From IMG/VR virus record IMGVR_UViG_3300048586_000548, positions 1-64,000 of that record: a DNA stretch of 64,000 bases; one strand, given 5' to 3'. Position numbers and translations under genes: made by a program. This DNA is from a virus. Under the pieces are notes generated by a model. The model ran no database searches and had not been told where the DNA came from. It saw nothing but the letters and a program-made list of their open reading frames with translations. This document shows positions 1 through 64,000 of this stretch, piece after piece; position 1 is the stretch's first letter, and each line of letters begins with the position of its first letter.

Positions 1-29
1 CGCCACTCGGCCTTCCCTCTCACATTGAG

Positions 30-311
30 TTGACCATGCAATTGAGTCGCGCACATGTCCGTGCGGTGCTTCGGCTGTCCAAGATCAACTGGATCCACGT
101 CGGCCCTCGCCGTGCGGAGCGGATCACGACCCAGTGCGAGCACTTGCTGCGGCGCGTGCCGCGTGTGACATCCGTGGCGGGCGTGCAGGCGCCGCGTCGC
201 GTGCTGGCCCACTACACCCGGGCCTTGCGATCGATCATGGACCAACTGGGCATGCCGGTCCCACTGGACGCCCCGCGTGGGCTGCCGCGCGCCATGCGCG
301 GGGGGCGGTAA
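30..311 (+). CDS. hypothetical protein
   Basis: ORF whose TAA overlaps the next ATG (TAATG at 309-313); start uncertain. Confidence 0.55.
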   Translation: MTMQLSRAHVRAVLRLSKINWIHVGPRRAERITTQCEHLLRRVPRVTSVAGVQAPRRVLAHYTRALRSIMDQLGMPVPLDAPRGLPRAMRGGR

Positions 312-529
312 TGGCGGAGTTCACGCTCCTCGAGTACCAGCTGCAGCGCGGCCCCCTGGCAGGCGTGCGGGGCACGTGCGCGGCGGGCTGTACGGAGTAC
401 GGCACGCGCCTGCTCGCCCCGCCCACCATGCTGGTCCTCCCCGGCGCGAGTGGGGGCTGGTACCAGCTCGTCGGCATCGTGGACGGGGAGCTCCACTACG
501 CCTGGCAGGAAAGCACTGGGCTCGAGTGA
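311..529 (+). CDS. hypothetical protein (MAEFTLLEYQ...)
   Basis: ATG coupled to the upstream stop; C-terminal part of track ORF 134..529. Confidence 0.55.
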   Translation: MAEFTLLEYQLQRGPLAGVRGTCAAGCTEYGTRLLAPPTMLVLPGASGGWYQLVGIVDGELHYAWQESTGLE

Positions 530-702
530 CCAGCGTCTACGTCTGGGCGGATCTGCTGGGCGGGTGCGCCGACGGGGACGTTCTGCTCGTCGATGTCTGC
601 GACCCGCCGCCGCACTGCATGCGGCGTACCCGCCTCGGGACGACGCAGCAGTACGTGCTGCACGATCACCCCCGCTGGGGGCTGTGCTACGTGCCGATGT
701 AA
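526..702 (+). CDS. small hypothetical protein (MTSVYVWADL...)
   Basis: GTGA overlap with the previous gene; ends TAA. Confidence 0.5.
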   Translation: MTSVYVWADLLGGCADGDVLLVDVCDPPPHCMRRTRLGTTQQYVLHDHPRWGLCYVPM

Positions 703-723
703 GGTCTGTGCGCGCTCCTGAAA
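699..723 (+). promoter_or_regulatory. near-consensus GTAAGGT...GAA promoter-like motif
   Basis: GTAAGGT at 699-705, GAA at 720-722 (1 nt closer than consensus), upstream of the phosphoesterase. Confidence 0.45.
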
Positions 724-751
724 TGACACCTGTACACCACTGGGAGCCGCT

Positions 752-1258
752 ATGCACGTGTTTGTCACCTCCGATTCGCACTTCGGGCAGGCGGGAATGC
801 TCGAGTTTCTACGCCCAGACGGGTCGCGACTGCGGCCGTTTGCGTCGGTCGAAGAGCACGACGACCACCTGGTCGCGGCCTGGAACGCCCGGGTGCAGCC
901 CACGGATAAGGTCTATCACCTGGGCGACGTGGCCATGCACCATCGCGCGATCGCGACGATCGGCCGATGCAACGGACGGAAGGTGCTGATCAAGGGCAAC
1001 CACGACACGCACCGGTTGACCAAGTACCTGCCCTGGTTCTACGACGTGCGAGCGTATCACGTCCTCGACAAACTGGTGCTGAGCCACGTACCGATTCACC
1101 CCGAATCGTTGGGGCGCTTCCGCGGCAACGTGCACGGGCATTTGCATGCCCAGCAGTTGGCGGATCCCCGGTACCAGAACGTGTGCGTTGAGCACACCCA
1201 CTGGGCGCCGCTCGAATTGAGCGAAGTCCAGCAGTTGTTCCGGAGCCCCACGTCATGA
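752..1258 (+). CDS. calcineurin-like metallophosphoesterase, phage type
   Basis: Motifs SDSHFG, HLGDV, KGNHD, LSHVP, HGHLH. Confidence 0.9.
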   Translation: MHVFVTSDSHFGQAGMLEFLRPDGSRLRPFASVEEHDDHLVAAWNARVQPTDKVYHLGDVAMHHRAIATIGRCNGRKVLIKGNHDTHRLTKYLPWFYDVRAYHVLDKLVLSHVPIHPESLGRFRGNVHGHLHAQQLADPRYQNVCVEHTHWAPLELSEVQQLFRSPTS

Positions 1259-1497
1259 CGTGGGGCATCGACGGACCGAACACTCACGCGGTGCCACACG
1301 GCTTCGCCGCTAGTGGTCTTCGGTACGTGTGTCGCATGGTCCGGCATGCGACGGCACCTGGAGTGAGGGCACGGCTTGCCGTCCCGCGCTCTGACGTGCG
1401 CGCGGGACGCCAAGCCTCGCTGCCCTTGGCGTGATCGAGTGCTCACACACTTCCGTGTGACCCTCCCGTGGCTGGTCAGTGAACCCTTCTGAAGGAG

Positions 1498-1989
1498 TTG
1501 TATATGCAGTCGAACGACATCGTGATGGTCAACGTCACCGGGACCAACGGCACCACCCGGCACCAGAAGACCATCTCCCGCCGGTTCAACGGTGCGGGCC
1601 TCCCGCTGAACGACGACGGCAAGCCCGTCGGCGACAGCGCCGAGGTGCTCCGCAACCTGCCGAGCGGCACGGCGACCAAGGCCCCGGACTTCCCGACGGC
1701 CAAGTTCCTCGAGGCGCAGGGCAAGGGCGCCGAGGGCGCGGCGGAGATCAAGGCGATCCAGATCGCCTACGCCCAGCAGTTCAGCGACTGGGAGAAGTCC
1801 CAGGGCGGCGGGTCGGAGAACCTGCAGGTGGCGAAGTCGGTCCTCGAGTACGCGAAGGAGTTCCACGCGTTCCAGGAGACCGATGGTGACCACTTCGTGA
1901 TGAAGCTGGACAACCTCGACGTGGTCACCACCACGCTCAGCGACGGGCGTACGCTGTACACCGTCACCGGCACGGCTGTCTTCGGCTGA
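1498..1989 (+). CDS. hypothetical protein, probably highly expressed
   Basis: GAAGGAG SD; very strong C/G third-position codon bias; start may be ATG 1504. Confidence 0.8.
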   Translation: MYMQSNDIVMVNVTGTNGTTRHQKTISRRFNGAGLPLNDDGKPVGDSAEVLRNLPSGTATKAPDFPTAKFLEAQGKGAEGAAEIKAIQIAYAQQFSDWEKSQGGGSENLQVAKSVLEYAKEFHAFQETDGDHFVMKLDNLDVVTTTLSDGRTLYTVTGTAVFG

Positions 1990-2094
1990 GCCTGTACACC
2001 GGTCTCTGGGGGTTCCCGGGGGCCGTTCGGTTGGGGCATCCGCTGCGTAGCGGAGGGTGTCCCAACCACCCACCTTTTGACCGCAGGAGACCAG

Positions 2095-2409
2095 GTGACG
2101 TTTCTGAATGCGATACACAACGCGCTCGGCACTGGACTGCGGCTGTACGTGGCAGAGTCCTACGCTCCCGAACCGCACAAGCCCGAGATGGACTGGCTGC
2201 AGAACTACGTGCTGCTGGTGGCCCCCGACATCGAGGCGGCCGCCGAGCTCGCCCGGGCCGAAGCGTCCCGCCCTGGCAGCACGCTGCAGAACGAGCCCCA
2301 CGAGCCTGCGGTGACGCAGATCTGGGTCCGCGACTTTGGCGCGCCTGCGGCGGCGGGGCTGCTTCGCGATCGTGGAACGCTGCTGGTGTGGGCCGTAGAC
2401 GATGCTTGA
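2095..2409 (+). CDS. hypothetical protein with N-terminal helix tag (MTFLNAIHNALG)
   Basis: AGGAGA SD at 2085-2090 before GTG 2095; overlaps the next gene. Confidence 0.75.
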   Translation: MTFLNAIHNALGTGLRLYVAESYAPEPHKPEMDWLQNYVLLVAPDIEAAAELARAEASRPGSTLQNEPHEPAVTQIWVRDFGAPAAAGLLRDRGTLLVWAVDDA

Positions 2410-2752
2410 CGAACTCTACGCTACGCTGGGGCTCGCTGCCCCACCGCGCGACCTGCTGGTGTTCCGCTGGAAGGGTGAGGCGCTCGAGCAGGACTGGTGC
2501 GACTACACCCTGGAACCCGGGGAGCGGCCTAGTGCCCGGGCGGACAGGACGCTGATGGCCGAAATGTTCTATCCGGTCGGGGACGGGTGGTTCGCTCCGG
2601 TGCAACGCCACCCACCGCGAGACCAGTGGAAGATCCGGTACGGCTGCGCGCATCCGCGCGACCACCTCAATCAACAGACGATGGAGTGGACCGTGCGCTC
2701 GGTGTCGCTGCCCGAGTGGGTCCTGGACTGGGACGGCGAGCATGCTGGCTGA
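2402..2752 (+). CDS. ELYAxLG family protein 1
   Basis: Begins MLDELYATLGL; overlapping operon; similar to the next two ORFs. Confidence 0.8.
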   Translation: MLDELYATLGLAAPPRDLLVFRWKGEALEQDWCDYTLEPGERPSARADRTLMAEMFYPVGDGWFAPVQRHPPRDQWKIRYGCAHPRDHLNQQTMEWTVRSVSLPEWVLDWDGEHAG

Positions 2753-3170
2753 ACTGTATGCGGCACTGGGCTTGCCCGTCGCCGCGCCGACGGACGTGTT
2801 GGCGTTCCGCGCGCTCGAGTCGGGCTACAAGCACCCGCGTTGCCTTCAGGCCGACACCCGGCCGATCGACGTTCCGGCGCTCGACGGCGGAGAATACTTC
2901 GTTCCGATCGGCGAGGGGTGGTACATCATTGTGGTCGCCCATGCGCTGGTGGTCCCGCGCGACGCCGGAGTGCCGCTGGAGAACGGGTGGCTCGTGCGGT
3001 ACGCGGCAGACTACCCGTCGTCCGGGATGAACAACTACCTCTACGAGTGGGCGGCGCGTTCCGTGGTGTTGCCGGACGGCGTGCAGGTCCTGCCCACCTA
3101 CTGTCTCGACGCGCCTGAGCCCTACGACGACGACGACGACTACGACGAGGATCTCTACGATGATGACTGA
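2742..3170 (+). CDS. ELYAxLG family protein 2
   Basis: Begins MLAELYAALGL; acidic C-terminal tail. Confidence 0.8.
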   Translation: MLAELYAALGLPVAAPTDVLAFRALESGYKHPRCLQADTRPIDVPALDGGEYFVPIGEGWYIIVVAHALVVPRDAGVPLENGWLVRYAADYPSSGMNNYLYEWAARSVVLPDGVQVLPTYCLDAPEPYDDDDDYDEDLYDDD

Positions 3171-3510
3171 GCTCTATGCGGCGCTGGGGCTGACGGCACG
3201 ATGCTGCCGCGCGCTGTGCTTTCAGTGGGATCTGGACCTGATGGAAAGCTGGACGCGGGACCGCATCTTGGGTACCGCCGACAGTCCCCCGGTTGCTGAT
3301 CGCCGCAACCGCGAGCACTACCTGCTCCTGGACGACGGGTGGCACATGGTGGTGCAATACGTCGACGGGCAATGGACGCCAAAGTTCGCGCCGACGAAAA
3401 ACACGTCGACCCTCAACAAAGAGCTCTTTCAGCAGTGGACCGTGCGCACCATCCTGGCGCCTGCGGGGCTGCACGTTCCCGACGAGCACTGGAGTACCGC
3501 ATGTCCCTGA
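3160..3510 (+). CDS. ELYAxLG family protein 3
   Basis: Begins MMTELYAALGL; shares GW and W-x-x-R-[ST] motifs with its paralogs. Confidence 0.8.
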   Translation: MMTELYAALGLTARCCRALCFQWDLDLMESWTRDRILGTADSPPVADRRNREHYLLLDDGWHMVVQYVDGQWTPKFAPTKNTSTLNKELFQQWTVRTILAPAGLHVPDEHWSTACP

Positions 3511-3878
3511 ACGATGACATTACCAAGATCCTGGTCCCGAACGCCCCGGCACCGCTACCACCGGGCTGGGCCCCGCCACGCCCGCACGGACGCTACCGTA
3601 TCCGGCTGGACGTGCAGTTCAGCGGCAGCGTGGAACAGGTCGTGGAAGTCACGACCGCGGACCCCAGCGCCCTCGGGTTCTACGAGCTCGCCGAGCTGCT
3701 CGACGTGGCTGCGTTGTCTGCGGAAGATGTGCTCGCCGAGGCGAAGGAGACGGCGGAAGTCGCGGATTACAACTACGACGACGACGCCGAGAACCAGGAC
3801 GAACTCGACGCGTGGGACAAGCAGTTCGCGGACACGCATGATCCGGAGAGCGGTCTGCCGCTCGACGACGACGACTGA
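3501..3878 (+). CDS. acidic hypothetical protein with N-terminal helix tag and Pro-rich linker
   Basis: GGAG SD, MSLNDDITKILVP, overlaps the upstream gene. Confidence 0.75.
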   Translation: MSLNDDITKILVPNAPAPLPPGWAPPRPHGRYRIRLDVQFSGSVEQVVEVTTADPSALGFYELAELLDVAALSAEDVLAEAKETAEVADYNYDDDAENQDELDAWDKQFADTHDPESGLPLDDDD

Positions 3879-3914
3879 CCTTTCCTCTTTTACCCTGTGC
3901 TGGGAGTGCAACGC

Positions 3915-5423
3915 ATGACTGCTCGGTGGATGTACCTGTCGGACCTGGCCCCGCAGGCCAACATCATGAACCTCGAGACCGGGGAGCTACGGTCGATCAA
4001 CAGCGCCGCGGTCAAGGACCGCGCGCCGATCGGGCTCCGCCGGTACGTGCTCGAAGAATCGTCGGGCGGGTCGTACCGGGAGACCGGGGAGTGTATGCCG
4101 ATGACCGAGGAGCTCTTCGCGGAGCTCGAGGACAACATGCGGCTGCCCAACAACTGGAACTACGACTGGCCGCATCTCCAGGTGGAGATCGAGGGTGACG
4201 GCGCGGACCATCCGATCCGCCTGGCGATCCTCGAGCGCCTCAACCGCGAGATGGCCGACCACCCGTACACCTTCCAGGTGACCGGGCTGCAGCGGCGGTA
4301 CTTGATGTACTTCTCCGACGGCAACTACCAGTCGCAGCAGGCGTTCGAGCGGTACGTGCCGCGTCCGGACAGCTCGCCCTTCCGGCGGGACGGCTCGCTG
4401 CGCAAGAAGTACAACTGGATCTGGAACTCGAACATGCGGGACGCCAAGGTGCCGGTGCCCCAGACCGAGTCGAAGCTCTACGGCAACCTCGCGCCGTGCC
4501 TCTACACCGGTCCGGCGTGGGTCGTGCGGTTCCAGCTCGACGGCCAGGACCCGCTGCTCGAGCGGTGCCGCGTGTACGTCACCGACGAGGGCGAGTTCAT
4601 CTGCTCCGACTGGTGCCAGCGGCACGACCAGACCAGCTACGGCGACGGCATCAACCTGCAGCGCGGGATCTACAGTTTCGGCGCCTGGGTGACCGGCCCG
4701 TGCGTGACCTTCGCGTCGGGACGAGGCGGGTTCAAGCCCACCAGCACGACCTTCACGCGTACCGCGGTCAAGGACCTGATCAAGCAGCACGGGCTGCTCC
4801 GGCCGCCGCGCGCCTTCGATGACGTCTTCGCGCAGGCCCAGAAGACCGTGGCGAGCTTCGAGTCGGTGGTCCCGGCCGGTGCGCCGAAGCTGGCGCACGA
4901 CGCCGGAGACATCACGGCGGCGGCGGTGGCCGAGGCGGAAGCTGTGGCCGATGCCCGCCTGGCCGAGGTGGGGGAGACGCTGAAGCTCCCCGAGGGCGTG
5001 GTGCCGCAGTCGCTGCGCTCGGCGGGCCTGAGCCTGTCCAACTACGCGTACTTCGAGGTCGACCTGCCGAGCCACAAGTCTGGCCTGGCCTCGACGCACA
5101 AGCGCGGGGTCGTGGGCCTGAAGCTGAACCTCGACGGCTCGGTGACGGCGGCCCTGGTGAGCAACAAGTTCGGTCTGCCCCAGGAGGCGTACGAAGCGCT
5201 GCGGGTGGCCAGCGCGAACGTTGTCCACGGCGCGTTCGCCGTCAATGCGGACTTCGTGCCGGGCGTCCCGGCCACGAACGCCTGCCCGGAGTTCTGGTAC
5301 CTCGGAGACAGCGAGAAGCCGACCAAGGCGGTTGGCGTCGAGGCGCTGAAGCCGTGGTGGCTGTACGACGCGGCGGTCTACTACCGGGACGCCGTGAGCG
5401 TCCCGGCGGAGCTCGTCGGGTGA
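3915..5423 (+). CDS. large hypothetical protein (~502 aa)
   Basis: GGAG SD before ATG 3915; strong codon bias; no motif recognised. Confidence 0.85.
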   Translation: MTARWMYLSDLAPQANIMNLETGELRSINSAAVKDRAPIGLRRYVLEESSGGSYRETGECMPMTEELFAELEDNMRLPNNWNYDWPHLQVEIEGDGADHPIRLAILERLNREMADHPYTFQVTGLQRRYLMYFSDGNYQSQQAFERYVPRPDSSPFRRDGSLRKKYNWIWNSNMRDAKVPVPQTESKLYGNLAPCLYTGPAWVVRFQLDGQDPLLERCRVYVTDEGEFICSDWCQRHDQTSYGDGINLQRGIYSFGAWVTGPCVTFASGRGGFKPTSTTFTRTAVKDLIKQHGLLRPPRAFDDVFAQAQKTVASFESVVPAGAPKLAHDAGDITAAAVAEAEAVADARLAEVGETLKLPEGVVPQSLRSAGLSLSNYAYFEVDLPSHKSGLASTHKRGVVGLKLNLDGSVTAALVSNKFGLPQEAYEALRVASANVVHGAFAVNADFVPGVPATNACPEFWYLGDSEKPTKAVGVEALKPWWLYDAAVYYRDAVSVPAELVG

Positions 5424-5839
5424 TGTTGTTCACCGGCACCCTCGACCGCACGATCATGGAGCACTACCCGTACGCGGCGCAGCACGCCGCGACGGGGGAG
5501 GACTTCGAGTACGGGCGCACGAAAGCCATCTCCCCCGCGCCCGTGGTCATCCGGCGGGTGTCGCTGTCGGAACGCTACGAGTGGTACCGGTGCACGCGCA
5601 TGACGAGCGCGGGGGAGCCCCGGGAGGACGCCGTGATCGCCTTCGAGCCCGCCACCGGCGCTTACTGGTTCTGCGGGGGCACCTCCTCCGTACCGCACAT
5701 TCCGTACACCGACCCCCGCCCGCGCAAGGAACCGCTGCGCGCGGGCTGGTGGGCCTCGATGTGCGTGGCCTGGCTGGAACAGCAACGGACCCAACCCCGA
5801 GACCTGGTCGGCGCGCTGCGCGCCGTCCTGCACGGATAA
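5423..5839 (+). CDS. hypothetical protein with C-terminal helix tag, paralog of 5850
   Basis: TGATG coupling; YWFCGG...WWA motif; ends PRDLVGALRAVLHG. Confidence 0.8.
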   Translation: MLFTGTLDRTIMEHYPYAAQHAATGEDFEYGRTKAISPAPVVIRRVSLSERYEWYRCTRMTSAGEPREDAVIAFEPATGAYWFCGGTSSVPHIPYTDPRPRKEPLRAGWWASMCVAWLEQQRTQPRDLVGALRAVLHG

Positions 5840-5849
5840 GGAGCAGTCG

Positions 5850-6305
5850 ATGTGGACCGTCAACCTGACCGCGGACGACATTCACGACTTCCCGCTCGCG
5901 GCGCACCACGCATACATGCGGGCGACGTGGCCTGGAGTCTACGAGGACGACGACTCCCTGCCCGAGCTGGACGAAGAATTGGCCTCGCACACGATTCGTG
6001 TGCTCCAGGTGGGGACTACGGGGGACTACACGCTGTACGCGCTGGGCGAGCCGGACGACGAGTACTCGTACGGCACCGGGATCACCTGGGACCGCAAGCA
6101 CGGCGTGTTCTGGTACTGCGGCGGCATTGACTGCTCCTCACCGTGGTCCGACCAAGAACTGGCGGACTACGTGGCACAGAACGCGGACGAACTGCTCGAC
6201 CCGACCTGGTGGGCCGCGCTCGTCGCCGGATGGCTGCACCGGACCCACTGCGCGCCCAAGCCGACGGATCTGCTGTCGGCGTTGAACCAACTTCTTCATT
6301 CTTGA
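5850..6305 (+). CDS. hypothetical protein with C-terminal helix tag, paralog of 5423
   Basis: AAGGAG SD; FWYCGG...WWA motif; ends PTDLLSALNQLLHS. Confidence 0.8.
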   Translation: MWTVNLTADDIHDFPLAAHHAYMRATWPGVYEDDDSLPELDEELASHTIRVLQVGTTGDYTLYALGEPDDEYSYGTGITWDRKHGVFWYCGGIDCSSPWSDQELADYVAQNADELLDPTWWAALVAGWLHRTHCAPKPTDLLSALNQLLHS

Positions 6306-6320
6306 CCCCAAGGAACTCTC

Positions 6321-7010
6321 ATGCAACTCGCACTCGTCGGCTGTGGTTTCGTCGGCTCCGTGTTCACGACCGAAATGCTGAAGCGCTGTTTCGCGGGCAA
6401 AATTCCCCTCGACTTCCACTTCATCGATGACGACACCGTGGAAGCGCGGAACTGCGCCAATCAGAACTTCTCCCAGGCGAACATTGGGCAGCCGAAGGCC
6501 CAGGTGATGCAAGGGTTGGCGCTCGACGCCGACCGAGCGGCCACGTACGTTGCGACGCGGCTGACGCCGGAGAACATCGACGCTCTATTGGGCGACGCCA
6601 CGCTCATCGTCGACGGGGTGGACAACCTCGCCACCCGCCAGCTGTTGTGGGGATACGGCATGCGCACGGGCACCCCGGTGCTGCACATCGGCATCACCGA
6701 GCAGGGCACCGGCAAGGTCGAGTGGACCCATCCGGCGCACCAGACCTTTTCGCTCCGCCCTGAACACACGGCGGGCAAGGACATCCCGGACCCGGCCAGC
6801 GGGGTGACCCCGCCGTGCGAGCTCGCTCGGATGCGCGGCGTGGGCCTGAACGCGGGCTTCGCGGCGGCGTGCGCCGCGGCGATCTACTTCGGGTTCGATC
6901 CCGAGAGCCACTTGAAGGGCGACACCTCGCCCGGGTGGTTGACCGAATGGCACGCCAGCCCGATGGGCTTCCTGCCGCAGACCGAAACCTGGGGGAACGT
7001 GCATGTCTGA
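6321..7010 (+). CDS. ThiF/MoeB/E1-like adenylyltransferase
   Basis: GCGFVGS nucleotide-binding loop, DDDTVEARNCANQ, IGQPKA, IVDGVDNLATR. Confidence 0.85.
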   Translation: MQLALVGCGFVGSVFTTEMLKRCFAGKIPLDFHFIDDDTVEARNCANQNFSQANIGQPKAQVMQGLALDADRAATYVATRLTPENIDALLGDATLIVDGVDNLATRQLLWGYGMRTGTPVLHIGITEQGTGKVEWTHPAHQTFSLRPEHTAGKDIPDPASGVTPPCELARMRGVGLNAGFAAACAAAIYFGFDPESHLKGDTSPGWLTEWHASPMGFLPQTETWGNVHV

Positions 7011-8535
7011 CCTGTCCGCGGATATCAAGGGGCTGTTGTCGCCTGCCGCCAAGCCGCCCGCCTCGGCCGGAACCCCGCGCCGCTGGTGGGGCGACGGGCC
7101 GGACGACGAGGGATACTACACCCGGCAGATGTACGGGCACGGTGTGCAGCCGCACAAGCCCACGACGCCGTACCGGCCGCAGACCACGTACGGGTCCGCA
7201 GGCTACCAGAACAGCTACGCGCCGATGCGCGTGGCGGTGGTGCACGCCGACGAGCGGGACGACCGCTACACCATTCCCTACGAGGGACGCGCGTGGTTCG
7301 CCATTGCCTCGACGGTGTGGCCCACGGTCGACAACGTGATGCGCGTGCCGGTGGAGCACTGCCAGTTCACCTACGCGGATCCGCCGTTCAACGCGTGCGT
7401 GTTCACCGCCGCGAACGACTATCTGCAGGCCCGATGGGGCCGCAAGATGGACCACAGCGACCAGCGGTGGTTGGCCCTGCACCCGTACGCCACCGATGGC
7501 GGCGTGCCGCAGGAGTACACCGCCACGTGCGTGCACCAGCTGGTGGCCCCGTACGGCATGGTCGTGAGCCGTGTGCGCTTGCGCCGCGGAAGCTTGGTGC
7601 TGGGCGACTCGGTGATGGCGTGGTTGAACAGCCTGGGCTGCAACCCGTTCGCCATGGCGGACCGCAGCACGACCAACGCCGAGGCCGCCGCCAAGATGGG
7701 TATCACCCCGGCGGAAGCCGATGCGCTCTGGCGGGTGGAGTTCCATGACGATCCGCTGCCCGGCTCGATCATTGGCGAGCGCGGCTGGAGCAACCAGGCC
7801 AGCTCGTCCACTACGGGGAGTGTGGTCACCGGCAACTTCGGTGGGCATGCCCGGTACCTGGCCCCGCGGGGTCGGGCCGGGGACTGGTTCATCTCGGTGC
7901 AGCTCGCCCCGGACGACCGGGTGGAATACTTGGTGCCGCCGCCGGACCCGGCGTACGAGCCGCGCAAGGGCAACCCGACGCTGCTGTACGGCAGTGTCAC
8001 CGGACTGGACGGCCAGCCGATCGCCGTGAAGGACGGGACCAGCTGGCGCCGGGTGGGCGATGCGCCCGCCGCCGCGGCTGGGACGGCCAGCTTGCCCACG
8101 CTTCCGGACGTGCCGAAGAAGCCCGCCGCAAGCCACGGGCATTTGGTCACGTGCGGACTGTGCGCGGAAGACGTGAGCACCGCCGGGGTCCTGCGGGAAG
8201 CGGACGTGTGCTACGAGTGCGCGGAAGCGCTGTGGGACGGCATGGTCTGCCCCCACTGCAAGGTGAGCCTGAGGCGGCAGATCCCGTATCCGCTCACGTA
8301 CAGCATCACCGACCAAGGCCTGGTCGAGGACTACGAGTACAGCTGCAACGCCTGCCGGGAGACGATCGTGTTCCAGTCGTTGGACGCCACGCCCGAGCCG
8401 ACGGAGCACGACTTCATGCTTGAGCACTATCACGAGCTGGTGTTCAACCTCGAGCCGCTGACGGACGACAAGATTGATCAGATCGTCCAGGACGAGCAGG
8501 ACCAGCTCGAGTTCCCACCCACCGACCCGGCGTAA
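7003..8535 (+). CDS. hypothetical protein with N-terminal helix tag and C-terminal double Zn-ribbon
   Basis: MSDLSADIKGLLSP; CGLC, CYEC, CPHC, CNAC; overlaps the ThiF gene. Confidence 0.8.
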   Translation: MSDLSADIKGLLSPAAKPPASAGTPRRWWGDGPDDEGYYTRQMYGHGVQPHKPTTPYRPQTTYGSAGYQNSYAPMRVAVVHADERDDRYTIPYEGRAWFAIASTVWPTVDNVMRVPVEHCQFTYADPPFNACVFTAANDYLQARWGRKMDHSDQRWLALHPYATDGGVPQEYTATCVHQLVAPYGMVVSRVRLRRGSLVLGDSVMAWLNSLGCNPFAMADRSTTNAEAAAKMGITPAEADALWRVEFHDDPLPGSIIGERGWSNQASSSTTGSVVTGNFGGHARYLAPRGRAGDWFISVQLAPDDRVEYLVPPPDPAYEPRKGNPTLLYGSVTGLDGQPIAVKDGTSWRRVGDAPAAAAGTASLPTLPDVPKKPAASHGHLVTCGLCAEDVSTAGVLREADVCYECAEALWDGMVCPHCKVSLRRQIPYPLTYSITDQGLVEDYEYSCNACRETIVFQSLDATPEPTEHDFMLEHYHELVFNLEPLTDDKIDQIVQDEQDQLEFPPTDPA

Positions 8536-8552
8536 GCCGCTTCGCTGTCTAC

Positions 8553-8601
8553 GACGCCCTCCGGGGAGCGGCCTGCTGTGCGCCGCTCCCCGGGAGGCGT
8601 C
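8553..8601 (+). terminator. strong GC-rich hairpin (terminator or RNA stability element)
   Basis: GACGCCCTCCGGGGAGCGGC and GCCGCTCCCCGGGAGGCGTC arms, ~20 bp, followed by a T-rich tract. Confidence 0.6.
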
Positions 8602-8629
8602 TGTGGTTTTCATTCTTCCAAGGAACTCT

Positions 8630-9091
8630 ATGTCCACCGATACACTGTCGCGCTTCCAGGCGCTGTCTCCGGCTGCCCAGGAGCAGCTGCTCGCGCAGCT
8701 CACCGCGGCACCTGCCGCCCCCACCCCGGCCCCCGGCACGCGCTCGGCGGCGCCGGAGTCGTACTACGACATGGACGCTGCGGTGCCCGTGACGTTCAAG
8801 GCCAAGCTGTCCCCCAGCCCCAAGGCCCGGGACAAGTCGTACGCCGAGCGCTTCGATCACATCTGGGTCAAGGGCCACTACCAGGTGGTCGGCCCCAAGG
8901 GCGGCCAGTACTGCGTGGGCCGCGTGGTCCTCGGGGTGAAGAAGGGCCAGCAGGTCAAGGGTATCCTGCGGATCTCCAACGCCAAGTTCCTCGAACTGCA
9001 GGCAGGCGGCACCGTGGACGGCTGGATGCGCCCGGATGACAGCAAGGACTCGGTGTTGCTGGGTGAGTTGTCGGGCTATCAGGCCGTGTAA
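8630..9091 (+). CDS. hypothetical basic protein
   Basis: AAGGAA SD before ATG 8630; strong codon bias. Confidence 0.8.
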   Translation: MSTDTLSRFQALSPAAQEQLLAQLTAAPAAPTPAPGTRSAAPESYYDMDAAVPVTFKAKLSPSPKARDKSYAERFDHIWVKGHYQVVGPKGGQYCVGRVVLGVKKGQQVKGILRISNAKFLELQAGGTVDGWMRPDDSKDSVLLGELSGYQAV

Positions 9092-9112
9092 GGTCTCGAC
9101 CGCACGGTCGAA
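9088..9112 (+). promoter_or_regulatory. GTAAGGT-N14-CGAA promoter-like motif
   Basis: Exact match just upstream of thyX. Confidence 0.65.
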
Positions 9113-9120
9113 CACCCAAC

Positions 9121-9888
9121 ATGACGACACCCCTCAACATGTACGAAGCCCCGAGGGTCACGGTGCTGTCCGTGCCCTCGTTTCTGGAGCCCGCCCACTT
9201 GCCGGTCGAGTGGGCGGAGGGCCCGGAACCGGTCAGCGCGCAGGAAAAGCTGATCGAATACGCCGGACGGCTGTGCTACATGAGTCAGCACAACCCGGCG
9301 AAGCGCACCACGCCAGAATACCTGGCGAACGTGATGGACCTCGGTCATGGCAGCGTGCTCGAGCACGGGCAGCTGGTGTTCCTGCTCGAAGGCGTGAGCC
9401 GCTCGTTGACCCACGAGCTGATCCGCCACCGGGTGGGCATTGCCATCAGCCAACTGAGCCAGCGGTACGTCGACGCCTCGGACACCGCGTTCGTGGTGCC
9501 GCCGATGGTGCTGGCATACCCGGACACGCGTCCGGCGTGGGAAGCGCAGTGCCGGGCGGCACTGGCGTGCTACCAAGCCTTGGTCGCCCGCTGGGAAGAC
9601 CCGCTGGTGATGCCCGAGCTGCTGCCCACGATGCGCCGCAAGCGTGCACGAGAAGCCGCGCGGTCGGTGCTGCCCAACTGCACGGAGACCAAGTTGGTCT
9701 GGAGCTGCAACCTGCGCGAGCTGCGGCATGTGCTGCGCCTGCGTGGTGATGCCTCGGCCGACTGGGAGATCCGTCGCTGGGCGCTGGCGTTGCACGCCGC
9801 GTCGCTGCCACACGCCCCGTCGGTGTTGGGAGACATCACCGCCGACCCGGATGAGGACACCCTCGCCTTCGGGCGGGAAGGAATCTGA
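9121..9888 (+). CDS. thyX: FAD-dependent thymidylate synthase
   Basis: AGRLCY, GHGSVLEH, SRSLTHELIRHR, SQLSQRY, AREAARSVLPN. Confidence 0.95.
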   Translation: MTTPLNMYEAPRVTVLSVPSFLEPAHLPVEWAEGPEPVSAQEKLIEYAGRLCYMSQHNPAKRTTPEYLANVMDLGHGSVLEHGQLVFLLEGVSRSLTHELIRHRVGIAISQLSQRYVDASDTAFVVPPMVLAYPDTRPAWEAQCRAALACYQALVARWEDPLVMPELLPTMRRKRAREAARSVLPNCTETKLVWSCNLRELRHVLRLRGDASADWEIRRWALALHAASLPHAPSVLGDITADPDEDTLAFGREGI

Positions 9889-9890
9889 GC

Positions 9891-10394
9891 ATGAGCTACG
9901 AAACGGACATCGAAACGCACCTCCTGCCCACGGGGGTGGAGGTCACGGTGAAGATCGAGCGCCGCTGGAGTGACGACGAGTGGGACACCGGGGAAGTGGT
10001 GGTCTGCTACCCGGACGGCACGGAGCATGTGTTCTACGCGCCGTCGTGGAGCCCGTACACCATGTCCGACGTGTTCGACGCGCTGACCCGGAAGGGCGCT
10101 GAGCCCGCCCGCCCGTCGTGGGCGCTGGAGCGGGTGTGTGCCGCGCAGGCCGCCCTCGTCCAGGCGGAACAGCGGCGGGCGGAGGCGCTGGCCACGTTGC
10201 AGGCGTACCCGCCCGTGCCCACGGGGGACGTGTCCGCGGAGTTCGCGCGGGGCTTGCAGTCCGTCGCCTGGGGCTATGTCATGGCGTGCTCGACTGTGGG
10301 TCGGCACGAGGCCGACCTGCAGGCGCGGCGCCGGGAGTACTTCGCGGCCGGTGGGTCGGAAGTCGAACTGCTGTTGACGCCGGGAGGTGCGTGA
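9891..10394 (+). CDS. hypothetical protein
   Basis: Tightly packed ORF in the operon. Confidence 0.7.
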   Translation: MSYETDIETHLLPTGVEVTVKIERRWSDDEWDTGEVVVCYPDGTEHVFYAPSWSPYTMSDVFDALTRKGAEPARPSWALERVCAAQAALVQAEQRRAEALATLQAYPPVPTGDVSAEFARGLQSVAWGYVMACSTVGRHEADLQARRREYFAAGGSEVELLLTPGGA

Positions 10395-10876
10395 TGGCCC
10401 ACAGCCACTACCACGCCGTGTCCAGTGCGCGTCGCTACGGCGGCGTGGCCGAGGATTACCTGCCGCTGCACAACTTCTTGGACTCAAGCAAGGCAAGCTG
10501 GGCGGACCAGCGACACCGGGCGGTGCTGCACCACGCCTTCGGCGTGTTCGTCGCCGAGCAGGTGATTGGGCAACAGGAAGAAGTCCGCCTGCTGCGGGCC
10601 GCGCTGGCGCGGGTGCCGCGCTGGGCCCAGCGCCTGCTGGGCCTGCGGATCCCCGCCACCACGCCCGTGACCCTGGAGGTCACCGGCGGTAAGCAGGTGC
10701 CCATTCGCCTGGTCGCGGAGCAGCACATCATCGAAGACTGTGGGTTTGTGCCCTCGGTCGAAGACTATCTGCAGGCGGTGCCGCGCGAGAAGTGGATCAC
10801 CCGTGGCGCGATGCGCTTGAGCGCGGTGCTCGCCGATCCGGACGCCGCCCCGCCTGCGCTGGCGCCCCATGGCTAA
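10394..10876 (+). CDS. DUF6915-like protein
   Basis: MAHSHYHAVSSARRYGG..EDYLPLHNFLDSSK, HRAVLHHAFG, AEQHIIEDCG (family recalled, not searched). Confidence 0.7.
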   Translation: MAHSHYHAVSSARRYGGVAEDYLPLHNFLDSSKASWADQRHRAVLHHAFGVFVAEQVIGQQEEVRLLRAALARVPRWAQRLLGLRIPATTPVTLEVTGGKQVPIRLVAEQHIIEDCGFVPSVEDYLQAVPREKWITRGAMRLSAVLADPDAAPPALAPHG

Positions 10877-11057
10877 GCGTACCTACGCGACCCCCGTCGA
10901 AGCCGAGCAGTACCGCGCGCGAGCGCGGGACCTGGTTGGCTCCGCGGACGGCGTGCTCGTGAGCCGCGTCGGACGGGTCGCGTTGTCAACCCGCGCGTGC
11001 GACGACACCGTCGAAGGCGCCTGGGTACCTGCGTTTGTGTTCGTGGAGGCGGAATGA
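10869..11057 (+). CDS. small hypothetical protein
   Basis: Overlaps both neighbours; GAWVPAFVFV C-terminus. Confidence 0.65.
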   Translation: MAKRTYATPVEAEQYRARARDLVGSADGVLVSRVGRVALSTRACDDTVEGAWVPAFVFVEAE

Positions 11058-11527
11058 CCTTCGACCCGACAGCGCTGCGTGAATGTATCGCCGACGCCCA
11101 AGCCGCCATGCCTTTTCCGGTGCGCCGGATGGCAGTGTGCTGGGACCGAGATCACCTCTCCCCCAACATCATCGAGTACGAGTTCTTTCCGGAAGGCTTC
11201 GGTCCGTATGGGACGTGTGCGCCCAGCGCGTTGAGTCCGGATGACGTGCGCGCATACTTCGACGACCTGTACGATTACGACGAAGACATCCCCAACTGGG
11301 ACGCCCAGTACGAGCTGGCCTGCCATGTCGCGGATGCCCTCACCCCGGCGGACACACCCGCGTACTGGATGGCCCGCGTTGTGATCGACCTCGAGACCGG
11401 GGAGTATGTCCTGTGCGCTGGGGTGTACGGTGCCGCACCCGGCGATCGGGTCACCGGCGTCTATGCGCCGCGGCCGCTGACGTTCCTGGAAGCCCTGCAC
11501 GCCACGCTGGGCCCGGCGCATGAGTAA
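11054..11527 (+). CDS. DLxTG array protein 1, C-terminal helix tag
   Basis: ATGA overlap; VIDLETG; ends PLTFLEALHATLGPAHE. Confidence 0.75.
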   Translation: MTFDPTALRECIADAQAAMPFPVRRMAVCWDRDHLSPNIIEYEFFPEGFGPYGTCAPSALSPDDVRAYFDDLYDYDEDIPNWDAQYELACHVADALTPADTPAYWMARVVIDLETGEYVLCAGVYGAAPGDRVTGVYAPRPLTFLEALHATLGPAHE

Positions 11528-11978
11528 CGTTGACCTCCGGGCACAGATTGCCGCCGTCCAACAGCTGCTGCAGCCGCACGCCGATACGCTGGTGGCGGAG
11601 TGCAGTTGGTACTCGGGAGACGCCGACCCCTGCGTGCACGAGTACGAAGTGCACGTGGCGGCCGACTGCCCCGCAGCCCGCCACCTGCAGGACTTGTCGA
11701 TGGAAGACGTGCGCTCAGCCGTGTGGGCGTACTTCGCCGGGATGGACCTCAGCGACACCGGCGAAGCGCTGCAAGACCTGACCTACGATATCGCCGCGGC
11801 CGTGCTGGCGGAGACGATCGCTCCCGGGCAGGAGGCCACGTTCGCGTTCGACCTTCGGACGGGCGCGTATAACGTCTGGGCCCGCCCCTTCGGGGGCGAA
11901 GCGTGGGAGCAAGTCGTCGGGGAACTGTTCAACCCACCCACGAATCTGCTGGACGCGCTCCGGCTGACCCTCAACTAA
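11520..11978 (+). CDS. DLxTG array protein 2, C-terminal helix tag
   Basis: FDLRTG; ends PTNLLDALRLTLN. Confidence 0.75.
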   Translation: MSNVDLRAQIAAVQQLLQPHADTLVAECSWYSGDADPCVHEYEVHVAADCPAARHLQDLSMEDVRSAVWAYFAGMDLSDTGEALQDLTYDIAAAVLAETIAPGQEATFAFDLRTGAYNVWARPFGGEAWEQVVGELFNPPTNLLDALRLTLN

Positions 11979-11991
11979 CAAAGGCACTCCC

Positions 11992-12483
11992 ATGGACCCG
12001 ACACATCTGGCCGCCATACGCCTCCTGCGTGACGCAGGCGCGGTCGCGCTGACCTGGGAATTTGAAGGTCGTAACGGCGCCGGGGTCGCCGTCGACCTCG
12101 GCGCGCTGGTCGAGGACGACTTGCCGGAGGCCCTGACCCCCGGCAGCAGCGCGCTCGGTTCCCACTTCGACTCGGCCGAAGAGTGCGTCAACGCCAGCTA
12201 CTCGCTGCAGCACCTGCCGGGCGGACCGGCGGTGCCGTCCCCCGAAGTTGTCGCTGCGTTGTGCTGCTGGCTGCTGTCGACCTACTGGCCGATCGATCCG
12301 TACGGCATGGATTGGCGTACCGGCCACGGCTCGTCAGGCTCGGCTGTGCTCGACCTGCGCACCGGCGCGCTGATTGTCGACGGCGTCCGGTGTGTGCCGA
12401 CGTTCCACCAGAACTACCGCGCGGCCGCGGTGCCGCTCGGCCCGACGACCTTGACGGACACCATTACCGGACTGTTGACATGA
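11992..12483 (+). CDS. DLxTG array protein 3 (divergent DUF6878-like), C-terminal helix tag
   Basis: AGAVALTWEFEG, LDLRTGALIVDG; ends PTTLTDTITGLLT. Confidence 0.75.
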   Translation: MDPTHLAAIRLLRDAGAVALTWEFEGRNGAGVAVDLGALVEDDLPEALTPGSSALGSHFDSAEECVNASYSLQHLPGGPAVPSPEVVAALCCWLLSTYWPIDPYGMDWRTGHGSSGSAVLDLRTGALIVDGVRCVPTFHQNYRAAAVPLGPTTLTDTITGLLT

Positions 12484-13019
12484 CCAATCACGTACCGTTC
12501 GGCACACCCGGGTGGCTCGCCGAGTTCCACCAGAAGCAAGCGGAAGCCGCAGCACAACAGGCCGCCGCCTTTGCCGAAGAGCAGACCGCACTGCTTGCCG
12601 CGGGTGTGGTGGCGGTCGGCTGTGAATTCTCCGGCAGCGGCGACGATGGGGAAATCAATGACATCCGCGTGCTGATGGCCGAGGATGTACCGGCGCCGGT
12701 CGCGGCGTCCGTTGATCTGTCCGAGAGCGTTGCGGAGCTGGTCGATCGCGGCTGCGACCCGGCCGACGTGTCGGGAGCCCCCGACCCCCGGGACTTGATG
12801 TACTTCGCCTTGGACCGCTTCGACGGGGACTGGGTCAACAACGAGGGCGGCTACGGCCACGCGCTGCTGGATCTGCGCACCGGGGTGCTGATCATCGACG
12901 GGTACCAGTATGTGCAGCACACGGAAGCTGCCTGGACGGAGTGCAAGTTGCTCGCCCCTGGTGTCGCGACCCCCCGGAACTTGGAGCAGGTCCTGAAGCA
13001 GACGCTGGGGGACACGTGA
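12480..13019 (+). CDS. DUF6878-like protein, C-terminal helix tag
   Basis: EFSGSGDDGEI, DWVNNEGGYG, DLRTG; ends PRNLEQVLKQTLGDT. Confidence 0.75.
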   Translation: MTNHVPFGTPGWLAEFHQKQAEAAAQQAAAFAEEQTALLAAGVVAVGCEFSGSGDDGEINDIRVLMAEDVPAPVAASVDLSESVAELVDRGCDPADVSGAPDPRDLMYFALDRFDGDWVNNEGGYGHALLDLRTGVLIIDGYQYVQHTEAAWTECKLLAPGVATPRNLEQVLKQTLGDT

Positions 13020-13480
13020 GCACCAAGGAATTGGTGGCGCAGCTGCTGGACGCCGGAATTGTTGCGGTGGCGTGGGACTTTGACGGCGAGGACGGCGACG
13101 GTACGATCGACGGGGTGGGCGGGTGTAGCCCCGATGACCTGCCCCAGCCGCTCGTGCCGGGAGAACCGCACACCACCTCCGTGCGGGATCTGTACGACGG
13201 CACGGAAGGCTTGGGCAGCTTTCAGGCATCGCAGTACGGCAACGCGGTGCGTGCGCTGTGCGATGATCTGCTGGTGGCCCACTTCCCGGTGCTCTGGACC
13301 CACGGCGGCGGGACCTACGGGTACGGCGTGGTGGACTTGCGCACCGGGGCGGTCGTGATTGAGGGGCACCAGAGGCTGGTCACAGTCGTGCCCGTGACCG
13401 CGACCACGCACGCGTCCACGGTGCACGCCCCTCCAGCGGACTTGCTCGGAGCGGTGCACCAGGCCCTGGGGTCCCCATGA
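13016..13480 (+). CDS. DUF6878-like protein (divergent), C-terminal helix tag
   Basis: GTGA overlap; WDFDGEDGDGTI, DLRTG; ends PADLLGAVHQALGSP. Confidence 0.75.
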   Translation: MSTKELVAQLLDAGIVAVAWDFDGEDGDGTIDGVGGCSPDDLPQPLVPGEPHTTSVRDLYDGTEGLGSFQASQYGNAVRALCDDLLVAHFPVLWTHGGGTYGYGVVDLRTGAVVIEGHQRLVTVVPVTATTHASTVHAPPADLLGAVHQALGSP

Positions 13481-14325
13481 CCCTCGCGCATGGACTGTGG
13501 TACGGCACGCACGGCATGCTGGTGACCAACGCGGCGGGACGCGTGCTCCCCGCGTTGTCCACGTATGACGGCCCGGCGTACGCCACGGTCGTGGCCATCG
13601 ATACCACGGCGCTGCGCGCGTTGTACGCGGCGCATGGGCGCGCGTTCACGTTCGGCGGCGACGTCTTGACGGTAGACCTGATCCACGCCGACGGCTCGCG
13701 CACTCCAGCAGAGCCGGAATGCCTGCAGGACGTGGCCACGTTCCTGGCGCAAGCGGCCGCACTACCACCACCACCACCACCACCAAAGGGCACCCCGATG
13801 TACGATCCGCACACGTGGCTTGAGACATTCAAGCTGAAGGCCGCCGCGACCAAGGCGGCGAAGCAGGCCGAACTGCGCACCGTGCAGGACGCGCTGCTGG
13901 CGGTCGGCGTGGTCGCGGTCGGCTGTGAATTCTCAGGAGGCGGCGACGAGGGGTCGATTGACACCGTGAGCCTGCTCACGACGGAGCACCTGCCCGATCC
14001 GATCACGGACGACTGCGATCTGCCCGACAGCGCACAGACACTCGTGCAAGACGGCCTCGGCACCGACGAGGTGGCGGGCGGTCCGAGCGAGGATGCCGTG
14101 CGGGAGCTGTGCTACTTCGGACTGGAACGCTTCGACGGGGACTGGATCAACAACGAGGGCGGCTACGGCTTCGCGCTGATGGACTTGCGCACGGGGTTCT
14201 TGATCATCGACGGCACGCAACGCACGGAATGCAGCGCCTTTACCGCGTGTCAGCTGCTTGACCCGGTGGCCGCACCCCCGCTGACGTTGGAGCAGGTGCT
14301 CCGCCAGACGCTGGGGGAAACGTGA
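13477..14325 (+). CDS. two-part ORF: unknown domain, poly-Pro linker, then DUF6878-like domain (possible internal ATG 13798), C-terminal helix tag
   Basis: FSGGGDEGSI, DWINNEGGYG, DLRTG; ends PLTLEQVLRQTLGET. Confidence 0.75.
   Translation: MTLAHGLWYGTHGMLVTNAAGRVLPALSTYDGPAYATVVAIDTTALRALYAAHGRAFTFGGDVLTVDLIHADGSRTPAEPECLQDVATFLAQAAALPPPPPPPKGTPMYDPHTWLETFKLKAAATKAAKQAELRTVQDALLAVGVVAVGCEFSGGGDEGSIDTVSLLTTEHLPDPITDDCDLPDSAQTLVQDGLGTDEVAGGPSEDAVRELCYFGLERFDGDWINNEGGYGFALMDLRTGFLIIDGTQRTECSAFTACQLLDPVAAPPLTLEQVLRQTLGET
13765..13785 (+). repeat. (CCA)7 microsatellite encoding poly-Pro
   Basis: Read directly from the sequence. Confidence 0.95.
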
Positions 14326-14642
14326 GCTTGACCCGCGAGGACGTGCTGGCGCTCAGTGGACGGGTCGACGGGAGCCGCGTGCGGGTCACGGATCGATGGG
14401 GCGGCAGCACGGTCGGGTATATCGTGCACGCCACGTCAGCGTACTTCGGACTGCGCTTCTACCAGGACTGCTACGGGAGCGACCGCTCGATCTTCTACCA
14501 CGACGTGGTCCGCATCGAAGGCACGCGCAAGAACCGGCGCGGCTACCCGCTCTATTGGGCGAAGACCGCGGTGGTCCAAGACGGCGCGGCGCTGGATCTG
14601 ACCGGCACGCTGCAGAACCTGCTGGCTGGGGCGCAGTTGTGA
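14322..14642 (+). CDS. hypothetical protein, C-terminal helix tag
   Basis: GTGA overlap; ends LDLTGTLQNLLAGAQL. Confidence 0.7.
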   Translation: MSLTREDVLALSGRVDGSRVRVTDRWGGSTVGYIVHATSAYFGLRFYQDCYGSDRSIFYHDVVRIEGTRKNRRGYPLYWAKTAVVQDGAALDLTGTLQNLLAGAQL

Positions 14643-14712
14643 CCGCCCTGGCCGTGGCCACCTTGGGCCTGTGGCTTGCCTTGGTGGCACATCTGCGTAA
14701 CGAGCACCTGCT

Positions 14713-14737
14713 GTAAGGTCAGTGTCCGCTTGCCGAA
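14713..14737 (+). promoter_or_regulatory. GTAAGGT-N14-CGAA promoter-like motif
   Basis: Exact match upstream of the DUF3310-like gene. Confidence 0.65.
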
Positions 14738-14765
14738 CAGACGTACACCCTTACGAGGAGCGTAC

Positions 14766-14981
14766 GTGGCGGACACCCCGGACCTGGTCAATCAGCCTCC
14801 GCACTACAAGACGGGCGGCATCGAAGTCATCGACTTCATCGAAGCCAAGCAGCTGGACTTTCACTGCGGCAACGTAGTGAAATATGTGGCACGTGCCGCC
14901 CACAAGGGCGCCGAGCTGCAAGACCTCGAAAAAGCGCGATGGTACTTGAACCGCGCCATCGCCAAGCGGGGTGGCGCATGA
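14766..14981 (+). CDS. DUF3310-like phage protein
   Basis: DLVNQPPHYKTGGIEVIDFIE..GNVVKYVARA.HKG..QDLEKARWYL; GAGGAG SD. Confidence 0.85.
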   Translation: MADTPDLVNQPPHYKTGGIEVIDFIEAKQLDFHCGNVVKYVARAAHKGAELQDLEKARWYLNRAIAKRGGA

Positions 14982-15073
14982 TGGCCCATCTCGTGGTGTT
15001 CGGCGGCGTCGTGTTCGTGGTGAGCCTGCTCATCCGAATCGCGCGCGTGCTGGGCGCCAACAACCCTCGTTAA
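14978..15073 (+). CDS. tiny membrane peptide
   Basis: ATGA overlap; one hydrophobic helix; 31 aa. Confidence 0.45.
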   Translation: MMAHLVVFGGVVFVVSLLIRIARVLGANNPR

Positions 15074-15085
15074 AAGGAGCTTTGC

Positions 15086-15319
15086 ATGGGCGTCGTTGCC
15101 CTGACCAAGCACCCGCCCGGACTGGTGCGGGACATTTCGACCTGGTTTGATCGCGATCGGGGCGCCTTGATTGCCACGGCGCTGCTCGTGCGGGTGATCG
15201 CGGACATCGCCCTGCGTCCCGATTTCGCCGGGACCCCGCGCTTGGCGTTCCTGCTGTTCATCGCCGCCAGCGCGTACGTGCTGCTGCGGCCCTGGGGCCG
15301 CACGGTGCTCGATGACTAG
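15086..15319 (+). CDS. small two-TM membrane protein
   Basis: AAGGAG SD; two hydrophobic segments. Confidence 0.65.
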   Translation: MGVVALTKHPPGLVRDISTWFDRDRGALIATALLVRVIADIALRPDFAGTPRLAFLLFIAASAYVLLRPWGRTVLDD

Positions 15320-15944
15320 CTGGCTCGCCGACACCGCGGACTGCGATCGGCGCATTGCCCGCGGGCAGTGGGGCGAGGACCGACTGCGCAACAGCTGTCG
15401 CTGGCCGGTGGGCCCCTGGAACACGGCCAGCAACCTCGCCTACGTGGTGGCCGGGGCGGTGGTGTACTGGCAACGGCCGGGTGCCGCCGCCGCGGTGATG
15501 GCGCTGGCCCTGGTGGCGTTGGGGCTTGGCAGTGCCGCGTACCACGCGTGGAAAACGCTGTGGGCGAACCGCCTGGACCACATCGGGATGTACCTGGTGT
15601 TCGGGGCGTTGCCGATGTACGCCATGGCCCCCGACCACCCCGCCACGCCCTGGCTGATGGCCACGACCGGCATCGGGCTGGTGGTGCTCTTCATCTACGT
15701 CTCGCCGCAGGTGTCGATGGACATCCAGATGGCCCTGCTGTTCTGGTTCAGCGGGCTGCCTGCATTGCTGCTGGGCGACACCCTGCTGGCCGCCACGGGC
15801 ATCGGCTGCTTCGTCGTGAGCTACGCGGCGTGGCACCTGGATCGTCGCCCAACGCCCGCGCTGGGCCGTTACGGCCACGCAGTGTGGCATCTGGGGACCG
15901 CCGCAGGCATTCCCCTCTTATTCCTCGCACGGAAGGCACTATGA
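15312..15944 (+). CDS. CREST-superfamily (alkaline ceramidase-like) membrane hydrolase
   Basis: PWNTASNLAY, GSAAYH, D..GM, HAVWH motifs; ~7 hydrophobic segments. Confidence 0.7.
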   Translation: MTSWLADTADCDRRIARGQWGEDRLRNSCRWPVGPWNTASNLAYVVAGAVVYWQRPGAAAAVMALALVALGLGSAAYHAWKTLWANRLDHIGMYLVFGALPMYAMAPDHPATPWLMATTGIGLVVLFIYVSPQVSMDIQMALLFWFSGLPALLLGDTLLAATGIGCFVVSYAAWHLDRRPTPALGRYGHAVWHLGTAAGIPLLFLARKAL

Positions 15945-16072
15945 CTCCCGAGCTCGCTGCCCGCGTGGCGGCCATTGACGCGGAACTGGTGCGCCGGTCC
16001 CAAACCGGCGAAGGCGGACTCATACCGCTGGCTCGAGAGCGCGGGGCGCTACTGCGCGCGGAGGCCGCATGA
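15941..16072 (+). CDS. small hypothetical protein
   Basis: ATGA overlaps at both ends. Confidence 0.5.
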   Translation: MTPELAARVAAIDAELVRRSQTGEGGLIPLARERGALLRAEAA

Positions 16073-16308
16073 CCTGGAAACTGCTGGGACGCTCGCCCGA
16101 CGACAGTGAAGACGCGTACATGCACGTCGTGGCCCTGGAGAACGGGGCGCTGCTGTGCCTGAACGTGTACATCCCGGTGGAAGACCACGACGGCTGCGCT
16201 GCACTGGAAGTGCTGGTGCGGGATGCGGACGGCGGCACGGTGTTCGACCGCTACAGCGACGCCGTGCCGCGTACTGCGGCCTTGGCAATGGCGGGGTTGT
16301 CCACATGA
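16069..16308 (+). CDS. AxAMxG family protein 1
   Basis: Ends PRTAALAMAGLST. Confidence 0.7.
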   Translation: MTWKLLGRSPDDSEDAYMHVVALENGALLCLNVYIPVEDHDGCAALEVLVRDADGGTVFDRYSDAVPRTAALAMAGLST

Positions 16309-16538
16309 CCTGGTTACCACCCGTCATCGACGATGATGATCGTGTGTTCGAGCGCACCGTCAAGCTAGGGGGCGGGTACGAACTGCGGCTGGCGTTGTGC
16401 ATTCCGCATAACGAGTGTCCAGACTCTACGACGCTGAATACCTACCTGGTCGCCTCCGACGGCACGCTGGTCAACGACGCGCATTACGACTGTGTCTCAC
16501 GCGCTGTTGCGCTTGCTATGGCGGGGGTGCGCAAATGA
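16305..16538 (+). CDS. AxAMxG family protein 2
   Basis: ATGA overlap; ends SRAVALAMAGVRK. Confidence 0.7.
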   Translation: MTWLPPVIDDDDRVFERTVKLGGGYELRLALCIPHNECPDSTTLNTYLVASDGTLVNDAHYDCVSRAVALAMAGVRK

Positions 16539-16777
16539 CGGCGCTCGCCCCGCCGCGCGGGCCGGTGCCCCCGGCGCGGCTCCCTATCGCACGCTGGTGG
16601 GCCGAGCCCGACCCCGCGTACGTCAGCATTGAACCTGTCACGCGCTGGGAAGAAGTCAACCAGTGGGGCCACACCGTGGCCCTGCGGGTGAATCACCGCC
16701 TGAGCGCTGAGCTTACGCGCCGGTTCCCGGACGCCAGCTACCCGCCGGGATTCCCCGCCATTTCCCTGACCACCTGA
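16535..16777 (+). CDS. hypothetical protein
   Basis: ATGA overlap with the upstream gene. Confidence 0.55.
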   Translation: MTALAPPRGPVPPARLPIARWWAEPDPAYVSIEPVTRWEEVNQWGHTVALRVNHRLSAELTRRFPDASYPPGFPAISLTT

Positions 16778-16784
16778 GGTTGGC

Positions 16785-16970
16785 ATGCCGTGGTACACCG
16801 TGCGCTACCGCGAGGTGGCGGATTACAGCGTGGACGTTGAAGCCGCGTCCCCCGAGCAAGCCGCTGAGTCGGTCCGCTCGGACGATTTCCCGCAGGGGGT
16901 CACCGTGCTGGAGTCGCTCGACGAGCGCGTGATCTACGACGTGGAACCCTGCGACCCGGTGGCGGGCTAA
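16785..16970 (+). CDS. DpnD/PcfM-like small protein
   Basis: YTVRYREVADYSVDVEAASPEQA pattern. Confidence 0.65.
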   Translation: MPWYTVRYREVADYSVDVEAASPEQAAESVRSDDFPQGVTVLESLDERVIYDVEPCDPVAG

Positions 16971-17177
16971 ATGCGCACCGCGCGCGCCAAGCCCACGAAG
17001 CAGTTCGAGATACGCGTCACGGAGAGCCGTGAGTATTGGATCACGGTCGACGCGGTGGACAAGGGCGATGCACTACGGCAGGCGTGGGCGATGCAGGGGG
17101 CACTGGACCCCAACGACGCCAATGAGATCCACTTCCACAACGTCGAGTTGATACACGAAGAGGACGACGATGACTGA
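16971..17177 (+). CDS. DpnD/PcfM-like small protein
   Basis: FEIRVTESREYWITVDAVDKGDALRQA. Confidence 0.65.
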   Translation: MRTARAKPTKQFEIRVTESREYWITVDAVDKGDALRQAWAMQGALDPNDANEIHFHNVELIHEEDDDD

Positions 17178-17490
17178 CTTGCTGACAACCATGCACGCCA
17201 CCCTGGGCGGTGCCCCACCCCAGCAGGTGTGGTACCTCGAGGCGCGTTCGGACGAATTCGACGACTACGTCTGCGAACTACCCGACCACAACGAGCGGGG
17301 CGGCTACGTGCGGATCACCATCGAGTATGAGGACGGCACGGACGAGGCGCTGAATGCGAGCGTGGCGCTGGTGCTGAATTCCATCCACGGTGAGGAGATC
17401 GCGGAGTGCTACGGCACGCTGTCGCTGGAGCACGCGCTCGCGATGACGGGTGCTCCGGCGGTGCGGACGGTGTCCAATGGCCACACCTGA
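17170..17490 (+). CDS. AxAMxG family protein 3 with N-terminal helix tag
   Basis: Begins MTDLLTTMHATLGG; LEHALAMTGAP near the C-terminus. Confidence 0.75.
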   Translation: MTDLLTTMHATLGGAPPQQVWYLEARSDEFDDYVCELPDHNERGGYVRITIEYEDGTDEALNASVALVLNSIHGEEIAECYGTLSLEHALAMTGAPAVRTVSNGHT

Positions 17491-17989
17491 CCCGGAGCAG
17501 TATGTGCCGACGATGACACGCTTTGTCACCAAGGCGGACTGTTACAACGACGGCGGCAGCTGCCACGTCGCCGTCAAGAGTGCCCAGGGGCAGGTGACGA
17601 CCGTCGTGACCCACGACCCTGCGACCGACACCGAGCACGTCCGCGTGACACACGCGTTCTTTGACGGCACCACGCCGACGCGTGTGGTGTACGAGGGTCC
17701 GCTCGGTCCCACGCCCGTCACCTCCCGCTGGACCCTCGCGCTCGAGGACGGCATGGTCTTGGAATACAAGATCTGGATGGACGAGCAGGACACGCTCGGC
17801 GGTTGGCTCTCGGTGTGGCTGACCTACGCCGACGACGGCATGCTGGAGGAAGCGTCGATGGGCCTCACCCTTCAGAACGACGCCACCGGCAAGGTGCTCA
17901 CCGAGATGTCAACGAACCTGGGCCTGGACGCCGCTGTCGCCATGACCGGGGCGCCCGTGTACCGCGAGCCGACGTGGGTCACGCTGTGA
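17477..17989 (+). CDS. AxAMxG family protein 4 with an extra N-terminal domain
   Basis: LDAAVAMTGAP near the C-terminus. Confidence 0.7.
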   Translation: MATPDPEQYVPTMTRFVTKADCYNDGGSCHVAVKSAQGQVTTVVTHDPATDTEHVRVTHAFFDGTTPTRVVYEGPLGPTPVTSRWTLALEDGMVLEYKIWMDEQDTLGGWLSVWLTYADDGMLEEASMGLTLQNDATGKVLTEMSTNLGLDAAVAMTGAPVYREPTWVTL

Positions 17990-18270
17990 CCCACCGCACC
18001 GTATGGTGGCATAACTACTTCGAGTTCGCCACCCGGGAAGAAGCGGACGCCTTCATGGACGGCATTCGCGTGGGGAGCGGCGAAGACGTCGCCGCCACCG
18101 CGAGTCCCCGCCCGGGGACCACGGCATGGGTGGTGGTGACGTGCGACCCGAACGACCCGTACGACCCGCGCGAGCATCCACAACACGTCCGCGCCGAGCA
18201 AGACGCCCTGGCCAAGCTGCTCGTCACGGGGTTGTGGTCGAACTGCCTGCCGCCGCAGGAAACTGAGTAG
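17986..18270 (+). CDS. hypothetical protein
   Basis: GTGA overlap; FEFATREEADAFMDGI. Confidence 0.6.
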   Translation: MTHRTVWWHNYFEFATREEADAFMDGIRVGSGEDVAATASPRPGTTAWVVVTCDPNDPYDPREHPQHVRAEQDALAKLLVTGLWSNCLPPQETE

Positions 18271-18342
18271 TGAGCCCCACCCCCGCGCTTCGAGTCCGTC
18301 GGCTTCGGCGTGCGCCGACGTCCTCGAAGCTTTGGAGTGTTC

Positions 18343-20241
18343 GTGTCCGCTACTGATCCCCTACCCTTTGGCAAGTTCGCTGGGCGTACCCTCGCCAGTT
18401 TGGCGCAAGGCGCCGAGGGCGAGCAAGGCTACGTCCGGTGGATGGCCGCCAACTTTCGGGACGGCCCCTGGAAGCAGGCGGCCACCGACGCGTTGGCGGT
18501 ACAGGTCGACGCCGAGCCGATCGCCGCCACGACCTTGCAGGTCGGGTGCGTCGACGACCGGATGGCCTGGATCGACTACCCCTACGACCCCGCGGTGACC
18601 GCCGCGCTGCGGAGCGCCATCGATGGGCTGAACTGGCACCGCGCCTCGCGCCGGTGGCTCTTCCCCCGGGCGCAGCTGCTGCGTCTGCTGGATCGCGTGC
18701 AGGCGCTGGGGCACGCGGTCGATTTGACCACGGAGGCTGCGGACGCAGTAGCGGCGGAACGCGCGCGCCGTGCGACCCTCGACACCATCCGGGCGCAGGG
18801 GTCCAGTGGACTGCAGGTGCCCACGGTGCTGCCGTTGTTTCCGTTCCAGACCGTCGGCGTCGAATTTGTCCTGGCTGCTGGGGGTCGCGCCGCAATCACG
18901 GACGAGATGGGCCTCGGCAAGACCCCGCAAGGTATTGGCGTCTGCTTGATGCTGTCCCAGCAGCAGCAGATCGAACGCACGTTGGTCCTCTGCCCCGCGT
19001 CGCTGAAGATCAATTGGTACCGGGAGTTCCGCAAATTCGCGGATCTCGAGGCTACGATCTGGTCCGGCAAGAAGGTCGTGGGCGACCGCACCGGGCCCGT
19101 GCATATCGTGAACTACGACATCTTCCCCCGGTTCCGGGAAGAGTTCGAGGAGCTGGGCATTGACTTGCTCATCGCCGACGAAGCCCACTACCTGAAAAAC
19201 GGCGACAGCCTGCGCACCCAAGCGGTGTTCGGCGGCACCAACAAGAAGCGGAAGCGCGTGGCGCCGTTTGCGGTACCCTACGCGGTGTTGCTGACCGGCA
19301 CCCCGGTGTTGAACCGGCCCGGCGAGATGTACTCGCTGCTGCACTACTTGTATCCCGATCGGTTTCCGGACTGGTACTCCTTCGCCAACCGGTACGGCGC
19401 CTTTCCGCCAGGCAACCTGCGCGGGCTGCCCAGCACTCCGCGGAACCTGGACGAACTGCACGAGCGCACCAAGGACGTCGTGATCCGCCGCCGCAAGGCG
19501 GAGGTCATGCCGGAGCTGCCGCCGCTGCTGGTCAGCGAGCTGTACGTCGAGTTGTCCGCCACGCAGCGCAAGGCCTATCAGCGCCTGCTGGGAGACCTTG
19601 CCACCGAGTGGACCAAGGACGCCAAGGCCAAGCGTCGGCCGTCGCTGCAGCAGCTGCAAGTGCTGACCGCATTCTTGAACGAAGTCAAGCTCGTCAAGGT
19701 GCGGGAGCTGCTGGCGGAATTGCTGGCGGATGAGGGCCGACAAGTCCTGGTGTTCTGCACCCGTCTGGCTCCGCTGCAAGCGCTGCGACAAGAGCTCGGC
19801 GACCAGGCGATGTACATCGACGGCAAGATGTCCCCCACCGCGCGGATGGCAGAAGTCGACCGCTTCCAGGCGGGGTTGGCCCGCGCGGCGCTGCTGTCGA
19901 TCCGGGCCGCCGGGGTCGGGTTGACCCTGACCAACGCCGACGTGGGCATCTTCATCGACCAGGACTTTGTTCCGGCGACGCACCAGCAGGCCGAGGCCCG
20001 CGCCCACCGGTTTGGGCAGGTCAACCCCGTGAACATGTACTACGTGCTGGTCGACGATACGATCGACATCGACTTGCGTGCCTTGCTGGCGGAAAAGCTG
20101 CTGGTGACCAGCCAGGTCACGGACGGTATGGCCGAAGACTCGGCCCGGCTGCAGTCGGTCTTCACCGACTTCGTGCGCCGCTTGCGCGCGCGCTACACCC
20201 AATTTGCCGAGGTCTTGGACCCGGGAGACAATGATGACTGA
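18343..20241 (+). CDS. SNF2-family (SMARCAL1-like) helicase/ATPase
   Basis: DEMGLGKT, DEAH, LTGTP, AAGVGLTL, QAEARAHRFGQ; N-terminal PFGK motif and a HARP-like PYD..W segment. Confidence 0.9.
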   Translation: MSATDPLPFGKFAGRTLASLAQGAEGEQGYVRWMAANFRDGPWKQAATDALAVQVDAEPIAATTLQVGCVDDRMAWIDYPYDPAVTAALRSAIDGLNWHRASRRWLFPRAQLLRLLDRVQALGHAVDLTTEAADAVAAERARRATLDTIRAQGSSGLQVPTVLPLFPFQTVGVEFVLAAGGRAAITDEMGLGKTPQGIGVCLMLSQQQQIERTLVLCPASLKINWYREFRKFADLEATIWSGKKVVGDRTGPVHIVNYDIFPRFREEFEELGIDLLIADEAHYLKNGDSLRTQAVFGGTNKKRKRVAPFAVPYAVLLTGTPVLNRPGEMYSLLHYLYPDRFPDWYSFANRYGAFPPGNLRGLPSTPRNLDELHERTKDVVIRRRKAEVMPELPPLLVSELYVELSATQRKAYQRLLGDLATEWTKDAKAKRRPSLQQLQVLTAFLNEVKLVKVRELLAELLADEGRQVLVFCTRLAPLQALRQELGDQAMYIDGKMSPTARMAEVDRFQAGLARAALLSIRAAGVGLTLTNADVGIFIDQDFVPATHQQAEARAHRFGQVNPVNMYYVLVDDTIDIDLRALLAEKLLVTSQVTDGMAEDSARLQSVFTDFVRRLRARYTQFAEVLDPGDNDD

Positions 20242-20572
20242 TCTGGTCCAGGCGGTGAGCAACGCCCTGAACCCCAAGCCGGTCGAGCGCCTGCGCTCGT
20301 TCCGCATGAGTGTGGTCGGGGAGCTCTGCTTCACGGTGTACGCCAAGAACGCCGACGATGCGGTTACGCAGGGAGAGCGCGTGCTGGAATACTTGGACGA
20401 CATCGATCTGATGCCGCCGGTGTCGCTGTCTCCAGCCGACGCCGCTGCGTATGGCCTGAACCCATGCGCCATGCACCTTATGGCGTATCACGCTCCGTAC
20501 ACGGAGCCTGTCGTCGCGGAGTACAACCCGGATGACGACTGGACTGAGGACGACTGGGAGGTTTTCCCATGA
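20231..20572 (+). CDS. DpnD/PcfM-like protein with N-terminal helix tag
   Basis: MTDLVQAVSNALNP; FTVYAKNADDAVTQG. Confidence 0.75.
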   Translation: MMTDLVQAVSNALNPKPVERLRSFRMSVVGELCFTVYAKNADDAVTQGERVLEYLDDIDLMPPVSLSPADAAAYGLNPCAMHLMAYHAPYTEPVVAEYNPDDDWTEDDWEVFP

Positions 20573-20760
20573 AGCCCGCCCAGCTGGTGGCCCTCGCGAT
20601 TGCCATCGCCGACGCGCTCGACCGCGCGGACTTGTTGAACCACCAACGGACGGACGATCCGGCGGGGGAGGCGATTGACGTGGTGCACGGCGTCCTGGTC
20701 CGCGTTGCGAAGCAGAAGAAGAAGAAGAAGAAGAAGAAGAAGAAGGGGAACACCTCATGA
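20569..20760 (+). CDS. small protein with poly-Lys tail
   Basis: ATGA overlaps; K10 run. Confidence 0.65.
   Translation: MKPAQLVALAIAIADALDRADLLNHQRTDDPAGEAIDVVHGVLVRVAKQKKKKKKKKKKGNTS
20716..20745 (+). repeat. (AAG)10 microsatellite
   Basis: Read directly from the sequence. Confidence 0.95.
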
Positions 20761-20981
20761 ACACCGGACTGCTCAAGGGGTGGCAGTGCCCATCCTGCGG
20801 AAACACGGCCAGCTTCGAGGTGACCGCGGTGTGTACGGTGGTGCTGGCGGATTCCGGTGCGGCGCAGGTGCTGGACTGGAATCCTCGCTACGAAAACGCA
20901 GTGTGTAGCGGATGTGGGATGACAGGTGTGTCCGAAGATTTTCACCAACGAGAGGATGGGCCATGCCTAAGTTCGCCGTGA
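20757..20981 (+). CDS. Zn-ribbon protein
   Basis: CPSCGN ... CSGCG. Confidence 0.7.
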   Translation: MNTGLLKGWQCPSCGNTASFEVTAVCTVVLADSGAAQVLDWNPRYENAVCSGCGMTGVSEDFHQREDGPCLSSP

Positions 20982-21220
20982 CCATGCTGGTCACCGAAGA
21001 GTTTCGCGCGGTGATCGACGCGCCCAACGAGCAGCTGGCGATGGCCAAGCTCGAGGATCTCCGCTGCCAGGGAAGCGTGGACGACTACTTTTTCACCACG
21101 CCCGACGTGGAACACGACGCGGAGCGGCTGGAGGATGACAGCGACGACGTGCCAGACGAGGTGGTCCTCGAAGACGACGCCGAGGACCTGCGCGCCAACT
21201 ACGACTGGATGTGTGGCTGA
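20963..21220 (+). CDS. DpnD/PcfM-like acidic protein
   Basis: MPKFAVTMLVTEEFRAVIDAPNEQLA; GAGGA SD. Confidence 0.7.
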   Translation: MPKFAVTMLVTEEFRAVIDAPNEQLAMAKLEDLRCQGSVDDYFFTTPDVEHDAERLEDDSDDVPDEVVLEDDAEDLRANYDWMCG

Positions 21221-21381
21221 TGTCGGATCCCAACACCCCACCTGAGGGCGTCGACTACTGGGCCGACGATCCCCAGCACCCGGTCGCGGAATGGCAAATC
21301 GAAGTCGCAGATGGCGACACCCGCCAGGGGTACTGGGCGTGGGTCGCTGTGCGGCGACTGTTGTGTGCCGATGACGATTGA
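21220..21381 (+). CDS. small Trp-rich protein, not in the ORF track (MSDPNTPPEGVDYWADDPQHPVAEWQIEVADGDTRQGYWAWV...)
   Basis: TGATG coupling; similar to the C-terminus of 22667..23026. Confidence 0.7.
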   Translation: MSDPNTPPEGVDYWADDPQHPVAEWQIEVADGDTRQGYWAWVAVRRLLCADDD

Positions 21382-21682
21382 TCTCCAGGACCCGCTGATC
21401 GCGGCGTTGTGCGGGCAATTCGAGATCCCCACGCACGCGCGGACCTACCAGGTGGTGCTCCCGAGCGAGCTCACGTTCGTGGTCTCCGCGTTCAACAGCG
21501 ACGATGCGCTCGCGCAGGGCTTGCGGGTTGCCGCGACGCTGCACGCCTTGGGGCGCGGGCCCGCGTGGCTCGACCTGCCCAAGCTGGCCGCGGCGCAGCA
21601 TGACGTCCGGCTCGCGCGCTTCCTGGCGTCGGCGATGCCCCTCCCCAACGCCGTTCCGGCGGCGGTCACCTTGCTCCCTTAA
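21371..21682 (+). CDS. DpnD/PcfM-like protein with N-terminal helix tag
   Basis: MTIDLQDPLIAALCG; FVVSAFNSDDALAQG. Confidence 0.7.
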   Translation: MTIDLQDPLIAALCGQFEIPTHARTYQVVLPSELTFVVSAFNSDDALAQGLRVAATLHALGRGPAWLDLPKLAAAQHDVRLARFLASAMPLPNAVPAAVTLLP

Positions 21683-21696
21683 CCCCCGAGCTGCCT

Positions 21697-21981
21697 ATGG
21701 AGGTCCGACTAGGACCCCGCGCGTCTGCCGAGCTGGACGCCCTCCCAATGCGTGAACAGAAAGCTTTCCGCAAAGTCATGGAACGCTTTCGTGGTGCCCC
21801 GCCGGACGCGCGGCGGCAGATGCTCACAGCGATGTACGCGCCTGCTTTTCGCGACCGCGGGGTGACGCACGCCATTCGCCTGAACCGGAAGTACCGGATT
21901 CTGGTCGGGCGTGCGGACGACACGTATGTCGTGGAAGGCGTGGTTTCTCGCGGCGACAGCCGCTTCTACCGATCGGAGTAA
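21697..21981 (+). CDS. RelE/ParE-fold protein
   Basis: MEVRLGPRASAELDALP..Q, IRLNRKYRIL, VVEGVVSRG pattern. Confidence 0.6.
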   Translation: MEVRLGPRASAELDALPMREQKAFRKVMERFRGAPPDARRQMLTAMYAPAFRDRGVTHAIRLNRKYRILVGRADDTYVVEGVVSRGDSRFYRSE

Positions 21982-21983
21982 GT

Positions 21984-22220
21984 ATGGAAGCACCCGCCCA
22001 CGCCCCCAATGTTGGGGGGACGCTACTGGTGTGTTGGACCAACGCGGCCCTTGGTCCGGGAGACGAAGCCACGGACCACTACGAAGTATTCCGCTGGGAT
22101 CACCCCCAACACGAGCTCGAGCAGGTGGTCGCCGCCCAGGCGCGGTACCAAGCATTGGTGCAAGCTGGGGCCACGATCGTGTCCTTGGCGCGCGTCGAGC
22201 GCTCCACCGACTACCCGTGA
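21984..22220 (+). CDS. hypothetical protein
   Basis: Packed ORF with SD. Confidence 0.6.
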   Translation: MEAPAHAPNVGGTLLVCWTNAALGPGDEATDHYEVFRWDHPQHELEQVVAAQARYQALVQAGATIVSLARVERSTDYP

Positions 22221-22352
22221 GCCCGCCGGGTGAGCACCCTGTCCACACCCGAATGCGGTGGTCGATGAGCATTTGCTGCGGCGGCCCCTGGATGCTGTAC
22301 GCCGAGTGGGTCGCCGTCCAACAACACGCCGCGCTGATCGCGCAGGGGAACT

Positions 22353-22667
22353 ATGTCGGACCTCGTAGCTGAAGTGACTGCCGCGCTCGGGCAGCTGAAG
22401 CGCATGTGCTACCGAGCGGAGATCCCGGCGTCTGTGTTTGTGGACGTGTGGGCGACTTCCGTCGACGACGCCTTTGCGCAGGCTCGCGGGCTGGGGAGCA
22501 TTCTGCATGACGTCTGGAACCCAAGCTTGGTAGAGACCGATCCCGAGTACACCGCGGCGGAAGGCGTGCATTCGCCGGTACTCAACGCCGTGGTAGTGCC
22601 TGCCGACAACCCTGCGCAGCATGAGATCGTCCTCACGTACACCGCCGCGTACATCGGAGAGCTGTAA
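22353..22667 (+). CDS. DpnD/PcfM-like protein with N-terminal helix tag
   Basis: MSDLVAEVTAALG; FVDVWATSVDDAFAQA. Confidence 0.75.
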   Translation: MSDLVAEVTAALGQLKRMCYRAEIPASVFVDVWATSVDDAFAQARGLGSILHDVWNPSLVETDPEYTAAEGVHSPVLNAVVVPADNPAQHEIVLTYTAAYIGEL

Positions 22668-23026
22668 TGCTTGAATACAACGTCTGGTCTGAGTGCCACG
22701 ATCTCGACGAATGGTTCGGGGACCCCGCGGACGCTGAGGCGGCCTACCATATCCACCGCCTCAGCGGGCAGTGGACTGAGGTCCGGTTGACGGCCTACGC
22801 CCTGGACGCCAATGGGGATGTCGACACGAGCCGGTGGCTGCGTCTGCACCCTGGCGTGCCCGATGTGACGGCGGCGCAGTTGGCAACAGTGGTCGGACAT
22901 TGGAACGAATTCCCTGCCCACCCACGCGCAACGTGGAAAGCGCGGGTCGCGGACGACTCCACCAGGGTGGGCTACTGGGACTGGGTCGCCAACCAATTGG
23001 AGGGCGCATGGCTTTTACCCTCGTAG
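22667..23026 (+). CDS. hypothetical protein with C-terminal TRxGYWxWV domain
   Basis: TAATG coupling; similar to the 21220 ORF. Confidence 0.7.
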   Translation: MLEYNVWSECHDLDEWFGDPADAEAAYHIHRLSGQWTEVRLTAYALDANGDVDTSRWLRLHPGVPDVTAAQLATVVGHWNEFPAHPRATWKARVADDSTRVGYWDWVANQLEGAWLLPS

Positions 23027-23517
23027 CGACCGACGGGAGCGCACAGCGCTACACGTGTAGCCTGGCCGTGGGGACGCACAGCCTGCTGGCCGAGGTGATC
23101 GTCGAGCCAGACGTAGTTCGGTTCAGGCTGTATATGCGCCCGGTGGCCATGCCGTTGGCTTGGTGGCTCATTGCCTCGGAGGCGTACTACGACGCGCATT
23201 GGCGCGGACGGCTCCTGAGCCTGCTCGACCTGCCCGCGCCCGATCCGTTTCTCTCCGCACTCGACGGCATCTTGAACGACGGCGCGTCGCCCACGATCAC
23301 CGAAGGGGACAGCAGCGGTGTGGTGTCGGTGGACTGGGCGCCGCTCGACGGGCAATACGCAGGCGTAGTGACGTGGGGCGGTCCCACGCCGTCGCCGGAC
23401 TTGTGGACGTGTTACGAACCGGGGCACGACTACACGAACGTCGGTCTGGCGACCGAAGTCGCGAAACCCACCGCCAAGCGGAGTTGGTGGCAAAAGCTGT
23501 GGAGGCGACACGCATGA
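23008..23517 (+). CDS. hypothetical protein with internal tag-like helix and C-terminal amphipathic helix
   Basis: GGAGG SD; PFLSALDGILN; ends KRSWWQKLWRRHA. Confidence 0.65.
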   Translation: MAFTLVATDGSAQRYTCSLAVGTHSLLAEVIVEPDVVRFRLYMRPVAMPLAWWLIASEAYYDAHWRGRLLSLLDLPAPDPFLSALDGILNDGASPTITEGDSSGVVSVDWAPLDGQYAGVVTWGGPTPSPDLWTCYEPGHDYTNVGLATEVAKPTAKRSWWQKLWRRHA

Positions 23518-23717
23518 AAGAATACTACCGCTTCGAAGTCACGGTGGAGTGTGACCCCGCCGTGATGCGGGAGCGCTACCCCAACTGGCGCTTCAATTTC
23601 CGCTCGACGCGCGACTTCGCGCGACACTTGGCGTCGAGCTGGGCGGAACGCCAGCTCCGCCGGTACGGCTACCGCACGCTCGTCAAGCCCTTGCCGAAGG
23701 GGGACCATGTTCCATGA
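23514..23717 (+). CDS. small hypothetical protein
   Basis: GGAGG SD; ATGA overlap. Confidence 0.6.
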   Translation: MKEYYRFEVTVECDPAVMRERYPNWRFNFRSTRDFARHLASSWAERQLRRYGYRTLVKPLPKGDHVP

Positions 23718-24450
23718 CCTGCTGACCCGACCAGCGCATACGCGCTACCGAAAAAGTGTTGTCGACGTCCCCGAGAGCCCGCCTTCCAGCGGGCTCTTTG
23801 TTTTGAAGTCTGCGACGTCCAACAAAAAGCTGGGCGGTGGCAGCAGCGTGGTCACCAAGGGGCGGTACCGGGGCATGCCCTTGTACAGCCTGACCCTGGA
23901 AGAGCGCGCTACCTGCTGGGACGGGTGCCAGAACTGGGGTCGCTGCTACGGAGATAACATGCCCTTCGCGAAGCGCTACGTCCCGGGCGATGCGCTCGAG
24001 GATGCCATCGCCCGTGACGTCGCCCGTTTGCACGCCAAGCATCCCGCGGGATTCGTCGTCCGGCTGCACGTCCTCGGTGATTTCTATTCCCCCGCCTACG
24101 TGCGGTTCTGGCATGAACTGCAACGCGCCACGCCGTCGCTGCATGTGTTTGGCTACACCCATTGGCCGCCTGGCAGTGCGATTGGCTACGAAGTCACCCA
24201 GTGGGTGTTGGCCGAGCCCGATCGCGTGGCCATTCGTCGTTCCGATGCGACCGACCCGCACGACCCCCTGCCCCCGGCCTATACGGTCACGCGCTTGGCG
24301 GATGTCGTGGGTGACAGTGTCGTGTGCCCGGAACAGACCGGTCGCACGGCCAGTTGCTCGACCTGCGGATTGTGCATGGATCAGCGCGTGGCGATCAGCT
24401 TCTTGGACCACTCGCGCCAAGCACTGCGCGTACTCGCAACACCCGGGTAA
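23707..24450 (+). CDS. Cys-rich phage protein (Gp88-like, possible Fe-S enzyme)
   Basis: NKKLG, SLTLEERATCWDGCQNWGRCY, VRLHVLGDF, FGYT, CPEQ..CSTCGLC. Confidence 0.7.
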   Translation: MFHDLLTRPAHTRYRKSVVDVPESPPSSGLFVLKSATSNKKLGGGSSVVTKGRYRGMPLYSLTLEERATCWDGCQNWGRCYGDNMPFAKRYVPGDALEDAIARDVARLHAKHPAGFVVRLHVLGDFYSPAYVRFWHELQRATPSLHVFGYTHWPPGSAIGYEVTQWVLAEPDRVAIRRSDATDPHDPLPPAYTVTRLADVVGDSVVCPEQTGRTASCSTCGLCMDQRVAISFLDHSRQALRVLATPG

Positions 24451-24488
24451 GGTGCGCTGATTGACAGGGAAGTACTACGGATTATCAT
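24447..24488 (+). promoter_or_regulatory. nested promoters: GTAAGGT-N14-GGAA and sigma70-like TTGACA-N16-TATCAT
   Basis: GTAAGGT 24447-24453; TTGACA 24461-24466; TATCAT 24483-24488. Confidence 0.55.
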
Positions 24489-24556
24489 TCCGTATTGCTC
24501 TCTATGGTGGACCTCCTGCCTCATCCGAGGCACGAGTCTTTTTCCCTTGGAGCACT

Positions 24557-24922
24557 ATGTCAGACCGGGACCCCCGGCTGGTGTCTGCTGAAGAAATCCT
24601 CCGCGCAATCGGCGGCCCCCGCGACGTGACCAGCAATGTGAATATGCTGCACCCGTTGGAGGTCCAACTGCCGCGCACCTATCTCGAACACGTCATGCGG
24701 GAGAGCCTGGCAACGTTGCGGGCCGGGGCCGCAGACGATCCCGCCACGGTGCGCGCCATCCAGCAGCGCATCGACTTCCTGGGCTGGTTGGCTGGACAGC
24801 CCGAGCTGGTCGAGATCGCCTTGTATCCGGCTGCCGACGACGGCTTGGATGACCTTGAGGACCTTGAAGACCTCGTCGACGACGAGGATGAAGATTTTCA
24901 GGGCGGCCGCCCGCCGTTCTGA
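24557..24922 (+). CDS. hypothetical protein with acidic tail ending PPF
   Basis: GGAG SD before ATG 24557. Confidence 0.7.
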   Translation: MSDRDPRLVSAEEILRAIGGPRDVTSNVNMLHPLEVQLPRTYLEHVMRESLATLRAGAADDPATVRAIQQRIDFLGWLAGQPELVEIALYPAADDGLDDLEDLEDLVDDEDEDFQGGRPPF

Positions 24923-24948
24923 CCTACACAGAGAAAGTAGGCGGGGGT

Positions 24949-25926
24949 ATGGTGGAGTTCGCAGAGGCCCACCGGCAGTGGCAGGCACACTTGGACACGC
25001 TCGGCGCCACGACGCCCCGAACGCGCGGCAACTACGCGTACGCGGTTCGGGCGGTAGCCAAGCGGGTCCCCTTGCTGGGTCCACCTGCCGACGTGCGGGC
25101 GGCGTTGCAGCAGGTGCGGGCCGAACTGCAGGAGCGGGTGCAGGCCGGGGAGGCGAGTCGGAGCCTGATTCGGCTGACCGTCGCCGCCTTGCGGAGCTTT
25201 TATAGCACGCTGGTGGCGCTCGGCACCTACCCGGAGAACCCGGCGGCGGACTTGTCCAGCACCTCCGTGCCGGACGGTGTGCCGCGCCCGTTGGCGCAGA
25301 CCGAAGTGAACAAGCTGTTCACGGCCATCGACCCCAGCACCGCCGAGGGGCTGCAGGACCTGGCCATGGTCTGGCTGTATTACCACTCGCTGCGGAACAG
25401 CGAAGTCGCGGAGTTGCGGGTGCATCACGTCCAATACTCGCCTGGGGACGAAACGTTCCTGCTCCGGTTTCCGGCCAAGGGGGGTAAGACCCGCGTGGTC
25501 ACGCTGATCCCCGAGGCGGCCGAGCCGTTGGCGTTGCACCTGCTGCGCCACTTCGAGCTGCCCACACCCGAGGGCGTGTCGCCCCTGGAGGCGCTGGACC
25601 GTGCGCTGAACGGCCCACTGGCCGAGGAGCGGGGGCCGGTGTTCTGGCACCACGGCAAGCCGATGACTCGGCGGGCGGCGAATCGGCGGTTTGCCGCGCT
25701 GCGCGAGGCGGCGCAGCTGGGGGCGCACGTTGTGCCCCACGCGCTCCGCCACACCTGCGCGACCAACCTGCTGAACGCCGATGTGGACATTCGCACGGTG
25801 CAAGAGATCTTGGGGCACTCGTCGCTGCGGCAGACCCAGGTGTACACGGCCGTGCTGACCAGCAAGAAGCGGCAAGCCATGGGACGGCTGCCCATTCCCG
25901 GAGGCGCGGTCCATGGGAGCCCTTGA
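24949..25926 (+). CDS. XerC/D-like tyrosine recombinase
   Basis: LRNSE (R), KGGK (K), HALRH, LGH, TQVY all present; YPENPA in the N-terminal domain. Confidence 0.92.
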   Translation: MVEFAEAHRQWQAHLDTLGATTPRTRGNYAYAVRAVAKRVPLLGPPADVRAALQQVRAELQERVQAGEASRSLIRLTVAALRSFYSTLVALGTYPENPAADLSSTSVPDGVPRPLAQTEVNKLFTAIDPSTAEGLQDLAMVWLYYHSLRNSEVAELRVHHVQYSPGDETFLLRFPAKGGKTRVVTLIPEAAEPLALHLLRHFELPTPEGVSPLEALDRALNGPLAEERGPVFWHHGKPMTRRAANRRFAALREAAQLGAHVVPHALRHTCATNLLNADVDIRTVQEILGHSSLRQTQVYTAVLTSKKRQAMGRLPIPGGAVHGSP

Positions 25927-27187
25927 AGTCACGCTGCAGTTGCTGGGACTCGCCGCACTGGTGGGCGTCGGGTTGTGGTTCATCTCGACCATGCTGGGCA
26001 CCATTCCGAAGCGCGAACTGGGCAAGCCGTTCCCCGAGCGCATGGCGTACAACTACCAGTACGCCGCGCACTGCACACCTGTGGCCCAGCGACTGAACCG
26101 GGGTGTGGATCAGGCCATGATTCAACACGCCGCCGCCGAGCTCTTGGCGGCGCTCGACGTGTATGATGAGCCCGACACGCCCGATGTGACTGGCGAGGTG
26201 GCCTTCAAGGCGGACGAGCCGCGGACGCTGGCGGAGTTTGACGGACAACAGCACATCGTCCGCCCGCTGTCTCTGGCGATCAAGGCATTGCCGCCCACCA
26301 AGCTGGTCTTGGACCACAAGCTGCTCACGGGTCAGCCCGGCTTGGGCAAGACCCTGTTGGCCAAAGTGATCGCCAACGACCTGCGCCTCCGGGCGGAGGC
26401 CTTGGGGCGGACGCCTCCGGCCTTCGTGGAGACCTACGCGGCGAACCTGAACGGGGTGGACGCCCTGGACCAGGTGGCACGCCAGCTCGAGCAGACCGGC
26501 GGGATCTGGTTCATCGACGAGATCCACGTGCTGAACAAAGAGCTGGCCACCAAGCTGTACCTGTTGATGGAGGACGGGCGGTACGCGTTCGAGGGCACTA
26601 CGACGCCCCGGGCGATGCCGAACGTCATGCTCATTGGGGCCACGACCGACTACGGCGGACTGCACGCAGCCTTGAAGCGTCGCTTCGGGGAACCGCTGCA
26701 CGTGCGCGCGCTCACTCGCGGTGAGTTGCACGCCATGCTGCCGAAGTTCGGGATGCCCATTGACGAGGACGCGGCCGAGCTGCTGCTCAGCCGGTGTCAT
26801 CAGTCTGGCGCCCCCTACGAATTGAAGATCCTGTTCCGCGAGTGTGCGATTTTTGCCACCGCGGCCGGTGAAGCCACGATTACTCGGGAAGTGGTGGACG
26901 ACGTGTTGACAACGTACGAGATCGACGAACACGGCCTGCGCCCGCTGGACCGGGCCGTGATGCGGGCGCTGTTTCAGCGCCCACGGTACCGGGGCAAGGC
27001 CCAGGAGTTTATCTGCTACGGCGGGTCCGAATCGGACGTCTGCGCCGTGGCCCGGTTGGACAAGGTGGAGTTTCAGGAGACCGTTCGGCCCCGACTGCTC
27101 AGCCGGGGGTTCTTGGAGGTTCGCGCGGGGGTGGGCTTGGCCCTGACCCCGCGAGCAGTCACGGAGTACGCCCGGCTCCAGTCGTGA
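25913..27187 (+). CDS. RuvB-like AAA+ ATPase with N-terminal TM extension
   Basis: PRTLAEFDGQ, GQPGLGKT, FIDEIH, LYLLMED, IGATT, RRFG, GLRPLDR. Confidence 0.85.
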   Translation: MGALEVTLQLLGLAALVGVGLWFISTMLGTIPKRELGKPFPERMAYNYQYAAHCTPVAQRLNRGVDQAMIQHAAAELLAALDVYDEPDTPDVTGEVAFKADEPRTLAEFDGQQHIVRPLSLAIKALPPTKLVLDHKLLTGQPGLGKTLLAKVIANDLRLRAEALGRTPPAFVETYAANLNGVDALDQVARQLEQTGGIWFIDEIHVLNKELATKLYLLMEDGRYAFEGTTTPRAMPNVMLIGATTDYGGLHAALKRRFGEPLHVRALTRGELHAMLPKFGMPIDEDAAELLLSRCHQSGAPYELKILFRECAIFATAAGEATITREVVDDVLTTYEIDEHGLRPLDRAVMRALFQRPRYRGKAQEFICYGGSESDVCAVARLDKVEFQETVRPRLLSRGFLEVRAGVGLALTPRAVTEYARLQS

Positions 27188-28002
27188 TGCAGGTCCTGAA
27201 CCTGCAGGCACGCCCCCAGTTGGGCCCTGCCCTCCACCTCGCACAGCAGCGCCTGGCTTCGGCCATCGGCGCAGGCGTCGAGGTCCTGGCCTTGCCCCTC
27301 GCCGCCCTGGACAGTTGGGCCGAGCGGGCGCATGTGGACATGGTCATTCTGGACATGGCGTCCCTGCCGGGGGCGCAGATCCTGCACGCGGCGGAGCGAG
27401 TGCTGGAGCAGTGCCCGTTTACCAGGGTCGTGATCGTCGCGGTTCCGCTCAATGGCGGCGACGACCCGGAAGTGCTGTTCACCCTGGGAGCAGTTGGGGC
27501 GTGGAAGGTGGTGTCCGGCGCCGACGCGTTGCGCCCCGAATGGTGGGTGGAGACCTGGAGTGCGGCCTTGGACGCCCACGTCAGCCGGGACTTTCGTCGC
27601 CTCGTTGAGCAGCGCTTGCCGGACACACTGGGCGCGGGCGTTGTGGCCCGCCTGGCCGAGCACGCCCACGTCCCCACCGTTAGCGGGGTGGCAGATCGGA
27701 TGATCCGAGTGCCGGGGCTCACGCTGGCGAGCAAACGCCGACGCCTCTGGGAGCTGTGTCAGCAGTACGGCCTGCCTGCACCAGAGAGTGTGCACGACGC
27801 CCTGCGCTTGCGGCTGCTGAAGGAGCTGTGTCAGCGCGAATGGCCGCCGCCCAGGGCCGCAGTGTTCATGGGGTACCAAACTCCTCGGAACATGGCCCGC
27901 TCCGTGAAGCAACGATACGGGGTCACCTTGGCACAAGTGAAGGCCTTGGCGCCAGGGGAACCCGGCTGGCACGTGTTGCCGGAATTGTGGGACGCGGCGT
28001 AG
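27187..28002 (+). CDS. putative regulator: degenerate receiver-like domain plus C-terminal HTH
   Basis: VDMVILD; AAVFMGYQTPRNMARSVKQRYG resembles the second HTH of AraC proteins. Confidence 0.55.
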   Translation: MQVLNLQARPQLGPALHLAQQRLASAIGAGVEVLALPLAALDSWAERAHVDMVILDMASLPGAQILHAAERVLEQCPFTRVVIVAVPLNGGDDPEVLFTLGAVGAWKVVSGADALRPEWWVETWSAALDAHVSRDFRRLVEQRLPDTLGAGVVARLAEHAHVPTVSGVADRMIRVPGLTLASKRRRLWELCQQYGLPAPESVHDALRLRLLKELCQREWPPPRAAVFMGYQTPRNMARSVKQRYGVTLAQVKALAPGEPGWHVLPELWDAA

Positions 28003-28012
28003 CACCAATATT

Positions 28013-28049
28013 GGGGGAAGCGGCTGCGCGCCGCTTCCTCTTTTTTTTT
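28013..28049 (+). terminator. Rho-independent terminator
   Basis: GGAAGCGGC-loop-GCCGCTTCC stem followed by T9. Confidence 0.85.
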
Positions 28050-28064
28050 CTGTGCAGGGCACAT

Positions 28065-28181
28065 CGATTAGCCCTCGTCTGCCCCCGCGCAACGACCGGT
28101 AGAGGCCACCCGTGTGTGTCCCTACCCTGGCTCCGCCGAGAGCTACTCACAGCGGCGCGCTGCGTCCCGATTAGCCCTCGT
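28065..28181. repeat. 14-bp direct repeat CGATTAGCCCTCGT (28065-28078 and 28168-28181)
   Basis: Read directly from intergenic sequence. Confidence 0.8.
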
Positions 28182-28348
28182 GTACCCTGGCGCACGGTCC
28201 ACCTGCCCTGGTCGGTGTTGGTAGTACTCGTGGATGCGCGCGGAGTCACTCAGGGCGTCGACACGTAACGACACTTAACGACCACTCCCCAAGTCGGCCT
28301 CTAGGCGAACCAAGATGGTGTATTGCGCACCCAGGTGTTGACGCATCT

Positions 28349-29086
28349 TTGGGGCACACCCTTCTTGGAGGCTGTATTTCATCTGTTGCCCTTGGTGCGA
28401 CGCTCGTGCCCCGCCTCGATCGTGTTGCCCGCCATGCCTGCAGGATCTCTACCCGCAATTGTCGTTTCATCATCGGGCTGCAAGGCCCCGCCGAGTGGGA
28501 ACAACACGGCCGCGTGGCCGCGTACCTGGCGTACGTCGCGTTGGGCGGCGACCCGGAAACCCCCGCCGCCTTCGACTGGGAGCACCCGGAGCTGTTGCAG
28601 CGCACCCTGCATGAGCTGCGACGGCTCACCCTCGGGGACCAGTCCGATTTCGTAGACGTGCACCGCCGCAACTCTAACCGCAAGTCGGGGGTCTACAACG
28701 ACGCGTTGTGCTGGGACGCGTGGCGCTGTGCTGCCGACGAGCTGCTGACCGCGAACGAGTCGCGGACCGCGCCCGTCCAAGAGTACCTCGGAGCGGATGA
28801 TGCCGCGGCGGCGCTGGACCTCGCGACGGCTCAGTCGGAACTGCTGACCACCCTGGAACACGCCCTGCCCCCGCGCGAGTACAACTGGTTGGTCCGCCGG
28901 TTCTGCCTCGGCGTGGGCCAGCAGGAGCTGGCCGACGAATTGATCGCGAACACGCCGCGATACCAAGGCCCAGGCGGCCGCGAACGCGCGATCAACTACA
29001 TCAATGTGGTCATCTGCCGGGCCAAGCAGCACGCGCGCGAAGCCTTGGGCTCTCGGTGGGCCGCCCTGGCCGATGGGATGGTCTGA
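28349..29086 (+). CDS. ECF/sigma70-like factor (start uncertain)
   Basis: Region-4-like ALPPREYNWLVRRFCLGVGQQELA...VICRAKQHAREAL; FVDVHRR resembles the end of region 2. Confidence 0.55.
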   Translation: MGHTLLGGCISSVALGATLVPRLDRVARHACRISTRNCRFIIGLQGPAEWEQHGRVAAYLAYVALGGDPETPAAFDWEHPELLQRTLHELRRLTLGDQSDFVDVHRRNSNRKSGVYNDALCWDAWRCAADELLTANESRTAPVQEYLGADDAAAALDLATAQSELLTTLEHALPPREYNWLVRRFCLGVGQQELADELIANTPRYQGPGGRERAINYINVVICRAKQHAREALGSRWAALADGMV

Positions 29087-29292
29087 TGATTCTCCGCCTC
29101 TTGCCGTTTGAGGACGACGGGCTGGTGAACGTGGCGTTGCACCCGGCCTACCCGTTCGCGGAGCTGGTGGACCTGCTGAACGGGGGTGTGGAGTTCGAGA
29201 CCCCCGTGGAGCTGGTCGCGGCGGACGGTGCGGAGCTCTACGTGGACTTTGCGGACTATCGGGCCGTGAGCGTGGAGGACACATGCCTCTGA
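29086..29292 (+). CDS. small acidic hypothetical protein
   Basis: TGATG coupling. Confidence 0.6.
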   Translation: MILRLLPFEDDGLVNVALHPAYPFAELVDLLNGGVEFETPVELVAADGAELYVDFADYRAVSVEDTCL

Positions 29293-30287
29293 TCGGCTAC
29301 ACGTGCCCTCCTGCCGGGGTCGAGCCGGGGCGCACCAACGCGGTCGAGCACTGCTTGACCGAATGCGTCCAGCCCTGCACCACGCCCCCGCTGTTGGCGG
29401 CGATGTATAAGGCGGACGTGGAGAACTACCACCAGGGCGATTACATCAGCGCAAGCATGATGGCCGGGTCGGGCTGTGCCCGGCAGGTGATGTTCGAGCG
29501 GTTCAAGGACTTCCACGAAGTGCCGACACGTCGGTACTGGGCGTTCCGAGGTACCCACGCCCACGCCATCGTGGAGGGTGCGCAGGACTTGATCGCGCAG
29601 TACGGCTGGCTGCAAGAGATTCGGATGGCCACGGAGTTGACGTACGATCTGCCGCAGCCCGTGTTCGAGAACGGCGTGTGGACCGGCGACTTTGATTCCA
29701 CCCAAGACCTGATCATCAAGGTCCGGGGCACGTGTGACGCGTATAACCCGTTGCGGGGTCCGGACTTGGTGGACTGTAAGTCGATGGCGGACAAGAAGGT
29801 CGACATGATGATCAAGGGGTCCACCCCCGGCACGTACAGCAAGAACCTGCAGGACAGCTGGGTGGCCCAGCTCAACATTTACCGGTACCTGATCAGCAAG
29901 ACCCCGGTGCCTGCCGAGGTGCACGCGGCGTACGCGTCCTTCGGGCTGCCTGCGCTCACGGATCCGTTGTTCCCGGCCCCGGAGCGGTTGTTCATCCAGG
30001 GCATTGCGATGATGTCGCACCCGGTGAGCGGGTCGCGGCTGGCCCACAAGCAGTACGGCAAGTACACGATCTACGACATCGACCACGTGCCGGTGTGGTC
30101 GCTGCAGGACATTGAAGACTTCATCCGGCCGCAGGCGCTGATGTGGTACAAGGCGCTGAACATGAAGCAGACCCCGCCGGTGGTCCCGAAGGACAAGGAC
30201 TGGCTGTGCCGGAGCTGCGCATTTGAGGGAAAAGACTGCTTCCCCGCGGACGAGCGCGGCCAGGAAGCCCCCTTCCCCGGGCCGTAA
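29283..30287 (+). CDS. Cas4-like PD-(D/E)XK exonuclease
   Basis: ISAS..CARQ, GTHAH, GTCD, DCKS, QLNIY, C-terminal CRSC...C. Confidence 0.8.
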   Translation: MPLIGYTCPPAGVEPGRTNAVEHCLTECVQPCTTPPLLAAMYKADVENYHQGDYISASMMAGSGCARQVMFERFKDFHEVPTRRYWAFRGTHAHAIVEGAQDLIAQYGWLQEIRMATELTYDLPQPVFENGVWTGDFDSTQDLIIKVRGTCDAYNPLRGPDLVDCKSMADKKVDMMIKGSTPGTYSKNLQDSWVAQLNIYRYLISKTPVPAEVHAAYASFGLPALTDPLFPAPERLFIQGIAMMSHPVSGSRLAHKQYGKYTIYDIDHVPVWSLQDIEDFIRPQALMWYKALNMKQTPPVVPKDKDWLCRSCAFEGKDCFPADERGQEAPFPGP

Positions 30288-30308
30288 GGTTTTCGTCCGC
30301 TCGTCGAA
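30284..30308 (+). promoter_or_regulatory. GTAAGGT-N14-CGAA promoter-like motif
   Basis: Exact match overlapping the TAA of the nuclease gene. Confidence 0.65.
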
Positions 30309-30340
30309 TAGGGTTGCACCGCTTACTGGAGCGCAACCCT

Positions 30341-30742
30341 ATGACGAGCAATCTCTCAGACGCTTTCACCTCCGCCTACACGCTGGCCTACACGGCCCGC
30401 GTGGCGCAGGGGAACGTCGTCGGAGAAGGCTCAGCGCCCTTCCGAGCGGTGTTCAGCGCGCTGGTGGCTGGGGCCCAGCGATGGGCGGACACCCTGAGCG
30501 ATCGGCACACCGACCGGTACGAGCTGTTGACGGTCTCTCCGATCACCCCCTCACCCAGTTTGGAAATTTCCCACCCGCTGGGCTTGGCTCATCAGGTGGA
30601 GCGCGCGCTGCACAACTTCCAGATCCTGCTCGCAGCGTTGCGGATCCCCTACCTGGACGATCCGCTGACGCTCGCAGTGTTGACAGAGGTGCAGCGGGAG
30701 GCTGCGCACCTGTCCCGGACGCTTTCTGCCCAGATGGGCTAA
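30341..30742 (+). CDS. hypothetical protein
   Basis: GGAG SD before ATG 30341. Confidence 0.65.
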   Translation: MTSNLSDAFTSAYTLAYTARVAQGNVVGEGSAPFRAVFSALVAGAQRWADTLSDRHTDRYELLTVSPITPSPSLEISHPLGLAHQVERALHNFQILLAALRIPYLDDPLTLAVLTEVQREAAHLSRTLSAQMG

Positions 30743-30765
30743 ACCACTTTTTCAGCGAGCAAACT

Positions 30766-31266
30766 ATGGCGAAGACTCTGCGCTTTCGGGTGCACAACTG
30801 CAAGGCTGTCAGCAAGAACTCCCTGATGGTGTTCGATCTGGCGATCGGCTATCAGGACGAGGACACGTTCGTGGGCGTCGTGGACGTGCGCGGCTGCTGG
30901 CTCAAGCAGAAGAACGACGGCTCCGGCAACTACGTGTCGTTCCCCTCGAAGCAGCGCTTTACGCGGGACGGTGAAGCGGTGAAGGACGACAACGGGTACA
31001 ACGTCTACGACAACATCGTGGATCTGTACCTCGAACTGGGGGCCAATCCCGACAAGGCAGACAAGCGGGCGCCGACCAAGGCGGCCTGGGCCTTTCGGAA
31101 GTGGCTGATCGACGAGGCCACGAAGATGTACAAGGAGCTGGGGGCCTCGGCTCCGGCCGCGGCCGCTCCGGCGGCGAAGCCTGCCAGCAAGCCCGCGAGC
31201 AAGCCTGCCCCGGCGCCCATGCCGGATGCGGATGATGACGACGGGGACGGCGGCTACCCCTTCTGA
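30766..31266 (+). CDS. putative single-stranded DNA-binding protein (SpoVG/PC4-like core, acidic tail)
   Basis: VRGCWL..YVSFPSK..YDNIV; Ala/Pro linker; ends DDDDGDGGYPF. Confidence 0.7.
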   Translation: MAKTLRFRVHNCKAVSKNSLMVFDLAIGYQDEDTFVGVVDVRGCWLKQKNDGSGNYVSFPSKQRFTRDGEAVKDDNGYNVYDNIVDLYLELGANPDKADKRAPTKAAWAFRKWLIDEATKMYKELGASAPAAAAPAAKPASKPASKPAPAPMPDADDDDGDGGYPF

Positions 31267-31607
31267 TGACGGACCGACCGGCACTGAGCTACGCCGCGGT
31301 GGCGGTCACCCTGGAGCTCTCCCGGCTGCGCAGCAGCTTGCGGGTCGGGATGGCTCTGGTCCAGCGGTTCCCCCAGGAAGACGACTGGTGGGCGCTGCTG
31401 GACGACCCCGAGATCATTGACAGTTTGAACGCCCTGGCGGAAGTGGTGAACGACATGCGCGTGGATACGGCTGAGGCCACCACGGCAGAAGAAGTGGCTG
31501 CAGGAGTGGCTGCGCACCATGACCGGGCGGTAGAAGCGGTGAGTTTGGTGGCGGAGGTGTTGGGCGTGCCGAGTGAGGATCTCTTGGCCGTGCTGGCCGA
31601 AGCCTAA
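31266..31607 (+). CDS. hypothetical protein
   Basis: TGATG coupling. Confidence 0.65.
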   Translation: MTDRPALSYAAVAVTLELSRLRSSLRVGMALVQRFPQEDDWWALLDDPEIIDSLNALAEVVNDMRVDTAEATTAEEVAAGVAAHHDRAVEAVSLVAEVLGVPSEDLLAVLAEA

Positions 31608-31686
31608 GCCGTCGTAGGACTAACCACACAATCGAAAACTCGTGGTGGGGTCGACCTACTGATCCCACTACTCACTGAGGGTTTGC

Positions 31687-34600
31687 ATGCGCACGCCACC
31701 GTTCACGCTGTCTGACGACTTTTTGGCCCCCTACCAGACCATCACTCCGCCCTTCGGCTTCAACGGCCTGGGGGAGTTGGTGTATTTGCGGACGTACAGC
31801 CGCGTCAAAGCGGACGGCACGCAAGAACGGTGGTGGGAAACCGTGCGCCGCGTGGTGGAAGGCACGTACACCATGCAGAAGCGCTGGATCACTGAACACC
31901 ACCTGGGCTGGAGCGAGCGCAAGGCGCAGCGCTCGGCGCAGGAGATGTACGATCGCATGTTCTACATGAAGTTCCTGCCGCCGGGTCGCGGGCTGTGGGC
32001 CATGGGCTCGCCGCTGACGGAAGGTCGGGAGACTTTTGCGGCCTTGAACAACTGCAGTTTTGTCAGCACGAAGGACCTGGCATCGGACCTGGCTGATCCG
32101 TTCACGTTCCTGATGGACGCCTCGATGCTGGGCATCGGGGTGGGCTTCGACACCGCTGGGGCAGGCATGCTGGCGCTGCACGCGCCGAACCCGCTGCTGG
32201 CTGAGACTTACGTCGTGCCGGACACCCGTGAAGGCTGGGTGGAAGCCTTGAAGCTGAAGCTGCTGTCGTACTTCTGCCCGGATCAGGGTGTGGTGGAGTA
32301 CGACTTCTCGCTGGTGCGTCCCGAGGGGGAGCCCATTAAGGGCTTCGGTGGGGTGGCGGCGGGCCCTGGTCCGCTTAAGGACCTGCTGGGCGCCGTGGAC
32401 GGGGTGCTCGAGCGCGAGCGGGCAACCGGCGACGGCACGTTGAGCGTGACTGGGATCACAGACATTTGCAACCTGACCGCCAAGTGCGTGGTAGCAGGTA
32501 ACGTGCGTCGAAGTGCTCTCATTAGTTTCGGCGAAGCCGACGACGAGGAATTCCTCGACCTGAAGAATTACGAAGTGAATCCGCATCGCGCTGCATACGG
32601 GTGGACCAGCAACAACTCGGTGTTCGCCAAGCTTGGCATGGACTACGGTCCGAGCACTGAGCGCGTGGTGCGCAACGGTGAGCCGGGATACATGTGGCTG
32701 GAGAACGCGCAGGCCTACAGTCGCATGGTGGACGAGGCCGATTTCAAGGACGCGCGCGTGATGGGGACCAACCCCTGTGGTGAACAAGGATTGGAATCGT
32801 ATGAGCTGTGCTGTGTCTCGGCCGACACTCGGATCCATACTCGCGCAGGTGCGCTGCCGATTGGAGACCTCGTTGGGCAAGCTGTCGAGGTCTGGAACGG
32901 TGCAGAGTGGTCGGAAGTCACACCATACCTCGCGGGGTACAACAAGCAGATGTACCGGGTTACGCTGTCTGACGGCTCGTTTCTCGATGTGACCGACAAC
33001 CATCGTTGGCTGGCGCGCCCCGACACAGCCCGCAAGTTCCGGGACATGACAACTCTGCAGCTGACGCCCGGCGATGTATTGCCTGAGTTCTCACTGGGAG
33101 ACGTCGTTGGCGAAGCGCAGCCGATGGCGTACGAGTACGGCTTTTTTGCGGGTGATGGATACATGGACAAGGGTGTCCCCATGCTGGCGCTGTTCGGGGA
33201 GGCGAAACAGTCTATCACAAGCTCCATCTCGGGGCGCGTCTATGCGGAGGAGTTCCCGAAGGGGTACAACGTTTCGCGTCAGCGTGTCAACTTGGTGGAC
33301 GTGTGTGATGCTGCGCTTGCGACACAGCTTCGGCGCAGTGACGGTCTTCCCGCGGAGGTGTTTACCTGGGACCGCGAGAGTACGGCGCAGTTTATCGCTG
33401 GATACATCGATGCTGACGGGTCCATTAGCAATTCCGGAACGGGCGGGGAAGGGCTCAAACTGCACGGCCCTGAAGGAAAGATGCGTGACGTGCAAACGCT
33501 GCTGCGGCGTATTGGTGTTGACCACGCGTCCGTGTATGTACTCAAGGGCCAGAAGAGCACGCTGACCATCAATGGCCGGGAGACGCATCGCAATTATGAC
33601 CAGTGGGTTTGCCAGGTCCCCTCCTTCGAGGCGGATGCGGTACCCACTCGGGTCAAAGTGCGTTCTTCCACCGCGAGTCGGTTTGCAAAGAACAATGCCC
33701 ACCCTGAGGGTGCGCTGATTGACCGCGCACGGAAGCAGCGGGTGGTCAGCATTGTGCCGTTGGGTATGCAGGACAGCTACTGCTTCACCGAACCGAAGCG
33801 CGGTATGGGCGTGTTCGGCAACGTACTGACCTACCAGTGCCTGGTGGAAACGTTCCCAACAAACCACGACTCGCTTGAAGACTATCAGCGCACCTTGAAG
33901 TTCGCGTACTTGTACGGCAAGACGGTCACCCTCGGACGCACGCACTGGGAGCGCACGAACCGGGTGATGCTCCGCAACCGCCGCATCGGATTGTCGCAGT
34001 CGGGCATTCAGCAGGCCGTGGCGAAGCTGGGCATCGAGGAGTACCGAGAGTGGTGCGAGGCAGGATACGCCACCGTGCAGTACTACGACAAGGTGTATTC
34101 AGAGTGGCTGGCGATTCCGCGCTCGATCAAGGTCACCACGGTCAAGCCCTCGGGGTCGGTGTCGCTGCTGGCAGGCGCCACGCCGGGTATGCACTGGCCG
34201 GAGGCGTTGACGTACGTGCGCCGCATGCGCCTGGGCCGCAACAGCGATCTGCTGCCTGCACTGCAGGCCGCGGGGTATCCGATCGAACCCGCGGTGGGCA
34301 GTGAAGACTCGACGTTGGTGGTGGAGATTCCGGTCCGCATCGGCGATGCCGTGCGCCCAGCCCACCAAGTGTCGATGTGGGAACAGCTGGCGATGGCCGC
34401 GTTTCTCCAGCGCTACTGGTCGGATAACCAGGTCTCGGCGACGGTCACCTTTGATCCGGCGACGGAAGGTCCGCAGCTGGCGCATGCGCTGGACTACTAC
34501 CAGTACCAGCTCAAGGGCATTTCGTGCTTGCCGCGCACGCCTGCCGGGGCCTACGCCCAGATGCCATACGAGGCGATCACGGTCGAGGAATACGAAGCAC

Positions 34601-34692
34601 GTGCCGCGGCGCTGACCCCCGTGCAGTTCGGGTCGACGCACGACGAGGCCGTGCCTGAGCGATTCTGCTCTAATGACACCTGTACGGTGTAA
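31687..34692 (+). CDS. nrdJ: class II (B12-dependent, monomeric RTPR-type) ribonucleotide reductase with intein
   Basis: YLRTYSR, PPGRGLW, LNNC, GNVRRSA, TNPCGEQ, TTVKPSG, C-terminal FCSNDTC. Confidence 0.93.
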   Translation: MRTPPFTLSDDFLAPYQTITPPFGFNGLGELVYLRTYSRVKADGTQERWWETVRRVVEGTYTMQKRWITEHHLGWSERKAQRSAQEMYDRMFYMKFLPPGRGLWAMGSPLTEGRETFAALNNCSFVSTKDLASDLADPFTFLMDASMLGIGVGFDTAGAGMLALHAPNPLLAETYVVPDTREGWVEALKLKLLSYFCPDQGVVEYDFSLVRPEGEPIKGFGGVAAGPGPLKDLLGAVDGVLERERATGDGTLSVTGITDICNLTAKCVVAGNVRRSALISFGEADDEEFLDLKNYEVNPHRAAYGWTSNNSVFAKLGMDYGPSTERVVRNGEPGYMWLENAQAYSRMVDEADFKDARVMGTNPCGEQGLESYELCCVSADTRIHTRAGALPIGDLVGQAVEVWNGAEWSEVTPYLAGYNKQMYRVTLSDGSFLDVTDNHRWLARPDTARKFRDMTTLQLTPGDVLPEFSLGDVVGEAQPMAYEYGFFAGDGYMDKGVPMLALFGEAKQSITSSISGRVYAEEFPKGYNVSRQRVNLVDVCDAALATQLRRSDGLPAEVFTWDRESTAQFIAGYIDADGSISNSGTGGEGLKLHGPEGKMRDVQTLLRRIGVDHASVYVLKGQKSTLTINGRETHRNYDQWVCQVPSFEADAVPTRVKVRSSTASRFAKNNAHPEGALIDRARKQRVVSIVPLGMQDSYCFTEPKRGMGVFGNVLTYQCLVETFPTNHDSLEDYQRTLKFAYLYGKTVTLGRTHWERTNRVMLRNRRIGLSQSGIQQAVAKLGIEEYREWCEAGYATVQYYDKVYSEWLAIPRSIKVTTVKPSGSVSLLAGATPGMHWPEALTYVRRMRLGRNSDLLPALQAAGYPIEPAVGSEDSTLVVEIPVRIGDAVRPAHQVSMWEQLAMAAFLQRYWSDNQVSATVTFDPATEGPQLAHALDYYQYQLKGISCLPRTPAGAYAQMPYEAITVEEYEARAAALTPVQFGSTHDEAVPERFCSNDTCTV
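32812..33837 (+). mobile_element. intein (342 aa) with LAGLIDADG homing endonuclease
   Basis: Starts CVSADT; block B VTDNHRW; GFFAGDG and AGYIDADG; ends VLTYQ followed by Cys+1; removal restores ESYELCCLVE. Confidence 0.9.
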
Positions 34693-34702
34693 GGGGACGA
34701 CG

Positions 34703-35026
34703 ATGCACCACAACACCAAGCCGCTCTTCGAAGACATGCACGTGTGCTGCTTCCACCAGCAGTCCAGCTACGGCACGACCTACGGGGCGTACTCGGAGAT
34801 TTGCTGCCACTGCGGCGCGCACCGGATGCGGTACCCGGGCGTGCCGGAAGGGCACGGGCCGTACTACCCGCGGGACAACACCTGGATTCCGTACACACCG
34901 TTCTCGGGCGGCACCACGAGCGGCTCAGGAACGTCCTGGACGTTCGCCGAGTGTGCGAAGGACTGCCAACACCTGAACGACGGACGGTGCACGTGCGGCC
35001 CGACGATCACCAGGGCGCAGCCGTGA
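34703..35026 (+). CDS. Cys/His-rich hypothetical protein
   Basis: HVCCFH, CCHCG, GHGPY. Confidence 0.6.
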   Translation: MHHNTKPLFEDMHVCCFHQQSSYGTTYGAYSEICCHCGAHRMRYPGVPEGHGPYYPRDNTWIPYTPFSGGTTSGSGTSWTFAECAKDCQHLNDGRCTCGPTITRAQP

Positions 35027-35292
35027 CCGAGCTGTACTACTTCTTCGACCCGCGGGACAAGGCGTGTACGGTTGGTGAACGCGTGGCGGCTGTTGCCGCC
35101 GCGCTGGAGCTGCCGATGCAGTCGCTGAGCGCGCGGGACGCTCCGGCCGGACGGTTGGTCCTGGCGTTTGGGCTGTTGGACATTCCCGCGGTCGTCGTGG
35201 TGCGCGACAAGCACTACGTGGCGACGATCGACGGGGCGGACCTGCGAAATGCGGTGCGCCTGGAGCGGCGCATCGCCCGGCTGATCGCGTGA
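35023..35292 (+). CDS. degenerate thioredoxin/glutaredoxin-fold protein
   Basis: LYYFFDPRDKAC (single Cys); cis-Pro-like FGLLDIPAVVV; downstream of nrdJ. Confidence 0.5.
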   Translation: MTELYYFFDPRDKACTVGERVAAVAAALELPMQSLSARDAPAGRLVLAFGLLDIPAVVVVRDKHYVATIDGADLRNAVRLERRIARLIA

Positions 35293-35429
35293 GCACGAAG
35301 AAGGCGGGCATGCTGACCACCTCGAAAGAGTGGGCCAAGCATTTGCGCGCGTACTGGAAGCGGAAATTCTGGAAACAAGAACGGAAAGCGGCGAAGACCT
35401 ACACCAAGAAAGCCCCCTATGTCGATTAA
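35289..35429 (+). CDS. 46-aa basic peptide (EWAKHLRAYWKRKFWKQERKAAK)
   Basis: GTGA overlap; too short for the ORF track. Confidence 0.55.
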   Translation: MSTKKAGMLTTSKEWAKHLRAYWKRKFWKQERKAAKTYTKKAPYVD

Positions 35430-35586
35430 GCTGCTCGGGTGGGCCCTGGTGCTCGCGCTGTACGTGACCGTCCTGAGCTGGTTGTTGGAAGATCAAGGGA
35501 CGTGCACCTGCACCGATTGTGGGGCGCGCTTTCCGCAGGGACGTCACAAGTGCCCGCAGACGGGCCGAACCAAGGTGTGCCGATGA
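35419..35586 (+). CDS. small TM plus Zn-finger protein
   Basis: Hydrophobic N-terminus, then CTDCG..HKCP; ATGA overlap with the next gene. Confidence 0.5.
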   Translation: MSIKLLGWALVLALYVTVLSWLLEDQGTCTCTDCGARFPQGRHKCPQTGRTKVCR

Positions 35587-36275
35587 TTGTGTTCCTGGGA
35601 GACTTGCACGGCCGGTGGCAACGCCTGGAAGAACTCGACGTGCTCCTGGAACCCGGCGTGCCGGTGGTGCAGGTCGGGGATCTGGGCTGGTGGCCGCACT
35701 TGGTGCCGTACTGGGAAGCCTTGGGCCGGAGCCTGCAGCGCCCGGTGTATTGGATCGACGGTAATCACGAACATTTCCCGTCGTTGCCGCTGGAGGCGAC
35801 GCGCCCCGTGGAACTCGCGCCGAACATGCACTATGTCCCGCGCGGCACGATCCTGGAGCTGAACAACCTGCGGTTGGGGTGCATTGGTGGGGCGTCCAGT
35901 GTGAACTACCAAGCGTGCACGGCCGGGGTGGATTGGTTCTGGCAGGAAGAGCTGCGGCCGCGAGACCGGGCGCGCGTCAACGAGTGGGCGCTGCCCGACG
36001 TGGACGTGCTGGTCACCCACGCCGCTCCGCAGTCGGTCGTTAACGTGTACTGCCCAGCGCGTGAGCTTCCGAATTGGGGACTGCCGGTGACGTGGACGAG
36101 CCCGGTCGCGGAGTTCCTCGAAACCACCTGGCAGCGGCTGGGGCAACCCCCGCTGGTGTGTGGTCATTACCACCGACCGGTGCAGCACGACACCGTGCGC
36201 ATTTTGGATATCGAAGAAGCCCTGGATTCGACGACCTGGTTGCGTCGGTTGTTGCTCGTCCAAGAACTCGGGTAG
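35583..36275 (+). CDS. calcineurin-like metallophosphoesterase
   Basis: GDLHG, QVGDLG, DGNHE, LVTHAAP, CGHYH. Confidence 0.9.
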   Translation: MIVFLGDLHGRWQRLEELDVLLEPGVPVVQVGDLGWWPHLVPYWEALGRSLQRPVYWIDGNHEHFPSLPLEATRPVELAPNMHYVPRGTILELNNLRLGCIGGASSVNYQACTAGVDWFWQEELRPRDRARVNEWALPDVDVLVTHAAPQSVVNVYCPARELPNWGLPVTWTSPVAEFLETTWQRLGQPPLVCGHYHRPVQHDTVRILDIEEALDSTTWLRRLLLVQELG

Positions 36276-36281
36276 CGGTCG

Positions 36282-36668
36282 TCAGGCGGGCGCCAGCCCG
36301 AGCCACACCAACGCGGGGTACCAGTCGTGGAACACCCGCACGTGGGCCAGCACCCCGACCTTGAACAGCACCATCCGCGCGATCCCGGTCTGCTGGCCGG
36401 GGTAGACCACGATCGCGGTACTGCGCTCTTCTAAGAAATCATAGAGCTCGAGGCGTGACACAAACTGCTCGACGTCCGCCTCGGAACGCAGGGCGCGGAT
36501 CTGACGAAAATCCAGGAGGACCTTTTGTGTCGTTGCCCACTCGGGCTGTTGGGAAAGCAAACGCAAGGCGGCGACCAAGTCTTCAACGGAACTGTCTCCC
36601 ACCCCATGAGCAAAAGCACAGAGCTCCGCAGGGACGAAGTGCCAAGCAAACGGGTACCAGCGTTGCAT
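36282..36668 (-). CDS. STAS/SEC14 (SpoIIAA-like) protein
   Basis: VLLDFR, TAIVV..GIARM, VRVF...ALVWL; lower GC; lone gene next to attP. Confidence 0.6.
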   Translation of the reverse strand: MQRWYPFAWHFVPAELCAFAHGVGDSSVEDLVAALRLLSQQPEWATTQKVLLDFRQIRALRSEADVEQFVSRLELYDFLEERSTAIVVYPGQQTGIARMVLFKVGVLAHVRVFHDWYPALVWLGLAPA

Positions 36669-36753
36669 AAGCCTCGACGCACTTTAGAAGTTGGGCAGGA
36701 ATCCTAGGTGACCCCGCCCCCGCGCGCAACCCCTAACGACGTCTCCTGCAGGA

Positions 36754-36777
36754 CAATTGGTGACCCAATTGGTGACC
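36754..36777. repeat. putative integrase arm-type sites, CAATTGGTGACC x2
   Basis: Perfect tandem 12-mer to the left of the att core. Confidence 0.75.
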
Positions 36778-36823
36778 GCCCCGCGCAAACCCGCATTCCA
36801 TAAGGGCTTTCCGGCTCCGCCTG

Positions 36824-36865
36824 CGCTCCCAAAGCGGACGCGCTACCGGACTGCGCTACGCCCCG
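36824..36865 (-). other. attP core: 5' half of tRNA-Pro(UGG)
   Basis: Minus strand CGGGGCG-TA-GCGC-AGTCCGGTA-GCGC-G-TCCGC-TTTGGGA-GCG, then no T-arm or 3' acceptor strand; 145 nt from the int stop. Confidence 0.85.
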
Positions 36866-36981
36866 TGTGACCTAAAAGATTGGTCTTTATGCGTTTGCAG
36901 TGTTTCGTAGTTGTCGCTAACTACTCCCTCCGAATGTTTCACTTTGTTCCAAAACACCCCTAAAACCCTATCATTTTTCGC

Positions 36982-37002
36982 CAATTGGTGACCAATTGGT
37001 GC
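36982..37002. repeat. putative integrase arm-type sites, CAATTGGTGAC plus CAATTGGTGC
   Basis: Tandem copies to the right of the att core. Confidence 0.75.
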
Positions 37003-37009
37003 ACCCTGT

Positions 37010-38137
37010 TCAGTCCACCTCCATCACCGCGCGGACGTCGGCCTCTGACACCAGCTGGTAGTGGCGCTGCAGGGTTTCGATGTTCTTCCACCCGCCCGCA
37101 AACGCCACGTCCACCACCGGCAGGTGCTTGCGCTTGGTGGCCCACAACCGCCGGTACGGGTGGAACTTTCCACCTTCCAACGGAGGCACACCAGCTGTCT
37201 TTTCTGCGGACTGCAAACACGCCGCGGCGTAGTCGCCGTGCCAGTGCTCCTGGGGGTTGCTGATCTTAGGGAACAACCAAGGCCCTGGCACGTCGAGGGC
37301 TGTACGGGCCTCCAGCAAGGCCGCCAGGCGCGGCTGGAGCCACGAACTCACCGGCACCCACCCTGCCATACCTTCCTTGTCGGACTCCGCGCGCTTGTAC
37401 ACGCGCTCGAGTTGTACGTCCTCGAGCCGCAGTGCGCACAACGCCGAAACGCGCCACCCCAACGCTTTGACCAGATCCAGCAGCCCACCGAACAACCCTT
37501 GCGAACCCACCTGGTCTGCCACGGCACGCACCGCGTCGAAGCGCTCGTCCGACGCGATAGGCCGCCGGGGCTGCGGGGTGTCGGGAATCACGACCTGCAC
37601 GAGTGGGCTTCGAGTGATCAGCATCGCGGGGTTCTTCATCCCCAAGTTCACCACCCGACGAAGCCACTCCAAATCCAATCCCACCACGCGATCGGTGCAG
37701 TTGGCCTTGAGCGTCGTGTCCGGAATGTTCAACGTCCCGGCTTTGCGCTGCAGCTTAAAGCGCTCCAAGATCACCGGAGGCAGTGCGTGCACCGGTTGAT
37801 GCAGCGGCAACACCGCGCGCCAAATGCGGAGCTCCAGGGCATCGGTCTTGGCCTGCTTGGGGCGGCTCAGGGGCAGCCAATATTGGACGTACCAGTCCAG
37901 GAGCTGGGCCCAGGTCGTGCCCGGATCGCGGGTGGTGCCTTCGCGCACCGCGTACAATTCCGTGGCCAGCTCGAGGGCCGCGGCCTTGGCCTTCGTGAGC
38001 ACCTTGTCAGTCAATTGACGGTACCGGCGCTTCCGGGTGTTGGGATCCGTCCAGCGCAGCAACAACGGAGCTCCGGGACGGCGCCGAAGCACCGCCACCT
38101 TCGCGCCGTAGTGTCCCACCGAAGCGAGTTGTTCCAT
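37010..38137 (-). CDS. int: phage integrase (tyrosine recombinase)
   Basis: GWRVSAL, ESDK, FHPYRR, GGW, RHY; N-terminal arm-binding-like LRWTDPNTRKRRYR; adjacent att core. Confidence 0.88.
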   Translation of the reverse strand: MEQLASVGHYGAKVAVLRRRPGAPLLLRWTDPNTRKRRYRQLTDKVLTKAKAAALELATELYAVREGTTRDPGTTWAQLLDWYVQYWLPLSRPKQAKTDALELRIWRAVLPLHQPVHALPPVILERFKLQRKAGTLNIPDTTLKANCTDRVVGLDLEWLRRVVNLGMKNPAMLITRSPLVQVVIPDTPQPRRPIASDERFDAVRAVADQVGSQGLFGGLLDLVKALGWRVSALCALRLEDVQLERVYKRAESDKEGMAGWVPVSSWLQPRLAALLEARTALDVPGPWLFPKISNPQEHWHGDYAAACLQSAEKTAGVPPLEGGKFHPYRRLWATKRKHLPVVDVAFAGGWKNIETLQRHYQLVSEADVRAVMEVD

Positions 38138-38171
38138 GGGGAAAGAAGCTAGCGGGCCGGGTTCCGTTACA

Positions 38172-38192
38172 CAAATGGTGACATTGGTGACC
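38172..38192. promoter_or_regulatory. third pair of arm-type repeats upstream of int
   Basis: CAAATGGTGAC followed by ATTGGTGACC. Confidence 0.6.
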
Positions 38193-38206
38193 ACTGCCGG
38201 AGCGGA

Positions 38207-38416
38207 CTAGCTGGTGGGCGTTTCATCCTGCGACAACCACGCATGCTGGGCGGCCTGGTCCTGGAGCACCAACCCGTTGGTGCGGGCGAAGGCCAAACAT
38301 GCCGGGCACACCAACTCATAGCTTACTACCCGCTGACCGTCACGGCGACGGACAGCCAGAGCCACCGGCTCCGCCAGCAGCGCGGGCACGGGGTGGGCAC
38401 ACGCTCCGAAGGTCAC
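38207..38416 (-). CDS. small Zn-binding hypothetical protein
   Basis: CAH...CPAC; 4-nt overlap with the neighbour. Confidence 0.6.
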   Translation of the reverse strand: MTFGACAHPVPALLAEPVALAVRRRDGQRVVSYELVCPACLAFARTNGLVLQDQAAQHAWLSQDETPTS

Positions 38417-38823
38417 GGGGCACCTCGCACCAGCGCGTCAAGGTCCCACACACCCGCGGCGCGGATCAGTTTCTCGACCGGAGGCTGCGGCATCTGCTTC
38501 CGGCGCATCACGCACCACGCCGCGAGACCCCAGACCTCGTCGTGCTGCCACATGGCATACGCCGTGGGAATGGCGGTGAAGGGAAGCGGTTCCGCGTCGG
38601 CGCATCCCCAAGCAAACACGTCGCTGCAATTCACCGACAACTGCACCGCGTTCAACCGACGGCCCACCTTGTCGTCCTCGCCGTCATGCCAGAAACCATA
38701 CAGGCTCACCACCTCGTTGATCAGCAAGTGGGCCACCCGCAGCGACACCTCGGGAGAAAGGGCGTCGTCCGCGTCGTCCTGTGATTCGGCTGTGACAGCT
38801 CCGGCAGCGATGCTTCGCGTCAC
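38413..38823 (-). CDS. hypothetical phage protein
   Basis: VNCSDVFAWGCADAE motif; overlaps neighbours. Confidence 0.7.
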   Translation of the reverse strand: MTRSIAAGAVTAESQDDADDALSPEVSLRVAHLLINEVVSLYGFWHDGEDDKVGRRLNAVQLSVNCSDVFAWGCADAEPLPFTAIPTAYAMWQHDEVWGLAAWCVMRRKQMPQPPVEKLIRAAGVWDLDALVRGAP

Positions 38824-39050
38824 GCTGCGCTCCCCGCGGTGTCACGGATGTACCGGGCGATCCACTCCTGCAGCTGGCGTTCGGTTTCGTCGCGGAAGCC
38901 CTTCATCGCGGTCAAGCTTTCCTCCAACGCCACCACGCGCTGAGCGAGCGCGATGCTTTCGTTCTCTGATGGACGCGAGCATCCGTGAACGCCGTAGCTA
39001 AAATCGCCCTTGGCGATGTTACGCACACGAGCGTTCGTCAGGTCAGTCAT
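38820..39050 (-). CDS. hypothetical protein
   Basis: Overlapping operon. Confidence 0.6.
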   Translation of the reverse strand: MTDLTNARVRNIAKGDFSYGVHGCSRPSENESIALAQRVVALEESLTAMKGFRDETERQLQEWIARYIRDTAGSAA

Positions 39051-39285
39051 GGGGCACTTCTTCAAGGAACGACACCACGCTCCGCCAGACGTCGTCATCC
39101 GCCTCGCTCAGCATCATCCACCCCGCAGCAAAGCACTCGGAGTACGCTTCCCACGCTGCCAGCGCGTCCGGCTCGCTCAAGGCGAATCCCCGGGCCTCCG
39201 CAATGGCCACGATGCGCTCGATATCTGCTTGGTACACATGCGTTTCGGACGAGGGCGCACGAAAGCGCAGGCGACGTTCACTCAT
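39043..39285 (-). CDS. hypothetical protein
   Basis: GGAG SD; WEAYSECFAAGWM. Confidence 0.65.
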   Translation of the reverse strand: MSERRLRFRAPSSETHVYQADIERIVAIAEARGFALSEPDALAAWEAYSECFAAGWMMLSEADDDVWRSVVSFLEEVPHD

Positions 39286-39535
39286 GCTCCAGCTCCTCCA
39301 TCGGCAGCCGGTACAGTACGAACGGGGTAGAGGGCCCCACGTACCCGCCGACGTAGTTGAACTCCAAGTATTCCTGCGCTTCATCGGCGCACATACCATC
39401 CCGCTCCATCAAGACTTCAATCATTTGCTGAAAGTCGTAGCACGCCACTGGTCCCACGCCGCAGCGTTCCACCAGGCCCAGCCAGGCAGACTCGAAGCCA
39501 GGCCAGCACAACAGTCCGTCCTGTTCAATTGGCAC
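39278..39535 (-). CDS. hypothetical phage protein
   Basis: GFESAWLG..YD..EAQEYLEFNYVGGYVGPSTP; GGAGG SD. Confidence 0.7.
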   Translation of the reverse strand: MPIEQDGLLCWPGFESAWLGLVERCGVGPVACYDFQQMIEVLMERDGMCADEAQEYLEFNYVGGYVGPSTPFVLYRLPMEELEHE

Positions 39536-39689
39536 TCGGCCTCCAACGCAGGTCGACCACATGCAGCAGGCAGATTGCCGAACACACCGCGGCGAAAATC
39601 GCTTCGAGCGGGTGTCCTTGGAGGTCAAGTACGAGTGCTTTCAGCAGGAAGTACGTGCCCAGGGCTCGCAGGATATTTTCCAAGGTCAC
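39525..39689 (-). CDS. small membrane protein, not in the ORF track
   Basis: MTLENILRALGTYFLLKALV...; fills the gap with overlaps at both ends. Confidence 0.5.
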   Translation of the reverse strand: MTLENILRALGTYFLLKALVLDLQGHPLEAIFAAVCSAICLLHVVDLRWRPSAN

Positions 39690-39934
39690 GTGCGCTCCTC
39701 GTAGTCACGGACGCGGGCAAGGGCGTCGTCAACTGCACACGAGAGGTCGAGTCGCAGACCGGACTTGTCCGCATGGACCACCGCCTCCGCGAGCTGCATC
39801 ATCGCCTCGGTGTGACTACCCGTCGGCGCAACGCCCCAGAACGTCCACTCGCCGTTTGCCTCACAGACGGCTTCAGTTTCTTGGCTCCACACCTCCACGC
39901 GGATCGGTGTGTCGGTTCCTCGCCGGGCGCTCAC
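39686..39934 (-). CDS. hypothetical protein (TEAMMQLAEA segment)
   Basis: Shares a segment with 40853..41200. Confidence 0.6.
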   Translation of the reverse strand: MSARRGTDTPIRVEVWSQETEAVCEANGEWTFWGVAPTGSHTEAMMQLAEAVVHADKSGLRLDLSCAVDDALARVRDYEERT

Positions 39935-40170
39935 GGCGTGACCTTCGGACAGACCTTAATGCCCGGGTTGGCAGCCACGGCGGAATGCTGGATCAAGTGG
40001 ATCGGCAGTGCGATCGGCCACAGCACTCCGCCGAAGCGTGCCTTGTCCAATCCCTGGGGGTCGCCGGGACACGTATCACGGGCCAGCAACGAGGCAGTCC
40101 CCATACCAACCAGCACGTACAGGACCGCCCCTGAGAACAGACCCAAAAAGAACTTCCGAGCGTCGCTCAC
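39931..40170 (-). CDS. small membrane protein
   Basis: TM helix; GVLWPIALP. Confidence 0.6.
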   Translation of the reverse strand: MSDARKFFLGLFSGAVLYVLVGMGTASLLARDTCPGDPQGLDKARFGGVLWPIALPIHLIQHSAVAANPGIKVCPKVTP

Positions 40171-40364
40171 GTGTTCTCCTCGAAAACGATTTCCCCGCTC
40201 ACGTGCTCGTAGTTGGCCGTAAAGCGGCACACCCCGCAGTTGTGCGGGTACATCGGCGGATCCATGGTCAGCACCGCACCCGTCGGATGCAGGGTGCCTC
40301 CGCACTTCGGACATTCGTGATCAATCCGAAAGGCGAGCATGGGGGTCCGGCGGCTATGACGCAT
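40167..40364 (-). CDS. Zn-ribbon protein
   Basis: CPKCGG..PPMYPHNCGVC. Confidence 0.65.
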   Translation of the reverse strand: MRHSRRTPMLAFRIDHECPKCGGTLHPTGAVLTMDPPMYPHNCGVCRFTANYEHVSGEIVFEENT

Positions 40365-40545
40365 CAGTCACCTCCCATACCGCTTGGCGGAACGCGTAAT
40401 TCGCATCCGACTGCAGCTGGAGCAACTGCTCCCGATCGGCCTTATGGGCAGCCTCGCGGCTGTCTCCCTCGTACCAGTTGCGGTACCGCGCCTTCGCGTC
40501 CAGGTACTTGGCGAGGGCTTCGTGGTAGTCGTCGATGGGGTGCAT
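40354..40545 (-). CDS. hypothetical protein
   Basis: Packed ORF. Confidence 0.6.
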   Translation of the reverse strand: MHPIDDYHEALAKYLDAKARYRNWYEGDSREAAHKADREQLLQLQSDANYAFRQAVWEVTDAS

Positions 40546-40860
40546 TCAACTGGTCCTTTGCAATTTGGGGCGCCATACTTGTGCCTTGCGGTCCGGCGCA
40601 CGGCGCTCAGCAGCCGACTGCAGTGGGTAGCCGAGCCCTCGACCCCGGTTGTGATTGCACGTCTGACACGCAGGCCGAAGGTTGTCGTCACGGTTCGTTC
40701 CACCGGCGTGCTTCGGCCGTAAGTGCTCCAACGTCATCTCGTCGAATGGCAGCAGGTTACGGCACCAATGGCACCGTACGATCCCGTCCGGCCAACGCGC
40801 GGCGTTGTACACCCGCAGGCGCCTCGCCTGGCTCGCCGAGCGGCGTGTCGGCTCAGCCAC
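40546..40860 (-). CDS. HNH endonuclease
   Basis: CHWC..TLEHLRPKHAGG...NLRPACQTCNHNRG. Confidence 0.88.
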   Translation of the reverse strand: MAEPTRRSASQARRLRVYNAARWPDGIVRCHWCRNLLPFDEMTLEHLRPKHAGGTNRDDNLRPACQTCNHNRGRGLGYPLQSAAERRAPDRKAQVWRPKLQRTS

Positions 40861-41200
40861 CCCTCCCCCTAAGCTCGCGGACGCGGGCGAGGGCGGCGCG
40901 GTAGGCCAACATGGCCGTCTGGCATCGCAACGCCACGTCTTGCGGTGGACCTTGTGCTCCATCGGTGAGATCGAAATGATCCTCTGCGGCCTCCATCTCC
41001 TCCGCCGCCTCCGCGAGCTGCATCATGGCCTCGGTGAGCGAGCCGGGGGCGGTCGGCAATGACTCTGTGCCCCGTCCAAGGCATCGGATGCAGGACCACT
41101 GCTTCGGCGGGATGCCGAGGCCCCCGCTACCGTAATGCGGGTCGCGCCCCGTACCAGCGCACGCGGGACAGACCACCTCCACGCTGATCGGCTCACCCAT
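40853..41200 (-). CDS. CxxCxGxG Zn-finger protein
   Basis: CPACAGTG, CIRCLGRG, TEAMMQLAEA. Confidence 0.65.
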   Translation of the reverse strand: MGEPISVEVVCPACAGTGRDPHYGSGGLGIPPKQWSCIRCLGRGTESLPTAPGSLTEAMMQLAEAAEEMEAAEDHFDLTDGAQGPPQDVALRCQTAMLAYRAALARVRELRGRGG

Positions 41201-41450
41201 CCTTCCCCCCGATCTGGGCGAGGCGGGCTCGAAACGGAGCGGTGTGATAGCACCAATTGTCCATGCGGCATGCCGTCGAGCAGCACATGCTCTCGAGCTC
41301 GGTAAGCGCCGCCCTCGCAATCGCAATAGCCTCGTCGCGCTCCTGCCGCACGTCGGCGCAGGTGCTTCGATACGCGGCCCAATCCAGAATCCAGACCACC
41401 CCGGCCAGCAGAAGCAGCGGCAAGGCGAGCATTTCGATAGCATTGGTCAC
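41193..41450 (-). CDS. small membrane-anchored protein
   Basis: N-terminal TM helix; overlaps neighbours. Confidence 0.55.
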   Translation of the reverse strand: MTNAIEMLALPLLLLAGVVWILDWAAYRSTCADVRQERDEAIAIARAALTELESMCCSTACRMDNWCYHTAPFRARLAQIGGKDG

Positions 41451-41659
41451 GGGTCACGCACCTTGACGCAGGAAATGGACACGGCCGCTCTGCTGGTGAC
41501 GTTGTTTGTGAAGCACACCACGCCGTATTCCGCAAACACGTGCACTCGGGGGCGGTCAGGGGCACTTGCGGCAGCCGCGCTCGGGGCCAACCACGCCCGG
41601 ACCACGGAGAGAACCGCGACGCCAAGCATGACCATCACCGCCGCCTCCCTACCCGACAT
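41447..41659 (-). CDS. small secreted or membrane protein
   Basis: Signal-like N-terminus; GVVC...SISCV. Confidence 0.6.
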   Translation of the reverse strand: MSGREAAVMVMLGVAVLSVVRAWLAPSAAAASAPDRPRVHVFAEYGVVCFTNNVTSRAAVSISCVKVRDP

Positions 41660-41903
41660 CCGCGGCCTCCCGTTCGTAGATCATCGCGAGCTCCGGCTCG
41701 CCGAGCTGGGAAACCTTGAGCGGTTCCGTACCCACGGACATGCGATAGATGTCCTCGGCGCAGCTACCCACGCACACCATCAACCGACGCCCATCGGGCA
41801 AGTCGCCCACGAAGGTGAAGGAGTACTTGTAGTAGCTGCAGAATTGGACCAGCACGTCGCCGTACCGGGCCAGCTGGTCGGCCGTCAGCTCTTCAGTTTG
41901 CAT
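41649..41903 (-). CDS. hypothetical protein
   Basis: GGAGG SD; FCSYYKYSFTFVG. Confidence 0.65.
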   Translation of the reverse strand: MQTEELTADQLARYGDVLVQFCSYYKYSFTFVGDLPDGRRLMVCVGSCAEDIYRMSVGTEPLKVSQLGEPELAMIYEREAADVG

Positions 41904-42708
41904 GCCGCGCCTCCGCCTGCTCACGCTCACGCACCATGGTCAGCGTTTCGGCGTAGCCCGCGATGTCCACGGCGTTGTCCCGCTTGGCCCGGTTCATCTC
42001 GCGGCTCACCTTGACCAGGATCATGGCCAACGCTACTTCCCCCGGCTCGATCGGGGCCGTGAGTTTTTCCCGCCACATCCCGGACCACATCGCGGCCGTG
42101 CGGCTGAAGTCCACGATCGGGTGACCGTAGTCCGCCCCACGGTTGCCGTGCACCAGCCGCTGGGCTTCCTCGAGTGCCGACTCGTTCGGCACCACCGGCG
42201 GGGGCGCGGTGTCAGGAATGGTCGTATGCAGCAGGGCGTCGCGGACCTCGAGCCCCAGCGCACGGGCAATATCATGCTCCAGCCGCGCCCCCTTGCTGTG
42301 CTCCCAGCCGGGAAGGAGGGCAATGGCGTCCACACTCAGCAGCGCCTTGATGTCTTCGCGCATGTACACGGGGTAGGACAAGGTCTGGTCGCCGTCGAAG
42401 TGGTCGGCCGGGTTGACAACCTGCCACCCTTCACGACGCCAATCCGCGGCAGCCGCATGGAACGCTGGGAAGTTGTAGTCCTCGATGCCTGTCATCGGGC
42501 CGGAGATGTACACTCGACTACTCGTCATCCGTTGCTCCTCAAGATTTGGTGTCAGCCCGGAGCCGCCACAGGCTTCGCAAGCATGTTGTTCTTGTCCAGG
42601 CTCGGGGTCGCCGCAGCATTCCCCCGAGTCTCGTGCGCGCATGCAGCACTGCGGCACCGTAGCGAGGTAATAGCCGTCACCCCCGCACGCCCCGCAGGGG
42701 TGGTACAT
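41893..42708 (-). CDS. DUF4406-like (nucleoside deoxyribosyltransferase fold) plus DUF6378-like fusion, with in-frame N-terminal Zn-finger (second start 42528)
   Basis: VYISGPMTG..NFPAF..VNPA..WEHSKGARLE; RGADYG..MILVKVSR..DNAVDIAGYA. Confidence 0.75.
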   Translation of the reverse strand: MYHPCGACGGDGYYLATVPQCCMRARDSGECCGDPEPGQEQHACEACGGSGLTPNLEEQRMTSSRVYISGPMTGIEDYNFPAFHAAAADWRREGWQVVNPADHFDGDQTLSYPVYMREDIKALLSVDAIALLPGWEHSKGARLEHDIARALGLEVRDALLHTTIPDTAPPPVVPNESALEEAQRLVHGNRGADYGHPIVDFSRTAAMWSGMWREKLTAPIEPGEVALAMILVKVSREMNRAKRDNAVDIAGYAETLTMVREREQAEARHAN

Positions 42709-43223
42709 CAAACACTCACGCCGGTGGACCCGAAGCCGCCCGTACGCTCCGTGGACTGCCCCACCGTCCCGACCTGCCAGTAGGCTTCGTGGCGCGGCTG
42801 GATGACCAGCTGGGCCACGCGATCGTGGTGGTTCAGCAGCGCCGCCCGGCTCGACACGTTGGTCAGCACGACGGCCCACTCGCCGGGGTAGTCCTCGTCG
42901 ATCGTCCCGGGAGAGTTGACCACCACCAGGCCCTGCTTCAGCGCCAGCCCCGAGCGGCTCCGCACCTGACATTCCCAGCCCGTCGGCAGCTGCGCCCGGA
43001 ATCCCAGCGGCACGGCCGCCCGGTCCCCGGGGTTCAGCCAGAAGCCCAGCCCTTCCACCTTGACCACGCGCTGCTCATTGGTGCGGCTGTACACCACCAC
43101 GCCCTGGTCTTCCCGCAGGGCGGACAAGTGCGCGTAGGCGTCCATGCCCGCTGAACCGGCCGTGCTGTACGTCGGCAGCGCGGCGTCCGGGTAGAGCGGT
43201 TCGATTACGACTGTTGCTTGCAC
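42708..43223 (-). CDS. dut: trimeric dUTPase
   Basis: SAGMD, RSRSGLA, NSPGTIDEDYPG, RVAQL, RTGGFGSTG. Confidence 0.93.
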   Translation of the reverse strand: MQATVVIEPLYPDAALPTYSTAGSAGMDAYAHLSALREDQGVVVYSRTNEQRVVKVEGLGFWLNPGDRAAVPLGFRAQLPTGWECQVRSRSGLALKQGLVVVNSPGTIDEDYPGEWAVVLTNVSSRAALLNHHDRVAQLVIQPRHEAYWQVGTVGQSTERTGGFGSTGVSV

Positions 43224-43417
43224 GACGTGCTCCCCCGAAAGGCTGAGGCCACCAGCCACACGCCCGCGCCACCCACCCACGCCGTGCCCGTAGGTACCAC
43301 GCCCGCACGCGCCAGCAGGGACCAGCCCAAAACGCACATGCCCACCTTCACGGCGACCAAGATCACCTTGGCCAGCAACAGTCCCATACCTTCTGCGATC
43401 GTATCCGTATTCGCCAC
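43205..43417 (-). CDS. small membrane protein
   Basis: Two hydrophobic segments. Confidence 0.55.
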   Translation of the reverse strand: MANTDTIAEGMGLLLAKVILVAVKVGMCVLGWSLLARAGVVPTGTAWVGGAGVWLVASAFRGSTSCKQQS

Positions 43418-43446
43418 TCCGCTACTCCCTCAAAGGTTCCTCACCA

Positions 43447-43471
43447 TTCGCTCGGCAGGGCGCCACCTTAC
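43447..43471 (-). promoter_or_regulatory. GTAAGGT-N14-CGAA promoter-like motif
   Basis: Exact match in the intergenic gap upstream of the dut operon. Confidence 0.65.
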
Positions 43472-43529
43472 AAACGACAAACGCCAGCTGGTGAGCTGGC
43501 GTTGGGGCGACGGACAATCGGGTGGTGGG

Positions 43530-44243
43530 CTAGAACACGTAGCGCAGGCTGACACTGGCGTGGGGACCGCGCATCTTGCCGTCCCACAGGTACATGCCGA
43601 AGTCCGCGGAGGGGACCAGGCCCTTGCCCACCTCAAACGCCATCCCTGCCCGCACCTGGGCGGGACCGGTGGGTGAATACGACCCTTCGATGTAGTTGTA
43701 GACTCGCTTCCGGGGCAGTGGCACGTCCACGTACGGGATCTGCACCTCCGCCAGCTCTCCGCGCCAATTCACCACGGCGAAGTGCGCGTCACCCGTGCGC
43801 ACAATGCCCACCTGAGGGCTGAAGGCGGGACGCGTCAGCTGGTACTCCACACTCAAGGGCCCAAAGGCGGGCGGGGCGGTCACTTTTCCGGCGATCACTC
43901 CCGCAAAGGTGGAGTCCAAGAACTCGGCGGTGCGGGTCTCGCCGATCACCTCGGTGTACAAGGTGTCGTGGCGCACCAGCGTGTCCCGCTTGGGCACCCC
44001 GATCTGCACCCCAGCGATCAGCTTCCCGTTGAGCTGGCGCGCGGCCTTCAGCAGTTCTGCCAGGGAGTCGCGCTCCACGACCGTGACGGCCAAGCGCGCG
44101 GCGGTCTCGGCGCTCAGGCGCTGCTCGGCGATCGCCTTCGCCTTGTTCGTCCGGGACGCGGCAAGCGCGCTCGAGACCACGCGATACCCCAGCGCGGCGA
44201 GCAGCAGCCCACCCACAAGCAACGCCCAATGTTGACGCTTCAT
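43530..44243 (-). CDS. membrane-anchored protein, possible spanin-like lysis accessory
   Basis: N-terminal TM, coiled segment, beta-strand-like C-terminus ending SLRYVF; follows the holin-like gene. Confidence 0.5.
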   Translation of the reverse strand: MKRQHWALLVGGLLLAALGYRVVSSALAASRTNKAKAIAEQRLSAETAARLAVTVVERDSLAELLKAARQLNGKLIAGVQIGVPKRDTLVRHDTLYTEVIGETRTAEFLDSTFAGVIAGKVTAPPAFGPLSVEYQLTRPAFSPQVGIVRTGDAHFAVVNWRGELAEVQIPYVDVPLPRKRVYNYIEGSYSPTGPAQVRAGMAFEVGKGLVPSADFGMYLWDGKMRGPHASVSLRYVF

Positions 44244-44572
44244 CGTCCGCGCACCAACAGCGACTGGATCGCGTCGAGCTTTTTGGAGACGTCCTCGAAT
44301 TGCCGCTGGACGGTGTTGCTCAGGTCATCGACGCGGCGGCTCAGCGCAGGCGGGCCGCCACTCGCCAGGTCGCGCTCGAGCAGGGACAGTTGGGTCTCGA
44401 GCTTGGCCACCCGCTCCAACGCGCCGCGGCTGATTTCTCGTTCCCCGCTACTGTTGAGCAGGAGCACAAAAAAGGCTCCCATCACTGCGGGAACCGCCCA
44501 ATTCAGCATGCGGGCAGTAAAACTGGACCAGGTGCCCGTCATGCTGTCGCTGGGGCGCTTTGTTGGTGTCAT
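44240..44572 (-). CDS. putative holin-like single-TM, coiled-coil protein
   Basis: TM WAVPAVMGAFFVLLL, then coiled coil; located after the tail genes. Confidence 0.45.
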   Translation of the reverse strand: MTPTKRPSDSMTGTWSSFTARMLNWAVPAVMGAFFVLLLNSSGEREISRGALERVAKLETQLSLLERDLASGGPPALSRRVDDLSNTVQRQFEDVSKKLDAIQSLLVRGR

Positions 44573-44573
44573 G

Positions 44574-44625
44574 CCACAGTTCCCCGATTCAATAGGCTAC
44601 GAGTAAGTCGAATCGGGGACTGTGG
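44574..44625 (-). promoter_or_regulatory. hairpin covering the RBS of the 44572 gene
   Basis: CCACAGTTCCCCGATTCAA and TCGAATCGGGGACTGTGG inverted arms. Confidence 0.65.
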
Positions 44626-44635
44626 AATCGTGGGG

Positions 44636-44881
44636 CTACGCGGCGGGGGTCACTCCACCATCCGCCAGCTCCAGCGCCTCGTACACCAACTCGCCCGTCG
44701 CCTCGTCCAGCTGGGCCAGCTGTTCCGGGGCGATGCCCTGGGCGTCGAACACCAGCGTCAGCACCCGCTGCCCTTCACGATCGGCCTCGGCGAGGGCGCT
44801 CCGCAGGGTGTTCACTGCGCGCTGCGTGTCCTGAATCTGCTGCAACTGCACTGCGGTAAGCTTCTTGCGAACTTCGGCCAT
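44636..44881 (-). CDS. hypothetical protein
   Basis: GGGGGA SD; helical. Confidence 0.65.
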   Translation of the reverse strand: MAEVRKKLTAVQLQQIQDTQRAVNTLRSALAEADREGQRVLTLVFDAQGIAPEQLAQLDEATGELVYEALELADGGVTPAA

Positions 44882-44884
44882 GCG

Positions 44885-45064
44885 TCATCCCCCTGGTGTA
44901 ACGTGATGCCCCTTGAGCCGCAACGTGGCGGCGAGTTCCAACAATTCCCATGCTCGTGCCTGCCAATTGACCCCCGCGGGCAGTTCCGCTGCGCGATACA
45001 TTGCCATTTCCAGCAACGCACGCCCTCCTGCCTCCAATGCGGTCACACATTCATGACATGCCAT
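44885..45064 (-). CDS. small hypothetical protein (MACHECVTALEAGG...), not in the ORF track
   Basis: 59-aa ORF that fills the gap directly after a promoter motif. Confidence 0.5.
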   Translation of the reverse strand: MACHECVTALEAGGRALLEMAMYRAAELPAGVNWQARAWELLELAATLRLKGHHVTPGG

Positions 45065-45074
45065 AGTCTTTCCA

Positions 45075-45099
45075 TTCGTCGGTGACGCGTAGACCTTAC
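45075..45099 (-). promoter_or_regulatory. GTAAGGT-N14-CGAA promoter-like motif
   Basis: Exact match overlapping the TAA of 45096..45308. Confidence 0.65.
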
Positions 45100-45308
45100 G
45101 GGACCAGCGTGGCCGCCACCGTTACCACGGCACCCACGGTGAGTCCCGTGGCTTCCGCGGCGGTCATGCCGCCGATACGCACATTGATCGGTGCCACGGC
45201 GGTGCCGTAGCCGGGAGCTTGCGACGGCTCGTTGGGGCTCAGGATCACCGCGTAGGCAGTCCCGGTCATGGTGACAACTTCCTGGCGTTCAATCACGGTG
45301 TACTGCAT
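45096..45308 (-). CDS. small hypothetical protein (tail region)
   Basis: Beta-rich small ORF. Confidence 0.65.
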   Translation of the reverse strand: MQYTVIERQEVVTMTGTAYAVILSPNEPSQAPGYGTAVAPINVRIGGMTAAEATGLTVGAVVTVAATLVP

Positions 45309-45329
45309 GGGTCGAACCTTTCGTTGCGG

Positions 45330-46253
45330 TTAGCCGCCGCCACACGGATCAATGGCGGTGATATTCACGGTGTCGTAGACGTAGCTGCTGTACTGGAATC
45401 CCGGGTCGTTCGCTGCGTTATAGGCCCGCATGGCCAAGTTGTACGTCCCTCCCGCCACGACGGTGTGGGTGAAGAACTGCCCCGAACCAAACCCCGCGGG
45501 GGTCACGCTCGAGTAGTAGCTGTTCACGTTCGTCACCGTGTACGGTGGTGCCGCATCGATGGACACCTCGATCGGGAAGGCGCTCAGCGGCGACTGGAAC
45601 ACGTGGATCACGTAGCGCGGCTCGAACTCGCCGCCCCCCACGTCTTCACAGTAGGTGACATCGCTGACGACGACACTTGGGGCCGGAGGTGCCACCTGTA
45701 CCGTGATGTTCTTCGACACCACCGGGGTGAAGTCACTCCACTCGCCGTACTCGCCGTTGCGCACGAACCGATGGCGCGCCTTCACGTAGAAGTCGGTATT
45801 GCTGACGTTGTCCAGGCCCGGAAACGACCGCGAGGCCGAATCCAGGCCCCCCGCCCCACCGCCCGTGAAGAACGTGGTCACCGTGAACGGCGTGGCCGCC
45901 GAGTACCCATACGCCCACTCGACTTCCCCGTCGAAGTATTCGTACGGCTCATCGCCCGGAAAGGGGTCCAACGTGGGCGGTGGATTCAGGAAATCCAGCT
46001 CAGCAAGCACGTCCGCGGGAGCGGTCTTCGTCAGGGTCAGCGTACCCACCGGGGCCACCGGCATGGGCACGCGGAAGACTTCCTTCCACACCCCGCCCGT
46101 GCGCAAAAAGGCGCGCCGCAGCCGACGCCAGCTCAGTGTTCCGCCGGACCGGTGCCGCACCCACAGCAGGTACCGATAGTTGACGTCCTGGGTCTTTGGC
46201 GGGATCCAGTCCCAGGTCTCCCCAGTGCGCACGCGCAAAAAGGACTTGTCCAT
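45330..46253 (-). CDS. tail-associated protein, Fn3/Ig-like
   Basis: FYVKARH..GEWSD and YNLAMRAYN patterns; position in the tail operon. Confidence 0.6.
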   Translation of the reverse strand: MDKSFLRVRTGETWDWIPPKTQDVNYRYLLWVRHRSGGTLSWRRLRRAFLRTGGVWKEVFRVPMPVAPVGTLTLTKTAPADVLAELDFLNPPPTLDPFPGDEPYEYFDGEVEWAYGYSAATPFTVTTFFTGGGAGGLDSASRSFPGLDNVSNTDFYVKARHRFVRNGEYGEWSDFTPVVSKNITVQVAPPAPSVVVSDVTYCEDVGGGEFEPRYVIHVFQSPLSAFPIEVSIDAAPPYTVTNVNSYYSSVTPAGFGSGQFFTHTVVAGGTYNLAMRAYNAANDPGFQYSSYVYDTVNITAIDPCGGG

Positions 46254-46254
46254 A

Positions 46255-47121
46255 TCAGTCGACGATCAACCACAGCGTACCCTCGGGAGCCGGGTAGTCC
46301 CCGCCCCCAAAGGCCACCGACGGCACCGTGGTGCTGGTGGTGCTGTACACCTTCCCCACCCGCGCGGCGCGCACGGATCCCCCGGCGGCCGCGCCGATCA
46401 GCGGGGCGTCGGCGGGACCATCGTCCCAGCGCACGAACGCGTCGGACCCCGTGGCGTACCCCGCCCCACCGAGCACCGCGCGCGTTGCGTCCGCCGTACC
46501 AGTGATCAGCCCGCCAGAGCGCAGTGCCGCGACCGCCCGAATGTCACCGTTCACGTCCAGCTTGTAGGCCGGATCTGTGCGCGCAATGCCTACGTTGGTG
46601 CCGTTGTCGTACAGCAGCGAATTGCCGACGACCGTCGACGCGGTAAACTTCGCCAGGTAGTTCGTCGTGCCACTGACCGTGCCGCTCCCCCCGCCCCCGC
46701 CACCGCCGCTGGCATCCAGTGCTCCGGTGGTTCCGTTGTAGGTCAGGTTGGTCCCCAGCTTGACCCGCAGCTGCCCCGACGCCGGATCCACTTCCAGCCC
46801 ACCACCCAGGTTGAGCCGCAGGAAGTATTCGGCTTCCATGCCGACCGTCAGGTCTTGCACGAACGTGAAGCCCTGGGGAACGTCCGCCACGGAATACAGC
46901 TTCAAACTCAGCCGACTCGTGGTGTAGGTCTCACCCGCCACAGTCGCGTTGACACTAGTAATCGTCAGTCCCTTGTCCACCCGAGGCTCCACCCGCAGGT
47001 ACGGGAGCCCCGTGGCCGTGTCGCTCAGCCGCATGCCCGACAGCAGCAAGTAGTTCATCGCCACGTCTTGCTTGATCGTATCCACACCCAGGGTGTGCTG
47101 CAGAATGCGCAACTGAATCAT
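46255..47121 (-). CDS. tail fibre-like protein
   Basis: GGGLEVD, Gly linker, YLAKFT..GNSLLYDNGTNVGI..PAYKLDVNG, PEGTLWL. Confidence 0.7.
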   Translation of the reverse strand: MIQLRILQHTLGVDTIKQDVAMNYLLLSGMRLSDTATGLPYLRVEPRVDKGLTITSVNATVAGETYTTSRLSLKLYSVADVPQGFTFVQDLTVGMEAEYFLRLNLGGGLEVDPASGQLRVKLGTNLTYNGTTGALDASGGGGGGGSGTVSGTTNYLAKFTASTVVGNSLLYDNGTNVGIARTDPAYKLDVNGDIRAVAALRSGGLITGTADATRAVLGGAGYATGSDAFVRWDDGPADAPLIGAAAGGSVRAARVGKVYSTTSTTVPSVAFGGGDYPAPEGTLWLIVD

Positions 47122-50100
47122 GCGGGTTCTCCGGCATCTTGGCAGTACGCCACCAGGGCCTCAAACTCCACCATGGGGTCGCCCCCGTAGCCCGGCATCG
47201 CCGGACCATTGGTCGCGGCAAAGGTTTGTACCGTCGCCCCACTGGCGGCGTGGACCAGCCGCACGCGATACATCCAATCCGCCCGGAACAAGAACACCCC
47301 CGGGGTGGGCTCGTACGACCCGGGGAACTGGATGTCCAGTGGCACGTAGATGCAGTGGCTGAAGTGTTCCCAGCTGGTGTTGGACACCGGCACGGTCACC
47401 AGCGTGTTCCACACGAACGGGTGCACCGTCGACACGTCGATGGCGATCATGTAGAACGGGCTGGGGAACGACGCGTTCAGCGCGGCACCGTTCCACGTAA
47501 TACGTCGCGTGTGGGGGGCCGCACAGTACGCAGGCTTCTCCGTGCCGGGATAGAACACGCAGATCCCGCGGTCCGTCGTCGCCACCGAGGCGGTGAGCGT
47601 CGCCGGTCCCGGCGGCGGTGGGGTCGCCGTGGAGGCCCAATAGACCGCCTTGGCGGTCTTGTAACTGGTGGGCCCGCCCCCAAACGGGGTGAACGTCACG
47701 GTGTAGTTCCATTCCCGACGCACTGCGTCGGCCACGGAGGACAAACTCACGATGTCCTCGCCCACCGCGTGCAAGAACCCGCCGATGTCCGGGTCACCCG
47801 GCGTCACGCCGCTCGGGTCCATCTGCACATCCCGGCCCGCGACCAGGGAGACGATCGTGCTGGCGGTGTCCGACCGCGACGCCGTGATCGTCACGGTACC
47901 GGTAGTGCTCGGAAAGATCGGGTAGCGCAGTTCCACGTGGTCGGAGGCAGGCGACGCGGTGGCCGTCGCTTCCTTCAGGCCCGGCGTGGATGGTCCCCCC
48001 GAGACGGACGTGGCAAAGGAGCGCGCCCCGTCCCGTCCAAAGGAATTCTCAGGGATCGCGATGCCGTACCACGTCCCCACGGACACGTTGAACGTAAAGT
48101 TCGTTTGCGACACGCTGCCGCTGAACCGCAAGTACTTGTTGTCGACCGGGCCGTCCTGCGACCCCTCAGTCGTGGTGGGCCAGTTGCCCTTCCGCAGGTA
48201 CACGCGCCAGTACTTGGCGTCGTCGTCCGCGCCGCTGATGCTTGCGGTCACGGTATCGGTCGTCGAATCGTAGCTCAAGGCGAAGCCCAGCAGGCGCGCT
48301 TCCGAGTCCGGATCCACCAGGGCGAGACGCGGGTTTTCCTGCACCACGCCGGTCTTGGTCCCAAAGAACTCGAAATAGAACTCGGACGCTCGGCTCCGAA
48401 ACTCCTGCCCCGCGGTTGGCAAGAACGGCGTCACCGTGTCGTCGACGGCGATGTTCGTCCGCACCCGCACTTCCACGGCACCGTCCAGCAGCTCGTAGCC
48501 CTCGGTGTATTCCGCCAAGCGCGGCACCGTGCCGATCAGCGTCATCGTGGTGGCGGTGTTAGCCGCCACCTTCCGGATCACGGGCAAGGGCGGCTTGTCG
48601 GTTTCATCCACCAGGCTCTTCGGCCGAGGCAACAGTCGAATGTAGTAGTGATTCAGTGGTGCGGAGGCGTAGGCGTTCACCGTCCACGCCGCGAGCCCAT
48701 CGGTCAGCAGGGTGTTGCCTTCCACCGTGCTGAGGCCTGTCGTGTCGCCTGCCGACACCACCGCAGGCAGCGGCACCACGGAGAAGGTGGCACGCACCGT
48801 GTTCTCGCTGCGGTCGCCGTTCTCGTCCTTGTTGTCGAACGTGACGTACGAGCGCGGGGTCCGCACCAAATTCCGGGTCACCGTACCGCCCGCGGTGCCC
48901 TCCGTCTCGCTGGCCCCCGTATTCCACCCGGCGTAGGGCACCAGCGTCAAGGTCTTCTGCTGGCCCAGCGTCAAACTCACCGTGCCGGTGACGCGCTTAA
49001 AACTGCGGGTGTCCACGTGCCGCGGCACCAGCTCGGTGGGTTCCGGGGGCACGGCCCCCGCCGCAGGCGGATCGACGTACCACTTCACCCCCAGGGTGTC
49101 ATCATCCACCACCGCGACGAACGTCACGGTGTTGTTGCTCGGATCGATGGACGTTTCCAGCGACGTGATCGACGGGGTGGAGTCGAAGTCCACCAAAAAG
49201 GTCAGGGTGTCGCTGTCCAAGTCGTTCGCGTCGGTCGCCCACACCCGAATCCACATGTTGTCGGACTGCCGCTCGAGGGGCACGAATCGCGACCGCACGC
49301 CGAGCGGGTCGTCCAGCACGGCGTCCAGGGCGTTGTCCACCAGGAACGGGAAGTCTTCCGCCTGCTGCGGCACCGGGAACAGCACGCGCGGCGTGGTGTC
49401 ACCCTTCCGCTGGTAGTACAGCGACACGCCCTCGAACGCGGCTTCTTCGGCGGCCATCGGGCTGTAGGCAAAAATTTCCACGAGCGCGTACTTCGCAGGA
49501 TCGTTGTACGGAGCCCCGAAGAACGTCTGCTCCGCCGCCACCAGCTGCCGGAACGCCACCACCGGGCCCACCGGGGTGTCCGGGTTGACCACGTCGTCCG
49601 CGGGCGTGTAGTTCCACACCGCGGCGTCGCTCATGGGCTGCTCATTGCGGGACCGGTCGAAGCTGGCGAAGTAGTACGGGCCGTAGTCCTCGGCGAAAAA
49701 CGACATTTCGTCTTCGCGGTCAAACAGCCCGAAGTCCGTCATCACCTTATAGTCTTTGTAGATCAGCAGCGCCGTCCCAACGGCTGGGCCAACCGGGGGC
49801 GCAAACGGATCCGCGCTGTTCCCGTAGACCTCTGGGGACTGGTTCAGCGTGATCGCCCCCGCCGTATTGGAGACCACCGTGTACACCAGCGGGTCGTCGC
49901 CAATCTGCACGTTGAAGCCAATCAGTGCGTCAACCTCGAGCTCCGGGTCGTCCACTTCGACCACGGGCCCTGTGACGGAGAACACCTCGTAGGGGTACTC
50001 GTCGTCGGCGGCACCATTCATGATGTCTTCGCGGTAGTACACGTTCACGCCCTGGTAATCGCGGTCATCCGGTGTCTTAAACCGGACAATCGCAATCTTA

Positions 50101-51245
50101 TTGATCACCTTCGGAAAGCCTTCCTCGAAGACAATCGGTCCCGGCGCGAAGGTGTCACCTGCCACCACGTACCGCACATCGCTCAGGCCGGACAGCACAG
50201 CTTCGTCCAGCAGGCCCACCGACTGCAGCGCGTACTCGTAGGGCAGCCCCGCCACCACGGCCAGGTCCTTGTATTCCATGACTGGAGCGCTGCCGGTGCG
50301 GGCGATCCGGATCAGCTCGCTGAACGAGCCCACTGCCGCCTGGGCGCCCACCCAGCCCGGATCAGACTCGCTGAACCCCAGTGGGAGTCGACACCGCACC
50401 TCGGTGTTCTCGTCGTCATCCAGCTGCACGCGCACCACGGTGCCCACCGCATACGAGCCCGACAGCAGATTGGCGCCCGTCGCGATGGTGCCCGTGTGGT
50501 CGCCCTTGATGGTGACCACGAACTGATCGTCCAGCGCCACCGCGCCGACCGTCAAGATCAGTCCGTCGTCGTCCACCAAAGTGCCGATATCCGTCGGGGT
50601 CCGACGCAGCACGCGGTACCCCCCGGCGGTGGCCGCGGCGAACCACGTCAGCGTGTTCACCGCCGCCCCGGTCTGGGCGTCCAAGTACCCCGTGCGCAGG
50701 TTCTGCCACACCGGACGCGGCGGGCTTTCCGACAACCCACTCAGGGGCAGCGACACCGGCACCTGCACCGACGTGCGTGGGGCCTGCAGCAGCACCGCCA
50801 CCACGTACCGGCCCGGAGGAAATTGCAGCGGAATCGAGCCACTGCCCTGCCCGCGGCGCACCAGTGTTTCGTCGACGTACACCGCGTACTTGCCGCCGCT
50901 GCCCCCGAGCTCGAGCTGCAGATTCGCCGACACGGACTTCGGGGTATCGACCACCGCGCGGAGCATTTGCACCGTGCCCGTCGGCGCCGTAAACGACACA
51001 AATCCGTCCGCGCACTGCAGCAGCGCACCGCGGCCGGTCGCCGACAAGAACGCCTGGTAGAACTCTTCCAGCTCCGGCAACACCGTGCCCGGAAGTTCCA
51101 GCAACAGCCAGGACTGCCCACTACCGTCGTTCAGCGCCGACAAGTCGCTCTGCACGGCACCGTACCAATTCCCGACCGGCCCGCCGATCTTGTTGGTATC
51201 CTGCCGAATCAGCTTGCGGACCATTTCCAGCAGTGACAACGCCAT
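47118..51245 (-). CDS. large virion/tail protein (1375 aa)
   Basis: Beta-rich; codon bias fits the - strand; position in the tail operon. Confidence 0.75.
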   Translation of the reverse strand: MALSLLEMVRKLIRQDTNKIGGPVGNWYGAVQSDLSALNDGSGQSWLLLELPGTVLPELEEFYQAFLSATGRGALLQCADGFVSFTAPTGTVQMLRAVVDTPKSVSANLQLELGGSGGKYAVYVDETLVRRGQGSGSIPLQFPPGRYVVAVLLQAPRTSVQVPVSLPLSGLSESPPRPVWQNLRTGYLDAQTGAAVNTLTWFAAATAGGYRVLRRTPTDIGTLVDDDGLILTVGAVALDDQFVVTIKGDHTGTIATGANLLSGSYAVGTVVRVQLDDDENTEVRCRLPLGFSESDPGWVGAQAAVGSFSELIRIARTGSAPVMEYKDLAVVAGLPYEYALQSVGLLDEAVLSGLSDVRYVVAGDTFAPGPIVFEEGFPKVINKIAIVRFKTPDDRDYQGVNVYYREDIMNGAADDEYPYEVFSVTGPVVEVDDPELEVDALIGFNVQIGDDPLVYTVVSNTAGAITLNQSPEVYGNSADPFAPPVGPAVGTALLIYKDYKVMTDFGLFDREDEMSFFAEDYGPYYFASFDRSRNEQPMSDAAVWNYTPADDVVNPDTPVGPVVAFRQLVAAEQTFFGAPYNDPAKYALVEIFAYSPMAAEEAAFEGVSLYYQRKGDTTPRVLFPVPQQAEDFPFLVDNALDAVLDDPLGVRSRFVPLERQSDNMWIRVWATDANDLDSDTLTFLVDFDSTPSITSLETSIDPSNNTVTFVAVVDDDTLGVKWYVDPPAAGAVPPEPTELVPRHVDTRSFKRVTGTVSLTLGQQKTLTLVPYAGWNTGASETEGTAGGTVTRNLVRTPRSYVTFDNKDENGDRSENTVRATFSVVPLPAVVSAGDTTGLSTVEGNTLLTDGLAAWTVNAYASAPLNHYYIRLLPRPKSLVDETDKPPLPVIRKVAANTATTMTLIGTVPRLAEYTEGYELLDGAVEVRVRTNIAVDDTVTPFLPTAGQEFRSRASEFYFEFFGTKTGVVQENPRLALVDPDSEARLLGFALSYDSTTDTVTASISGADDDAKYWRVYLRKGNWPTTTEGSQDGPVDNKYLRFSGSVSQTNFTFNVSVGTWYGIAIPENSFGRDGARSFATSVSGGPSTPGLKEATATASPASDHVELRYPIFPSTTGTVTITASRSDTASTIVSLVAGRDVQMDPSGVTPGDPDIGGFLHAVGEDIVSLSSVADAVRREWNYTVTFTPFGGGPTSYKTAKAVYWASTATPPPPGPATLTASVATTDRGICVFYPGTEKPAYCAAPHTRRITWNGAALNASFPSPFYMIAIDVSTVHPFVWNTLVTVPVSNTSWEHFSHCIYVPLDIQFPGSYEPTPGVFLFRADWMYRVRLVHAASGATVQTFAATNGPAMPGYGGDPMVEFEALVAYCQDAGEPA

Positions 51246-51248
51246 CGC

Positions 51249-54200
51249 TTAGCTCCCACCCCGGCGCGCTGGTACCAAGACCAGGTGCGTCGCCAAATAA
51301 GTCGTCTGTGCCAGTGCCTTGCCCACGGCCACTGGCTGATGTCCGGTCGCGAACGGGGACAACAGCGTTGCCTCGAACTTTTCCGAACTGTTGTGGCCGA
51401 ACGCCCATCCCGAGAGCAGTGATCCGCCCGTGATGTCGTCCTTCCAGCCCACCCATGCGCCCGCGTCGTACCGCACGCTGTTGTTCACCGAGCTGCCCTG
51501 GTAGCGCGTGCGCCACCAGTACGCAGCGGCGTACGCTTCCCGGCCACTCTCAAAGCTGGGGAACAGTCCGGGCGATTCCCACACGTACTCGGACCGGAAC
51601 TTCAGCCCAAACCATTCCAGCACATTGGTATGAAACTTCGGATACGCAGGGTTCTTGCGCGCCATGCCCGTGACAATCTCTTCGTACACATAGTTGTTGA
51701 TGTAGTACGGCCCCGACGGCGCAATTTTGACCGGGGCTTCCCCGGGGCGCTTGTTGCGGCTGTACATCCCGCGCAGCTCTTCGTAATGCGTCCACTCGAC
51801 CTGCCGCACGTAATCAAGGGTGTCGCCAGTAACGGACAACGCGCCCGACCCTACGGCGAGCTTAAAGGGCCACTGGCTGGCGTCCACCTTGGACTTCGGC
51901 CAGAAGCGCAGCGGAGAGCCCGTCGGCTCGCGCACCGGGCTCGACCACACTTCGGCCGCCGCGATGTCCGCCCCTTCGTTCTTCTCTTGCCCGTCCACCT
52001 CGCCCACGTAGTCGTGCCGCTCACTCTCGGTCGTCGCAAAGCAGTAGAACTGCCGCAAGTCGATTTCAGAGTTCTCGGTCAGGTTCAACGCGGCGTAGCT
52101 CGGCGTTTTGGTGCCCAAGTACCGCGGCACGCACATCGGCGGCACCAGGTGGTACGGATGCAGATCTCGGCTGATCGACGGCACCCACGTGGGATTGGTC
52201 TCCCACGTCCAGGTGCCCAGCGCGGCGGGGAGTACCCGGTTATTGGTCGCCCACTGCGCGGGCATGATGCTATCGGCCAGTCCCAAGTGCGCGATGGTGT
52301 ACTGGTCCGCGGCCAGTCCGAGGGTGAGCCACGGCTCCTGGGCGAACCCGATCGTAGTGGCCAGCCCGCTGGTCGTCATCTCGTGCTGCCACCACCAATG
52401 CTCCAGCAGGTGGTCCAACAGAGACCCCGAGCTCGCGCCGTGCGCCGCCAACTGCCCCGACTTCCACCCCGGCTCCTTGGTCCACTGGCGACACACCACC
52501 GTACGCCGGTGCGCGTACATGGCATCGTCTTCCCACGTCACCGCCGTGGTCTGGTTACTGATCTTGGCCTGGTCCACGAAGCTGCGGTTGATGCCCCAAC
52601 TGGATCGTCCGGACCGGTCCGTGGCGTACGCCGACAGGTAGAAGAGGTAGCTCATGAGTGCGAAGTTCAACCGCGCGCGACCTGAGGCGATGCCCCGGGT
52701 CTCGGACCAACCCGGCACCTCCTCGAGCTGCAAGTAATCGCCGAATTCCAGCGACTGCGGCAACCCAGTGAACTCGAAGGCCGCTCGGAAGTCCTGCGGG
52801 CGGAACACCCACTCGGTGACCCCCGCGTCACCGTCGGTCCACTTGAACGTCTTCGCCTTGCGGTACCCCTGGTCATTGAAGCTCAGGGTGTGCTCGTCAT
52901 TGTGCAGCAGCCGGTTCACCAAGATGCGCTGCTCGACCGTCGTTTCCGGGTACACTTGTCCCGTGAACTGTGCCGACTGGTCGCCAATGATTGCCTTGAG
53001 GTGCACCTGGCGATTCAACTTCACTGAAATTTCCGACGTCCGGCCCGCCCACAGGCCCCCGGGGCGATCCGCCACCTTGAAACGCACGCGCACGGGCTTG
53101 TCGTTGGCGATATACGCAGCAAGACTCGTCTTCGACCCCGAACCGCCCGCGGGCGTTTCCCAGCCGCCCGTACCGCCCGGAACGTAGCCGCCCGCGCTGG
53201 TCCAGTCGTCGATCTTGAGCTCGATCTTGGTGGGCTCCGGCAGGTGCGTCAGCACCCGCAACTCGGGCAACGCCAAGTCCTGATCGTCGATCAGCCGCAG
53301 TTCCGCATCCACCGGATCCGTCAAGGCCTCGAGGTACACAAACCACTCCCCGAACGTCCCCTGCCCGATCAGCGGCTTGCCGCTACCGTCCAAGCCGGTC
53401 CACACCACCGCCAGCTCGCCCAGCTTGCCGCCGCTGAGCTCTTGGTTCCAGGCATAGAAGCCCTTGCCGATGCGCGGCCGCTGGTCCGGCTCGAACGTGC
53501 CCTCCACCAGCGTGGCGTACAGCTCGGACTGCGTGGCATTCCACTCGCCCAGCTGGTCCACGCCGTCCCACTTGAACTGCCGCTTAGCGCCGACCGTCAG
53601 GTACTGCCAGTGCCGCTCCGGTTCGGCTGGGTCGGCCGTCGGCTCGGTCAACCAGGCCACGATCGTATTGTCCACCGCTGAACGCACCGACAATCGGTAG
53701 AGCCCGTCCGCCAGGACGTCCATCTGTGCGGTAACGACCTCCCCCAGTTCCGAAGCGTACGGGTCGTAGAACGGGCTGTACGGCAGGGTATTGCTGAGCG
53801 GCACCTTCGCGGCCGTGTACGGCTCTGCGCTCGCCGCCATGCGCCGGTACCGGACGTTGAACGTCGGGTACGCCGGGCGGGCGAAGCGCGCCGCGACGCC
53901 GTCACCCTGCTTCCACGGCAGGGCGAGCTGCGGCGTCGCGTAGTCCACAGTGAAGAATTCATGGTACGGCGTGTTGGCCAACCATCCGGACAGCGCGCCC
54001 ACCACGTGACTGCCGTTCACGCGCGCGCGCCAGTCGATACCCAGTGTGACCGGATACTCCAACGTAAACTTCTTGCCCACGCGCACTTCCACCGCACGAT
54101 TCCCGGTCCGGGGCACCGTGACGATTTCGTAGTAGAACAACCCCAACTTGTCCGTACCCGCCGGGAACATCTGGCCGGACGGCAACTCGGCAAACGCCGC

Positions 54201-57110
54201 AGTGAGCGTCGTGTCGGACCCCAGCTCAACCCGTCCCACGAGCATTCCCTGCTTCGGGACCGCCGGGCCGTCAATAAACGCTGAGTAGAGGGTCACACTG
54301 GTCGGGGCCACGCCCGGAGAACCCGTCGGACTGATCTGCACCGTCCCAGGCTGCGGGGGCCACGGCGCCCCGCCCGGCAGGACCAACGACGGCACGCCGC
54401 CAGGGCTGGTCACCGGCACGTTCGCGTACTCCACGATGTCCCCGCCTGCCGCCACCGGCAGGTCCTTGCTCGGGATGTACGCCTGGCTCGTCGGGTTCAG
54501 GACCTTGTGGCCGCTGACCGAGGTGTAGCCAATCTGCATGCGCGCAATGGGCCGGTTACCGAACTTCGACAAATCGATGTCCGTCCGGGGCTCATACGCC
54601 GGGTAGTCCGGCCACGAGTTGGTATCAAGCGTGGTGCGGAACCGATTGGGCTGCAGGGTGTGCGTGACCTTGCGCACAAACTGCGTGGCCGTGGTGTTTG
54701 TGGTGTCGTAGCGTGTTTCGGCGACCGCAATCGGATCGCCCACTTCCACCATCGGCAGCAGCGGGTGTTCCACCGTCGTGCCCGGAATGGGCACGGACTG
54801 TCGATAGATAAACGTCTGCGCCAAGTAGTTGGCGAAGCCGTCGTCCGCAATCGAGTCGTCGTAGATCACCGCGTGCTTCGGGTAGCCCACGTGGTTCTTG
54901 GCCAGGGGGTTCACGATCGACTGCAGATCCACCGCGTTGGCCACCACGAACTCAGTTTCCGTCGGCGCCTTGGCCTCTTCGAACTTCTCGCTGTCCGTGA
55001 TCGCCGCCTTCTTGCGGCCCACGATCGTGACCTTGTTCCGCACCTCGTCTTGCTGCGCGCGGGTCGTCACGGTCAGCGCCGTGTCGTCAGTCGAAAGCGT
55101 GGGCAGCTTGGTGCGCAGCGGGTCCTGGGCGTAGCAGAGCAAGCAGTCGATGTACGACTTGGTGCCTCCGCTCAGGGTATCCGCCGTCAGTGTGACCACG
55201 TACTCGTCGTAGTCGCCGGAGAACAGCGTCGCCACCGTCGGGTTGGACCCCTGGGCAATCACCGGGCTGTTAAACAGCAATCGCGGGTCTTCCAGCACGT
55301 CACCGGACACACTCGGGTTCACGGTGCCCGTCGCGACCGGATCGCCGCCGCTCGACTTGCTCACCGAGATCTCCCAGGCCCGCGCATCAGCGTTCCGTGG
55401 AAAGGCCGCGTCAATGCGCGAGGCCCGCACCGTCGCCTGCACGGTCACCGGGTCGGTGGTCGTGAAGTACGTGGCGCCGTAGGCCGACGGATCCAGTTGC
55501 TCCGTCAACGTGCCCACCGTTGCGTTGAGTTCGGTCAGCTCCTCGATGTACGTCGGCAAATTCGCGGGGCGCAAGAACGCAGCTCCCGACGCATCGAAGC
55601 CGCACAAGTACCCCAGCCGGTCCGTCAGCTCGCGCGTGCGGGCCCACAGGTCCTTCGTGGGCTCCACCACGAAGATGTATTCGTCGTCGAACGGCCGCGA
55701 TTCCGTGAAGCTGAAGCCCACGTTGCCGTAATGCACCGGGCGCGGCAGCTTGAGCCGCAGCCCCTTGGTGGACACCGCCCGGAAGCGTGGCAAGGTCGAA
55801 CCGCGGACCAGCACCGGCGTGCCGAGGCCGTTCGACTGCACGGCCACTTCGGTGCGGCGGTAGCAGCTGGGGTCCACGCCTGCCCGGACGCCCATCTCCT
55901 CGACGGCGTACGCCAGCGGCCAGTTGTCGAAGGCCGGGACGTTGTACACCGGCTGGGCCCGCTGTCCCGGCTCTGCGTTGAACAAGTCCAGCAGACGGAA
56001 GCCCCGGGCCATGTAGCTAATGCGATCGGGCGTCTGCTCGTACTGCTCGACCATGCGCCCCTCGAGCCCGACACACGTGATCGTCAGCTTGCCGTCCGAG
56101 CCGGATCCGAAGTCGTCCACAAAGCCCGTGAAGAGCGGTGTGTATTCGTCCAGGGTGTCGGGCCGTGCGACGCGGATCTGCACCAGCCGCTTGCGTCGCA
56201 GCGAATGCTGCAACGACCCGCCGTCGTACACGTCCAGCTGTCCCGGGTCCGAGGTCAGCGACGGGCGGTTGAACACCCACCCATGCCCGTCGTTGTTCTC
56301 GGGGTTCAGCAGCGGCACCACGACTTCTGCGCGGCTCGCCGCGCCCGGCTCCTGGGTGATCGACGCGCTCAGAATGAACGGCAGCACGGCCGCCTCGAGC
56401 GGCGCATCGGCCGCGAACAACGATGCGCTCAGGACCGGCGCTTCGGCCGTGGCCCGCTCGAGCTCGTCGTCCGCGGGCAGTGCCCCCGGCAGCGCCTTGA
56501 CGACCAGCCCACCCCAGGGCTCGGTGCCGGACTGCACGTAGTAGACAAACAGCTCGTCGTCGGGCAGGAAGGTGTGGGTCGCGGAGTAGCTGAAGCCGTC
56601 GATCACGAAGCCCACTTCGCTCAGGTCGTCGGCGAACAGGTTCGTGGTTACCCCGCCCCGCACCACGTCAATCCGAACGAAGCCACTCCCAGCCAGCCCA
56701 AACGTCAGCGTGTCGCTCCCCGGCAGCCAGGCCCGCATCGCGGACGGCAGCAGCACCCCGGAGAAGCACACCGCCACCTGGCCCGGCGTGGACACACCCC
56801 ACCAGCCGGGGGCGCCGCTGCCCCAGTACGACTGCACCACCGGCCACCGGCCCGTGCGCCCCGCGCCCTCGTACACCACCGGACGCGACAGCCCGCTCAG
56901 GAAGTCCGACTCCGGGTTCGACGACGCCTGCAGGGCGGCCACGTAGGTGCCCCAGCTCTCACTGGTGACGGCCTCCTGCACCCGGAGCCGCATACCGGTC
57001 GTGGCCTTCCCGTCCTCCAAGGAGGAGTAGGGCGTGTCCCACGCGGCCACTTCAAACTGCCACTGCTGGTCGACGCTGAAGAACGCCGCCGCGCTGGGCA
57101 CTGGTTGCAT
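51249..57110 (-). CDS. large tail tip/hub protein (1953 aa)
   Basis: LFTGFVDD..ITC, GFDASG, VRNKVTIVG, VEVGDPI..VRKVTH hub-like pattern; downstream of the TMP. Confidence 0.75.
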   Translation of the reverse strand: MQPVPSAAAFFSVDQQWQFEVAAWDTPYSSLEDGKATTGMRLRVQEAVTSESWGTYVAALQASSNPESDFLSGLSRPVVYEGAGRTGRWPVVQSYWGSGAPGWWGVSTPGQVAVCFSGVLLPSAMRAWLPGSDTLTFGLAGSGFVRIDVVRGGVTTNLFADDLSEVGFVIDGFSYSATHTFLPDDELFVYYVQSGTEPWGGLVVKALPGALPADDELERATAEAPVLSASLFAADAPLEAAVLPFILSASITQEPGAASRAEVVVPLLNPENNDGHGWVFNRPSLTSDPGQLDVYDGGSLQHSLRRKRLVQIRVARPDTLDEYTPLFTGFVDDFGSGSDGKLTITCVGLEGRMVEQYEQTPDRISYMARGFRLLDLFNAEPGQRAQPVYNVPAFDNWPLAYAVEEMGVRAGVDPSCYRRTEVAVQSNGLGTPVLVRGSTLPRFRAVSTKGLRLKLPRPVHYGNVGFSFTESRPFDDEYIFVVEPTKDLWARTRELTDRLGYLCGFDASGAAFLRPANLPTYIEELTELNATVGTLTEQLDPSAYGATYFTTTDPVTVQATVRASRIDAAFPRNADARAWEISVSKSSGGDPVATGTVNPSVSGDVLEDPRLLFNSPVIAQGSNPTVATLFSGDYDEYVVTLTADTLSGGTKSYIDCLLCYAQDPLRTKLPTLSTDDTALTVTTRAQQDEVRNKVTIVGRKKAAITDSEKFEEAKAPTETEFVVANAVDLQSIVNPLAKNHVGYPKHAVIYDDSIADDGFANYLAQTFIYRQSVPIPGTTVEHPLLPMVEVGDPIAVAETRYDTTNTTATQFVRKVTHTLQPNRFRTTLDTNSWPDYPAYEPRTDIDLSKFGNRPIARMQIGYTSVSGHKVLNPTSQAYIPSKDLPVAAGGDIVEYANVPVTSPGGVPSLVLPGGAPWPPQPGTVQISPTGSPGVAPTSVTLYSAFIDGPAVPKQGMLVGRVELGSDTTLTAAFAELPSGQMFPAGTDKLGLFYYEIVTVPRTGNRAVEVRVGKKFTLEYPVTLGIDWRARVNGSHVVGALSGWLANTPYHEFFTVDYATPQLALPWKQGDGVAARFARPAYPTFNVRYRRMAASAEPYTAAKVPLSNTLPYSPFYDPYASELGEVVTAQMDVLADGLYRLSVRSAVDNTIVAWLTEPTADPAEPERHWQYLTVGAKRQFKWDGVDQLGEWNATQSELYATLVEGTFEPDQRPRIGKGFYAWNQELSGGKLGELAVVWTGLDGSGKPLIGQGTFGEWFVYLEALTDPVDAELRLIDDQDLALPELRVLTHLPEPTKIELKIDDWTSAGGYVPGGTGGWETPAGGSGSKTSLAAYIANDKPVRVRFKVADRPGGLWAGRTSEISVKLNRQVHLKAIIGDQSAQFTGQVYPETTVEQRILVNRLLHNDEHTLSFNDQGYRKAKTFKWTDGDAGVTEWVFRPQDFRAAFEFTGLPQSLEFGDYLQLEEVPGWSETRGIASGRARLNFALMSYLFYLSAYATDRSGRSSWGINRSFVDQAKISNQTTAVTWEDDAMYAHRRTVVCRQWTKEPGWKSGQLAAHGASSGSLLDHLLEHWWWQHEMTTSGLATTIGFAQEPWLTLGLAADQYTIAHLGLADSIMPAQWATNNRVLPAALGTWTWETNPTWVPSISRDLHPYHLVPPMCVPRYLGTKTPSYAALNLTENSEIDLRQFYCFATTESERHDYVGEVDGQEKNEGADIAAAEVWSSPVREPTGSPLRFWPKSKVDASQWPFKLAVGSGALSVTGDTLDYVRQVEWTHYEELRGMYSRNKRPGEAPVKIAPSGPYYINNYVYEEIVTGMARKNPAYPKFHTNVLEWFGLKFRSEYVWESPGLFPSFESGREAYAAAYWWRTRYQGSSVNNSVRYDAGAWVGWKDDITGGSLLSGWAFGHNSSEKFEATLLSPFATGHQPVAVGKALAQTTYLATHLVLVPARRGGS

Positions 57111-57113
57111 TGC

Positions 57114-58034
57114 TTATGCTCCGGTGTACGAGCCGCCCTCGATCGGACTGCCCGGATCGAGGTAGTCGTCGTCTTCTGCTGCCCCCACCACCTGGCCGCC
57201 CTCGACCATCAGGAGCGTGCCGTCGGGCAGGTACGTCAGGTTTGCGCCCGTACCGCCATACGCCAGAGCCAGAATTCCGCCCGGGAACGACCCGCCGCCC
57301 GAGGTGCCGGTACCGAACTCGCCCACCGGAGGGATCGGGTTCCCCGCGAAATCTTCCACGACGAACGTGAACTTGCTCTCAGAGTAGCGCACCGAGCCGC
57401 CGTCGCCGCGCAGCACGCGGGTGGTGTCCAGGACGCGCACGCGCCACCAGGCCGGTTCGATCCAGCTCACGCGGATCTCGTTGCCCGCGTTCAGGGCGCC
57501 CACCAGCTCCTGCTCCAGCACCAGCGTCGTGCCCGTGGCGTAGTTCACTGAGTGGCGCACCCAGGCCCCGCTGGCCATCAGCGCGTCCACCACGGCGTAC
57601 TTCAGTGTCGTGGGGTGCACTTCCCCGGTCAGATCGGGCACGGTCAGCGTCTGGCCCGAAATGCCCGTGACGGTGGTCTCCAGGCTGCGGCCGCGGTTGA
57701 GCAGGTTGGTAGTGCCGTCGTAGATGTACACATACGGACCAATGCCTCGAGACTGCAGCGAACGACTCTTCAAGCTTTCGAGCCAGCGGTACTGCATCTC
57801 GTAGCGTCGCGCCTCGGGTCCGAAGTTGGACCAAATCCAACTGCGGCGGCGCGGGTCGCGGCTCGGCATCTGGACGATCACGCGTCCGTCAGCGGTTTCC
57901 ACCTGCTCGCCGAGCTCGGTCGAGGGATAGTCCACGCGGGTCGGGGTGGGAAACAGCTCGACTTCGAGGCCCGACTTGGCCCCGTTCTCGTCGGGCATCG
58001 CCACCCAGAACCCCTTCTTCAACACGGTCGTCAT
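57114..58034 (-). CDS. distal tail-like protein
   Basis: Directly after the TMP; VETADGRVIVQ; LAYGGTGA motif. Confidence 0.65.
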   Translation of the reverse strand: MTTVLKKGFWVAMPDENGAKSGLEVELFPTPTRVDYPSTELGEQVETADGRVIVQMPSRDPRRRSWIWSNFGPEARRYEMQYRWLESLKSRSLQSRGIGPYVYIYDGTTNLLNRGRSLETTVTGISGQTLTVPDLTGEVHPTTLKYAVVDALMASGAWVRHSVNYATGTTLVLEQELVGALNAGNEIRVSWIEPAWWRVRVLDTTRVLRGDGGSVRYSESKFTFVVEDFAGNPIPPVGEFGTGTSGGGSFPGGILALAYGGTGANLTYLPDGTLLMVEGGQVVGAAEDDDYLDPGSPIEGGSYTGA

Positions 58035-58158
58035 GGTCGTCTCCGGATGGCAAAACGCTCCCCAACGGCACAGCACGTCGGGGAGCGCTTCGCGCTACTT
58101 TGCAGTCCGCCCCAAACAGAAACTCCCCGTGACACTAGTAGGTCGAGTCACGGAGAGG

Positions 58159-58183
58159 TTCGTCGAAGCTAGGGAAACCTTAC
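58159..58183 (-). promoter_or_regulatory. GTAAGGT-N14-CGAA promoter-like motif
   Basis: Exact match overlapping the TMP TAA stop. Confidence 0.65.
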
Positions 58184-61100
58184 GCGCTACGGACGTCGAA
58201 GCTGGTGCCACGGCCGCCCAACTGATCCCGGAGAGCCGTCGCCACCTTGTCAGCAATCACGGCTTCCGACTGCCCCGGGGCGCCGTACACGTTGATCTCG
58301 ATCGGACGATCCCCGGCCCCTTCCGTGCCCGTGCCGCCCGACCCAAAGGGCTGGAAGCCCGGGACCACAAATCCGGCCGGGACGTTCAGGAACCGGCTGC
58401 CCAGCGTCAGCTGCTGGGTCTGCACTTCAATCGCCTGGATCTGCTCGCGGGTGTTGCGCTCAATGCGCTCCAGGGCCGCCAGCTGGGGCTCGGTCTCCGG
58501 CGGCTTGGACTTCCCGAACAGCCCGCCCAATGCCCCGCCAAGGATTCCGCCGACAAACGCGCCGACCGGACCCAGCGGGGTGGCGCCACCGATCAACGCA
58601 CCGATCGAGGCCCCCTCCTGCCCGTAGCTGTCCTTGCCGCCGATCGCTCCGCCGATCAGCGCACCGGCCAGCGGCAGGGCGACGTCCGCGGCACGCCCGA
58701 ACTTGCCCAGCTTGCCGCTTCCGGCGAAGCTGAACTGCTTGCTGCCCCCGCTCGTCGACGGGGTGGCCGTGAGCAGCGCCGGATCAAGCGCAATGGGCAC
58801 TCCGCCCGGAATGTCAAGTACCGTCGGCGTCGGTCCCGTCGGGCCCGTCGAACTCGACGTGCCCCGAGACTTAGCGTACCACGCCACCGCGGTCGTCGCG
58901 GCTGCGGCCCCGCCCGCACCGGTCAGCCCACCGACACTCCCCGTCCCGACCACCGAACCAGCCTGCGCGGCGGCTGCGGAGATTTCCTGCTGGGTCGCGG
59001 CCGTCCACGCCGCCACACCCTTTCGGAAGCCCGCCTCGATGGCGGTCTCCGTGGACAGCGCACCGCTGGCAAACGCGGATGTCAGCTTATCCCCGAGCAG
59101 TCCGGTTTCACTGAACACATTCCGCAAGAACACGTCAACCAGGCGGGACTGCGCGGCCTGAGCCACACCCTCGGCCAGCTGCTGCAGGCCCTGCCCGCTA
59201 AAATTACGCGAACTGGACAAGAACGTCCGCAGCGGGGCGACGAGCTCCTGCACCAGCTGCGCAGACTCTTCCCGCGGACGCCGCTGCAGCTGCGCATTGG
59301 CACCGGACAGCACCCCGAAGCGCGCCACCAGCGCTTCAGACTGCGCGTTCAACAGGTCTTCGCCCAACTGGTTGTCGATGTCATTCATGCGTGCCGCAAG
59401 CTGACCATCGCCCACTTCGAACTGTTCCGACGCAAGGCGCCGCTGCTCTGCGGCCGTCGCCTCCGCCAGAGCCGACCGCTGCTGCTCGACCAGGGCAATC
59501 TGCCCCAGCTGCAAGGTCACCCCTGCCTGCGGGCGACGCGGGTCCGCCTGCGCCGCCGCCACATCCGCCTGGTTCAGTGCCCCGGTCAGTGCGGTCTGCC
59601 GCTGGGCGGCGCCCTGAATTCGCGTCAGTCGTCGGTTGATTTCCTGAATGCGCTCCTGTCGCTGAATCTCCGGGAGGATGTCCTTCTCCACCGCATCCGT
59701 CGCCGCCTTCAGCAATTCGCCCAGGCCGCCGATCGTGCTCAGGAGCCGTTCCGTCGTCGCCTGGTCCTCAGCATCCCCAAGCTCTCCCAAATCCGCCAGG
59801 GACTGCTTCAGCTGCAAGCCGATCTCTCCCACAGACCCGCCCGCCTTAATCGCCGTGTTCACAAACGCGCCCAGGCCCTCAGTGCTCGCGATCCGCACCT
59901 GCTCCTTCAGCAGGTTGATGCGGTTAAGTGCCCGGTCGCCTTCCGCCTTGGCCCCAGACACTTCGTCCACCAGCGAGCCAATCGCTGCTGCCTCACCCCG
60001 GCCCGGCGCCAATTCGTCATCAACAATCCGCGCGCCGAACTGCTTCTCGCCTCCGCCGAACTGCCCCTTCGACGCCACAAAGCTCGCCTGCGCGTTAATA
60101 AGGTCCCGCTGCAGGGTGATGGGCAGCGTCCCCAGGTCCTGCAACAGCTGCTGGGCATTGTCCGACCGAGCACGTGTCGCATCGAAAGAGATACCGAACC
60201 GGTCCTGCAAATCCGACTGGACGCGATTCCGCGCGGAGCGCTCCGAAAAGGATACAATCGGAGCAAACAGCCGATCACGCACGCCACCAAGGGCCTGGTT
60301 CTTCGTACTCAACTCCGCCAGCTGGGACGTGCGACCTTGCGCGTCATTCAACGTATTAATGATCCGCTGTGTGCTACTAGTGTCCTGCCCAGCGGTGATC
60401 TCCCGCTGCAGCTGGTCGTCCAGTTTCTCCACGGCCAACTGCAACGCCTGCTTAATTGCTGCGGCGAACGCCGACCCTTCCTCGGACCCCAAAGCGCCGG
60501 TCTCATTGGCCAGCATCTGCACGCGGCCCTGCACATTGATTGCCGGAGCCAGCTGATCAACCAGCGCCTGCGCCACTCGATCCAGGTTCGCAAACCGATA
60601 GTTGCTCTCCGTCAAGGACCGCCGCTGCGGATCGTTAGGGTCGGTAATGCCCCGCTCCGCAATAGCCTGGCGCAGCCGTTCCTGATTGCGGTCCGGCACG
60701 ACAAACGGTACGTTGGCGTCCAGTCGCTGGAACAAGCGCAAATCATCGGCACTCAACAGCAACCGCTCGCGTGCGACCTTATCCAACGCCGCCAAGGGGG
60801 ACTGTCCCGCGTCCGCCGCCTGCTTGGCAATCTGACTAATCGTTCCTGACGCGCCAAACTGCACGGCGCTGAGGTCACCAATCTTCTGCCCTCGGAAACT
60901 CAGCGCAGAGCTGAGCGACTCCAGAATCGCCTGCCCGGGGTCCCGAGAGAATACCCGAGTCCCTGAATATTCTGTCGCGTCCGAGCTCTGCCCCGCGGCG
61001 GATGCCACACTCCGCAGCTGCTTGCTCAGATTCACAGTGTTCTGCTGAAACTCCGCGACTACGTCTGCGAGATCCGTCCGAGCCTCGCTGAGGTACGTAT

Positions 61101-64000
61101 TGGGAACAGCGAGCTCCAACTTCGCCGATTCCTTCAGGAGTCCCGCAGCTGCTGCGATTCGTTCCGATTCGTCGCCAAGCGCAACGAACCCAGGCAGGGC
61201 CTTGTCAAAGAATTCTACGAGCCGATTATTGGTCTCATTGAAGACCTGATTCCGCGGCAACGCGCCACTCGCCCGGTCCCGCTCCACCGAGGCCAGCACT
61301 TCGCCAGCGCCGCGCTGTACGATTTCCAGCAGCGCTTCCGGCGTCTGCCCGAAGCCCAGCGCGCGCTGCTCATACTCCTTGAAGAACGGACTCTGCTGAA
61401 ACTGCTCCCGGTCAAACGGCTCGGCGGTGCGTACCCGCTCACGATCGGAGGCCCGCTGAAACAGCCGAGCGCCAGCTTGAAAGATCCCTACTGCAATTCC
61501 AAAAGCCGCCGTGTACGCCCCAAAGGAGGCCAGCCCGCCGAGAACCGTCGCCCCAAGACCACGGGCGAACGCCGCGCTAGAGTCGAGTCCACGCCGCAGC
61601 AAACTCGGGCCTCCAACGCCGACCATCCCATTCGCGCGCAGGGCGGCACTCTGTGCTGTTGCCTGCGCAGTTCGTGCCGCAGCTGCGGCATCCGCCTGAG
61701 CCGCCGCCGCAGCGGCATCCCTGTACGCCGCCCGACGCGCCTGCAGATCCGCCAATCGGCCCTGGCGCTGCTCGGGCGTCCCCCGGCTCTGCCGCTTCCG
61801 CCGATACTGGCCCGGCTTAAACGTCGGCGGATCCTTCGCCCTACGCGCGGCCCCGAGCATGTCCGCACGCGCGAGGCGTGCCGCCTCACGCAGAGGCACG
61901 GCTTCTTGTTCCGCGCTCACTGCCGCCGTCCGCAGTGACCGCAGGCCCTCAACCACCCCCGCCGCCTCCTCAGCACCAGACTCGGCCAGGACAGGAGCCA
62001 CGCCACGCGACAGTCGCTGCTGCAGCGCCCGAGACACCAGCGACACCCCGCCCAGAGCCGCGCCGCCTAGCGCCACCGGCAGTCCAGGGTTCGCAGCGAC
62101 TGCCCCGAACGCCCCCGCCCCGAGCTTCAGCCCGCCCTTCAGTGCCGCGCCGAGGCCCGTGTCCACGAGCAGCGACGAGGCGAACGCGGTAAACGCGGTG
62201 GCAAACTGGGTCAGGCGCGCACTCACCGAGTCAAGTCGCAAGCGCACACGATCCTGCGTATCCCCGAATGCCAAGGCGCTGACCTGTGCCGTCTTCAGTG
62301 AGTCATTAAACCCGCCCAACAGCGCGGCCGCCAGGTTGACCTGTCGCGCACCGGCAAAGGTGACCAACAGTTGCTGTGCCCGAACGGTATCGCCGCTGGC
62401 GTTCAACTCCTGGAACTTTGCCGCAATGTCCTGCAAGATGTCCTGCAGGGGCCGCAGCGTGTTGGGCGTGTCTCCCGCCAGGTTGATGCCAAACTCACCC
62501 TGCAGCGACCGGGCGACTTCCGGCGCAGACAGCCGCGAGATCATGAACCGAAGACCCGTGGCAGCCTGATTGCCCGACACCCGCGTGCGCTCGATAATGG
62601 TCGTCGACGCGCCGATGATCAGGTCCAGCGCGTCCACCGCACCGAGCGCCTGCGGTTGTAGCTGTGCGGCGATGGAACCGGCACGCTGAATAGCCGTCGA
62701 CAGGTCCGACGCGCTCACGGCGTACTGCGCCTCAATACGCGCGATGCGGTCGAGAATCTCGAAAGGCCGCACGCGCCCTTCCATGATGTTCTCCACCGCG
62801 ATCAGGAATTCAGTGGCCTGCTTGGCGTCAAGATCCGCACCCGTCTGGGCGGCAAGCGACGCTCGAGTCAGATCCACCGTTTCCGTGGAACTGGCACCGG
62901 TCTGCGCGAAGAACTTGCTCGACTGCACCGCCTGACGAAGCGGCACACCGAAGTCAGCGGCTGCCCCAATGACGCCGCGCCCGATATTCTGTGCTTCCCC
63001 GCTCGAGCGCGAGCTCAGCACGCCTTGAATCTGCTTCAAGTCCACTTCAAGACCGACAGCCTCGGTGGCCGCCTGCCGCAGCTGGGACGCCAGCGTGAAC
63101 ACGATTCCGCCCGCAAACACGTACGCACTCAGCGACTGCAACTTGGTCTGCAAGCGATCAATAAACTTACCGCCGCTCTTCTCCACCTCCACCGCCGACC
63201 GACTCGCCTCACCGAGCAGCTGCCCCTGCTTCCCCAGCTCCGCGTTCAGCGCGTTGTACTTCTTGGTCACGGCCTCCACATTCGCCGCGTCCTTTGAGGA
63301 CAACGTGCCGGTGGCCCGCAGGCGCAGGTAGATCGACTCGGTCTCCTTCAACACAGCGTTCAGCTCAGTCTGAAGCGCTCGCTCCTGGTCAGCGCGCCGA
63401 CCCTGCAACGCCTTGTTATCCGTTGGCGCCTTGCTGCGCGCCCCGGCCAGGGCGCTTTCCGTCAACGCACGGCGCGCCTCCAGCTCCTGCAGCTGCGTCA
63501 GGTCTCGACCAAGTTCCGTCCGCTCATTCTGCAGGCCCAACACCGCCGTGGCCGCAGACTTCACTTGCGGGGTGTTGCCCCCAAAGAACCGGGGATTGGC
63601 GTCGGCCACCGACAGCGACCGCTCAGCAAACGACCCGAGCACCGCGTCAAACTGCGCAGACTCCTTGGCCAAGCCGGTACGGATGTTCCCCACTGGCAGA
63701 CCCGTGGCGAGGTACGACTGTTCCAGCAGCTGCAAATCGCGCTGCTTCACCGCCGAGCGCTGCAACTGCTTGAAGTCTTCCGTCAGCAACTTGGCCTGCT
63801 GCGTCACACTCACCGGCAACGCGGGCAGCGCGGTGTCCGCGTCGAGACCCACGAACGGCTGAGCCGCCGCAGCCACCCCACCCGTGCCCGGCAAGCCCCC
63901 CTTCGTCAGCCGACGATTGATTGCGGCCAGCTCGCGCTCCTCCTGGACCACACGTTCCTTATCGCTCGCAAACTTGACCCTCGCCGCACGTTCCTGTGCG
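58180..64000 (-). CDS. tape measure protein, 5' end outside the window
   Basis: Frame open to the window edge (>1930 aa); Ala/Gln/Leu-rich; TP901-type core (ILDRIARIEAQYAVSASDLSTAIQRAG..SGNQAATGLR); Gly-rich C-terminus. Confidence 0.9.
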   Translation of the reverse strand, partial: AQERAARVKFASDKERVVQEERELAAINRRLTKGGLPGTGGVAAAAQPFVGLDADTALPALPVSVTQQAKLLTEDFKQLQRSAVKQRDLQLLEQSYLATGLPVGNIRTGLAKESAQFDAVLGSFAERSLSVADANPRFFGGNTPQVKSAATAVLGLQNERTELGRDLTQLQELEARRALTESALAGARSKAPTDNKALQGRRADQERALQTELNAVLKETESIYLRLRATGTLSSKDAANVEAVTKKYNALNAELGKQGQLLGEASRSAVEVEKSGGKFIDRLQTKLQSLSAYVFAGGIVFTLASQLRQAATEAVGLEVDLKQIQGVLSSRSSGEAQNIGRGVIGAAADFGVPLRQAVQSSKFFAQTGASSTETVDLTRASLAAQTGADLDAKQATEFLIAVENIMEGRVRPFEILDRIARIEAQYAVSASDLSTAIQRAGSIAAQLQPQALGAVDALDLIIGASTTIIERTRVSGNQAATGLRFMISRLSAPEVARSLQGEFGINLAGDTPNTLRPLQDILQDIAAKFQELNASGDTVRAQQLLVTFAGARQVNLAAALLGGFNDSLKTAQVSALAFGDTQDRVRLRLDSVSARLTQFATAFTAFASSLLVDTGLGAALKGGLKLGAGAFGAVAANPGLPVALGGAALGGVSLVSRALQQRLSRGVAPVLAESGAEEAAGVVEGLRSLRTAAVSAEQEAVPLREAARLARADMLGAARRAKDPPTFKPGQYRRKRQSRGTPEQRQGRLADLQARRAAYRDAAAAAAQADAAAAARTAQATAQSAALRANGMVGVGGPSLLRRGLDSSAAFARGLGATVLGGLASFGAYTAAFGIAVGIFQAGARLFQRASDRERVRTAEPFDREQFQQSPFFKEYEQRALGFGQTPEALLEIVQRGAGEVLASVERDRASGALPRNQVFNETNNRLVEFFDKALPGFVALGDESERIAAAAGLLKESAKLELAVPNTYLSEARTDLADVVAEFQQNTVNLSKQLRSVASAAGQSSDATEYSGTRVFSRDPGQAILESLSSALSFRGQKIGDLSAVQFGASGTISQIAKQAADAGQSPLAALDKVARERLLLSADDLRLFQRLDANVPFVVPDRNQERLRQAIAERGITDPNDPQRRSLTESNYRFANLDRVAQALVDQLAPAINVQGRVQMLANETGALGSEEGSAFAAAIKQALQLAVEKLDDQLQREITAGQDTSSTQRIINTLNDAQGRTSQLAELSTKNQALGGVRDRLFAPIVSFSERSARNRVQSDLQDRFGISFDATRARSDNAQQLLQDLGTLPITLQRDLINAQASFVASKGQFGGGEKQFGARIVDDELAPGRGEAAAIGSLVDEVSGAKAEGDRALNRINLLKEQVRIASTEGLGAFVNTAIKAGGSVGEIGLQLKQSLADLGELGDAEDQATTERLLSTIGGLGELLKAATDAVEKDILPEIQRQERIQEINRRLTRIQGAAQRQTALTGALNQADVAAAQADPRRPQAGVTLQLGQIALVEQQRSALAEATAAEQRRLASEQFEVGDGQLAARMNDIDNQLGEDLLNAQSEALVARFGVLSGANAQLQRRPREESAQLVQELVAPLRTFLSSSRNFSGQGLQQLAEGVAQAAQSRLVDVFLRNVFSETGLLGDKLTSAFASGALSTETAIEAGFRKGVAAWTAATQQEISAAAAQAGSVVGTGSVGGLTGAGGAAAATTAVAWYAKSRGTSSSTGPTGPTPTVLDIPGGVPIALDPALLTATPSTSGGSKQFSFAGSGKLGKFGRAADVALPLAGALIGGAIGGKDSYGQEGASIGALIGGATPLGPVGAFVGGILGGALGGLFGKSKPPETEPQLAALERIERNTREQIQAIEVQTQQLTLGSRFLNVPAGFVVPGFQPFGSGGTGTEGAGDRPIEINVYGAPGQSEAVIADKVATALRDQLGGRGTSFDVRSA

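What the first reader, a model, noticed from the sequence alone, without database searches (positions are those of the whole stretch)
2095..23517. A shared amphipathic-helix tag on the N- or C-terminus of ~20 unrelated phage proteins: candidate targeting/cargo-loading system
SEEN: pattern [S/T/D/N]-phi-x3-phi-x3-L-(G), or with the start Met as the first hydrophobic residue. N-terminal copies: 2095 MTFLNAIHNALG, 2402 MLDELYATLG, 2742 MLAELYAALG, 3160 MMTELYAALG, 3501 MSLNDDITKIL, 7003 MSDLSADIKGLL, 17170 MTDLLTTMHATLG, 20231 TDLVQAVSNALN, 21371 IDLQDPLIAALC, 22353 MSDLVAEVTAALG. C-terminal copies, nearly all preceded by P-x: 5423 PRDLVGALRAVLHG, 5850 PTDLLSALNQLLHS, 11054 PLTFLEALHATLG, 11520 PTNLLDALRLTLN, 11992 PTTLTDTITGLLT, 12480 PRNLEQVLKQTLG, 13016 PADLLGAVHQALG, 13477 PLTLEQVLRQTLG, 14322 LDLTGTLQNLLAG. 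One internal copy: 23008 PFLSALDGILN. N- and C-terminal versions can be nearly identical (TFLNAIHNALG, TFLEALHATLG, DLLTTMHATLG). The tag sits on at least six different domain families, often next to a Pro-containing linker. Within a family some members have it and others lack it (17170 yes, 16069/16305/17477 no; 20231/21371/22353 yes, 16785/16971/20963 no). I did not see it on ThyX, the helicase, RNR or tail proteins. The underlying DNA is not a repeat, so conservation is at the peptide level. KNOWN: bacterial microcompartment encapsulation peptides are short amphipathic helices working at either terminus, and T4 internal proteins use a short N-terminal capsid-targeting sequence. INFERENCE: a portable address label that recruits a library of small acidic proteins to one receptor, such as the procapsid interior, a phage-built compartment or hub, a host machine, or tag-tag bundles. 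Possible receptors are the untagged, strongly codon-biased ORFs 1498, 3915 and 8630. Caveat: LxxxLxxxL alone carries little information; the evidence is its terminal position and frequency.
Basis: partly seen in the sequence, partly recalled or inferred. Interest (0 to 1): 0.92.

Follow-up and report, generated by a model that had tools for sequence, protein, structure and literature searches.

The report
Shared terminal helix tag, phage proteins
Nineteen small, mostly unrelated proteins of an uncultured phage (host probably Gemmatimonadales) carry the same three-turn helix on a flexible tether at their very start or very end; it behaves like a portable docking label, but what reads it is still unknown.

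Summary
The motif is [D/T/N/S]-L-x3-[L/I/V/M]-x2-[A/T]-L-[G/N], next to Pro-rich linkers.

- It sits on 11 sequence families, not about 20 independent proteins.
- It is far more terminal than chance and occurs only in the early-like + arm (17 of 68 proteins against 0 of 57).
- It is conserved as peptide, not as DNA.

It is an add-on. DUF6878 homologues elsewhere lack it. At least 25 of 42 metagenomic homologues of ORF 7003 start with it, ahead of a hypervariable linker. AlphaFold2 models it as a free helix on a 57-residue disordered tether. A related phage carries it on non-homologous proteins.

New here: ORF 7003, the one tag bearer with many detectable homologues, is a papain-fold cysteine peptidase closest to C39 leader peptidases. 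It also has two zinc sites and lies beside a ThiF/E1-like gene.

Capsid loading is not favoured. BMC shell, encapsulin and Pup genes were not found in the phage or in likely host-clade genomes.

Earlier notes of this scan describe analogous tags in other, mostly huge, phages. I found no paper describing this one.

The parts
2098..2130 (+). N-terminal tag TFLNAIHNALG of ORF 2095-2409 (104 aa, no relatives in the genome)
   Evidence: full-matrix score 17.4; best non-training hit when held out
2402..2431 (+). N-terminal tag MLDELYATLG of ORF 2402-2752 (family A); start Met is the first hydrophobic position
2742..2771 (+). N-terminal tag MLAELYAALG of ORF 2742-3170 (family A)
3160..3189 (+). N-terminal tag MMTELYAALG of ORF 3160-3510 (family A); weak when family A is held out
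3504..3536 (+). Doubtful N-terminal tag SLNDDITKILV of ORF 3501-3878, followed by PNAPAPLPP
   Evidence: (rank 704 when held out)
3915..5423 (+). Conserved 502-aa protein of unknown fold. Apparently on the same contigs as the 7003 family (14 matching longest-contig lengths). Candidate reader, not tested for binding
5801..5833 (+). C-terminal tag DLVGALRAVLH(G) of ORF 5420-5839 (family B)
6267..6299 (+). C-terminal tag DLLSALNQLLH(S) of ORF 5850-6305 (family B, no homologues in 1.84 billion representatives)
6321..7010 (+). ThiF/E1-like adenylyltransferase, untagged; its end overlaps the start of the tagged peptidase gene
   Evidence: Pfam ThiF 3.9e-17; NCBIfam ThiF/MoeB models, all below their cut-offs
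7009..7041 (+). N-terminal tag DLSADIKGLLS of ORF 7003-8535
7003..8535 (+). Tagged 510-aa protein: helix 4-12, disordered 14-70, papain-fold (C39-like) cysteine peptidase body with Cys132/His282/Asp294, two CxxC...CxxC zinc sites at 384-451
11480..11512 (+). C-terminal tag TFLEALHATLG(PAHE) of ORF 11054-11527
11943..11975 (+). C-terminal tag NLLDALRLTLN of ORF 11520-11978
12448..12480 (+). C-terminal tag TLTDTITGLLT of ORF 11992-12483 (family C)
12978..13010 (+). C-terminal tag NLEQVLKQTLG(DT) of ORF 12480-13019 (family C, DUF6878)
13439..13471 (+). C-terminal tag DLLGAVHQALG(SP) of ORF 13016-13480 (family C, DUF6878)
14284..14316 (+). C-terminal tag TLEQVLRQTLG(ET) of ORF 13477-14325 (family C, DUF6878); the G405 orthologue ends PLDVTTVLRSTLGIT
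14595..14627 (+). C-terminal tag DLTGTLQNLLA(GAQL) of ORF 14322-14642
17176..17208 (+). N-terminal tag DLLTTMHATLG(GAPP) of ORF 17170-17490 (family D; relatives 16069, 16344 and 17477 lack it)
20240..20272 (+). N-terminal tag DLVQAVSNALN(PKP) of ORF 20231-20572 (family E)
21380..21412 (+). N-terminal tag DLQDPLIAALC of ORF 21365-21682 (family E); weak, with a Pro inside the helix
22359..22391 (+). N-terminal tag DLVAEVTAALG of ORF 22353-22667 (distant member of family E)
23245..23277 (+). Internal copy PFLSALDGILN in ORF 23008-23517, between LPAPD and DGASPTITEGDSSG
   Evidence: (score 5.6)
8642..8668 (+). Possible degenerate N-terminal copy TLSRFQALS(PAA) of ORF 8630-9091 (hydrophobic spacing 3+3)
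   Evidence: read from the translation; not picked up by the matrix

Best explanation
The tag is a portable short docking motif. It is a self-capped, three-turn amphipathic helix with an N-cap D/T/N/S, hydrophobic positions 0, 1, 4 and 8, small residues at 3 and 7, and a C-cap G/N. A flexible Pro-rich tether holds it away from the protein body.

The phage lineage has added it to either end of at least 11 unrelated families of small, acidic, fast-evolving early-region proteins. It is also on one widely conserved enzyme, the papain-fold (C39-like) peptidase 7003. The most likely role is to bring all these proteins to one shared binding groove.

**Shown:** the motif, its terminal position, its add-on nature and its conservation in related phages.

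**Inferred:** that it binds a common partner, and what that partner is.

| Reader or mechanism | Odds |
|---|---|
| Peptidase 7003 itself, whose closest structural relatives read amphipathic leader helices | about 0.25 |
| Another phage protein, such as 3915, the ThiF-like protein, or one on the missing 38% of the genome | about 0.15 |
| A conserved host hub | about 0.15 |
| The procapsid | about 0.10 |
| Tag-tag self-association | about 0.10 |
For: - Terminal enrichment and cross-family predictive power of the motif.
- Conservation is at peptide level.
- Add-on nature: DUF6878 homologues elsewhere lack the tail. Untagged relatives of 17170 exist.
- Purifying selection: at least 25 of 42 homologues of 7003 begin, within their first 6 residues, with [S/N/T/D]-phi-x3-phi-x2-[A/V/I]-[L/M]-[N/D/G]-(P). 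A linker follows that varies in length and sequence.
- The AlphaFold2 model has a helix at 4-12, disorder at 14-70 and a body at pLDDT above 90.
- Relative G405 (terminase 78% identical) carries the motif on non-homologous small proteins and on its DUF6878 orthologue.
- The whole face 0, 1, 3, 4, 7, 8 is constrained, while positions 2, 5 and 6 vary. That fits a helix lying in a groove.
- One internal copy between flexible stretches suggests a free terminus is not needed.
- Tagged proteins form a coherent class: median pI 4.3 against 5.9 (p 5e-4), with Pro-rich adjoining segments.
- For the peptidase as reader:
  - The 7003 body residues 127-307 match C39 double-glycine leader peptidases best: 6mpz Z 6.1, rmsd 3.6, 103 aligned; 5xe8 Z 5.7; 8vp3 Z 5.4. 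The rest of the list is papain-like.
  - Cys132 is invariant and sits at the start of a helix. His282 is invariant and Asp294 nearly so, on successive strands. This is the layout described for LahT (PMC6363468).
  - That enzyme holds leader residues -4, -7 and -12 of a helical leader in hydrophobic pockets.
  - 10 of the 19 tags end in Gly.
Against: - No binding partner has been shown by any method.
- C-terminal tags cannot act as classical leaders. Cutting after their Gly would remove only 0 to 4 residues, and three C-terminal tags have no Gly.
- In 7003 homologues, the residue after the last Leu/Met is mostly N or D, not G. This reads as a helix C-cap, not a conserved cleavage site.
- The fold match is middling (Z about 6, below the tool's stated comfort level of 8). 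Foldseek found nothing at E below 0.001.
- Family-level enrichment is less extreme than the raw count: 11 families against a rotation-null maximum of 11 in 5000 trials.
- Only one relative with part of the tag region could be read.
Confidence: 0.55

Rival explanations
1. The tag is a processing signal. It acts like a leader peptide for the phage's own C39-like peptidase 7003. N-terminal tags are cut off, which matures or activates the protein. C-terminal tags are trimmed to end in ...L-G, which the adjacent ThiF/E1-like enzyme could then adenylate for ligation or cyclisation. This is the strong form of the peptidase-reader case, with cleavage.
For: The 7003 body has a papain fold closest to C39 leader peptidases, with a conserved Cys/His/Asp. 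C39 enzymes read helical leaders that end in Gly-Gly (PMC6363468). 17170 reads MTDLLTTMHATLGG-APP. 6 of the 9 C-terminal tags have L-G or A-G followed by 0 to 4 residues. The ThiF-like gene overlaps the peptidase gene. Tag and peptidase are conserved together across the 7003 homologues.
Against: There is no conserved Gly-Gly. 7003 homologues mostly have N or D at that place. Three C-terminal tags lack Gly. The hydrophobic spacing (0, 4, 8) differs from the -4, -7, -12 of double-glycine leaders. No ABC transporter or ubiquitin-like partner was seen. The ThiF-like protein is a bare 229-aa adenylation domain that scores below every NCBIfam cut-off.
Confidence: 0.15
2. The tag is a virion cargo signal. 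It binds the inside of the procapsid (coat, scaffold or portal), so the tagged proteins are packaged and injected with the DNA. This would resemble the capsid-targeting sequence of T4 internal proteins.
For: The general logic of many small, fast-evolving, probably host-directed proteins sharing one label. Earlier notes of this scan favoured this reading for tags in some huge phages (unchecked). About 38% of the genome is missing, so a tagged head protein could lie outside the contig.
Against: No protein of the structural arm carries the motif at an end. Nor do the structural proteins of G405 or G406. Tagged genes lie in three long + strand gene runs with ThyX, the helicase and other early-type genes. 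The candidate late-promoter motif CG...-N14/15-CGACYKA precedes structural genes but no tagged gene. Tagged proteins are strongly acidic. No conserved cleavage site follows the tag.
Confidence: 0.1
3. No separate reader exists. The helices bundle with each other, as microcompartment encapsulation peptides do in trimers. This gathers the tagged proteins into a condensate or assembly in the infected cell.
For: BMC encapsulation peptides are short helices on disordered linkers. They self-associate into trimeric bundles and drive condensates (PMC12339742). N- and C-terminal versions here are nearly identical, and both ends and an internal site are tolerated. The disordered linker of 7003 is rich in Tyr, Asp, Gly and Arg.
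Against: The helix is only about 10-11 residues, against 15-20 for encapsulation peptides (PMC4594438). That is short for a stable bundle. The tags are neutral to acidic, with no conserved charge pair. Most tagged proteins have one tag and short linkers, so valency is low.
Confidence: 0.1
4. The tag mimics a host motif. It docks the proteins onto a conserved host hub, such as a polymerase, protease adaptor or division protein, either to take the hub over or to get the phage proteins degraded on schedule.
For: The early-region position and the small acidic bodies fit host-takeover proteins. The motif looks much the same in this phage, in G405 and across the 7003 homologues, without clear genome-specific dialects. 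That fits a slowly evolving reader.
Against: No host candidate was found. The one tested idea, mimicry of the Mpa-binding helix of Pup, fails because Pup was not found in five Gemmatimonadales genomes. The distance from the helix to the chain end varies and one copy is internal, which argues against end-dependent degrons.
Confidence: 0.15

Closest known systems
Encapsulation peptides of bacterial microcompartments (PMC4594438; PMC12339742)
   Same: Short amphipathic helix joined to the body by a poorly conserved linker. Found at the N- or C-terminus, on unrelated enzymes, and absent from homologues outside the system. The hydrophobic pattern is conserved more than the sequence.
   Different: No microcompartment shell gene in the phage or in four likely host-clade genomes. 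The helix here is 10-11 residues, not 15-20. The carriers are small acidic orphan proteins and a peptidase, not a metabolic pathway. The N-cap and C-cap residues are strongly conserved.
Double-glycine leader peptides read by C39 peptidase domains (LahT, ComA, PCAT1; PMC6363468)
   Same: A helical recognition peptide with spaced hydrophobic residues, often ending in Gly. One peptidase can serve many substrates. The phage encodes a peptidase whose fold is closest to C39.
   Different: Leaders are N-terminal only and end in Gly-Gly/Ala/Ser with hydrophobic residues at -4, -7 and -12. Here half the tags are C-terminal, Gly-Gly occurs once, and the spacing is 0/4/8. There is no ABC transporter, and the peptidase itself is tagged.
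Capsid-targeting sequence of T4 internal proteins and Alt
   Same: A short shared peptide that addresses several unrelated phage proteins to one place.
   Different: The T4 signal is N-terminal only and is removed by the prohead protease at a defined site. Here the tag is at both ends, no cleavage motif is seen, and no structural protein is involved.
Hub-binding terminal motifs such as the acidic SSB tip
   Same: A short terminal peptide on a flexible tail that recruits partners. This phage's own SSB-like protein (30766-31266) ends ...DDDDGDGGYPF, and its G405 and G406 orthologues end ...SAFPF.
   Different: In that system one hub carries the peptide and many clients read it. Here many clients carry the peptide and one reader is presumed.

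Membership tests
BMC encapsulation peptide | Amphipathic helix of about 15-20 residues joined to the cargo by a poorly conserved linker, at the N- or C-terminus (PMC4594438) | tested here: inconclusive
   Helix, linker and either-end placement are met. The length is only 10-11 residues.
BMC encapsulation peptide | Shell proteins (BMC-H domain, PF00936) encoded by the same organism or element | tested here: not met
   No PF00936 match in the phage contig or in four Gemmatimonadales genomes; positive controls matched. The phage contig is 62% complete and the genomes are metagenome-assembled, so absence is not proven.
Encapsulin cargo-loading peptide | An encapsulin shell gene (PF04454) present | tested here: not met
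   No match in the phage or in four host-clade genomes; controls positive.
T4-type capsid-targeting sequence | N-terminal peptide removed by the prohead protease at a conserved site; cargo found in the virion | not testable with these tools
   Indirect only: tags occur at both ends, no conserved cleavage motif, no tag on structural-arm proteins.
Double-glycine leader peptide | N-terminal leader ending in Gly-Gly/Ala/Ser, with hydrophobic residues at -4, -7 and -12 (PMC6363468) | tested here: not met
   9 of 19 tags are C-terminal. Gly-Gly occurs only in 17170. The spacing is 0/4/8 relative to L-G.
Peptidase C39 / clan CA (for ORF 7003) | Papain fold with Cys at the start of a helix and His and Asp/Asn on adjacent strands | tested here: met
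   AlphaFold2 body at pLDDT above 90. VIA-align top hits are C39 domains at Z 5.1-6.1, followed by a uniformly papain-like list. Cys132 and His282 are invariant and Asp294 is at least 90% conserved in 34 sequences. Protein-atlas leads to Peptidase_C39, C39_2 and IpaJ score 0.86-0.88.
Peptidase C39 / clan CA (for ORF 7003) | Significant match to the Pfam models PF03412 or PF13529 | tested here: not met
   No Pfam peptidase hit for 7003 or for any of the 34 family members. Placement within clan CA rests on fold only.
RING finger (C-terminal module of ORF 7003) | Cross-brace C3HC4-type ligand pattern: C-x2-C ... C-x-H-x2-C-x2-C ... C-x2-C | tested here: inconclusive
   The family profile hits RING fingers of UHRF1 (E 2.6e-5) and RNF8 (8.6e-4). 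The ligands are four CxxC pairs spaced 15, 9 and 28 residues apart with no C-x-H element, which fits two sequential zinc sites. The second half matches the NrdR zinc ribbon.
Mimic of Pup's helix that binds the proteasomal ATPase Mpa | The host has Pup (PF05639) | tested here: not met
   No Pup in five Gemmatimonadales genomes; the Corynebacterium control was positive.
Ubiquitin-interacting motif (UIM) | Single helix phi-x2-Ala-phi-x2-Ser-phi with acidic flanks that binds a beta-grasp protein (pattern from memory) | tested here: inconclusive
   The tag has Ala at +3 in 7 of 19 copies and Ala/Thr at +7 in 13 of 19. There is no Pfam UIM hit at E up to 10, though filters drop weak hits. No ubiquitin-like protein was identified. 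Foldseek SUMO/ISG15 rows for 7003 have rmsd about 10-11 A and are not credible.

The most novel reading that the evidence does not exclude
The tags, the C39-like peptidase with its zinc module, and the overlapping ThiF/E1-like gene form one phage-encoded protein-processing system. The peptidase would read the helix on about 20 effector proteins and on itself. It would remove N-terminal tags and trim C-terminal ones to a terminal Gly. The E1-like enzyme would then activate that Gly for ligation to targets. This would be a ubiquitin-like logic in which many different proteins, rather than one small modifier, are processed or attached.
Probability: 0.12. Interest if true: 0.92.

Novelty: new variant of a known kind. 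Interest (0 to 1): 0.74.

Why it matters
Short address peptides that send unrelated proteins to one place are known for bacterial microcompartments, encapsulins and the T4 head. They are not known for the early proteins of a temperate tailed phage, at either end of the protein.

If one reader exists, finding it would give three things:
- A function for about a quarter of this phage's early-region orphan genes at once.
- A handle for pulling down a whole set of host-directed proteins.
- A compact tag of about 11 residues that could be used to co-localise proteins.

Two findings make the question testable. The tag is also on a conserved papain-fold peptidase next to an E1-like enzyme, and at least 25 metagenomic 7003 homologues carry it. 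Express the peptidase with two or three tagged proteins and see whether they bind or are cut.

Earlier notes of this scan report analogous tags in several huge phages. The phenomenon may therefore be general in phages with many orphan genes.

Tried and rejected
- **Tag as a DNA repeat:** rejected, because synonymous codon identity equals the genome expectation.
- **Mimicry of the Mpa-binding helix of Pup (recalled from memory):** rejected, because the attP tRNA-Pro half matches only Gemmatimonadota genomes and five of them have no Pup.
- **BMC shell and encapsulin genes:** not found.
- **Complex prediction:** 7003 residues 71-510 (family alignment) with the first 40 residues of 17170 gave no verdict, score 0.00 against a mark of 0.32. 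This is no evidence either way.
- **Fold of 3915:** nothing from Foldseek. VIA-align gave only weak polo-box-like rows (Z about 5) for its poorly modelled C-terminal part. Its confident N-terminal domain (1-230) was barely tested. The protein atlas gave nothing.
- **Foldseek for 7003:** nothing at E below 0.001.
- **Pfam, PHROGs and NCBIfam:** nothing for most tagged proteins. A scan at E up to 10 showed no UIM or other motif family.
- **Relatives of this phage:**
  - None in the GenBank phage collection.
  - None in 401 Gemmatimonadota genomes with the terminase.
  - None in IMG/VR with 3915, 7003, the helicase or their family alignments.
  - The terminase found G405, G406 and two metagenome contigs. 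Only G405 covers part of the tag region.
  - FRDC01004067.1 (107.5 kb) should hold all of the tag region but could not be read beyond the fetched 21 kb.
- **The look-up of encoding contigs:** The neighbourhoods of the 3915 and 7003 homologues could not be inspected.
- **Sequencing runs:** none was listed.
- **5850:** no homologues among 1.84 billion representatives, apart from repeat-type hits.
- **Literature searches:** nothing for the DUF6878 family name, for capsid-targeting plus amphipathic, or for phage short linear motifs.

Full report
**Setting**

The window is the first 64 kb of a 93.5-kb IMG/VR viral contig, 62% complete by CheckV and 66% G+C. I called genes with a codon-usage model trained on its long ORFs.
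- About 68 mostly small genes lie on the + strand from 1 to 36.3 kb. They include ThyX, a SNF2 helicase, ribonucleotide reductase, a RuvB-like ATPase and an SSB-like protein.
- The - arm holds integrase, lysis, tail, head, portal and terminase genes.
- The 5' half of tRNA-Pro next to the integrase, as a 42-nt exact pattern, matches 19 genome contigs: 18 titled Gemmatimonadota or Gemmatimonadales and one 'uncultured bacterium'. The host is therefore probably a Gemmatimonadales bacterium.

Yes. Every quoted peptide is at the stated end of a called gene. Aligned on the hydrophobic anchors, the 19 copies look like this:

| Position | Residues (count out of 19) |
|---|---|
| -1 | D 9, T 4, N 2, S 1 (absent in the 3 Met-start tags) |
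| 0 | L 14, M 3, F 2 |
| +1 | mostly L or V |
| +3 | A 7 |
| +4 | L 11, I 4, V 3, M 1 |
| +7 | A 7, T 6, L 4 |
| +8 | L 19 |
| +9 | G 10, N 2, H 2 |
| +10 | often P or G |

On a helical wheel, positions 0, 1, 3, 4, 7 and 8 form one face. The residue at -1 is a classical N-cap and the G/N at +9 a classical C-cap.

Statistics:
- A simple pattern finds 17 terminal and 20 internal hits.
- Rotating each protein at random gives a mean of 4.2 terminal hits, at most 13 in 5000 trials.
- All hits are in the + arm: 17 of 68 proteins against 0 of 57.
- With a weight matrix built without the family under test, the held-out tag is the best or nearly the best non-training position in the whole proteome for nine proteins from eight families.
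- Synonymous codons agree no more often than genome usage predicts, so selection acts on the peptide.

The claim needs trimming in three ways.
- The tags sit on 11 sequence families, not about 20 independent proteins.
- 3501 is doubtful, and 3160, 21365 and 7003 are weak when held out.
- ORF 8630, proposed as an untagged receptor, has a tag-like start.

**Is it a portable add-on?**

Four lines say so.
1. Family C is Pfam DUF6878. Its homologues from elsewhere end at the domain, with no linker or helix.
2. 17170 has three untagged relatives in the same genome.
3. ORF 7003 has 42 metagenomic homologues. At least 25 of them begin within their first six residues with the same motif, for example SLLTSLHKVLD-P, NVADTVKAIMNP and YVTDLTDALNG. 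After it come 40-90 residues that vary freely in length and sequence, and only then the conserved body. The AlphaFold2 model has a helix at 4-12, pLDDT below 50 for 14-70, and a body above 90.
4. The one relative whose contig reaches into the region is G405 (terminase 78% identical, 59% G+C). It has the motif on its DUF6878 orthologue and on four or five small proteins with no detectable homology to ours.

The tagged proteins are a coherent class. They are acidic (median pI 4.3 against 5.9 for untagged + arm proteins, p 5e-4), and the 12 residues next to the tag are 15% proline against 6.5% background. One internal copy lies between two flexible stretches.

**What surrounds it?**

Three genes in the first tag cluster stand out: 3915, 6321 and 7003. 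The 3915 and 7003 families are widely conserved (43 and 42 homologues besides the window's own proteins). 6321 is a bare ThiF/E1-like adenylation domain whose end overlaps the start of 7003.

7003 turns out to be an enzyme.
- Residues 127-307 of the confident model match C39 double-glycine leader peptidases best: 6mpz Z 6.1, rmsd 3.6 A, 103 aligned; ComA 5.7; PCAT1 5.4.
- The rest of the list is uniformly papain-like: staphopain, Josephin, UfSP2, cathepsins.
- Cys132 is invariant and opens a helix. His282 (invariant) and Asp294 (at least 90% conserved) lie on successive strands. This is the layout described for LahT (PMC6363468).
- Protein-language-model neighbours include Peptidase_C39, C39_2 and IpaJ clusters at 0.86-0.88, which are leads only.
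- The Z values are middling and no Pfam peptidase model matches. I place it in the papain clan with about 0.8 confidence, and nearest to C39 with less.

Its C-terminal module has four invariant CxxC pairs. The family profile hits RING fingers (UHRF1, E 2.6e-5). The ligand spacing fits two sequential zinc sites rather than a cross-brace, and the second half resembles the NrdR zinc ribbon. RING membership is therefore open.

**How does it most likely work?**

The anatomy is that of a short docking motif read by a groove: a capped three-turn helix with one fully constrained face, held on a flexible tether, tolerated at either end and once internally, added to unrelated proteins, and kept under selection in related phages. 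I give about 0.55 to 'docks many proteins onto one shared partner', summing the peptidase, another phage protein and a host hub as possible readers.

The best single candidate is the peptidase 7003 (about 0.25). Its nearest structural relatives recognise amphipathic leader helices, it is conserved together with the tag, and half of the tags end in Gly. Against this:
- It is tagged itself.
- C-terminal tags cannot be leaders.
- Its own homologues mostly have N or D, not G, after the helix, which reads as helix capping rather than a cleavage site.

**Other readings**
- **Capsid loading is not favoured.** No protein of the structural arm in this phage, G405 or G406 ends in the motif. The candidate late-promoter motif from another note of this scan precedes structural genes and the reductase gene but none of the tagged genes. 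The cargo would be unusually acidic.
- **Self-association has a precedent.** Encapsulation peptides form trimers and drive condensates (PMC12339742). Here, though, the helix is short.
- **A host hub remains possible.** The one concrete idea, Pup mimicry, failed.

**Comparison with known systems**

The closest in behaviour are microcompartment encapsulation peptides (PMC4594438). Membership fails on the shell genes and on length. Encapsulin peptides fail on the shell gene. Double-glycine leaders fail on position, Gly-Gly and spacing. The T4 capsid-targeting sequence cannot be tested here.

I found no paper describing such a tag. Earlier notes of this scan describe analogous shared tags in other, mostly huge, phages. 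Those notes are unchecked and concern different peptides. I used one as a lead, to look for the tag on head-building proteins, and found none.

**Limits**
- The contig is incomplete.
- The one complex prediction gave no verdict.

Noticed in passing
window 7003-8535 with 6321-7010: ORF 7003 is a papain-fold, C39-like cysteine peptidase (Cys132/His282/Asp294) fused to two zinc sites that hit RING-finger profiles. The end of a bare ThiF/E1-like gene overlaps its start. No ubiquitin-like protein, E2 or JAB was seen. The 7003 family has 42 metagenomic homologues.
   Followed up: partly
window 3915-5423: Highly expressed-looking 502-aa protein with 43 metagenomic homologues besides itself and an invariant SDWCQRHD motif. 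It has a confidently modelled N-terminal domain (1-230) without a structural match. Most homologues end ...P-S-A-V-E-T-V-L-L-E-A, while this one ends ...SVPAELVG.
   Followed up: partly
window 31266-31607 (C-terminus at 31578-31604); G405 14329-14604; G406 79965-80312: A conserved small protein ends P-[SP]-E-D-L-L-[AN]-V-L-x-x-x in all three phages. The pattern phi-x2-V-L-L-E-A at the very end resembles the tail of the 3915 family in other phages. It may be a second kind of terminal motif.
   Followed up: partly
window 30766-31266: SSB-like protein with an acidic tip ...DDDDGDGGYPF. Its orthologues in G405 and G406 end ...SAFPF. This is the classical hub-recruiting tail and is separate from the helix tag. 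No Pfam hit.
   Followed up: no
window 20569-20760: A 63-aa product ends in a run of eleven lysines (…AKQKKKKKKKKKKKGNTS). The long A-rich DNA run is odd in a 66% G+C genome and could be a slippage site.
   Followed up: no
window about 36815-36866 (- strand): The 5' half of tRNA-Pro(UGG) beside the integrase. The 42-nt sequence matches 19 genome contigs, 18 titled Gemmatimonadota or Gemmatimonadales and one 'uncultured bacterium', which gives a host lead.
   Followed up: yes
window 23008-23517: Two small domains joined by a Pro/Gly/Ser-rich segment that holds an internal copy of the tag. This may be a fusion of a C-tagged protein with its downstream neighbour.
   Followed up: partly
window 9088, 14713, 24447, 30284 and 699 (+ strand): GTAAGGT motifs split the + arm into long gene runs. 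Each of the three tag clusters lies inside one run (752-9091, 9163-14642, 14766-24450).
   Followed up: partly
G000 76696-77121 (outside the window): A weak LAGLIDADG-like ORF sits between the portal gene and the next head gene. A homologue is present in G406.
   Followed up: no
window 25913-27187: RuvB-like AAA+ ATPase with an about 100-aa N-terminal extension that starts with a hydrophobic helix. It overlaps a tyrosine recombinase gene and is 62% identical in G405.
   Followed up: no
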